A stretch of DNA of 63,784 bases, counting the filler, from Octopus bimaculoides (taxonomy: Eukaryota): the NCBI RefSeq assembly GCF_001194135.2. It is 9 parts of 8 records of this genome, joined end to end, with 100 filler letters (N's around TTAATTAATTAA, not from the genome) between each part and the next. Parts side by side here need not be neighbours in the genome. Positions count along the whole stretch, not along the records: positions 1 to 29,762 come from NC_068984.1; positions 29,863 to 39,103 come from NC_068987.1; positions 39,204 to 45,523 come from NC_069002.1; positions 45,624 to 50,481 come from NC_068985.1; positions 50,582 to 55,934 come from NC_068985.1; positions 56,035 to 58,366 come from NW_026391738.1; positions 58,467 to 60,070 come from NC_068989.1; positions 60,171 to 61,808 come from NW_026386417.1; 1 more part is not named here. One strand, given 5' to 3'. Both the position numbers and the translations under genes were made by a program. Below, one piece after another: positions 1 to 63,784 of the stretch (positions are counted from its first letter, which is position 1; each line of letters starts with the position of its first letter). The notes beneath the pieces are model-generated. The model searched no databases and was not told the DNA's origin. It worked only from the letters and a program-made list of their open reading frames with translations.

Positions 1-329
1 GAGCGCGATCGTTTCCAACTTCGCCTTACTGGCACTCGTGCCGATGGATGCGAACAAAACATTGGACTGACTCCTGTGCAGGTGGCACGTAAAAAAACAC
101 CATTTGAGTGTGGCCGTTGCCAGTACCGCCAGACTGGCCCTTGTGCCGGTAGCACGTAAAAAGCACCCACTACACTCTTGGAGTGGTTGGCGTTAGGAAG
201 GGCATCCAGCTGTAGAAACTCTGCCAAATCAGATTGGAGTCTGGTGTAGCCATCTGGTTCACCAGTTCCCACTCAAATCGTCCAACCCATGCTAGCATGG
301 AAAGCGGACGTTAAATGATGATGATGATG
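1..329 (+). mobile_element. SINE / RTE-derived 3' tail ending in (ATG)n
   Basis: Core ggttggcgttaggaagggcatccagc...gcggacgttaaatgatgatg is repeated at 5.7, 11.7, 20.2, 21.5, 30.0 and 59.6 kb. Confidence 0.85.
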
Positions 330-330
330 A

Positions 331-670
331 AGGCTTTGGTTGGCTCAAAGCTATAGTTGAAGACACTTGCCCAAGGTGTCACGCAGTGGGACTGAATCCG
401 AAACCATGTGGTTCGTAAGCAAGCTACTTACCACACAGCCACTCCTACGACTATGTATATATTTATATACACACGTGTGTGCACATGCACACACACACAC
501 ACACACATACACACACTGTGAGCTTCCACATAGTTTCTGTCTACCAAATTCACTTATAATTCATTGGTCAGCTCAGGGCTATAGTAAAGACATTTTTCCC
601 CAAGATGCTGCACTGTGGGGCAATTCAAAACCAAATGGTTGCAAAGCAAGCTTCTTCACCTCACAGCCAT
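331..670 (-). mobile_element. Two tRNA-derived SINE heads
   Basis: cttgcccaagg...gggactgaa...aaccatgtggtt...ccacacagcc motif, also at 1.5, 3.1, 17.4, 27.0, 57.2 and 58.5 kb. Confidence 0.75.
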
Positions 671-2666
671 GCCTACACCTAACCAAAATTCCTCCCTTAC
701 TTGGGAAAAGAAAGCAATGACGTATTAGCATTTATTTACTGCTTTCAAAAGAAAGCAGAAATAATTTTAAGTAATTAAGAATTAATCTTTCAAATTTTAT
801 TTACATGTTTAAGGGAAGAGAAGTCTGATCTTAGTCAGCAAGGACATAATTATAGACTTATTTTGGTCTATTAGACTTCTTCAGTATAGTATAAGCTAAC
901 ATTGATCAATTGACAAAGATATTTACACATAGAAAAAGAATTATAATTTGCATTTTTTATTTTGATAAATAAAATGATCTAAGGGGAGTAATTCAAATGG
1001 GCCATTGACATAAATTAGTGATGTAGTAAATACCATGTGCAAAGACTTAATTAAAATTTTTCTGTTAGTTGGAGAAACTACCTTAAATTTGTATTTGTTA
1101 TCACCTGTTGTTTTTTTTAAAATTGTAATTGTATCTTTGAAAAGAATGTATACTGAATGAATCTGCATAAATGAACAAGCCAAGTTGAAAACCAAAATCA
1201 ACCTCAAATGTGACATGCCATTACTAGGGCATCTTGTGGTCATTCAATCTGTTAGAAATATCAGCCATATTGCTCTCAGATTAACTCCACTATGTTCAAA
1301 AAAGGACATATTGGATGATGTATCTCTTATCTTGTTTCAGTCATTGGACTGCAGCCATGCTGGATCACTACTTAAAATGTTGTCAAGTGGTTTAGGGAGA
1401 CACACACACACAGAGGCTACTACATAGTTTCAATCTACTAAAACCACTCACAAGTCTTTGGTCAGCCTGGGGCTATAGTAGAAAACATCTGCCCAAGGTA
1501 CCATGCAGCGAGACCACAAGCTATGCTTGTGCCTATATATTCACAAAACAAAAGTTGCATCTGGATAACTGGAATGTTTTTGATCATAAGTCTCCTCAGT
1601 CATGTCTGACCTGAGGCTAGACAACATTGAATAAAATTAGCTAAACATGTGACTATATGGTCACTTGGTCTGCTATAAATGACAGCCAAACCTCCCTCAA
1701 ATCTTACCCCTACTGTCTTAGAAAAGAAGGACCCATAGGATAATATTGCTGTATGTGTACTGTTTGAATGAAAGATGGGATGGTTTCAGCTGAAATACCT
1801 TTCATTGTGGATCTGCTCAATACTATGTGACCTGAGGTGAAACAACAACAACATAAAAAAAATTGTCTTTTTTTTTTTTAAGGATGGTTTCATAGCAATG
1901 GTATTTCCTGCATTCAATGCCTTGCATTCAACGCATGCCTAAAATGTAAACAAATTGAAATTATAAATCAGATTTTAATATATTACGTGGGTGTGTGTGT
2001 GTCTTCTACTGCCATTTGACAACAGCTGTTGGTTTGTTTATGTCCCTGTAACTTAGCAGGCCAGTAAAAGAGACCAAAAAAATAAGTACTGGGGTCAATT
2101 CATTGAACTAAAAGTTCTTCATGGTGGTGCCCCAGCATGGCTGCAGTCTAATGAATGAAACATGTAAAAGATTATAAAAAAAAAAAAAAAAAATGTGCTG
2201 TATTAAGTCTCAGGAGTCATTACTGTTTCATAGTATTGTTCCATTGATATTTTGTGTGAATAGATAATGTTATAGGGGCTGAGTGAGTTGGAATATGCAG
2301 CGGACATAAATTATAAGCCTCAGATGCCTAAATGATCTTAAAGTTTTGGTTGAATAAACTGTGTGGAAAATGTGACAACAGGTGATTAAATTTTTTTTTA
2401 ATATATTTTATGGTTTCATGTTATTGTTCCAGTGTGTTTACTGGTGTGAACAGATAAGATATAGAAAGCAAACAACAGACACGACCTGCATGCTTCAGAT
2501 GCCTAAACAGTCTTAACACTTTTAATACTTTTATTTCATTGTGTAGGTAGTTGATATGTCTGGTATGTGTGCAGCCTGTTATAACATGGAAACCACCACT
2601 TTTTCTTAGATCTTTATAGCTTGTGTCAGAAACAGTATGCATCTTGGCAGAGCCAGCATGTCCATG

Positions 2667-2714
<48 letters not shown>

Positions 2715-2821
2715 TTTAGTCAAATAATGAAAGGCAGTGCTCATGACCCCTCTCAGAGCCTTAGAGACTGGTTGGAGGAATTTATCCAAGCAGTAGTGTT
2801 AAGCTGGGTGATAGATCTTTA

Positions 2822-3219
2822 ATCTTTTAATCTTTTACTTGTTTCAGTCATTTGACTGTGGCCATGCTGGAGCACCGCCTTTAGTCGAGCGAATCAACCC
2901 CAGGACTTATTCTTTGGAAGCCTAGTACTTATTCTATCGGTCTGTTTTGCTGAACCGCTAAGTTATGGGGACGTAAACACACCAACATCGGTTGTCAAGC
3001 GATGTTGGGGGACAAACACAGACACACAAACACACACACACACATATACATATATACGACGGGCTTCTTTCAGTTTCTGTCTACCAAATCCACTCACAAG
3101 GCTTTGGTCGGCCCAAGGCTATAGTAGAAGACACTTGCCCAAGGTGCCACGCAGTAGGACTGAACCCGGAACCATGTGGTTGGTAAGCAAGCTACTTACC
3201 ACACAGCCACTCCTACGCC
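2822..3219 (-). mobile_element. Composite full-length SINE with internal (CA)n
   Basis: tRNA-like head at 3060-3219 plus the tail ...tgactgaaacaagtaaaaga shared with copies at 1.3 and 2.0 kb. Confidence 0.8.
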
Positions 3220-3758
3220 TAGTTCCTATATATTTAGTGTATTGGTGTAGTTGTATAGATTGTATAGATTTTCTGGAGTTAAGATTCTAGTTTGAGTTTT
3301 TGTTGCTATGCCCAAGAAGCTGTATGAAGAAATAATCAGTATGCTGTCAACAGAGAATGATGTATGGTTGCATTAGTAAAGTCGTTCGTGTGAGTGTGTA
3401 GAGGGTGGAGTTAGCGGAACAGAATCTTGTCATTCTTTTTCAGTAGTCATGGATCTTGGAGACTCTGTTGTTATATTAATTGTCAACACGTCTCAAGAAG
3501 TATTTAGCTAATTAAATAGGGTTACATAAACTTCTGAATCTGGAATTAAATCAAAGATTTTACTGGTATCTGTGATTGTTATTTAGTCCCATATCAATCC
3601 TGATCTAGCAGACTTGTAATCAAAAGAATTCTATCATTTTCGTGTATGTGTAAGGGACCCAGAATTACATTATCCAACTTGTTCGTTTACGCAATGTTGT
3701 GATATGATTTGAGAGAGATTTGAGTACTATTTCTAATAGGTCAGTAGACCATATAGAA

Positions 3759-4080
3759 CAGCACTTCACAATCTTTTTTTTACTTGTGAACTCCTTTGAT
3801 TACTATTTTACTTTAGTGGATCCCCATTGCCATTCAATGTCTAAAAACTAGTTTTAAGGAAACTTCTTTCAGAGTTCTTTTTCTGTTTTTCACACATTAA
3901 CCTGTGTAGGTTGAACTATGAAAAACATTAGAGAAAGCAGTCTAGCTGTTTTTGCTATAAATATAGCTAAAGGAAATTTTTTTCATGGACCCTTAATATA
4001 CTACTGTGCATCCCCAATTTTGTATTTTGCTTGTGTGGACCCCCAAAAAACTTATATAGAACCCCGTTTGAGAACCACTG
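3759..4080. mobile_element. hAT-like non-autonomous element
   Basis: Right terminus ttgagaaccactg (CAGTGGTTCTCAA type) with a degenerate left counterpart. Similar termini occur near 4800, 14610 and 35410. Confidence 0.45.
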
Positions 4081-5700
4081 AGGTAAAAGATTTCTCTTGT
4101 TGGGATTGCAGAAATTTGTTGTTAGAATGGTGATTGATTGTAAAGACAGGAAGTTTTTTAATAAACCTTTAGAAATTGTAAGGGTGTTGATAGAGGAGTG
4201 GTGATTTAATTGAATGTAATTTCAGTTGGATGTATTGTGATTAAGTTTGCCCTGGGAGTGGCACAAATCCAAGCTAGCTAAATGAGATGATGAGGGAGTG
4301 GTAGACTTTTAAGCATGTGATTGGTCAAGGTTGAGTTTTAGAGAGGTAGACAACTTGAAAAGTTGTTACAGTGACATAGAAGAAATAGGATTGGGAAGAG
4401 TATTGTAATTATAGAATGTATTCAAGGGAAAACAATAAGAAGTGAAAGGTTATAGATCAGACTGATGAATAATTTTTTAAAAATAAAAGTAAAAAAAAAA
4501 CATAAATAAATTTCTAGTGTATTAGTGTTGTAAAAAAAAAAAGGGCTACTTGTGTCCTGCTTTCACATGCTACTGAGGTTACTATAAAATAAAATAAAGT
4601 ACCAATCAAGTCCTAGGATCCATGGCAATGAGTAACCCATCTCCTTAAATCGAGAACCTTGTGCCTAAACCAGAGACTATTATTAAAAGGACTATATCTC
4701 TTCTCAATAAATTTGTACTAATTGTATTGTTAACAGGTTTGCTTCATAGCTGCATAGTTTGGAGTTCAATCCCACTACGCAAGGGTAAAAAGGTTGAGAA
4801 ACACTGGTCTGCAGGCTTAATCTGTCAACCAATTTAACACCACTAGCTGGCCATGGGATGCCTTTGGCAGAGTTTACTCTGCCAAAGTATTCTCTCCAGA
4901 TCTCGTCTGGAGGAAAGAATTGCAGGCATTGAGCTTTCACCTGTGTAACTTAAATAAAAAATAATAATAATAGCTGTAGTTTTTATTTGTTGCAATTGCA
5001 ATAAATTATTTTAATCACAAGATATTTGTATTAGCCACAAGATTTTGCTTTCCAGACGGAACTGTATAAGGAAACCTTCTCTTTATATGCTACGGCTACA
5101 CTGGGCTAAAAAAAGACATTTAACCCTTTAGCATTCACATTATTCTGCCAGAAGTAATTCTTATTTATTCACAGTTTTGAATTAATCATGCATTATCTCA
5201 TAGCTTAGAAATTTTGATGCAGTAACTGTTAATTTTTAGAATGATGTTGTATGATCGGTGTGAGAGACATTTAACCAGTTTGAAAACAGGTAGAATATTT
5301 CGACTGGATATGGCTGGTTTTAAATGCTTAAGGGGTTATATCCTAGAAATAGTTAATTGCATTAATCATATAATTAATTACGTTAATCATAGCATCAAGG
5401 GTGATGTTTTGTTTTTTTGTTGCTTTTTTTGTAGGGAATATGTTTGTAGTCCAAAGTGCAAGCACAGTGCTCATGATTCTTGGTATGAGAAACTGAATAT
5501 CTGCACTAAATAGTTACAATAGAATGGACTCTACTAAAGTTTAGATTATGATATTAAACTGGACAATGATTTTTGCTAAGAGCAAGGTGTAGGTGGCAGT
5601 ACTGGAATTAAGGGAGGGATAAAAGTTGTGTTATGAAATATTACTGTTGCTAGAAACCAGATCTCTCTCACTGAGCCAAGGGTAGAGGATTTTACATAGG

Positions 5701-6230
5701 TATCATCATCATCATCATCGTCATTTAACATCCGCTTTCCATGCTAGCATAGGTTGGACGATTTGACTGAGGACTGGTGAAACCAGATGGCTACACCAGG
5801 CTCCAATCTGATTTGGCAGAGTTTCTACTGCTGGATGCCCTTCCTAACGTCAACCACTCAGAGAGTGTAGTGGGTGCTTTTACGTGCCACCGGCACGAAG
5901 GCCAGTTAGGCGGTACTGGCAACGGCCACGCTCAAAATGGTGTATTTCATGTGCCACCCGCACAAGAGCCAGTCCAGGGGCACTGGCAACGATCTCGCTC
6001 GAAAGTCCTTACACATGCCGCAGGCACAAGTGCCAGAAAGGTGTCGCTGGGCACAGATGCCATCACAATTTCGCTTTCGCTTGCTCCAATAAGTCTTCGC
6101 AAGCTGAGTTTCGTGTCCAATGAGGGAGATGACATTGGCATGGGTGTCAGTCGTCAAATTTAACTCGATTTCGATTTCACTTGCCTCAACAGGTCTTCGC
6201 AAGTGGAAGTTTAGTGTCCAATTTAACTCG
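5701..6230 (-). mobile_element. SINE / RTE tail copy with internal duplication
   Basis: Reverse-complement match to 1-329 and 29863-30140; begins with (ATC)n. Confidence 0.85.
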
Positions 6231-6803
6231 ATTTCAATAAGAATTATATAATATGTATGGATACTTCTGGACTGTACGTACACTAATTAGATAATTATAA
6301 TCTACTGGATATGCAATGTTAATCTGTTAAAAAAGACTTGGATAGCAGAAACAACAGAGTACCTTAACAGTGTTTAGTTATGAACCTTTATGTTCTATGT
6401 TCAAATCTCACTGGAGTTGACAAAGAAAATAATTACCAGTGAGCTACTGGGTTTTGATTCAATTGACTATATACATTATTGCTCACAAAATATGTGGCCC
6501 TCTGCTAAATTTACTAATCAAGCACTGGGGTTCATTCAGCTGATTATATTTACTATTAAGAAATATGCAGTCCTCTGCTAAAATTACCAGTTAGGTACTA
6601 GATTTGATTCAACTGACTTTTATTTTACATTATTACTCACATTATTGTTGATGCTATTTTTGCAGCAAGAAATATGAGAAATTTTAACTATCATAATGCT
6701 AATTTCTCAGTTGTTTAACTCTAATTTACAAACTATTTCTGTCATATCAAAAAAATTACTATTTGTAAATCTCACAATGAGAGATATTCAGCAACAGTAC
6801 TTT

Positions 6804-7212
6804 GGAGTAAAGATTATTTGCCAACATAACATGGCAGTCCTGGTTTAGGACGAATATTGCTGTAATTTAGCCCCAGGAGACATCATCACCAGCTGGCTAT
6901 ACGCCATGATCTGTGTCCTTATATTTTTGAACAAGGGAATCTAGCACCCCCACTCAGCTCAAAACAATATCTGTGTATTGCGATTTTCGGGTTATTTCCC
7001 TTCTGAGCTGATGAAGGGAAATAACCTGGAAATCGCAATACACAGGTATTGTTTTGAGCTGAGTGGGGGTGCTAGATTCCCTTGTTCAAAAATATAAGGA
7101 CACAGATCATGGCGTTTAACCAGCTGGAGACAGTGTCTCCTGGGGCTAAATTACAGCAACATTCGTCCTAAACCAGGACTGCCATGTTATGTTGGCAAAT
7201 AATCTTAACTCC
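6804..7212. mobile_element. Near-perfect foldback element (about 200-bp arms, 9-nt loop), Penelope/retrozyme-like
   Basis: 6804-7003 is the reverse complement of 7013-7212, and a hammerhead spans the apex. The arms share motifs (ggcagtcc, atttagcccca, ctgtgtcctt) with the 17.6/17.9 kb repeats. Confidence 0.8.
7003..7045 (+). ncRNA. Minimal type-I hammerhead ribozyme motif (slightly decayed) at the hairpin apex
   Basis: CTGAG CTGATGA AGG-GAAATAA-CCT G GAAA TCGCAA TA CACAG. Stem I has 4 of 5 pairs; stem III is near the palindrome TTGCAA. Confidence 0.6.
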
Positions 7213-7441
7213 TATTTCTGTCATGATTTACTACTTATCAACAGGCTGTCTAATGTGTCATAACTTGTTGTCATCCCCCAGATAAGTAGCTCTCCGTTTA
7301 CAGAAATACTGTGTTATATAGAGTTGATAGGTTAATAGTTCAACTTTTTTTTATGTGTCTATTAAAAGCTTTTTTACTTCAGTTTCTCAATTAAGTAATT
7401 TTCTGTATTTTTATAATATCTTTTCTTTTTTTTATTTGCAG

Positions 7442-7520
7442 CTCCTTTTTTAAAAGCTGATTTGTCAGCTCATGTTACATGCAAAAAGGATATAGATAAT
7501 AGCTTTCCATATTCAGAAAC
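7442..7520 (+). CDS. ASPSCR1: Internal coding exon of TUG/ASPSCR1-like UBX-domain protein (xPFLKADLSAHVTCKKDIDNSFPYSE)
   Basis: Long polypyrimidine tract ...tttatttgcag acceptor and gtaagt donor at 7521. Open in phase 1 to phase 2, and the phase joins correctly to the 15074 exon (AC|A = Thr). Confidence 0.7.
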
Positions 7521-7861
7521 GTAAGTGATGTTTTTGAAAATATAAATTTATGATTTAAAATTTGTTGTTATGATTTACATCCTTAGTCATTAGATCCTCG
7601 TCAATTATGAACTCTAAATGGTTAGATCTCAATTATCTGAAGGAGACAGGAAGGGAGTATTCATTTTGGATAACTGGCATGATCATATACAAAAACAAGA
7701 CATTCAACATAATTACATAAAGTGTCTCTTTACAGAGTTCCTATCATTGAATTGATAAAATGTATACTTACATTAGACATTACTTAAAAATTCATGTTAC
7801 AAATAAATTACCATTCTCTGCTTAAATAAAAAATATGGAATTGAAGATTCAAGGCAGCATG

Positions 7862-7960
7862 GTTGAATGCATTTGTATCTGCATGCATGCATTCATGCAA
7901 GATGCATGCATGCATGCATTCATTTGTATCTGCATGCAAGAATGCATTTGTATCTGCATA
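7862..7960. repeat. (ATGC)n-based minisatellite with three gcatttgtatctgcat-like units
   Basis: Directly visible. Confidence 0.85.
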
Positions 7961-8189
7961 AGTTCATAGATTTTGGCACTGCTTGGTTTTATGTAAATAA
8001 TTCTTTGGGGTAGAAGTTGGTCATTGTTGCTTGAGGTAGTTTTGCCCCTTAAAATAACCGAGATCAAAGTGGTAGAGTGACCAATATGCAGGACTTTTAT
8101 AATGATTATAAACTAAAGATGGGATCATCACACAACTGTAAAACCTCTTTATATAACAATTAGCTTATAACAGAGTATGAAAATATTGG

Positions 8190-8625
8190 TTTTAAATTTT
8201 GGCACAAGGCTGGCAATTTCAGGAGAGGGGCTGAGTCAGTTACATCAACCCCAGTGCTCAACTGGTACTTATTTTATTGACCCTGAGAGGATGAAAGGCA
8301 AAGTTGACTTAGGTGGAATTTGAACTCATAACATAAAGACAGACAAAATACTGTTAAGCATTTTGCCTGGGACGCTAACAATTCTTCCAGCTCCAGCTCA
8401 CTGCATTACTGTTTCAAATTTTGGTACAAGGTCAGCAATTTTGGGTGAGGGGCTAAGTCGATTACATTGACCCCAGTACTCAACTGGTACTTATTTTAGC
8501 AATCCCAAAAGAATGACAGGCAAAGTTGGCCTTGGCAGTATTTGAACTCAGAATATAAAGACAGACAAAATGCTGCTGAGCCTTTTTCCCAGTGTGCTAA
8601 CAATTCTGCCACCTTGCTGCCTTCA
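8190..8625 (-). mobile_element. Two tandem copies of a SINE (aaattttggcacaagg...aggatgaaaggcaaag...gacgaaatac family)
   Basis: 8190-8400 matches 8410-8625. Same family at 34375-34560, 40005-40200 and 62225-62540. Confidence 0.8.
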
Positions 8626-11600
8626 GAGTATAAAAATATTTGCAGTCATTCACTGTCTTGTCAGCACCCATCCCCCTCTAGATAGCAATAGTAATGACCA
8701 CATTCATTAGGGACTGTAAACATTACTTCAATATAGCATAGCTGTCTTATTCAACTTTTCTCTATTTGCTCATAGTCATTCCTCCTTTTCACTCATCTCT
8801 TTTCCTTGACATACCAACTGGACAATATCAAGTTGAACTACCATATCATACTTAGAGTCAAACCTCTGTTACTTCAACAATGGATAATCTGAAATTAAGA
8901 TAATTGACCTTTTACCCTTCAGATTTCTCTGTCAAATGTAAGGTAAGGGTGAGAGACCAGATATAGCCAGTTTGAACATAAAACTGGTAGAATATTTTGG
9001 CCTGATATAGCCAGTTTAAATGCTAAAGGATTAATATCTCAAGCTACTGTGAACATTTAGTTGAGTTTAGATTACTCTGTGTAATTCCAAACTCAGGGAT
9101 AATTTCCGTAATTTGAATTTGTCATTAATTATTGTAAACAAAATACAAAATGGTGGTGCCATTATTACTGTCAAGATTGGGTTACATGGTGTAGCTAACT
9201 AAATGTTCATGGAAACTTAAGATATTGTTCAGATAACAGGTCTGGTATGGTAGTTCAAGTCAATATTGTCCAGTTGGTGAGTCAAGGAAAAGGGTTGAAT
9301 AAAAGGGAGGAATGGCTTACAGCCAAAGGAAAGAAGTTGAATGAGACTGCTATATTGAAGAATGTTTGTAAACCTTGATAACTGGTTATTAGTGTTGCTA
9401 GCTGGAAGAGGTGAGCAAATACTAACAAAACTGTATCAGGCTGTCAATATTTTTATACTCTGTTATCAGTTTATTGCTTGGTCACTACGGCATTTATGTT
9501 AATCAAACTGTGTCAACAAAGAAGGCCTACCACTATAATTGGTGCAGTGTGTATGCTCCAGCCTGCTCAAATGGTACAGTATAATCTTCCACTTGACATA
9601 CAGCATATTTCTAAATATGGTGCAGTGTTCAGTGAAATGAGAAATTTATCTTGTTATATTTTATTTTCAAATCATATTTTGTTTTTCATTTTCCAACCAA
9701 TATCATCATAATTTTAGTCCTCATAGGTAGCAGAAGAGTTTTAGTATGTAGATTTTATAATGCCTGGATAAGCACATCTTCTTCAGTCATATGGCTTTAC
9801 AGCCACTCTATTGTGAGGGCTTCTGAGGTGGGGGACTGTATTAAAATTAACCTCAAACAGCTGAGTATGTAGCTGTAGTTTTAAGATACATCTTTTGGAT
9901 GCTCTGGGATGCATTGTCAGTGATGTTTTCAGAGTCTCAGAGAATTTCAGGTCTTCCAACATCAGACCCCTCATCTAGTTGATTCAACCAGAGTTGATCA
10001 AGTCCCAGCTTGCATCCCTATAACAGCAAACCACTGATCTTTATCCAAGCTACTTCATGGCCTTCACTACAGCTTCAGTGACAGAATTTATAGCCCTCCT
10101 CTTAGTAACCAACTATCATTGACTTTGTCACTATAGAATCTTTGATACATAATTCTTTGCTGAACCAAGGATCTCGTCCTTGGTTTGCATCAGAATGAAG
10201 CAGGATTATAATGGCAAAGGGTGCTGGCCAGCTTTATTTAACCAAATCACCATCTCTCTTACCTACATAAGAAAAAGATCTCTTCAGTGAACATATAATC
10301 CATAATCTCAAAATGTTAGATTCAGTCAGTATGTTCACAGCCTCTAGTTTTGTCTTTCAAGCACATACATCCCATCATAAATTTATAAAAACCTGTAGCA
10401 GTGCTGTGGTTGAGTATAACTCTAATATTCACCTTATTCACACATGCTCTAATATTTAAACTAATAACCCCCACAAAAAATGCTGACAAAAATTTCCTGA
10501 ATTAACTACCGGCACTGGTGTACCATTATCACTAGATTTTCTGTGGCACAAATTTTGTCATTGACTACCAATCAATGTTTTTGATAGATTTCCAATGCTT
10601 TCTCAAGTAAAATTCAGTCTTTTTGTTTTGGTTTTTTTGGGGACCATTTTTTTAACTTCTAAAAAAATGGTATGCAGTTATTCTTAATGTCTTGTGTGAA
10701 ATTTGTTCCTTGATATTCTGATTGTCTTTGTTGGGTTTAGAACAATTTTTTCTCAATGTTAAACAACAAAAATAGCGGATTGGCAGAATTGTTAAATTCT
10801 TAGGTCAGTTTAATTAACTTCACTCTAATCTCAAATTTATGGCCATGCATCATTGTTAAAAAATCATTATATAAGAAATCAGTGATCTGTGGAGTGATAG
10901 AAAAGGCAGGGTCAAGCTAACTATTTTGCCATATTTAGCTTTATCCTTCCATGTTCTGAGTTCAAGATCCAATGTGGTTAATTTTGATGTATTTCTCTAG
11001 AGTTGATAAAAGAAATAACAGTGAATTCAACTCTTTTTCCCTATTAATTTGTGGCCTTATTACCAATGAAGGCTTGTCCTTTATAGAATAAGTCTAGATA
11101 CCTCACAAATTTATTCTATTAATAAACATGTATGTTTCACAGAAGATAATTAAAATTTAAACTACAGCAATCTTTGTTTTGACAACAATCATTTTTCAGA
11201 GTCTCTGAAATTGGTTGGGGATGGACTGTTAAATAAAGGCGACAAATGTAATAACAAAATATGATGGTTGCAACTAGAATGCTTTTGATCATAAGTCTGT
11301 GTAATCAAATCTGACTGGGAAGTTAAACAACAGTCAATGATACAGCAACACACCCATTACTGACCTCAATCTTAATCACCCCTTCTCTCTCTCTGACTGA
11401 ATAACTTCTGTTGCTCTGTCAATGATACAGCAACACACCCATTACTGTCACACTCTAACCTTTCATCATCTGATGTACAAGATCACCTCCAATGCTACGT
11501 CCCCTCTCAAAGGATCTTTGTCTTGTTGATCCTACCAGTGTTGGTACCTCATAAAAAGCATCCACTGCACACTGTAAAGTGGTTGGCATTTGAAAAAGCA

Positions 11601-12865
11601 TCCAACTGTAAAAAAAAACATGCCAAAACTGACCTCACCTGTGCTGGTGCCACATAAAAAGCACTCAGTCCACTCTGCAGGTTGGTTAGTGTTAGGAAGG
11701 GCATCCAGCCATAAAAACCATGCCAAAACAGACAGTGAACCCTGGTGCAGTCTTTTGCTCCTACGAAACCTTGCAACCCATGCCGGCATGGAAAGTGGAC
11801 ATGGTGATGTTAATGATGATGATGAGTTGCTAGTATGTTGGAGATAAGTGATTTTAAAAACCCACACAATCCATTTTGACATTAAAAATGCCCCCCACCC
11901 CCCAAAAAAGGTTACAATTTTCTTTAAGAATAGGAAGATAAATGTTTGTGATTGTGAAAAAACAATATTTATTCATATTAAGATATAATTTGTTTAGTAA
12001 CTAACAGAAAACTATTTTTGAAGTCTATCAATTCTGTTAAAATTTGGCTACTGTTTCAACATAGAAAAACTGTATAATTCTCAGATATTCCTGTAGAATC
12101 AGTGATAAATATTCTTTGAAAAAGAAGAAATAAACAGACCAAAACTTTTTCACTATTCCAATTCGAATTTGTTGAAAAAATAAAATTGGAATGTGGTTTA
12201 TTTATATAATCTAAACTGACAATTATTTTAGCCTAGGATAAAATTAAGATTCCAATGAAAAACAGGTTCAAATAATTATGAAAACAAAAGTTCTGTTAAC
12301 AAAATAAAAGGAAGGGCTAGATAGTTCTTCACAATTTTGTACATCTAATATCATTTACATTAAAATTTGAATAAAAATTTACAAAAGTATGAATTAACAA
12401 AGTAATGAATGTCTGAAACCAGCTGACTGTAGCTTATGAACTTAAGCAAATATAAGACACAGTACTTGTTAGATTAACACTTTAGCATTCATTTTACTTT
12501 GTCAAATGTAATGCTTATGTATTCACATCATTTAAAATTAATCATGCATTATTTCATAGCTTTGAGATTCCAATGATGTGATTGTTGATGTTTAAAATGG
12601 CACTGTACAGTAGGTGTGAAAGGCCAGATAGGACCATTTGGAGATAAAACAGGCAGAATATTTTGGCCAGATATGGCCAATTTAATTTAAAAGGGTTAAA
12701 TGGGGGGCAGAATGAATGTCCAGCCATAAAAGAAAACACCACTTTCAAAAGTCAGAATTTGACAACTAAGACACAGATGTTTGAACATTGGCAATTTGGT
12801 AATGCTGACTGGACATTGAACTTGTTTTGCTGACTGCTCTTTGATACTGGAAAACACACACAGAA

Positions 12866-12900
<35 letters not shown>

Positions 12901-13460
12901 TATACACATACAGTAAGTGAGACATTACAATTTATTAATTGAACACAACTGACCAAAAACACTTTCCCTTCTCCTTGTACACATAAGGAGAAATATATTC
13001 ACTCACATAAACAAGAGAGACATAAAAACATCTGGTGTCAAAATAAGTCTGCTTCAAATCAACACCAGACAGGTGGCACCAAACAGATGCACCAACCCTT
13101 TAAAGGATACCAGCATTCCAGAGTAGATCTACAAGAAAAGTGAAAAAATATTAAGAGTAAAGCATGAAAAACACGTTAAATGTTGATGATAATGAAATTT
13201 AGTTTCAGTTTCTTGTTGGTTAACCACCAGATCAGTCTTGATTCAGTAGACTTATGATCAAAGACATTCCAATTATGACAACCCATTTTTCCTGTTAGGT
13301 GGGGGTCTCTCCTTATCAGATAACATACCTTAGTCCAGAATTTCTTAACTGAGGTCCATATAAGATTTTGTTGTTAAAATTTATGTGTAATAATCTGGTT
13401 ATATTTATACAGCACACAAAATATTTTAACAATTTTTTTTAAAATACAATTTCTAATATT

Positions 13461-14492
13461 ATCGATAATAATAATAAAGGGTAAAATTAATTAATTGATA
13501 ATTAATAATTTTACCAAGTAGTTTGGTATGTTAAAAGAACCATTATCGGTAAACTTATACAAAAGTTTTATAATTATAATTAGGGTTCAGCAAAATTGCT
13601 TCACCACATACCGAAATTTAGAAATAGCAGTTAAAATACTATTCCACTACCATAAGATATCTCCCAGACAGAAATATTCCCAACTCACGCAGGCAAAGAG
13701 AATAAATAACGAATCCACCCGGCTTTGATCAACTATATATGTGTTTCTGGATTAAAGAGATGTAAAATATCATTTTTACTCACTTATTTCCGTCTTCAGT
13801 ATAGTATTTCAATTATAAATTTGACAGTACTAATAATTAAAATATGTATTCAACCAAGCGCCATCGAACAGCTCATATCCAAAAACCAGCACTTTCGAAT
13901 TTATATAGACAAGTGAGAACTCACATTCTTCCCCAATCACCCACGTGTGCTATGAGTAATCCCGCAGAAACTGCAGTTTACTATCAAGGAGTGAATTATA
14001 TTATCATATATATTATCATATCATTATCATATATGATAATATAATTCACTCCCTGATAGTAAACTGCAGTTTCTGCAGGATTACTCATAGCACACATGGG
14101 TGATTGGGGAAGAATGCAAGTTCTCACCTGTCTATATAAATTCGGAAGTACTGGTTTTTGGATATGAGCTGTTCGATGGCGCTTGGTCGAATACATATTT
14201 TAATTATTAGTACTGTCAAATTCATAATTGAAATACTATACTCAAGACGGAAATAAGTGAGTAAAAATGATATTTTACATCTCTTTAATCCAGAAACGTG
14301 TATATAGTTGATCAAAGCCGGGTGGATTTGTTACTTCTTCTCTTTGCCAAGGTGAGTTGTGAGTATTGCTGTCTGGGAGATATCTTATGGTAGTGGAATA
14401 GTATTTTAACTGCTATTTCTAAATTTTGGTATGTGGTGAAGCAATTTTGCTGAACCCTAATTGTAATTATGCTTATAATTATAAAATTTTTG
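13461..14492. mobile_element. Asymmetric palindromic insertion (about 450-bp arms plus about 95-bp unpaired tail) with 16-bp target-site duplication
   Basis: Arms about 13557-14010 and 14030-14494 are reverse complements. TACAATTTCTAATATT occurs at both 13445-13460 and 14493-14508. Confidence 0.8.
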
Positions 14493-15073
14493 TACAATTT
14501 CTAATATTTAAGTATAAAAATATAATGGGATTTCTTAAACATCAAATAGCTATGAGGGTCCACATGAGTGAAATAGGAATCAAAGGGGTTCATAGGCAAA
14601 AAATGGTTGAGAACCTCTGCCTAAGGACGCCACAGTATAACTTTTAACTGAAAACTAGTTAAATTTATGGTTTAAAGAGATTAGATATCTTTTGAATTGC
14701 TACGTAATGGAAGGATGAATGTGAGATTGTCATTAGAGTAAAAGTTTGTGTTCAAAAGATTGGACTTTTGTATAGAAAATGAAAAGGAAAATTGGTCTTC
14801 TAAAAGGGAAATAAACAAAATAAATATTTTACCATTTTCTAACATGTTTCAGGTTTCCACTCTTCATTAGATTTGTACTCACAAGCATTTCAATTTCTCT
14901 AGTGTGTAAATTGTTTACTATTTTTACTTGTGTGTGTGTTAGTCAGAAGAGAAGGGCATTGATCATGACCTTCTTAGGCCAAGGTGCTTGATATGCAGTT
15001 GATTTTATTTCGTGGTTCAGATACATTTCAATAAATATTTAACCATTCACTGAAAATTATCTATTCTTTGTAG

Positions 15074-15216
15074 AAATAATACAAAAGAAACTGTTTCATA
15101 CAAGCCTCCTCAACCTTCTACTTCTCAAGAAACTCCATCAACGCCCAAGACATCTACTCCAAAGCCATCAGGGTCTCAAAATTTTAAGAATTTTGTTCCC
15201 AAATGGTTCAAACTGG
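15074..15216 (+). CDS. ASPSCR1: Penultimate coding exon of TUG/ASPSCR1-like gene (NNTKETVSYKPPQPSTSQETPSTPKTSTPKPSGSQNFKNFVPKWFKL)
   Basis: ctttgtag acceptor and gtaagt donor at 15217; 143 nt, open. Ends in VPKWFKL, the conserved C-terminal PKWxKL motif of TUG/ASPSCR1/Ubx4/PUX1 proteins, preceded by an S/T/P-rich linker. Confidence 0.75.
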
Positions 15217-15469
15217 GTAAGTTTTCATGTATGAAATTTCAAGCATTTGTCATTTTCTAGAATGTGCATATATAGCAACAAGTCCAGTGTTAAGTAGATA
15301 CTATCTGAACTTTCCTGTAGCAAGTGACATAAAACAAAAGTAAAACACCTAGTGTTTTGTGTTTATTATTTAGCTTTCATTTCACTTTCATTGCTAATAT
15401 CTTTTAGAAAAGGCTCTTATAGCTGAATCACTACCAGAACTAGAGAAGTTCCAGGTATGGAAGCAAGAT

Positions 15470-16725
15470 CTGGAATCGAAGGGCCTTAGAATTAACTGAG
15501 CAAAAACCCAAGTCTTTTAGTAAGTAGGAAGGCAGACAAATCACAAATCCCTTCTTGATCTGTAGAAAAGGCGTAGGTAGAAACTCCATAAGATGCACCT
15601 GATGTAAGGTTTGGGCACATAAAAGGTGCAGCAATATCAGAGGAAGGTTAACAGGGAAAATAGCTTTCGTATGTGGAAGATGCACAGATACAATAAACAC
15701 CAAAAATGTATAGAAAATAAACTCCATCAACTGTCAGCAGGTAAGCTAGAGGTAGTAGACAGCTTCCATTATCTAGGTGACCAAGTTAGTAGCAGAGGTG
15801 GATGCTCCAAGAGCGTAGCTGTGAGAATAAGATTAGGCTAGGCAAAGTTCAGAGAGCTCCTACCTCTGCTGGCAACAAAGGGCCTCTCTCTGAGTGAAAG
15901 GCAGATTGTATGGTGCATGCCTGTGTGCGAACAGCTATACTACATGGCAGTGAAACATGAGCTGTGACAGCTGAGGACATGCATAGGCTTGAAAGAAATA
16001 AAGCCAGTATGCTTTGCAGATGTGCAATGTCAGTGTGCATGTTTGACAGAGTGTAAGCATCTTGAGAGAAAAGTTAGGCATAAGAGGCATCAGATGTGGT
16101 GTGCAAGAGAGACAACTGTGCTGATATGGTCACATGATGTGTATGGATGTGGACAGCTGTGTAAAGAAGTGCCAATCTCTAACCATAGAAGGAACCTGTA
16201 GTAGAGGTAGGCCCAGGAAGACATAAGACGAGGTGGTGAAGAACGATCTTTGAACTTTGGGCAATGACTAGTGACTGAGACCTTTGGCAATATGCTGTGC
16301 TTGAGAAGACCCATCAAGCCAAGTGAAATTGTAGTCGTGGCTGATGCTGATGTCATGTAACTGGTACCCATGCCAGTGGCACATAAAAAGCTCTTTTCAA
16401 GCAATGGGCTTCACAGAGGCAAAGTGGCTGAGCTGCTTTTGAATGTTGGGCTTCATGGAGACAATGACAGAGACTTTTGGCATTATGTCATGCTTGAGAA
16501 GAAGACCCATCAAACCGAGAAAAACTGCAGTCATGGCAGATAACGGTGTCACACAGATGGCATGTAAAAGTACCCATTACACTTTCAGAGTGGTTGGCAT
16601 TAGGAAGAGCATGCAGCCATAGAAACCATGCCAAATAAGAATGGAGTCTGGTGCAGCCTTCCAGCTTACCAACCCTGGTCAAACCATCCAGCCCATGCCA
16701 GCATAGACAACAGACGTTAAATGAT
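15470..16725 (+). mobile_element. Decayed 3' portion of an RTE-clade LINE with its 3' UTR/SINE-shared tail (intron of the TUG-like gene)
   Basis: Broken frames give DLESKGLRIN, LEVVDSFHYLGDQVSSRGGCSKSVAVRIRLG and ILHGSET, typical of the RTE RT C-terminal region. Ends in the ggttggcattaggaag...gacgttaaatgatg tail. Confidence 0.8.
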
Positions 16726-17545
16726 GGTCTTTTAGAAAAGGTATAAACATCACAACAGTTTATCCTCTTTAGATTGTAAATATGTAATAAAATAATTCTT
16801 GAAATACTTATTATAATTCTTGTATAGTTCTGTGGGCCCTGATAAAGTCAGATCTATAACTTTTCAAGAGGAATGTACGTATGGTTTTGACATGGTATTT
16901 CCATCTTTCCTATTGAATAATAGAAATTTGGCTTCACTGTATTTTTTTTAACAAGGATATCATTGCATCATGAATTTCTGACAGCCCATCATGAAAACAA
17001 GATATCTCTTTCTACATTACCTGGCATGCATTTCTTATCTCTGAAATTGCAGCCAGGTCTCTTGCCAAGAGGATTGTTATTGATTTTGTAGAATCCTACT
17101 ACTTGCAGCTCTCACCAAAAAAAGGTTCTATAAAGTAATTCTCCAGCTGATCAAGCCACTGCATTTGCTGCCTATCTTACTTCCAACTCTATAGTCAGTA
17201 AAATCCCTTTCCTAATTCTTATCTTTTAGACCACTTCCTTCAACACCACATGTACATAATCATCAAGTGTGAATTCTCATTTGATCATTTCAACCTTCTA
17301 ACATTGTGCTTCCCATTAACCTCTAACAATACATCCCAGTGACCTGTCTACCAAATTCTTTTCAGTTTTGAAGGATAGATCCTGTTCTACAGAAAGGCAT
17401 GGCTGTGTGGTAAGAAGTTTGCTTCCCAACCACATGGTTCTGGGTTCAGTCCTTCTGTGTGGCACCTTGGGCAAGTGTCTTCTACTATAGACTCAGACTA
17501 ACCAGTCTTGAGAGTGGATTTTTTAAGACGGAAACTGAAAGAAGC

Positions 17546-17582
<37 letters not shown>

Positions 17583-17583
<1 letters not shown>

Positions 17584-18064
17584 GATGGTTTGTTGCTAAC
17601 TTAATGTGGCAGTCCCAGGAAAGGGAAGACTGCTACTGCTATTTAGCCCCAAGAAACACCATTTCTAGTTGGCTATGTGACATAAGCATTCTGTGTCCTT
17701 AAGTTTTCAAACTGGAAATAAACACTTCCAGCCAACAAAGCCAGCATCCAGAGACTAGTTTCAGGGTAGTTGCCTTTCATCAGTCTGGAGTAGCTTGGCT
17801 TTGCGAGCTGTCGGTGCTAAATCGCTGCTGAAAACATTGAATTTCATGTGAAATAAATTCACTGATCTACAAAATTAGAAATATTGCATTTCTAAATCTC
17901 TCAGAGAGAGTTATACAGTAGCAGCACGATAAAGTGATGCTTTGTTGCCAACTTAATGTGGCAGTCCCAGGAAAGAGAAGAACACTACTACTATTTAGCC
18001 CCAAGAAACACTGTTTCTAATTGGCTACGTGACACAAGCATTCTGTGTCCTTAGGTTTTCAAAC
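17583..18064 (-). mobile_element. Penelope-like partial tandem (two about 130-bp direct repeats flanking a hammerhead)
   Basis: 17583-17712 matches 17934-18064; the hammerhead at 17747-17789 lies between them. Same family as the 6.8 kb foldback. Confidence 0.65.
17747..17789 (-). ncRNA. Minimal type-I hammerhead ribozyme motif
   Basis: Minus strand reads TCCAGA CTGATGA AAGG-CAACTA-CCCT GAAA CTAG TC TCTGGA: perfect 6-bp stem I, full core, palindromic stem III, GUC cleavage triplet. Confidence 0.75.
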
Positions 18065-18963
18065 ATCCTACAAATGCTTGACTTTACAATCTATGTCTAT
18101 AACATTGCGTATTTCATCTTCAAATTAGGCTTCCATTTCAGGACTAGAAAATACTTCAGGTCTGATCAATAGTTCACCTCTACCATATTAGAATCCTGTT
18201 CACATGTTTGAAGCTAGCACTAATACTTCACACACAGACATCCAAAACAAAAAGGCATTTTGAATGATTGGCAAAGATTTTCTAATATACTTGATACTTT
18301 AACTCACAGAAATACTGTTTCTTCTCTCTTTCTGATCTCTCCATTGCAATAACCTCTGCTCTTCTAAACTAACAAGCAACCTACCCTCTCCGTTCAAACC
18401 CACCCAACTCATCTTGCTCTTCTTTCATCAAAAAACAACCTAGATAATGTGGTCCTACATACCCCTAAAGACACAATATACTCAATGTTAGAATGCCTTT
18501 GATCATAAACTGCTTGATTTCAGTTGGCCTGGGGTTCAACAAAACCAGCAACCAGCTACAACTTTTTGATAACTTTATTAATGGTGAAAGGATGAAAAAT
18601 TATGTTGACTTGAAGTACAATTTAGTCTCATAGCCATATACTGCCAAAATGTTCATCAATTATAGACTAAGTGAGCAAACAGTTTTCCTTGTTGCCTTAA
18701 ATGGAACAGAATAAATAATTGAGAATTTCTCCAGCCTATGAGAGGAGTAGAGCTGTTTCTGATAAAATTAGATACAAACTTGAGCAGTTTAAAATTTTGG
18801 ATGAAAATCAGGATAAAATAAACTATTGAAAACACTGAACAATGGGAGCAGTGTGATTTCTGAAAATGATTAAGTGAATAACAATTTAAGATAAGAATCT
18901 GAATAGTATTTATAATTTGACCTTTAATATTAAGTTTTAATTTTTTTATTTTTACTCTTCCAG

Positions 18964-18974
18964 GTCAAAAATAA
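18964..18974 (+). CDS. ASPSCR1: Terminal coding exon of TUG/ASPSCR1-like gene (G-Q-K-stop), followed by 3' UTR
   Basis: tttttactcttccag acceptor. The phase-1 junction G|GT CAA AAA TAA completes ...PKWFKLGQK*. AT-rich UTR-like sequence follows. Confidence 0.65.
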
Positions 18975-19109
18975 CACAGCTTCCAGCAAAAATGGTTGAA
19001 ACTAATTAGAAAATATCTTACTGACAAGTTGAGATATTTTCATTTCTATTTTATGAATTAAATTGTTACATAAGTCTTACCAACCAAGTTGGTTTTGTAA
19101 TGGTATTTC

Positions 19110-19144
<35 letters not shown>

Positions 19145-19361
19145 ACAGGGTGAGTTTTAGTTACTTTTTTTTTTCTGAAGTTCTTAAGGCTCTTCTATAA
19201 TTATTATACATGTTTCTACTGCTTTAATGAACAGAAATAACTGTACACTGAGTAAAATAATTTTTGCTTTCTTTGTTGATATTCAGTTAAGCTCAGACGT
19301 TTTAGCCCAGAAATAAGCTTCTATTTATGGACTAAAATTGCTGGCATTTTACAAAAATAGA

Positions 19362-19374
19362 AATAAAAAATAAA
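19362..19374 (+). terminator. Candidate polyadenylation signals (two AATAAA) for the TUG-like gene
   Basis: AATAAA at 19362 and 19369, about 390 nt after the stop. Further AATAAA hexamers near 19.6 and 19.9 kb make the true site undeterminable. Confidence 0.3.
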
Positions 19375-19792
19375 CTGTTAATGAATTATGTTCATGATAA
19401 CAAAAGAAGCAAGTGATAATTATTGCAGATACCAAAGACTTTTCTCAAATATAGTGTTTCCAGCTCTAGAAATAGAACCTTGTGATACTTTACATAACTA
19501 CTTGCATAACATAGAATGAATATTCTATTCACATCCCATACTATTTATATGCATACACACACGGCAGAAGCTGCTTATTGTAATAACTTTTTTGATAACA
19601 TGAAGCAAATAAAGAATTTGACATCAAGTTCAATAGGAAAATGCTTAATAACGTTATTCATGATAGTTTGAGATCCAGCAATTTTAACAAAAAAACAGTT
19701 AAGATAATTTGTACTTTATAATATGCAACTTCCAGTGAAAATATTACTTAGATATATGTATTATACTTAATCATTGACACTTAATTAAGATA

Positions 19793-19841
<49 letters not shown>

Positions 19842-22800
19842 AATACAAATACAACTGTTTGATTTTTTTCCCATCATGTTATTTTTGTGAGATTTTAATT
19901 AATGTATTTCTATTTTCCTGTCATAAATAAATGAATGGATACATGCTATGTTTTTTAATAGTGTATAAACTGAAATAAAATATTTCAATGGGACTTCAAG
20001 ACTGTGAAGTGTTTGATTAATTGTATTCTACAAAAATTATAAAGAATTTATCCTTGAATATAAATAAGTTAATCTTTCAGTGAAAATATATATCATCATC
20101 ATTTAACATCTATTTTCCATGCTGACATGTGAATGTTTATATATATAAATATATATACATTGTATATATATATAAATACCCTCACATACACTCACATACA
20201 GATATCATCATCATCGTTTAACGTCCGCTTTCCATGCTAGCATGGGTTGGATGATTTGACTGAGGACTGGTGAACCAGATGGCTATACTAGGCTCTAATC
20301 TGATTTGGCAGAGTTTCTACAGTTGGATGCCCTTCCTAACGCCAACCACTATATATATATATATACTAGCAGAGGCACCCGGCGTTGCTCGGGAATGAAA
20401 TTCTTGCTTATGTACTTGAAGAAAAAAAGGCAAAATATGCTGTATAGAAATTTGAGAGGACATTCTGTAGATGGACTCTCAGATGAATGATGGCTGGGCG
20501 CCTCATGAATGGGGNNNNNNNNNNNNNNNNNNNNNNNNNNNNNNNNNNNNNNNNNNNNNNNNNNNNNNNNNNNNNNNNNNNNNNNNNNNNNNNNNNNNNN
20601 NNNNNNNNNNNNNNNNNNNNNNNNNNNNNNNNNNNNNNNNNNNNNNNNNNNNNNNNNNNNNNNNNNNNNNNNNNNNNNNNNNNNNNNNNNNNNNNNNNNN
20701 NNNNNNNNNNNNNNNNNNNNNNNNNNNNNNNNNNNNNNNNNNNNNNNNNNNNNNNNNNNNNNNNNNNNNNNNNNNNNNNNNNNNNNNNNNNNNNNNNNNN
20801 NNNNNNNNNNNNNNNNNNNNNNNNNNNNNNNNNNNNNNNNNNNNNNNNNNNNNNNNNNNNNNNNNNNNNNNNNNNNNNNNNNNNNNNNNNNNNNNNNNNN
20901 NNNNNNNNNNNNNNNNNNNNNNNNNNNNNNNNNNNNTGTGTATGTAGTATTTACTCTCTCTCTCTCTCTCATACACACGAACACACAAAATAGAGAGTGA
21001 AGCTTTTTTTGGCTTTGTTACGTCAATACTGGAAGTTGACATTGAGGAACCTTTTTAAAGAAGTGAATCTTAAATATAAAGCAATATTATTTATTTTTAA
21101 TTAAAAAAATCAAATGAAGAGCCCAAGATTTATCCGAGGTCAAATTATTCACGCATCACAAGTATGGAAGCATTTGGTGAAGTCGATTTCACGTGAAAAG
21201 CGATTACACACACATCTCTGTTTTATATATAGTATAGATATATATATATAGCACAGGTCTTCTCAAGAAGACCTGTACTTCGCAGCAGAAATGTTAAGGC
21301 TGCTCCTTCTGGTGGTGTAAAGTATTCATGGCGGTGTCACATAAAAGTGCCATGTAAAAGTACTGGTGCAGCAGCACATAAAAGCGCATATGCAGTGTCC
21401 ATGCAGTGCCACATGAAAGCACATGTGTGGTGTGGTGCCATGTAAAAGCACCCAGCACACTCTGTAAAGTGGTTGTTATTAGGAGGGGCATCCAGCCATA
21501 GAAATCATGCCAAATCCGACGGGTCTGTTGCAGCTTGCCAGCTCTGGTCACACTGTCCAACCCATGCCAGCATGGACAATGGATGTTAAATGATGATGAT
21601 GATATAATACATATGTCATCATCACTTAAAGCCCCTTTTCCATGCTGGTATAGGTTGGGTGAATCAGAGAACTAAGCTGAGCTGTAGTATCTGATTTGAC
21701 ATGGTCTCTAGAGCTGGATGCCCTTCCTAATGCCAACCACTTTACAGAGTGTACTGGGTGCTTTTTTTAGTTTGTGGCACTAGCACTGAGGTCATGACAT
21801 ATTTGCAAGACGAGCCCCTCTCAGCCAAGGGGGGTGTAGTATTGCAGAAGGTGAAAGTATGACAGAAGGACAGGATCAGGTGTCTAGTTGAAGAAGGGAT
21901 ACATGGCTTCCCCATCTGAAAAGAGAGAAAGAGATGGTGGAGAGCATGCCCTCAAGGTATAAGGTGAATACAAGAAAGAGAGAGAAAAGTGTAGGACAGA
22001 AAAGGTGAGAGTTCCCTCAATCACCTTCATATTTCCACCCATTCACAAAGTATGTCCCCTTCTTTTAATTTAATCTTTTTTTTTTTTTTTGACAGCTGAA
22101 CAGTAGCCCTCATTCTAGTTCAATGTGCTAAAGTACTATAACTCAGTTTGTGTTGAAAATCATAGTCATATAGGTCAGATAATTATTATGAAATATAAAA
22201 AGTGAAAATTTTATTGTTAATTTTCAATTAGAAGAGGTCATTTCTCAGAAATTCAATATGGTCATAGCTGAATCTGACAACAAAATGGTGAAAAGGCTCA
22301 GTCAATAAAGAGGGTGGCATTACCATGCCTGCTTGTATAGGATTAATGCATACAGACGCTATTTATTGAACTGATGCCGGAAGAGGTCAAATGGAACATG
22401 ACTTCCAAGGCTTCAATCAGAATTTCAAAAAATGCACTAAAGTAAGTCTTTTAGAACCCAAAATTAGCATATATTTTTCATATTGAGAATATTGTTTATT
22501 CCTTCTCACTGTTTTAATGTGTGGAGAGTGATATCCAAATTTTAACTTGTGGATATTCTTGTAGATGTAAATTTCATTTTCCTTTGAGAAATATTAGTCA
22601 AATTTTGCCAATAAAAATTATTGTGCAATGAACATTATTTTGTAGACTATTAAAATCCAATGGAGCTTTTTTTTTTTTTTTTTTTTTTTTTTCAAAAATT
22701 GTGAATACAGACAGATAATTTGTAGTAGTGTTTACATTCATTTTGGGTTTTCTTTTCTCTCCCTCCTATTAACAAGTTTGTTGTAAGTTACAGATGCTTT

Positions 22801-23929
22801 TAATACTTTTAGTTTGTTTTTAATGCTAAAGCAAGGAATTTAGTTTTCACATTTTGTTTTGTTTTTTAATCTAGATCTACAATGCAATTCTGAGATAGGT
22901 TGTGGGGATGTGCTAGAAACAGATAAATCTCCCTTAAATCACACACCCTTACATTTGAAAATATTTTCAAATGTTTTATATTTTTTTTTAACCAAAATGC
23001 TTTCTCCCATCATTTTTAAGTGCATAGTGCAAAAAAAAATTGACCAAAATTGGCCTGAATGATGAGATGAAGAAAAGCGGGGATGTGAAAAAGAAATATC
23101 AATTTTCAAAAATTTCTTTTTATAAAAAGTTTCCCCACCCCCACCCCTCATTATTTCCAAGGCTGTAGTGAAAAGGAAAAGATTGGAAAAATAGGAGAAA
23201 ATCCAACTTAATGGGTGTCTTGATCCAAAACTCTGCAGTTTATAGCTATTTTAATAGTCCATTAAAATTTTATTGAAATGGTATCATATCGCCAAAGCTT
23301 GGGATTTATTCCTATACCTACTACAGATGTGCCAAAACTCAACTCCCTGTGGCTTGTACTTTTGGGATTTAATTAGGTCTAAAAACACTGAGAAAGTGAC
23401 TGTTTGTTACATGTAACACTATGGGCTCTACATAAATATTTTTAAAATTATCACAAAAATGTTTTCTTTTCAAGAACCTGGTAAAAAATTAGGCAACTGC
23501 TATACCAGGGATACTCTTAATTTGTGTAATTTGAAGATGATTATCACCTCAGTTTCAAAGATATGACATAACAAATATGCCAACTAGGTAAGATTTCAAC
23601 CAATTCGCTGACCATTCAAATTGTCATATTTCCTTAAGTATTAAAACAAATTTCACAAATGAGGTATCAAAATGTTTCTTTTTAGATGGTTTCCAAAGAA
23701 AAAGGTACAGTAGAAATTAGATTTAAATATTTTCAAAAATTCATCGTGACACCTATTATTAGCGATGGGGATTGAAGTGAATGCAGTAAATATCAGTTGT
23801 GAGGTATGAAGGAAATAGGAGTGAGTCAAGAAGGAGATGGAAAAGACAATAACAAGGATACAATATGAGGTACAGGGAGATAAATGGTAAAATTTACAGC
23901 ACCTGAGTGAGTAGTAATGCAGTTAGTAA

Positions 23930-24830
23930 ATTGATAGACAGATGGATGTTAGAAGATAAGTTATGGGGAAAAGCTTGACAGTACCTCATCTTTTGGTGAG
24001 TTGGGTGGGTCTTGCAAAGCATATCTTGACCCTTTGTCATCTCTGTGAGGCATCAAACTATCTACTACCTCTGAGAATTCTCCCAAGCATTCTAAAAAAT
24101 CGACTTCCTATATGCTCTTATGGTATATTGCCTCTACACATATGTCAGAACATCTACTTTTTCTATTAACCTTACTGTGATTCCACTGCATCTCTTATAT
24201 GTCTACAGTTTGTACTAGGTACAGTATATGAAATTTCTACCTACACTTTTGGGTCATTTACCTAAAGGGATTAGCATCCAGTCTGTTTTTTTGCTTACCA
24301 GAACTTTAATCTTTGCTAAATTAACTTTAAGGCCCATTGATTCCAGGTTTTGCTTGTACACCTACAATTTCATTTCTAATACAGTTTCAGCTAGAAGAAC
24401 AAGGTCATAAGTATAGAGAAGTTCCCATGGGCAGCTAGTCTTAAATTCCTGTTATGGCATGGAAGACTGATAAACAGTTGGGGACTTAAAACTGAACTCT
24501 GAACTTCTAGCTGCACACTAATTCAGTGCTGTACTTGTTGCTAACTCTCACCTTACTGATAGCATCCCTGTTCATGATTTGAACAACTCTCACCAACCAT
24601 TTATTTACTTCTAGCATCTGGAGTGACCACCAGTTCAGGGACTAAGGGACTTTGTCAAAGCTTTCTACAAATCGACAAATTTTAAGTACAATGGTTTGGT
24701 TTTGGTAAATACTTCTCTTGCTGCTGCCTTACTAAAAGAGAGCATCAGTTGTACTTCTCCCAAGCATGAAACCAAATTGCATCCCATCTAGGTTAATTTT
24801 CTTCCTAATGAATTGAGCTATATATATATT
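23930..24830 (-). mobile_element. Decayed RTE-clade LINE reverse-transcriptase fragment
   Basis: Minus-strand broken frames give GRSTTDALF, SFDKVP..WWS, WLVRVVQ, SVLSPQLF and NLESMGLKVNLAK. Confidence 0.7.
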
Positions 24831-24847
24831 AATGTACACAGTATATA

Positions 24848-26342
24848 CACCCAGAACCACACTAATAACTTAGGAGTGAAATTTAGGATTTCTCGGTTTT
24901 CTGAAAATCGATTTTGGTAAAACTTTTCCCAGCTGGTTTGCACACTATGACAACACCATTGTTATGTTTTCATTATTCTGTGTAACGTCCTTTCTTTTTT
25001 ATTTCAGATTCTTCAGTTTTTGAGTGAGCCACACTAATAGCTTTTGAATGAAAATTACCCTTCATTTTCTGAAAATGAAGAGTAATGATAAATATTAAGA
25101 ATACATTGAGTTAACAGAAAACCGTAATAATATCATAACATTTATTGACATACTGAATTATTTAGCCTCATGAGCACCATTTTGATGCATAACTTCAAAA
25201 ACCCTGTTAGTCATGGAATCTGTCAATTCCTTAATCGTAGCAGGTTGGACTGCTTCTGCTGCAGCTTTGATAGTTGTCCACAAGACATTTTTCAACATAA
25301 ATTGGCATCCATTGGCATAAACATCTTGTTTAATGATAGATCAAAGATTTTTGGTAGGGTTGAGATCCAGGGATGCTAGTGGCCACACCATCACCCTTTC
25401 ATCTTGTATGCCATAAGACCCTAGCATACAAGACCACTCTGGGTGGTCCTAGCAGAGTGGAAGGGAGTGTTGTCATGAATATGAGATTCCTTAAAAGTGA
25501 CATCAGTATGTCATCTAGCCAGGGATCCAAGACCTCCTTCAGGAGATTGCAGTAGGCGACTGCAGTCACTTTAACCTCTTTAGGCATCCTGACTGGGCCA
25601 ACAAGTCTGTCCCCAACAATACCAACCCACAACATGACTCCTCCACCCTGTTGTTGACATCGTAAACATTGGTAATGCTCATCTCCAAAACAGAACCAAC
25701 CATTTGCCCAACTGTCAGGTTCATCAAGGGTCAGTAAACAGAACACAATTCATGTCTAATGTCATGTACTTTTGGGCCCATTGAAGCCTCAAACTCTTGT
25801 GAGGAAGCAGTTTCAGGGGTTCTCACATGGAAGCCATGGTCCCAAGGATGCGATTTCTGGTGGTTTTCAGTACATGAGGAAGTTCAGAGGTGATGAAAAT
25901 AGCTTTATTTGTTTGTCCAGGTTTCCCATGTAACTTGCGGCCAATATTCCTTAAATCTCTAGCTGTCACAGTCTTGGAGGTACCACAATCAGATCAGTTC
26001 TTCCTTGGCGCACATGTTGCTGAATAATCCATTATGCCAGTAAATGTTATAATATTATTATGGCTTTCTGTTAAATATATACTCAATGTAAGCTTAATAT
26101 GTATCATTACCCTTCATATTCTGAAAAAAATTGTCTAGATGGACTATTTTCCTTCAAAAGCTATTAGCATGGTTCATCCAAAAACTGAAGAATCTAAAAG
26201 GACATTACACAGAATAATGAAAACATAACAATGGTGTTGCCATAGTGTGCAAACCAGCTGGGAAAAGTTTTATCAGAATCGATTCACAGAAAACTAAGAA
26301 ATCCTAAATTTCACTCCTAAATTATTAGCGTAGTTTTGGGTG
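24848..26342 (-). mobile_element. Tc1-like DNA transposon (about 1.5 kb, degenerate transposase)
   Basis: About 120-bp terminal inverted repeats (24848-24970 and 26221-26342) with TA flanks. Minus-strand peptide includes QQQGGGVMLWVGIVGDRLVGP and YCNLLKEVLDPWL. Confidence 0.8.
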
Positions 26343-26349
26343 TAGTTGT

Positions 26350-26860
26350 GAACTTCTAACAGTTTCATACATTGAAGAAATCCTTTAGGCTGGTTTTATA
26401 CACACACTCCAGCAATGGAAAGTACTATGCCAACTTGCCGAAGCAGTTATGAAAAGCTATCAAGACCAAATGCCCAGGAAAACTGACAAAAGGTGTCTTG
26501 ATTCATTAGGGCAATGCTCTAGCACACAAGTCCTTGGTTTCAATGGCTGCTGTGCATGACTGGCTTTGAACTGGTTGAACAGCCTCCCAATACTCCTGAT
26601 TTGACCTCATCTGACTATCATCTGTTCCCTAATATGAAAAAACACTTGGCTGAGAACCAGTATCACAGTGATGATGATGATGTTATATCTGCTGTTGAAG
26701 ACTTTTTTGATCAACAGAATGAAAGCTTCTTCACCAAGCACTGAAATACTGATGGATGAAGTGTAGACCACAAGAGGGATTTTGTTGAAAAATAAACCTC
26801 ATTTGGTCACATTCCATGAGAGTATCTTGGACAGCCTATGAACTTTTCAGCCAACCCTCA
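26350..26860 (+). mobile_element. mariner transposon 3' fragment
   Basis: PPNTPDLTSSDYHLFPNMKKHL matches the mariner YSPDLAPSDYHLF motif; terminal ...aacttttcagccaaccctc follows. Confidence 0.8.
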
Positions 26861-27203
26861 TAGCATAATAAACAATGGATATGCAAATGGTGAAGTGAAA
26901 TCACAGGCAGGCTGAAACGGAAAGCAGACTTTATATATGGTAGATTAATACTGAACAAATGGGGAAATAGATTAGGCTCAGCAAAAATACAACTTTGTCA
27001 AGAATTATATTCTAATATTGGAACACAATAATAAGTGCAGATGTGACTGTGTAGTAATAAGTTTGCTTGCCAACCACATGGTTCCGGCTTCAGCCCCACT
27101 GTGTGACACTTTTAGCAAGTGTCTTCTAATTATAGCCTTGGGCCAACCAAAGACTTTTGGGTGGATTTGATGGACAGAAACTGAAAGAAGCCCATCGTAT
27201 ATA

Positions 27204-27700
27204 CAGGGTATGATGGGTAAATTGTCACCATTTTATATTAATTTTGCATATGCACATTATTTGTTGTCAATTTTGTCAACTACACAGTATTATAGGGTCA
27301 GTTGGGAACCATCTGTGAGAAAAACTACCATGACACAATTCACTCTGCCAGAAATTTGGAAACGATATATATTGCTTGGCATTCACACCAGAAGCTCCAA
27401 TACGAACATATCAGAGTGTTTGGGTGTCAATCTGAGGACATGTACTGAACATGATAAAAATCAAACATCCAGTTGATATCATGGTGTTTGGAGTGAGCAC
27501 TAGTGATGGCAACATTGTGCCTCCATTCATCTTCCCACACAGTCACAGACACAACACAGAGGCCTACGTCAAGTGCCTGGAGGAGGTAGTGCTGCCCTAA
27601 GTCAAGAGGGTGGCTGATGGAAGACCCTATGTCTGGCAACAGGACTCTGCACTGTGCTTCACAAACAAGAGAACCCAGTCATGGCTGTCAGATGGGTCAG
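27204..27700 (+). mobile_element. Tc1/mariner-superfamily (maT/DD37D-like) transposon fragment
   Basis: TA|CAGGGT terminus. Peptide IMVFGVSTSDGNIVPPFIF...YVKCLEEVVLP*VKRVADGRPYVWQQDSA. Confidence 0.7.
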
Positions 27701-28345
27701 TCGGAGCTTCCTATCTTCAGTCAAGTATCAGATTATTTTAGCAGTTTCAACCGGTTACACTTGAGACTACTCCAATGTGGCTGGCCTCAAGAAAATCTAA
27801 GCTAAGAGCACTAGATTCCTTGGAAGAAAGCAAGCAAATGTATACGGAAAAACCAAGAAATGGTACACAATTACAAATACAAATAACAGGACATTAACAA
27901 CAAGTGTCTTTTGACTAAGGACGAATTAAATTAAGGTGGCGTGTATGAAAGTGAAGCCTGACAGCAGGAACATAAGAAATGAAAGTCATGGGAAGGAATA
28001 TAAGAGATGCTACACGGATGGTAGTTGAACCAAGAAAGAAAGGTCAGGCTTGGCAGAACACCGGTCACTTGGAAGGAGAGGAGAGAGGTAGGAGCAGAGG
28101 GATTGAAGAATTAGGGAAGGACAAGAAAGAGAGAAAAATTTAAAAAAAGGAAAGGGACAGAGTGAGGTAAAAGAGGAAGGAAAGTGAGAATGAAGGGAAG
28201 GCAAAAAAATGTGAAGGAAGGGGAAGGAGTAAAAGAAAAGTGGAAAGAACGAAGAAAGTGAGTAGGGAGCTAAGAGAAAGCATAAGAGAGTTATACAGAA
28301 TTTAGATATATATATGTACTTACATACAAGAAACCAAAATATATG

Positions 28346-28383
<38 letters not shown>

Positions 28384-28821
28384 NNNNNNNNNNNNNNNNN
28401 NNNNNNNNNNNNNNNNNNNNNNNNNNNNNNNNNNNNNNNNNNNNNNNNNNNNNNNNNNNNNNNNNNNNNNNNNNNNNNNNNNNNNNNNNNNNNNNNNNNN
28501 NNNNNNNNNNNNNNNNNNNNNNNNNNNNNNNNNNNNNNNNNNNNNNNNNNNNNNNNNNNNNNNNNNNNNNNNNNNNNNNNNNNNNNNNNNNNNNNNNNNN
28601 NNNNNNNNNNNNNNNNNNNNNNNNNNNNNNNNNNNNNNNNNNNNNNNNNNNNNNNNNNNNNNNNNNNNNNNNNNNNNNNNNNNNNNNNNNNNNNNNNNNN
28701 NNNNNNNNNNNNNNNNNNNNNNNNNNNNNNNNNNNNNNNNNNNNNNNNNNNNNNNNNNNNNNNNNNNNNNNNNNNNNNNNNNNNNNNNNNNNNNNNNNNN
28801 NACAAGAAACCAAAATATATG

Positions 28822-28873
<52 letters not shown>

Positions 28874-29047
28874 CTTATATATATACATATAATATAATAT
28901 ACTTATATACATATAATATACTTATATATACATATATATATACAGATATATATAAAATACACTGCTTTATTTTGAGATTGCTAATATTAACAATACTCGC
29001 AAATAAAATACAGACTGGAGTTGTAGTGCTCCAATTGAGCTATATTC

Positions 29048-29743
29048 CGTTTAATAATCCGAATGGAGGCAATGTAAGTGGAAACTAGGGGAACATGATT
29101 AATAGCCACACACAAAATCAAATATATTCTTCTACGTTAATAGAATCGATATAAAAATTCCAAATAATATAAATATAAAAATACATATAAATGGATAAAT
29201 ATCGATATAATATATAAAACGTAGTGAATTTTAAATTTACAAGTTACAATACATTGGTATAATAAAAATTTTGATACGATAAAACATTAAAAAGACATAC
29301 TAAAACACCACGAAAATATTACAAAGATTTAAAAGTTCCATCTATGGGCCGTTTCAGAGACATGCCAAGTAATATGATATATATTTCATATTTTTTAAAA
29401 CTGACACTCACCTCATCAGGATGTTTACACATAATGCAAAGAAAAAAAACAGAAATACAAATTATCCAATTACATACCAGCCACTTTTTTGTAATTATAT
29501 GTAAACATCCTGATGAGGGTCATGTCAGTTTTTAAAAATATGAAATGTATATCATAATACTTGGATATTTATCCATTTAAATGTATTTTTATATTTATAT
29601 ATTTTTATATTTGTATTATTTGGAATTTTTATATCAATTTCATTAACGTAGAAGAATATACATATATATTAGAGTTTGTGTGTGGTTATTAATTATGTTC
29701 CTCTAGTTTCCACTTACATTGCCTCCATTCGGATTATTTAACG
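29048..29743. mobile_element. Palindromic element with an internally deleted right arm
   Basis: About 29494-29743 is the reverse complement of 29048-29432 but lacks about 29205-29368. Both arms contain CCTGATGAG. Confidence 0.7.
29339..29423 (-). ncRNA. Degenerate hammerhead-like motif with long stem II
   Basis: Minus strand reads CATC CTGATGA GGTGAGTGTCAG...TTGGCATGTCTCT GAAA CGGCCCA TA GATG. Stem I is 4 bp and stem III is close to the palindrome CGGCCG. Confidence 0.4.
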
Positions 29744-29862
29744 ATATATATATATATATATANNNNNNNNNNNNNNNNNNNNNNNNNNNNNNNNNNNNNN
29801 NNNNNNTTAATTAATTAANNNNNNNNNNNNNNNNNNNNNNNNNNNNNNNNNNNNNNNNNNNN

Positions 29863-30140
29863 CCAGTGCCGCTGGACTGGCTCTTGTGCGGGTGGCACAT
29901 AAAAGACACCATTTTGAGCATGGCCGTTGCCAGTACCGCCTGACTGGCCCTCGTGCAGGTGACACGTAAAAGCACCCACTACACTCTCGGAGTGGTTGGC
30001 GTTAGGAAGGGCATCCAGCTGTAGAAACTCTGCCAAATTAGATTGGAGCCTGGTGTAGCAATCTGGTTTCACCAGTCCTCAGTCAAATCGTCCAACCCAT
30101 GCTAGCATGGAAAGCGGACGTTAAACAATGATGATGATGA
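29863..30140 (+). mobile_element. Young SINE / RTE tail copy
   Basis: High identity to 60-329. Confidence 0.85.
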
Positions 30141-31597
30141 TCATGAAGACAGAAAAAAAAGAAAAATTCCAACCAGGAATCACATAAAAGCAGAAACAGA
30201 AAAACAAACAAGACAGTCCTACCAGAAACCAATGCCAATGCACAAATAGACAATCAACAACATGCTTACACTACTATTACTACCATTCATTGATGTTTAC
30301 AATTCATTCACTTCTCCTCGTGACTCCTCATGAGAGTCCTCAGGCCACCAAAAGTAATATTGATACGAGTATGACTTATTATTAAACCAGCACATGATCT
30401 AGCAGAGAAATCACAATGTGGACAATGGTGATTTGTAGGAAGACGGTCATTCTGTTGGGTTATTTTTCTATTTTCCTGTAACTGACACTGATATATCAGT
30501 TACCCTTTGAGTTTTGACATTCTGAAGCTGGAAAAAGCACTCTCTCCTCTAGTCTGCATGGTTTCTCACAAGATTCTCAAAGTTTTTATGCATGGGCAAC
30601 TGCTGGTCTTCCACAAACAACCTTGCTCGGACTTGTGCCTGGGAGGGTAACTTTCTAGGTGCAATCCCATGGTCAGTCATGACCGAAGGGGGTCTCAAAC
30701 TTATGAGTATCCAAGTCTTGACATCATGTAATGGCTGTAAACAGGCATCACCATCATACAAGCGATGTTGTTCATTTCCAGTCTTACTTGAAAAGTATGC
30801 CTGGCCATGGGGAAAATATTTACCTTACCTGGAAGTAGGTGAGGAATGGTGAGAGGAAGAGCATCTGGTTGTAGAAAATCTGCCTCAACAAATTCTGTTT
30901 GACTCATTGAAATACAGGAAAATAGACATTAAATGTTGCTGATAATGTGGGTGACTGCAGTGAAAAACAGTTAAAATGCATAGAGTTACTGTAAAAATAT
31001 ACCAGTAGGTTGGAGAACAATAGTTGGAAGAGGGCACTGCTTGTCTCCAAACATAGATCACAGAGCTTTGGATAAGAGCCATGAGCACTGCCTCTCCTGT
31101 TCTGGTTAAGCAGTAAAAGAAATCGCATTAGTTAATATTCTCTTAAACACATGGTGTTCCCTATGAGACAGTTAATACAAGGGAGACAATCATTTCTTCA
31201 TAATATTTGGTGGGATTAGAAATTTGAACTGACAAGACAATTAAGGAAGTATACGGAAGAAGATGAAGAGAATGTACGTATTTAATTTTTTTTTGTTGCC
31301 CACTTATTACAAAGTTTTTTTTCCTTAGTATCCCTATGCCAGAATATATATAGACAAAATTTGCCTCAATAGACCAATGAGAAGCTGAGGGGTAAGGCAT
31401 GAGGAGAATATTAAAACATTGAGTCTGCTTTACAGAGAAGGTGGAGCAGGATAGAGAGGTACAACTGGGATGTTGGTGTTGTGTTTAACCCATGTGGACA
31501 CTGACCAAAGGGACCTACGACCAAAAAGCATTTAAGCCATGTACACCCTACCTTTTTATGGCTACATAAGAACTACAGTTATCCAGTATTTTCTTTA

Positions 31598-31600
<3 letters not shown>

Positions 31601-31642
<42 letters not shown>

Positions 31643-32520
31643 AATGATGATGACATTGTTCCAGTAGTGTCAGCGAATTTAAAAGAAAAGGTTAAAATTG
31701 AAAATAAATCATCTTTCTTGGGAAAAAAAGGTTAGATAGATCGAGATAAACAGACTGAGGGATAGACAGACTAACAGACAGACAGAGAAATAGAGAGAAG
31801 TAAAGACAAATAAATAACAAGAGGCAGACAGCTAAGTGGAGGGATAGACAGTCAGATATTTAGACAGTCAGGCTGTTAGACAGACAGGCAGACAGACAGA
31901 CAGACAGACAGATAGATTATGCATAGATACAGATTAGACAGATAAATATTGAAATAGGCTGAGATAAAAATACACTACTAGATGCATTCAGAGAAAGAGA
32001 GAGAGAGAGGGAGGNNNNNNNNNNNNNNNNNNNNNNNNNNNNNNNNNNNNNNNNNNNNNNNNNNNNNNNNNNNNNNNNNNNNNNNNNNNNNNNNNNNNNN
32101 NNNNNNNNNNNNNNNNNNNNNNNNNNNNNNNNNNNNNNNNNNNNNNNNNNNNNNNNNNNNNNNNNNNNNNNNNNNNNNNNNNNNNNNNNNNNNNNNNNNN
32201 NNNNNNNNNNNNNNNNNNNNNNNNNNNNNNNNNNNNNNNNNNNNNNNNNNNNNNNNNNNNNNNNNNNNNNNNNNNNNNNNTGAAGATAGACAGATAAATA
32301 GGTAGATAGACAGCTAGCAGATAGATAGACAGACAAACAGATAGGCAGATAGACATACAGATAGATAGATAGATAGATAGATAGACAGATAGATAGACAG
32401 ACAAATGGAAAGACAGAGACAGTTAGTTGAAGATAGAAAGATAGAGAGGGAGAGATAGAAAGACAGGTAGACAATAGATATATGGAAAGAGATAGACAAT
32501 GAGAAAAACTGTCAGGTAGC
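31601..32520. repeat. Microsatellite block: (GAT)n followed by (AGAT/AGAC)n and GA-rich sequence
   Basis: Directly visible; contains an N-gap. Confidence 0.9.
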
Positions 32521-32629
32521 GACATAAGAAAGAAAGAAAGGAAGAATGAGAAAAAGAGAGAGATGATAAGAGATAGATTGGAATAGTAAGTGGTTAATAT
32601 CATTGTGCGCTTTACAATGATACACATCA

Positions 32630-32860
32630 TTAGAGAAAGGTGAACGTACGATGGCAAACACACCTAAACAGTGTCATAAACAGCTCTACGACCACCCAGA
32701 AATAAATCACCCTGAAACACACATACACACACACACACCACACACGTTCAATAATAGTAGTTGCCAATAATGTATGGAAGACAAAAAAAGATATTATAAT
32801 ATGTTATAAACAAGTTACTCACATGGTTAATTTGGTCTCAGAAAATTCGGCGAGGGTCAT
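32630..32860 (-). CDS. Hypothetical two-exon small ORF (39 aa: MTLAEFSETKLT-M-VIYFWVVVELFMTLFRCVCHRTFTFL*)
   Basis: ATG at 32860, gtgagt donor at 32822, gtgtttcag acceptor at 32712, phase-consistent join. No homology recognised. Confidence 0.2.
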
Positions 32861-33164
32861 TGTTCCTTTCTTTCTCTCGGTTTATTATTATTATTATTTT
32901 TTTTTTTTGTATTTCGTTCCCTTCTTTTACGATTATTATAATTATTATTTTTAGTAATTATTTTTTATGCTTGTTTTTTAAAAAATTTTTTTCCTCTGTT
33001 AAGAATTCAAGTATTTTCCAGAACATTTAATTTTTTCTTTTTTTTTAAAAAAAAGAAAGAAACAAAAAGATATTAATAATAAATTTTACCAACGCAACAC
33101 GATTCCTTAAAATTAGTCGAATATGAATTTCTTGGTCTCCATCTGTCTTTTTTTCTAATTAATA

Positions 33165-33203
<39 letters not shown>

Positions 33204-34090
33204 TAGTGTGTATATATTATTGTATAGACATGCACCAAGAATACATGAACATGTTAAGTATCAACGTGTGAGATTTGTTATATGTATGTATGTATATGTG
33301 AATACGTGTGTGTATTGTTTTAAACGTTCTTTAAAATCTCCATTCAGTTCCAATTCCAGTCCGCCTCCAAATAAAAACAATAATAATAATGATAAATGCA
33401 AATACTAAATTCTAAGTTTAGAAACTGTTAAATCGATTGATCGATTATTTGTGTGTTTGAGTGATTGATTAGAAATGGTAAACGTGGCAGACCGTGTGCA
33501 TGTATGTCCAAGAAATATAGAGCCCAAAGCCAGCAGGTGTGTATATATATACTTCCAATGAAAAAACCGCTCGTATGTAATTCTAAAAATATAAATGAAA
33601 GAGAAAAATAATTAAACAAATAAATAAAATAGACGGATAAGATATACACACATATTTCTAGAAATATATGCATATATTTATACACGCATACATATATATA
33701 TTTATAATACATATATTTAAGTACATACAAATATATATTTGTATATACATACATGTACATATTTATATATATGTACATATATTTATATACATATATGATT
33801 TATACATATATAATTAAATCAGTCATTTTGTTAATTAAGAAAGTGAATTAACATAGTGGTTAATAAAACAACACATATTATTATTTATTTAATGAAATCT
33901 ATCAAAAACATTGCTAAATCAATAGATATTTGACTTATTACTGAGGTTATTAACAGACGGCATACAACACAAACATGAGTTATGTTCAGGAGACAAATTG
34001 AGGCTGTATAGCAGTCATTTTCTTTTATTTTAATAAACTTTTATTATATTATATTTTAACTTACACAAAATCAATCATATCTAACATATA

Positions 34091-34202
34091 CAGGGTGTCC
34101 ACAAAGTCTGGGTACATGGGGATTAACACATACTTTAAGAAATTATTATTTCTTATATTTAATTGTTTGTTATGATTTTACCCAGACTTTGTGGACACCC
34201 TG
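34091..34202. mobile_element. Tc1/mariner-type MITE (112 bp)
   Basis: TIRs CAGGGTGTCCACAAAGTCTGGGTA and its reverse complement, with TA on both sides. Confidence 0.85.
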
Positions 34203-34216
34203 TATATAATCCTTTT

Positions 34217-34365
34217 GGTAATTTTTCAGATTAACACCCGCACGATTACCTAACCTTAACCCTAATCCCAACCCTAACCCTAAACTCTAACCCTAACCCT
34301 GACCCTAAAACCCTAACCCTAACACCCTAGTGAAAATCGTGCGGATGTTAATCTGAAAAATTACC
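34217..34365. mobile_element. Merlin-like MITE with internal telomere-like (CCCTAA)n
   Basis: About 30-bp TIRs starting GGTAA and ending TTACC; 8-bp flanking duplication ATCCTTTT/ATCCTTTC; about 10 degenerate CCCTAA units inside. Confidence 0.7.
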
Positions 34366-36028
34366 ATCCTTTCTACAATAGGCACAAGGCCTGACATTTA
34401 GAGGAGGGGGACAGTCGATTTCATCGACCCCAGTGTTTCACTGGTACTTAAATTATCAATCCCGAAAGGATGAAAGGCAAAGTCGACCTCGGAGGAATTT
34501 GAATTCAGAACGTTGCGGCAGACGAAATACCGCCAAGCATTTCGCCCAGCAAAACATATCATTTCACGTTGGCAAAAATGAGCAACTCTGCGACGGACCG
34601 GTGGTTCGTCAGGAGTTGGGGCAGGATATATACGCCACAGAATCCAGAGCTTATGGGCCTATAGCTCAGGAAGAACTTTTAATAGATATGTGTCTATCTA
34701 TGTCTATATACAAACGGAAAGCTTCCATAAAGTTTCCTTCGACCAAATTCACTCTCAATGTATTGGTAGGCTCAGAACTAGGGTGGAATACACTTGTCCA
34801 AGCTGAACCACGTGGATGCGAAGCCTATTTCAAGACAACCGAAATACAAGATGTTATTTATTTTCCACAAATGCAACGATAACGAAAAATGTTGTTTATT
34901 TGAATAACAAATAACAACATTACGTTTATTGTATTATAATGCTCGGGTGCTCTGTAAATCATCGGAAAATGATAAAAAGGGATAGAGAAAGTAGTTATAA
35001 GTCAAGTGAAGACAGCTGTAACAGTCAAAATATATACAGAATAAAATACTAATAGACAGAAAATGAACAGTAAAGGAATCTCAAAGAAAAAGGATTGCAC
35101 AGACGCGTCAGGAGAAGTCTTGGTGAATTCCAAGAAGCATGAACTTTTTAAAGAATGCAGCATCCTGACAACTAAGAACTGACTTGGGTGGTTTATTCCA
35201 TGGTTAGGCAATTCTTAGCGTGGAAGAAAATCGTTACCGAAAGTTAATGCTGCTACGTTTTTTTTTTTTTTTTTTAATCTTTTAAGCTTGTTCATGGCTA
35301 GTAGATATATTGAATTCTTAAAGGTGGCCGAAGTTGTACCTGGAAAGACAGTAGATAATCTTTTGGGCTTCTACTAAGCCAGCTGCTAAATATAATCGAA
35401 ATTCTAGGCCAATGGTTCTCAACTATTTTTGTTTATCTATGAACCCCTTTCATTTCTACTTTATTCTGGAGCACACCCCATAGCCAGTCGATGTTTAAAA
35501 ACTAGTTTTGTAGACACTTTTTTCAAAATTCCTATTTTGATGTCCACGCGTTCACTTGTATAGATTTGCAACAGAACTCTCTGAGAGAAAGAAACCTAGC
35601 TGTTTGTTTCAATAAATATTTAATTNNNNNNNNNNNNNNNNNNNNNNNNNNNNNNNNNNNNNNNNNNNNNNNNNNNNNNNNNNNNNNNNNNNNNNNNNNN
35701 NNNNNNNNNNNNNNNNNNNNNNNNNNNNNNNNNNNNNNNNNNNNNNNNNNNNNNNNNNNNNNNNNNNNNNNNNNNNNNNNNNNNNNNNNNNNNNNNNNNN
35801 NNNNNNNNNNNNNNNNNNNNNNNNNNNNNNNNNNNNNNNNNNNNNNNNNNNNNNNNNNNNNNNNNNNNNNNNNNNNNNNNNNNNNNNNNNNNNNNNNNNN
35901 NNNNNNNNNNNNNNNNNNNNNNNNNNNNNNNTGGGAATCGAAACCGCGAGTCCGCTGCCCTAACCACTGGAGCCATTGCACCTCCACTTTCAATAAATAT
36001 ATCGTAATCAAAATTTTTCAATGACCCT

Positions 36029-36451
36029 TGTAGTGGCGTGAAATTATAGCCGCCATTGAGAAAGTACTATTCTGCGCATGCGCAAGGGACTTCACCATCG
36101 GAAGCCCCTCGAGTTGCGCATGCGTAGTAAAACTCGTACTTAATCAGTGGTTTCACATTGTTAGGCGAGTTGAACCTGAGACCTTCTACGTGACATCACC
36201 TCGCTCCTCCACGAAGCACTTTTACACTGTTCTCTGGCAGGCATCAAGGAAGCCCGTAACCTTCCATTACCAAACTATAACCGAATCAGCTGCTGCTAAG
36301 CTGAATGACAGGAATTGTGAAACCAAGCATCATCATGAATAAAACCCTTTTATTATGTTGTTAATTTTTCTAATGTCTCTTCATATATTAATGCTGTTGA
36401 AAGGTGATAGAGAGAGATTCAAGTCTCTATAACAACTATTCACTATTGACA
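36029..36451 (+). mobile_element. 5' LTR of a Ty3/Gypsy element
   Basis: TG...CA termini and internal AATAAA near 36338. Immediately followed by PBS TGGTGACCCC (36453), complementary to the tRNA-Trp 3' end. Confidence 0.6.
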
Positions 36452-36860
36452 CTGGTGACCCCAAGTACGAACACGAAAATTTTCTCTCACAGAACTCGTC
36501 AACTGGAAAGAGACAAAGAATGAAACAATAACAAGCATTTGCTACAAAGCCACATGGTGTCAATTCAATTAGACAACTGTATATGACGACAGACACACAC
36601 GCATTTATTTTCTCTATCCTGTCCTGCTTATAACTCTCTTGCGAAAAAAAAAAAAAAAACCAAAAGCAAACACCATTGTTTTTTTTGATTTACGAAATTT
36701 TTTTTTCTCTCTCCCTTGTGCAACTGTTGTTTCAACACACATAACAAGAACAACAACAAAATTATTGTTTCTTATCATCGGCTTTGTTTTGTATCGAGAA
36801 AATTTTATTCCTGGTTCCCTTTTTTTCCTTTCACTTTGACGGAATCATTTTCAAACAAAT

Positions 36861-38047
36861 ATGTCTTCCCATATGTTGCCACAATTCACTGGTGATGCCA
36901 TCTTATGGTTAGCGCAACTAGAGGCTCACTTTGATGCCTACGGAATTTCTCCGACAAATCAACTGAAATTCCTCTATTGTAGTTTGCTTACAACACTTGC
37001 GACATCTGCCAGGGATCTAATTACATCCCCGAACCCAGACGCCACTTCACGTAAATCCTCCACCTTTGATGTTCTTGCCGACAAAATTGATGAACTTACG
37101 CGTCGGGTGAATGATCTGTGCCGTACCAAGCGTTCTTTTTCACGCTCTCGTGACAGATCTAGAGGAAATTCACCTTCCAGAACACAACCAGGTATGTGCT
37201 ATTATCATGCGAAATTCGCTGATAAGGCACACAAGTGCATTCAACCGTGCTCTTATAAAGGATCGGAAAACTTCAAAAGAGGGAATTGAGCACGTCTATT
37301 TCTTCCTCTGCACCTACCTTTAATCGTGCAATATTTGTCCGGGACCAGGTGTCGAAGAAGTACTTCATGGTTGACACCGGGTCTTGTTGTAGTATTTGGC
37401 TTCTTCGCTTCAGTACTGACAAACCTAAGCGTTCTTCCAGTAACATACTGTCCATATAATCTTAAGGCACAGTAAGTACTTCGATAGCTGAATCATCGAG
37501 CTGCTTTATATCCATGATAAGACGTAAAACAATAACAATAGCGTGGATAGTCTGCGGAAGTTTAATTGTCTANNNNNNNNNNGTAAAACAATAACAATAG
37601 CGTGGATAGTCTGCGGAAGTTTAATTGTCTACATGGAGCGCCGCCTAGCCAAGGGAGATAACCTACTTATAGGAAAGCCCTATAGTGTTGCACGCCGTTG
37701 ATTACTCCCCGATAGATACGTTTGGTCAGCTTTCTCTACGGCTCGATATTGGTCTTCGTAGAGATTTTCAATGGATTTTTGTCATAGCTGACATTCCACA
37801 TCCTATTTTGGGTGCGGACTTTTAAAATCATTTTAACTTGTTGGTAGATGTTCGGCATCGGAGGCATGTCGACGATTCGACATCTCTTTCTACGCCGGCA
37901 AAGGGCTCTACCAACTCCCCTCTCAGCCCAGAATTTTTTATTGCCACTGCTGGGGATGTTTTTCATTCTCTTCTAGTTTCCTTTCCGAAGCTGGTGGACA
38001 TCACTTTCAAGCCGGCGAAGCCCGCTCATTCCACCCTCCATTATATC
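36861..38047 (+). mobile_element. Ty3/Gypsy gag and protease/pol fragment (degenerate)
   Basis: Gag LPQFTGDAILWLAQLEAHF...CYYHAKFADKAHKCIQPC, protease YFMVDTGS, then PILGADF*NHFNLLVDVRHRR. Truncated by an N-gap. Confidence 0.85.
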
Positions 38048-39062
38048 NNNNNNNNNNNNNNNNNNNNNNNNNNNNNNNNNNNNNNNNNNNNNNNNNNNNN
38101 NNNNNNNNNNNNNNNNNNNNNNNNNNNNNNNNNNNNNNNNNNNNNNNNNNNNNNNNNNNNNNNNNNNNNNNNNNNNNNNNNNNNNNNNNNNNNNNNNNNN
38201 NNNNNNNNNNNNNNNNNNNNNNNNNNNNNNNNNNNNNNNNNNNNNNNNNNNNNNNNNNNNNNNNNNNNNNNNNNNNNNNNNNNNNNNNNNNNNNNNNNNN
38301 NNNNNNNNNNNNNNNNNNNNNNNNNNNNNNNNNNNNNNNNNNNNNNNNNNNNNNNNNNNNNNNNNNNNNNNNNNNNNNNNNNNNNNNNNNNNNNNNNNNN
38401 NNNNNNNNNNNNNNNNNNNNNNNNNNNNNNNNNNNNNNNNNNNNNNNNNNNNNNNNNNNNNNNNNNNNNNNNNNNNNNNNNNNNNNNNNNNNNNNNNNNN
38501 NNNNNNNNNNNNNNNNNNNNNNNNNNNNNNNNNNNNNNNNNNNNNNNNNNNNNNNNNNNNNNNNNNNNNNNNNNNNNNNNNNNNNNNNNNNNNNNNNNNN
38601 NNNNNNNNNNNNNNNNNNNNNNNNNNNNNNNNNNNNNNNNNNNNNNNNNNNNNNNNNNNNNNNNNNNNNNNNNNNNNNNNNNNNNNNNNNNNNNNNNNNN
38701 NNNNNNNNNNNNNNNNNNNNNNNNNNNNNNNNNNNNNNNNNNNNNNNNNNGAAACGACAGACATTACGACTTTAAAGTAATTTGTAGGGAAAATCTTGAG
38801 GTGGAGAGAGGACTTTCGGAAAATTCCCAGGATCCGAATTTTACCTCGTTATATTCCGAAATCACATTCAACTTTCTACAGATACCCTAACGTAGTACTA
38901 CTACACTACATAGTGTTTATTTCTACCCTCTTTCAATAATTTTTAATGTTTTGGCTTCAATTTTATTTCATTTTCAATTATTTTTACGCTTTTTTTAACC
39001 CTTCGTCGTTATTCTCATTCACTCATTATTACTCTCTCTTTCTCTCTCTCTATCTATCTATG

Positions 39063-39103
<41 letters not shown>

Positions 39104-39203
39104 NNNNNNNNNNNNNNNNNNNNNNNNNNNNNNNNNNNNNNNNNNNNTTAATTAATTAANNNNNNNNNNNNNNNNNNNNNNNNNNNNNNNNNNNNNNNNN
39201 NNN

Positions 39204-39242
<39 letters not shown>

Positions 39243-50254: not shown

Positions 50255-53200
50255 TAAGTTTATTTTAAAAATAAGTTGGTCATCTTCTGTTGGTTGTTTT
50301 TTCCTCGCATTAGGTACTAAATGTGGTTATTTTGAGAAGTCCACTGTGTAGCGCTATTATTTTCTATAATAATGCCCTTTATATAAATATAAACGAATAA
50401 TTATATTCTTGGGAATAGAAATTTCCCTAATGAATTTTTTTACACACTGGCTTCTTGATAAAATTCTTGTAAAAGAGTTTTNNNNNNNNNNNNNNNNNNN
50501 NNNNNNNNNNNNNNNNNNNNNNNNNTTAATTAATTAANNNNNNNNNNNNNNNNNNNNNNNNNNNNNNNNNNNNNNNNNNNNCCTTATATATATATATATA
50601 TATATTCATATACATATATATATATCGCGCATGTATTAACTTTGGTGTCGTCGGTATCTCCTTGATTTGTGTTACTCCCTCCCTCCTCATAACCTCTCCA
50701 CCCGTAAACTCACAAATATATACGCCTATATGTATTTGTGAATTTACTGGTGAAGGGGTAGAAACTTTATAAGTTTCTTCGATTTCGTATTAATTGATGC
50801 CTTTCTGTTATAGAAACTCCTCGACTAGAAATCAACCAGTAGCTATGCTAAAAAACCCGACCCTACCTTGCCTTATTGACGCACACCTTCTTTCTCTACC
50901 ACGTCCAAAAATATTTCCCCACCTTCTCCCTCCAATTGATTTTCTCTTCAAATGTCAATCCCACTTTTAAATTCTGTGCTTAAGCTAAACCACTGTATTA
51001 TCTACTACTGACCTGTCCAAATTCCTCCTTTCTTTAACTCTCCTGTAGTTTATTTTTTATTTACTTATTTAATGTTATCTTTTTCTTCTCTCTTCCCTTT
51101 TTCTAATATTTATTTTTCACTACCATGATATATCCCTCATATACTGTGCCCTCCACACATTCTGATCGAGTCCTCTTTGTGTCAACATATACCTCCTTGT
51201 GATAATGTAGCCTTTCATCTAATCAATATATCCTTGGCCTGAAGTGTAGGCAGCGGTATATACCTCGCTTGGATGTTACCTCTTCTGAGGATCCACTCGC
51301 AATGAAACATATGTAGTCCGGTCTTTTCCTACTCCATTCTGTAACTCTTATGTATATGTACGCATATATATATACACACACACGCCCCCACACACATACA
51401 CACACATGTATATGTATGTATTTTGTGTGTGTTTGTGAGTGTGTGTGTAAATGTGTGTGAGTTCGTGAGTATGTGTGTGTGTGTAAGTGGTTGTGTGTGG
51501 GAACGTTGGTCCCTTAAATCAAAGAATTGAATATCCCATTATTATCATATCCACCGTAGAACTAGATATAAAATACTGTTTAAAATTTAAATTATTTACT
51601 TTTTGTATAACATTTTGATGTACATGGAACAAAAAAACTAAACGAAATGAGATTAGATAATTTAGCTGAATGTAGAGAACGAATTGATTTTGTAAAATAT
51701 ATTACGAAGTGTGTGGAAAGCTTGAAATTTACATATTTAAAATGTTTTTGTTTTCTCCCGCATGAACAAAACATTTGCTAGTCTCACAACAAACTGATAA
51801 TTGCGTCATCCATTTGAATTTAGAAAGAAGAATTCTAACAAAACGGTAGTGACTTTAATTAGTAGCCATTGAAATAATTCTAAATTCCTTAATTGATAAA
51901 TATCGGAGCCAATGCTGCTTCAATTTGTACAAATGACATGTTGATGGAACAGATTAATTTCTTTAAAGTATATTGATTAACAAGCTTTTATTCAGTTGTT
52001 TTCTGGAATGCGAGCTCGCAAATTACTTTAATTAATTTCTTTAATAGTACCAACGTGCCTTCCAACCAAGTTCTTTCACAAAAGTTTTAATTTCAAATTT
52101 CATCTCCCACATAACCTAATGAATTCGGTTAAGATTTGACCCCACTCCTCAAAAATAAGAAAGATTTTAAAATAGTGCTACCTTGTTATTTTGGGGCTTT
52201 TATCAGAAAGTTTGCTAACAAAAATATAATTATCATACTGAATTTTGCCTTGGGAATTCTTTTCTGAAAATTATATTTCGTTCTATCTTACGTCGTGCTC
52301 TATCACAATATCGAAAAGAGCCAAGATATTTTTCAATACGGAAAGGGAAATATAATTCCATTCCCATTGCGTCTCTCTCAGGTATTGAATAATTCTAATA
52401 GCAGTAATTGCTGTTTTTCTGATAACGGAATTGACTTCAAAATCAATTTCGGCTGTAAACTGACTGCTGAGTGCGTGTATTTACTTAATGGCAAGCTCTC
52501 TGGATTATAAGGAAATATTTATGTCTCAGGCGCTCTTGAAATTCTGGTATAACGTCTTATTATATAATTATGTTGCTCTACCTCTCTTTTTTTGTATTAC
52601 TATGTAATTTTAGTCAACAATTTCCATTAACAATGTACCTCACGTTTTCTATAACTCTTTTATATGTTCTTTCATTCTATGTTAAGCGTCCTGTCATTAA
52701 ACTAGCTTTACTAATATCCCTAAGTGAAACGGTTGCTGTACATATTTCACTAAACATCATAATATTCAACAGGTTTATAGTAAGAGTATAATGTAATTTA
52801 CCTTTCATTTTTAACGATTAATCACTATTGCTGTTATTTATCGAAAGTACCGACAAATACCAATTTATTTATTTCAGATGCTATTTTAAATTTTTCTCAC
52901 GTTTTTATTCTGACGTTATAATCTGTCGTTTTTATTCCACATTTAGCTGAAAAATATGTTCCAAATATTATGTACTGAAGTTTTCGAGTATCGTTGTCAT
53001 CCGCTCTGTGCTACAGGGATAGTAACACACCACAAGTCCTAACAGTATGTAACTATTATCGCTTTCAAATCAAACACTGCCCTTCTTTCAAGTTTATTGA
53101 TGCCTAATAATTTCCGGACTTCTTCTCGGTTTGTAATTTGATCAAAATTTATTGGCTACTTGAAAAATTAAAATCCGTTCCTTCGAACAACATATGAATT

Positions 53201-53299
53201 CAGGTGCGTAGTGTATTTTCATTTTCCCGAGAGTCTGTACGAGTGCCTGCTGTAAAGTTCATAACATCACCAAGATGCTCTCCTGGAATGTTAACAGAT

Positions 53300-54030
53300 G
53301 AAGTATATCCTTCAACATAATCCCCGTTGCAATTCACACACTTCTCCAATCAGTGTTGCAGTGCTTTGATCACATTGGTCAAGAAACTTTCAGCCTGTTG
53401 GTCAAAACAAACATCAATAGCAGATACCGAGTCATCATCACTGCGATGTTGCTTCCTGGCAAAGTGTCTTTCAAGTTGTGGAACAGATGATTGTCAGATG
53501 AGAGACAAAGGAGCGTGATCAGCAAGTTCAAAACCACAGTCAGGAGCAGCAGCCATTGAAACCAAGGACGTTTTTACTTGAGCGTTGTACTGTTGAAACA
53601 AAACCCCTTTCTTGATTCTGTGTTAGGAAACCTTCAAGAAAACTATTTTGATCAGCCTGGTTTTGATCAGCCTGGTGCGCTTTTGATCAGGTGTCAGAAC
53701 ACTTGTCACCTAGCGAGCAGCAGCCTGCGCCATGCCAAGTTCATTATGTAGAATATTGTCAACTCTCTTATGAGATATGCTAATACACTGGCTATTTGAT
53801 TTATAGTCAGTCGCCAGTCATCCATCAGCGTGTGGTGAACACGATCAGTTTTCCACTGTGGTTGAAATTACAGCAAGTCCAGACCTTGAGTCATCTTCAA
53901 GACTATCCGTTCCCCTCCTAATGTCAGCTTCCAACTTTTGCACCCCTAATGCAGCAACGATGTCAAGATGAATGTCTTTGTTGACTAACCCCTTTTTCTG
54001 TAGGTACTTCTTGACATTATGATGCAAAAT
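53300..54030 (-). mobile_element. mariner transposon, internally deleted and decayed
   Basis: Minus strand gives LEDDSRSG at the N-terminal side and KALQH*LEKCVNCNGDYVE at the C-terminus. Confidence 0.75.
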
Positions 54031-55869
54031 TTTGTTCATTTTCAAGAGCAGCCGCAGATGGAGCAGGGACAACTGAATAAGGGTAATATTCTTTATGTTG
54101 CATGTCTCGTTTCTCTATTTGGTTCATTCGTTGTTCGAAAAAGGTTCCTTTTCTATCTTCGTCTTTATGCTTTCGTTTCTCATTGTGTTTAACCTTTTTT
54201 GTGATGTCCTGTACCCATATGTGCTTGTATGTATACATATAGATGTCGGTATGTACATATATGTATGGATATAAGCATATAATTATATATTATTTATGTT
54301 ATTATATATATNNNNNNNNNNNNNNNNNNNNNNNNNNNNNNNNNNNNNNNNNNNNNNNNNNNNNNNNNNNNNNNNNNNNNNNNNNNNNNNNNNNNNNNNN
54401 NNNNNNNNNNNNNNNNNNNNNNNNNNNNNNNNNNNNNNNNNNNNNNNNNNNNNNNNNNNNNNNNNNNNNNNNNNNNNNNNNNNNNNNNNNNNNNNNNNNN
54501 NNNNNNNNNNNNNNNNNNNNNNNNNNNNNNNNNNNNNNNNNNNNNNNNNNNGAGAGAGAGAGAGAGAGAGAGAGAGAGTGACAGGGAGAGGCCTATAATC
54601 AAGAAAAAACATTTTCTTCATAAAGTTTTTTGTTGGGGTATTTTATCCCCGTGGGCACCAGTTTTGCATACTATCGATTGTTGATTCTGGATAATATTTG
54701 CGTGTTCATGTACTAATGATCCTGGTTGGTTTGTTTTACCATTTTACTGCTTTTCATGTCCGAAAGTCTAGTTGTCTTTCCAATATAGAAGAAATAATTA
54801 CTACATTAAAGAAAGAAGAGAATATACATCAAAATAATAATTTTTTAATTATCTTGTTGTCAATTAATAAGTTTCGGCAAATTCTTATTGTCTATATTTG
54901 CACCTTTAAAGATAAAGATATTTAGAAAAATAAAAGACAAAGACCGGCGTATGAGCAAAAAGCAAGTGTATTAGTTTGACGCTCGGGAAGAATGAAAGTC
55001 TTATACACCTCGAACCTACTCTCTTCAACAGAAAAGAATAAGAGAAAATAAACAGAGAGAGAATGAAAACATCTTGTAGAGTTCAGCGTTCCAGCATGGC
55101 GAATATATATATATATATATATATATACACTCACAAACACACACACACACACTTTCAAGTATATGATAAATGAAAGACGGAATGTGGAAGATAAGACAAT
55201 TGTTTCGATATATCTAGCATCGATCCCTCACACCTGGGATACATATTAGTTCATGAATATCCGACGGTGCAGATGTGTTTCTTCAGGTAATAAATAGATT
55301 TTACTCGATAAAATAACAGTGTATAAGCGCCATACAGCTTTCACGAGGTCGTTTATATATCCATATCCTTTAACGGTTATTGTTAATACATTTTTCACTG
55401 TATTGCGTGTTCGTTTTTTTTTCCAATGTTATATTATTATTGATCTTCCATATAAATGAAGCTATCTCCATTAATTTGCTGCTTTCCTTTCCATGAAATG
55501 AGGCGATACATTGCTGAACTGTTATATTAAAGTGCTATATATATATTTGACATACGAAGACAGACATTCAGACTACATTTCGCGTGAGTGCAGCAACGGG
55601 GATCTAAGTATTCCAACCGTGAGGATTGATGTTAGATGTGTTGTGATTAATAAAAATCTTCGTATCTTCCATCTACTGCCTCTCATTTATCACATACATA
55701 ACGGACACTGTGAAACTAGCCCTGCTTTGCCATATATATATATATATATATATTAGATAATAGAGCGAATGGTTTGTAGCGTGTAGCTTACTGCTAAAGC
55801 AGGGCCAGTTTCACAGTGTCTGTTATGTATACATACACACACACACACATATATAAATACATACATACA

Positions 55870-55934
<65 letters not shown>

Positions 55935-56599
55935 NNNNNNNNNNNNNNNNNNNNNNNNNNNNNNNNNNNNNNNNNNNNTTAATTAATTAANNNNNNNNNN
56001 NNNNNNNNNNNNNNNNNNNNNNNNNNNNNNNNNNTACACACATGTATTTATGTATTTTTATGTATGTATATGAAACACGGATACCAAATATAAAATATAT
56101 AACATCAAAAATAGTGGAAATATTAAAATTTAAAGCACTAGGAGTGTAAACGAATGTTGAAAATATACCGAATGATAAAGAATAGTCGGCAAACGGGGAA
56201 TTCCACCTTCATCAGAGGATATTTGTGTTGGGAACATAAAATTCTCTGCTAGCCGAAAAGGGAACGAAAAGCGTGTACGTGCCGACAAGTTTCAAGAGGC
56301 GAAATTGAAACCGGTCGAAGGGAAATAACTCCATCTCACTCCGAAAGGTTTCTCGTTAGAATTTTGTCTCGGAATTTTTTTTCCTCCCACAACTGTGGCA
56401 AGCCAACACTATTTTCCCAACCTTCAGTTGAAGCGAAGGAGTTTGCCTGCGGATATCGAGTCCGACATGCCGCCTACACTACTCAGAACGTTATAGATGC
56501 TAAACAATTGCTAGTTCCCTGAACGACCACGGCCAAGAGAGAGAAAGAGAGANNNNNNNNNNNNNNNNNNNNNNNNNNNNNNNNNNNNNNNNNNNNNNN

Positions 56600-56645
<46 letters not shown>

Positions 56646-58853
56646 TTGTGATTGCAATTATGTGAATAGACTAATTAGATACATTAAATATATTAGATAT
56701 CATAGTTTGGGTATGAAATACAAAATAAGTATANNNNNNNNNNNNNNNNNNNNNNNNNNNNNAAGGGTGGAGAGTTTCAACGATAAAATACGGCCCCATA
56801 TTGTGATGAATTACATCTAACAACATTATTATCTAACTCCGAATCCCTAGAAACAGCTGCTGGACTTATAACACCTTTCTTCCACCCCTTTAATTTTCTC
56901 TGTCGTTCGTACTCAGTGTAGGTTGGTCCTATTAATATAAATATCTATCTACTTAAAAANNNNNNNNNNNNNNNNNNNNNNNNNNNNNNNNNNNNNNNNN
57001 NNNNNNNNNNNNNNNNNNNNNNNNNNNNNNNNNNNNNNNNNNNNNNNNNNNNNNNNNNNNNNNNNNNNNNNNNNNNNNNNNNNNNNNNNNNNNNNNNNNN
57101 NNNNNNNNNNNNNNNNNNNNNNNNNNNNNNNNNNNNNNNNNNNNNNNNNNNNNNNNTATAGGCTTGGCTGTGTGATAAGAAGTTTGCCTCCCAACCACAT
57201 GGCTCCGGGTTCAGTCTCACTGCGTGGAACCTCGAGTAGGTATCCTCTACTATAATCTCAGGGCGCCAAAGCCTTGTGAGTGTATTTGGGAAACGGAAAC
57301 TGAAAGAACCCCGTCGTATATATATATGCATATGTGTATATGTGTGTGTGTGTGNNNNNNNNNNNNNNNNNNNNNNNNNNNNNNNNNNNNNNNNNNNNNN
57401 NNNNNNNNNNNNNNNNNNNNNNNNNNNNNNNNNNNNNNNNNNNNNNNNNNNNNNNNNNNNNNNNNNNNNNNNNNNNNNNNNNNNNNNNNNNNNNNNNNNN
57501 NNNNNNNNNNNNNNNNNNNNNNNNNNNNNNNNNNNNNNNNNNNNNNNNNNNNNNNNNNNNNNNNNNNNNNNNNNNNNNNNNNNNNNNNNNNNNNNNNNNN
57601 NNNNNNNNNNNNNNNNNNNNNNNNNNNNNNNNNNNNNNNNNNNNNNNNNNNNNNNNNNNNNNNNNNNNNNNNNNNNNNNNNNNNNNNNNNNNNNNNNNNN
57701 NNNNNNNNNNNNNNNNNNNNNNNNNNNNNNNNNNNNNNNNNNNNNNNNNNNNNNNNNNNNNNNNNNNNNNNNNNNNNNNNNNNNNNNNNNNNNNNNNNNN
57801 NNNNNNNNNNNNNNNNNNNNNNNNNNNNNNNNNNNNNNNNNNNNNNNNNNNNNNNNNNNNNNNNNNNNNNNNNNNNNNNNNNNNNNNNNNNNNNNNNNNN
57901 NNNNNNNNNNNNNNNNNNNNNNNNNNNNNNNNNNNNNNNNNNNNNNNNNNNNNNNNNNNNNNNNNNNNNNNNNNNNNNNNNNNNNNNNNNNNNNNNNNNN
58001 NNNNNNNNNNNNNNNNNNNNNNNNNNNNNNNNNNNNNNNNNNNNNNNNNNNNNNNNNNNNNNNNNNNNNNNNNNNNNNNNNNNNNNNNNNNNNNNNNNNN
58101 NNNNNNNNNNNNNNNNNNNNNNNNNNNNNNNNNNNNNNNNNNNNNNNNNNNNNNNNNNNNNNNNNNNNNNNNNNNNNNNNNNNNNNNNNNNNNNNNNNNN
58201 NNNNNNNNNNNNNNNNNNNNNNNNNNNNNNNNNNNNNNNNNNNNNNNNNNTGCCCTTACCTCTCTAACACCACCCGCCTCGCAGGCACCCATCATCGACC
58301 CTATCATATCACCGACTCCTTTCCTGCACTTCTACCAATATCATCTATTGTATCTCCTGCTCTCTCNNNNNNNNNNNNNNNNNNNNNNNNNNNNNNNNNN
58401 NNNNNNNNNNTTAATTAATTAANNNNNNNNNNNNNNNNNNNNNNNNNNNNNNNNNNNNNNNNNNNNTATATATATATATATATTTATAAATTAATGATGG
58501 GCATTTTTCAGTTTCAATCTACCATATTCTCTCACAAGGCTTTGATTGGCCCAGGGCTATACAGAAGAAGACGTTTGCCCAAGGTGCCATGCAGCGGGAC
58601 TGAACTCAGAACCATGTCATTGAGAAGCAAGCTTCAATGAACTGAGCATAGATGTTATACAACTTCTGATTTACTCCCTTGATAATAAAAGGCTGTAACT
58701 GTTGTTTAGTTCAAATTGACATCAAGTTTAATGAAGCATTCCTACTATTTGTTTTTAGTCTCTTGGCAACAGATTTTTTTTTTTCCCTATGTTTCTGATG
58801 GATATAAAACATTACGAGATTTACAGGTAACCAATTACAGTTAGTGCAGCATT

Positions 58854-58898
58854 ATGGATACTGAAAACATCAAAGTTGCTGTTCGCCTACGACCATTT
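58854..58898 (+). CDS. First coding exon of a kinesin motor protein (MDTENIKVAVRLRPF), kinesin-3/KIF28-like start
   Basis: ATG followed by the canonical kinesin beta-1 motif (I/V)KVAVR(L/V)RP. GT at 58899 must be a donor because read-through hits TGA. No downstream motor exon was recognised in the window. Confidence 0.6.
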
Positions 58899-59559
58899 GT
58901 ATCCTTTTGACAAATGTAATTGATCAGTATTTAGTTGTTATGGTTTGATAACCTTTAAATGTCTCTGGGTTTAAGTGGCACTGTGTACAGTGTGTCAAGG
59001 TAAAGTATATATTCATTTGAGGTACAGGAAATAATTATGAGTATTTCTAACTAAATCTTAACATTAAATTTTACATTTTACTTTTTACATACACACACAC
59101 ACATGTGCGCGCACATGCACAAAGTCACACCAACAACGTTTTTGCATTCTGTCACTCTCTTACTTTCTCTTTCACTTTTTCACACTGCTCTCACACCTAT
59201 ATCTGTATTTATCCATGTGTGCATTTATTCTTGTGAGTGTATGCGTATTTTCATCATCATCATCATCATCATCATCATAACCAACATCATATTTTAAGGT
59301 CCGTGTTCTATGCTGGCATAGGTTGAACTGCAGATAAAAATACTGATATAAATGTATAATATATGTGTGTCTTGCGGGTATATGTATATATATATATATG
59401 TACACACACACGTATGTATCTATGTTTCTATGTATGCATATATGTGAGTGTGTCTGTGACTGTATTAATGAAGGTATGTGTCTGTGTGCATGTTAGCATA
59501 CATATCATCATCCTCCTCCTCCTCCTCATCATCATCATCATCAACATCGTCATCATCAT

Positions 59560-60005
59560 TTAACGTCCATTGTCCATGAGGGCATGAGTTGGATGGTTTG
59601 ACTAGGGCTTGCAGGCTGAGGGGGCGGCACCAGACTCCAGTCTGATTTGGCATGGCTTCTACGACTGGATGCCTTTCCAAATACCAAAAAGTAAAGATCC
59701 CCTTCAGTCATGAATGACCATGGGATGCACTTAGAATGTTCCCCTTCAAGGCACAATTCCGGGCAAAGTTGTTTATGGAGGACCAGCAGTTGCCCATGCA
59801 TACCAGCCTCCATTCTCCATGCCACCGATGTTATCCAAGGGAAAGGCAAAGGCTGATACAGTTTGGCACCTGTGATGTCGCAACTCATTTCTACAGCTGA
59901 GTGAACTGGAGCAACGTGAAATAAAGTATCTTGCTCAAGAACACAACACACAGCCCGGTCTGGGAATCGAACTCACAACTTTATGAATGCAAACCCAACA
60001 CTCTA
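59560..60005. mobile_element. SINE composite (family also at 30575-30905 and 61910-62157)
   Basis: Shared gaccagcagttgcc...caagggaaaggcaaagg...ctggagcaacgtgaaataaagt segment. Confidence 0.75.
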
Positions 60006-60244
60006 ATCATGTGCCTTCTTATACAAATATATATCTATGTATATATATATATATATATACATATATATATNNNNNNNNNNNNNNNNNNNNNNNNNNNNNN
60101 NNNNNNNNNNNNNNTTAATTAATTAANNNNNNNNNNNNNNNNNNNNNNNNNNNNNNNNNNNNNNNNNNNNTAAATAAAAGGAGTCCTCTGGTTTTCCATT
60201 CGTCACCATTTCTCCTTTTTTGAGTTCGCACGGCCGTACCTTAC

Positions 60245-61670
60245 AGATATTATACAACCGTACATCATAATGGTGTTGAAATCATGAACATATCAAGCAA
60301 ATGATTCAAATTTATGATCCTAGACTATGAAGTTCGGTAATTAACCAATCCAGAACGCTGTACATTTCGAAAAGGATCGTTGGAGTTATAAACATAAATA
60401 CAAAATTCAGACCGAAGAAAAAAACAGTTAGATATTTAAAAATACATATTTAATACAAGATCCTCGTCAAATAGAAGTATAACTAATAAGTAATACTTAT
60501 ATATAATATACTCAATAAATAACTTAAGCATACATAAACTAAAAATGCCTTATATTAATTTAGTATTTATAAGTAAAAAGCCTAATAAGGTCATTCAAGC
60601 CTGCTAGGTTATAGAGAATAAAATATCTACATTAGAATACATTCAAATTATAGCTAACAAGTTACAAAAGAATAAAGTTAATTAGGTAAGTGATAAAGTT
60701 AAATATACCAAAGAAAATTAGACAGATTTATTGATTACTACGTTAGCGTAGAAACCGTAAACAAAAAACTGGTCACAACTCAAAAAATCCCCAAATAAAA
60801 TTGATTTACAAATTTAGTGATTACTATTAAATGAAGTAGCAAGCAAGAATGCTATATAATATCACAATATATATTATTTTAAAAAAGGCAATACATAAAG
60901 CCAGTTGAGAAAGAAATTATGCCTTTACAAACTGGCAATAAATACTATTTACATATTGATGGTCAAGGGGAGGTAAATCTAGCTCTTTCATTAAAATGAA
61001 TATATATAGAGATTTTAAACCGACTCAGTTTATTTTAAAAAAACCAAAGCAAAATATTAAATTGATTATGACTTATCAAAAAAACATTTTTATATATAAA
61101 AAACCAACTTCATGAGCAACATACATGATATGTAATCATGATATCAAAGGATATTTAAAAAATATATATAATTGTACCATATACATGAATTTAAGATATC
61201 GTCAATAGTTAATCATATGAATTCAAACTAAATTACACATTATAACATAGCAAAATAATATATGGGATTGTTTATAGAGGCATCTAAACTACTTAGTCTA
61301 TGCTATTAAACGTGTGACAATATTGTAAGCACTAAGATTATTTTTTAAAAAAGATTCCACTATAATGCATTTTTAGTTTATGTATACTTAAGTTGTTTAT
61401 TGAGTATATTATATATAAGTATTACTTATTAGTTATACTTCTATTTGACGAGGATCTTGTATTAAATATGTATTTTTTAATATCTAACTGTTTTTTTCTT
61501 CGGTCTGAATTTTGTATTTATGTTTATAACTCCAACGATCCTTTTCGAAATGTACAGCGTTCTGGATTGGTTAATTACCGAACTTCATAGTCTAGCATCA
61601 TAAATTTGAATCATTTGCTTGATATGTTCATGATTTCAACACCATTATGATGTACGGTTGTATAACATCT
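60245..61670. mobile_element. Long inverted-repeat element (about 310-bp arms, about 800-bp AT-rich spacer)
   Basis: 60245-60554 is the reverse complement of 61361-61670. No coding capacity recognised in the spacer. Confidence 0.7.
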
Positions 61671-62689
61671 CATGTCTTTTCAACTTGTTTTTTTTTTTGC
61701 ATGTTTTCATAGGTCAACTATGAACGTTGTATATGAATGTTATCTATTTTTATCGTCTGCCACCTACTAATAAGGCTCTGAGGAGATGCAGTATCCCATA
61801 TTTTATAANNNNNNNNNNNNNNNNNNNNNNNNNNNNNNNNNNNNNNNNNNNNTTAATTAATTAANNNNNNNNNNNNNNNNNNNNNNNNNNNNNNNNNNNN
61901 NNNNNNNNCTTGAGCAAGACACTTTATTTCACGTTGCTCCAGTTCACTCAGCTGTAGAAATGAATTGCGATGTCACTGGTGCCAAGCTGTATCGGCCTTT
62001 GCCTTTCCCTTGGATAACACTGGTGGCATGGATAGGGGAGGCCGGTATGCATGAGTGACTGCTGGTCTTCCATAAACAACTTGCCCGGACTTGTACCTCG
62101 GAGGGTAACTTTCTAGGTGCAATCCCATGGTCAGTCATTACTGAAGAGGGTCTCAGCATGTATGCTTACACACTCACACAAACGTACCTGGAGGACTGAC
62201 AGAACTGTTAAAGCATCGGACTAAGTTCCTTGAAGTTTTTATTTCAGCTCTTTATGTTCTGAGTTCAAATTTCAACGAGGTTAGCTTTGTTTCTTCACCC
62301 CTCCGGAGTCGACAAAATCAGGTACCAAGGTACTGGAGTCAATAGTCTCGACCAGCCGCCTTAAATCTAAATCGCTAGCTTTGTACCTAGATTGGCTTCA
62401 AATTTAGTCACAAGTCCAGCAAGTTGGATTGAGGAGGTAAGTCGATTACAGCGACCCCATTGCTCAACTCGTACTTACTTTATCGATCCCAAAAGGATGA
62501 AAGGAAAAGTCTACCTCGACGGAATTTGAACTCAGAAATTTTGTATCTATATTAGAAGCAAAGTGCAGTAGATGACAGGGTCACAAACGAAACTGAACCA
62601 AAGCCATGGACACCCGCGCACAAGGCCACCACAAATAATTGACCCAAAGTAGCTACCATTAATAGCAGTGCAAAATATGACATTAATTT

Positions 62690-63115
62690 TATAGTTGAAT
62701 ATCAGAGGCTTGTTATAGCTCAACGAAAGCGAAATTCCATACCTGAGAGATCTTTTCGCATGCAATGAAGCAACATGCAAAGCGGTTACAGAAAGACATG
62801 TATCTGATTGCTACCTTTAAAGAAAAGGAACAGCAAATAATTCTGTCTGCTACGACAAGATGTAATCTTAGTTCCAGAATGAAGCCAATTCCTTCCATTC
62901 AACCTGGAGACCAGCAATTCAGGAAAACCCCTTTTAAGAAATGAATATCCCTGATGAACTTCTGATTGGTTTGTGCTAATTAAAACGTGGAATAATTGAT
63001 GAAGTTTCTTCAAAAGCATCGTCACTTTCTACACTTCTGTTACCTTCTACAACATCTGGCATGTCTGATTTATGACCATCATTTAGAAACTGCGAATAAC
63101 TACCAGGACGGGTGA
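62690..63115 (+). pseudogene. Possible heavily decayed piggyBac-like transposase fragment
   Basis: Broken frame ...NESEIP...LIATF...QIILSATT...KPIPSI...HLACLIY loosely follows the order of piggyBac C-terminal motifs. Similarity judged by eye only. Confidence 0.25.
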
Positions 63116-63784
63116 AAGAAAGATTAAAAGTGTAATATATTAAGATTGTGGAAGAGGCTTTCATGTTTATTCTTAAGTCAGGAGATATCTACTTGCTATG
63201 GTTATTTCGAGTGATGCCATTGGTGTTAACAAAACAAAAATAACAATCGTCACACTGTTCTTTTGTTCTTATCGTTTTCTTCCAAACTATTAGTTATCCA
63301 AATTTCGAGCATCCCTTTCTATTAGTCTATTGCCACAAATAATCTGTGCTAATTATGCATACGATATGACTTATCACGGCCGTGACTTTCTTTGGTCTCC
63401 ATTCTACACTTTGAAAAAGTAAAATAAGCTCTATTTTTGAAAAACCAGAAATAGGTTTCCTATGTTCATTCATGGTTCACTCACCACAAATGAAGAGGAA
63501 ATAGATCAGGATGATTCGGTCATCTTCTTCGTCAGGAAGTCATATCGTCTGTTGAAAGAAAAAAAACGATAAATAAATTAAATTAGATTCTCTACTTAGA
63601 TGCAAGACCATATATCATAAGTACATGATTTATGCTTACATATATTCATATATAAATAAAAGAAAGCGGCTCTCCTCCCAGACTGGCGCAAACGAGCTAG
63701 AAGACAACTGAAGACGTACCTATTCGTTAAGATCACAAGTGAGCTTAACCCCTCATATTCTTTATATATATAAAGAAGCCCGTA

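What the first reader, a model, noticed from the sequence alone, without database searches (positions are those of the whole stretch)
6804..61670. Recurrent family of foldback insertions carrying minimal hammerhead ribozymes
Six long palindromes (6.8, 13.5, 29.0, 41.9, 49.7, 60.2 kb) and one tandem repeat (17.6 kb) occur in 64 kb. Five of these seven loci contain CUGAUGA motifs, four with a GAAA, a palindromic or near-palindromic stem III and a flanking stem I (seen). Minimal type-I hammerheads with palindromic stem III are an established hallmark of Penelope-like elements and retrozymes, and are thought to cleave as dimers. Inference: several unrelated non-autonomous, ribozyme-processed retroelement families here insert preferentially as hairpins, sometimes with the ribozyme at the fold. 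This would be a large source of self-cleaving and double-stranded RNA in this genome.
Basis: partly seen in the sequence, partly recalled or inferred. Interest (0 to 1): 0.8.

Follow-up and report, generated by a model that had tools for sequence, protein, structure and literature searches.

The report
Penelope-type hairpin insertions with hammerhead ribozymes
Five long DNA hairpins and one tandem repeat in this animal genome carry mostly decayed hammerhead (self-cutting RNA) motifs and are likely the short leftovers of Penelope-type jumping genes, a known kind of insertion and not a new system.

Summary
The palindromes and the tandem repeat are real. Hammerhead cores are enriched in them: CTGATGA lies in 4 of 12 objectively chosen inverted repeats, P about 0.001-0.007.

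The 6.8 kb element has a 13-bp target duplication, head-to-head arms and a 58-nt one-sided tail. That is the published anatomy of Penelope-like element (PLE) insertions. Genome contigs show other copies of the 17.6 kb family both as tandems of about 340-350 nt and as inversions with different fold points, with compensatory changes in stem II. RNA-seq shows only about 35 reads per million, on both strands, with no pile-up at the cleavage site, so 'a large source of self-cleaving RNA' is unsupported. No autonomous partner could be reached.

The scan noted the same kind of thing on two other genomes. Verdict: new members of a known kind; modest interest.

The parts
6733..6745 (+). Left copy of 13-bp target-site duplication of the 6.8 kb element
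   Evidence: Identical 13-mer at 7212-7224; 2 of 150 random position pairs score as high
6746..6803 (-). 58-nt one-sided tail, homologous to 17872-17933; holds a small hairpin conserved with the 17.6 kb unit
   Evidence: Alignments; folds
6804..7003 (-). Left arm (sense on minus strand), starting inside hammerhead stem II
   Evidence: 200-nt arms, 94.5% identical
7003..7045 (+). Minimal type-I hammerhead at the fold (core 7008-7014, near-palindromic 8-nt stem III, predicted cut after 7040, one mismatch in stem I)
   Evidence: Passes strict descriptor; anatomy
7013..7211 (+). Right arm (sense on plus strand), no tail
7212..7224 (+). Right copy of the 13-bp target-site duplication
13580..14472 (.). 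13.5 kb head-to-head palindrome, 442-nt arms, short right-side extension; candidate 12-bp AT-only target duplication at 13568-13579 / 14473-14484
   Evidence: the duplication is low-complexity, so weak
13732..13805 (-). Decayed type-I hammerhead (CTGAAGA core, 6-bp stem I, long stem II), reads outward
14235..14308 (+). Mirror hammerhead with one core change (CTCAAGA), reads outward
17582..17712 (-). 3' repeat copy of the 352-nt unit, ending at the short terminus against an (AT)15 tract
   Evidence: 90% identical to 17934-18064
17747..17789 (-). Best-preserved minimal type-I hammerhead (core 17783-17777, palindromic 6-nt stem III, GUC triplet, predicted cut after 17753), inside a long extended stem I
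   Evidence: family variants repair and covary stem II
17713..18064 (-). One full 352-nt structured, non-coding monomer (1.37 units present at this locus, one hammerhead)
   Evidence: Fold z = -3.6, 0 of 100 shuffles as stable; tandem joints of 340-345 nt at other loci
17872..17933 (-). Tail segment between two recurrent family termini (about 17872 and 17929-17934); holds a roughly 50-nt hairpin motif shared with many other repeat families
   Evidence: Loose-end tables and depth about 15,000 times the unique flank; folds
28955..29750 (.). 29 kb degenerate head-to-head palindrome between (AT)n tracts, with an approximately 85-nt left-only extension
29339..29423 (-). Decayed hammerhead: intact core, 4-bp stem I, irregular 57-nt stem II, near-palindromic stem III
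   Evidence: fails both descriptors
29506..29564 (+). Mirror core, GAAA half lost
41903..42136 (.). 41.9 kb palindrome with a lone CTGATGA (42035-42029, minus) in the loop; no GAAA, no target duplication found
49672..50481 (.). 49.7 kb head-to-head palindrome, 348-nt arms, both ends at or next to assembly gaps
49898..49958 (-). Hammerhead with 6-bp stem I, 29-nt stem II, 9-nt near-palindromic stem III; AAAA in place of GAAA
50194..50254 (+). Mirror hammerhead with intact core and one stem I mismatch
60245..61670 (.). 60.2 kb inverted repeat, 310-nt arms 98% identical, 806-nt spacer; no convincing hammerhead, no target duplication; unassigned

Best explanation
Five of the six palindromes and the tandem repeat carry type-I hammerhead cores that read outward from the fold, and they are likely short, protein-less insertions made by Penelope-like element (PLE) machinery. 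Shown: head-to-head arms, a 13-bp target duplication and a 58-nt one-sided tail at 6.8 kb; two recurrent family termini about 58 nt apart; AT-rich or (AT)n landing sites; a structured 352-nt non-coding unit that other loci hold as tandems or as inversions with different fold points. Inferred: a PLE reverse transcriptase/GIY-YIG protein encoded elsewhere binds the structured 3' end of an uncut transcript and nicks both strands of AT-rich DNA. It starts reverse transcription at either of two sites, giving one arm with the tail and one without. The two 5'-truncated cDNAs join (or one cDNA snaps back) through short microhomology, so each hairpin is made anew at insertion. The hammerhead is simply part of the terminal repeat that gets copied. 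With 1-3 bp of stem III it would cut only as a dimer or with protein help, and most copies here are predicted dead. 60.2 kb is not assigned.
For: Target duplication and tail. Homology of the 6.8 kb arm plus tail with the 17.6 kb unit. Family termini near 17872 (mixed AT-rich flanks, agreement 0.49) and 17929 ((TA)n flanks) (table 7). 7 of 15 shown joints are strand inversions at seven different places and 4 are 340-345-nt tandem returns, all in both DNA runs from two studies. Three of the seven must be head-to-head: one shown by a contig, two because the other direction would enter unique flank. Stem II is repaired at 17775 in about 90% of depth, and 17774 and 17765, a predicted pair, both vary in the compensatory direction. 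Two compensatory pairs between the 6.8 and 17.6 kb repeats (four sequences only). Motif enrichment. Published PLE anatomy: PMC3846280, PMC8557442; two start sites and both-strand priming: PMC11167929.
Against: No RT or GIY-YIG match in 60 six-frame translations of the loci or in 109 of 209 open frames scanned. No autonomous partner found, so PLE origin rests on anatomy, not homology. The tail is 58 nt against 30-40 nt in the papers. A target duplication is good at one locus, weak at one, and not found or hidden by gaps and microsatellites at five. The relaxed descriptor was written after seeing the data, and 1 of 150 shuffles matched its total count. 40 joints and 133 variant rows were not shown.
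Confidence: 0.8

Rival explanations
1. The loci are dead-on-arrival 3' stumps of autonomous PLEs themselves, with no separate non-autonomous family. The 352-nt tandem is just a partial tandem of a terminal repeat.
For: PLE copies are mostly 5'-truncated and form partial tandems and inversions (PMC8557442 passages). The most expressed relatives share only the tail motif and then run on into other sequence (table 7). This reading probably fits 13.5, 29 and 49.7 kb equally well.
Against: In the 17.6 kb family the tail runs on into the next unit's hammerhead after about 80 nt, with period 340-352 at several loci. The repeat has stops and frame differences but conserved, covarying stems, as expected of a non-coding RNA unit.
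Confidence: 0.35
2. One reading: the hairpins are ribozyme-processed mobile units that spread as hairpins, with the hammerhead defining the fold, and yield much self-cleaved and double-stranded RNA.
For: Core at the apex in 6.8 and 41.9 kb. Four of 7 shown family folds have a breakpoint in or just 5' of the hammerhead. One RNA read crosses a fold junction (17835/17933, run X22).
Against: Fold points differ between copies. The 4-of-7 bias is not significant (P = 0.11). RNA is low, equal on both strands, with no place where many molecules begin or end and no tandem-return joint among the shown RNA rows. Most cores are damaged. HHR cleavage was dispensable for insertion in vitro in PMC11167929.
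Confidence: 0.12
3. The palindromes are MITEs or foldback DNA transposons, and the motifs are chance words.
For: CTGATGA is not enriched window-wide. The window holds other inverted-repeat elements, such as 24846-26344. 60.2 kb has long arms, a spacer and no hammerhead.
Against: Asymmetric ends with a tail and a 13-bp duplication at 6.8 kb. The same sequence occurs as a direct tandem at 17.6 kb. Full hammerhead anatomy and covariation. No transposase match in the loci.
Confidence: 0.05
4. The palindromes are assembly artefacts of a gapped short-read assembly.
For: 29, 49.7 and 60.2 kb lie next to N gaps.
Against: Arms differ by 2-8% with an excess of transitions, many CpG-type, in four of the six pairs compared, which points to ageing after insertion. 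The family's inversions appear in contigs from two independent studies. The palindromic loci themselves were not checked against reads.
Confidence: 0.03

Closest known systems
Insertion units of endonuclease-positive Penelope-like elements (Penelope/Poseidon, Neptune, Nematis, Hydra): pLTR, adjacent inverted 5'-truncated copy, optional tail (PMC3846280, PMC8557442, PMC11167929)
   Same: Head-to-head inversion, palindrome at the junction, one-sided tail, target duplication of similar size (8-10 bp in the A. vaga passages read; 13 bp here), AT-rich targets, type-I hammerhead in the repeat.
   Different: No ORF at any locus; tail 58 nt, not 30-40 nt; parent element and clade not identified.
Minimal and atypical PLE hammerheads (Cervera and de la Pena 2014, PMC4209133)
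   Same: Type I, short palindromic helix III predicted to work as a dimer, extra nucleotide before stem II, high variability between families in one genome.
   Different: Three loci (13.5, 29, 49.7 kb) have long stem II inserts of 29-57 nt; activity untested.
Metazoan non-LTR retrozymes (PMC7229834; bioRxiv 10.64898/2026.07.22.740005)
   Same: 352-nt structured non-coding unit with a type-I hammerhead, tandem at other loci; mussel units are 350-390 bp; proposed to be pLTR derivatives moved by PLEs.
   Different: Only 1.37 units and one hammerhead at 17.6 kb; a relative is inserted as a head-to-head hairpin with target duplication and tail; no abundant monomer RNA seen in two RNA-seq runs.
MITEs and foldback DNA transposons (recalled)
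   Same: Long inverted repeats, no coding capacity.
   Different: Ends are asymmetric, fold points vary between copies, and the same sequence also forms direct tandems.

Membership tests
EN+ Penelope-like element insertion (pLTR-derived) | Type-I hammerhead in the terminal repeat | tested here: met
   Strict pass at 7008 and 17783; decayed forms at 13.5, 29 and 49.7 kb; not met at 60.2 kb, half core at 41.9 kb
EN+ Penelope-like element insertion (pLTR-derived) | Inverted 5'-truncated copy joined head-to-head | tested here: met
   Cores read outward at 13.5, 29 and 49.7 kb; 6.8 kb arms both start in or at the hammerhead; 3 of 7 shown family inversions fixed as head-to-head, 4 not resolved
EN+ Penelope-like element insertion (pLTR-derived) | Tail at one end only, between two recurrent termini | tested here: met
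   58 nt at 6.8 kb; family ends near 17872 and 17929; longer than the published 30-40 nt
EN+ Penelope-like element insertion (pLTR-derived) | Target-site duplication or AT-rich/(TA)n target | tested here: met
   13 bp at 6.8 kb; 12 bp AT-only at 13.5 kb; (AT)n at 17.6 and 29 kb; none found at 41.9 and 60.2 kb; 49.7 kb not searched, ends at gaps
EN+ Penelope-like element insertion (pLTR-derived) | RT plus GIY-YIG ORF, or homology to the pLTR of such an element | tested here: inconclusive
   No ORF remnant in the loci; genome not held; partner searches empty or uninformative
Non-LTR retrozyme | 170-400-nt non-coding unit with a type-I hammerhead, in tandem | tested here: met
   352-nt unit, fold z = -3.6; tandem joints of 340-345 nt at other loci
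Non-LTR retrozyme | At least two consecutive units each with a complete hammerhead ('active' definition of the 2026 preprint) | tested here: not met
   One hammerhead at the 17.6 kb locus; other loci not read in full. So the locus is not filed as an active retrozyme
Non-LTR retrozyme | Abundant linear and circular monomer RNA | tested here: inconclusive
   437 and 461 reads in about 6% of two runs, no end pile-up; these libraries may lose small or circular RNA
Non-LTR retrozyme | Self-cleavage in vitro | not testable with these tools
   Needs a transcription assay
MITE / foldback DNA transposon | Symmetric terminal inverted repeats flush with a short superfamily-type target duplication | tested here: not met
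   6.8 kb has a 58-nt one-sided extension inside a 13-bp duplication; 60.2 kb shows no duplication, left end near a gap
MITE / foldback DNA transposon | Matching transposase | tested here: inconclusive
   No Pfam match in the loci, but the same scan also missed the transposase-like frame I recognise by eye at 25402-25749, so sensitivity is low

The most novel reading that the evidence does not exclude
The 6.8/17.6 kb group is a protein-less retrozyme-type RNA that is inserted by PLE machinery in trans and bears its full signature: two reverse-transcription start sites 58 nt apart, priming from both target strands, a 13-bp duplication and a head-to-head join often at the hammerhead. The roughly 50-nt hairpin in its tail, shared by many otherwise different repeat families at about 15,000-fold depth, is the common RNA handle that a PLE protein recognises. 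This would tie invertebrate retrozymes mechanistically to PLEs and give a short element for testing how PLE inversions form.
Probability: 0.35. Interest if true: 0.55.

Novelty: new member of a known kind. Interest (0 to 1): 0.28.

Why it matters
Mostly it does not change what is known: inverted terminal-repeat insertions with hammerheads are the described footprint of Penelope-like elements, and an octopus annotation already lists PLE expansions (PMC13282606). The useful part is the 6.8/17.6 kb group. One non-coding 352-nt unit appears both as a retrozyme-like tandem and as a PLE-style hairpin with tail and target duplication. That is anatomical support, from an invertebrate-like genome, for the 2026 proposal that retrozymes are moved by PLEs, which was argued from vertebrate phylogeny and left the mechanism open. 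Many copies with different fold points make the open question of how PLE inversions arise (snap-back versus two primed cDNAs) testable by computation. It also warns annotators that such hairpins get mislabelled as MITEs or miRNA precursors (Rfam's top sub-threshold hits here).

Tried and rejected
Whole genome: none held. Rfam: no hammerhead family at E<=5; the 78 matches are sub-threshold hairpin or microsatellite hits. Pfam: nothing relevant in 60 read-through translations of ten regions or in 109 of the 209 open frames of 58 aa or more (I left out frames in regions already covered or that I judged to be SINE or microsatellite). Only a zf-RVT fragment at 45319-45522 came up.

Collection scans for the family: 0 hits in metagenomes, viral contigs and prokaryote genomes. 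A generic hammerhead pattern gave 13 viral loci, 11 apparently chance and 2 an unrelated phage hammerhead-like motif.

Idea that the shared repeat is the decayed start of a PLE ORF: a profile search of 1.84 billion proteins gave 5 hits. Three are short unnamed singletons from sequencing-run contigs that look like frames over other repeat copies; two are unrelated repeat proteins. A 49-aa frame at 28990-29136 had no homologue. Not supported.

No RNA holder was listed for the stretch, which is no evidence either way.

A-to-I editing: A>G places do not exceed T>C or C>T places in the RNA runs, and no matched DNA exists, so untested.

A hammerhead at 60.2 kb (TTGACGA at 60470/61445): considered and rejected, no stem I. 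An intron donor overlapping the core at 29 kb: considered, frame did not fit, dropped.

Fold-at-hammerhead bias: P = 0.11.
Full report
Setting. The window is AT-rich, microsatellite-rich animal DNA with 4,480 N in gaps. The sequencing runs name the species only as organism A. My impression that it is an octopus is recalled from the look of its short repeats and comes from no call. No whole genome was held.

Observation. All six inverted repeats and the direct repeat are at the stated places. CTGATGA occurs 11 times against 9.47 expected, so the word alone means nothing. Its placement does mean something. I defined 12 local inverted-repeat loci by self-BLAST without regard to motif; 4 hold the word, P = 0.0014 using the background rate and 0.007 using the shuffle rate.

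Hammerhead quality. A strict type-I descriptor finds two sites, 7008(+) and 17783(-); shuffles give a mean of 0.14, and 3 of 300 reach two. It hits 3 of 6 palindromes, which none of 150 in-place shuffles did (most 2), although 1 of 150 matched the total count of nine. Rfam reports no hammerhead family. Wherever cores lie on the arms (13.5, 29, 49.7 kb) they read outward, so the copies are joined head to head.

Anatomy of the 6.8 kb element. It runs from 6746 to 7211 between two identical 13-mers; 2 of 150 random position pairs scored as high in the same search. The left side is 58 nt longer than the right. Arm and extension align with the 17.6 kb unit at 67-70% over about 190 nt, so these two loci are relatives. 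In four aligned copies, 2 of 24 predicted pairs change on both sides, while reading frames differ and carry stops: a structured non-coding RNA, on few sequences. The 352-nt unit folds with z = -3.6. At 13.5 kb a 12-bp AT-only duplication is possible but weak. 17.6 and 29 kb abut (AT)n. No duplication was found at 41.9 or 60.2 kb.

The family beyond the window. I laid 4 of the 24 listed runs on 17582-18400 at 80% likeness. In two DNA runs from two studies the unique flank has depth 44 and 53, the hammerhead bins 10,000-77,000, and the 17862-17917 motif up to 676,000 and 771,000; the tool warns that these are not copy numbers, but they show a large family and a widely shared motif. Position 17775 reads as the base that completes stem II in about 90% of depth. 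Positions 17774 and 17765, a predicted pair, both vary in the compensatory direction; the table does not say whether on the same molecules. None of the 40 variant rows shown falls in the catalytic core, but 133 rows were hidden. Of 15 joints shown (40 hidden), 7 change strand at seven different places, 4 go back 340-345 nt and 4 skip; all 15 occur in both DNA runs at about single-locus depth. Three inversions are fixed as head-to-head; four are not resolved. Loose ends cluster near 17872 (mixed AT-rich flanks) and 17929 ((TA)n flanks), matching the two ends of the 6.8 kb element. Four of the seven folds touch the hammerhead region, which is not significant (P = 0.11).

RNA. About 6% of each of two RNA runs was read: 437 of 12,895,792 and 461 of 11,974,664 records laid, nearly all under 95% alike and 94-96% running on into other sequence, with both strands alike. 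No place has many molecules beginning or ending, and no tandem-return joint appears among the shown RNA rows; one read crosses a fold. This looks like low passenger transcription. Such libraries can miss small or circular RNA, so it does not exclude retrozyme RNA, but it gives no support for a large source.

Partner. No RT or GIY-YIG remnant was found, and no autonomous element was reached. PLE origin therefore rests on anatomy.

Mechanism. Shown: the anatomy above. From the literature: PLE insertions often carry an inverted 5'-truncated copy and a 30-40-bp tail (PMC8557442, passages). Head-to-head junction palindromes with 8-10-bp duplications are common and were read as self-priming (PMC3846280, passages). 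A purified PLE protein cuts AT-rich DNA, extends both strands, starts at two sites that delimit the tail, and does not need hammerhead cleavage (PMC11167929, passages and second half of the main text). Minimal PLE hammerheads with palindromic helix III act weakly and as dimers (PMC4209133, passages). Inferred: a PLE protein acting in trans primes at the two termini from both target strands, and the truncated cDNAs join head to head; snap-back of one cDNA is the alternative. The hammerhead is cargo of the terminal repeat.

Comparison. It works like an EN+ PLE insertion and meets four of five tested features; homology to a parent is open. The 352-nt unit resembles non-LTR retrozymes (PMC7229834, passages; bioRxiv 10.64898/2026.07.22.740005, parts 1-3 of 5), but this locus has one hammerhead and fails that preprint's 'active' definition. 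An octopus repeat annotation lists PLE expansion and recently active Penelope families and does not use the words ribozyme, palindrome or hairpin (PMC13282606, passages and term counts). Five paper searches showed no description of these particular families; the library lacks most subscription papers. I did not open supplements; the consensus and hammerhead files of PMC8557442 could name the clade. Two earlier notes of this scan reach the same verdict on other genomes; none exists for this genome or sequence.

Verdict. Real, partly misdescribed, and explained by known PLE biology: new members of a known kind. Interest 0.28. The residual value is the link between a retrozyme-like unit and PLE insertion anatomy, and the shared tail hairpin.

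Noticed in passing
window 17862-17921 and 6746-6803: A roughly 50-nt motif with a short hairpin is shared by several otherwise different repeat families (distinct loose ends on both sides), reaches about 15,000 times unique depth and draws most of the RNA reads. Candidate common start element for reverse transcription.
   Followed up: partly
window 850-890, minus strand: A further isolated, decayed minimal hammerhead candidate (core at 884, AAAA for GAAA), outside any palindrome; score is within the range of chance.
   Followed up: partly
window 29419, 13799 and 50147-50160: A GTGAG word, like a splice donor (recalled), follows or overlaps the core or a TGATGA word in three unrelated loci; PLE terminal repeats are reported to overlap an intron.
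   Followed up: no
window 24846-26344: Element with about 340-nt inverted ends (80%) around a frame at 25402-25749 that looks to me like a Tc1-type transposase fragment (recalled; no Pfam match).
   Followed up: no
window 36840-38047: Broken frames that look to me like gag and pol pieces of a Ty3/Gypsy-type LTR retrotransposon, running into a gap (recalled; no Pfam match).
   Followed up: no
window 40902-41499, 26426-26851, 53249-54045: Related fragments that look like mariner transposase remnants (recalled; no Pfam match for the frames scanned).
   Followed up: no
window 45319-45522: zf-RVT match (E 6.8e-5, below the curated cut-off), likely the 3' end of a LINE next to a (TAC)n tract.
   Followed up: no
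window 44872-45192, minus strand: 106-aa frame containing a hydrophobic, signal-peptide-like stretch; no Pfam match. Gene status unknown.
   Followed up: no
window 8624-9462, 34086-34207, 21444-21765, 59695-62153: Other local inverted repeats without CTGATGA; the last two are opposed copies of dispersed short repeats.
   Followed up: partly
L005 and L006, about 3490-3545: Two viral contigs carry an identical hammerhead-like motif with a well-paired stem II, unrelated to this window.
   Followed up: no
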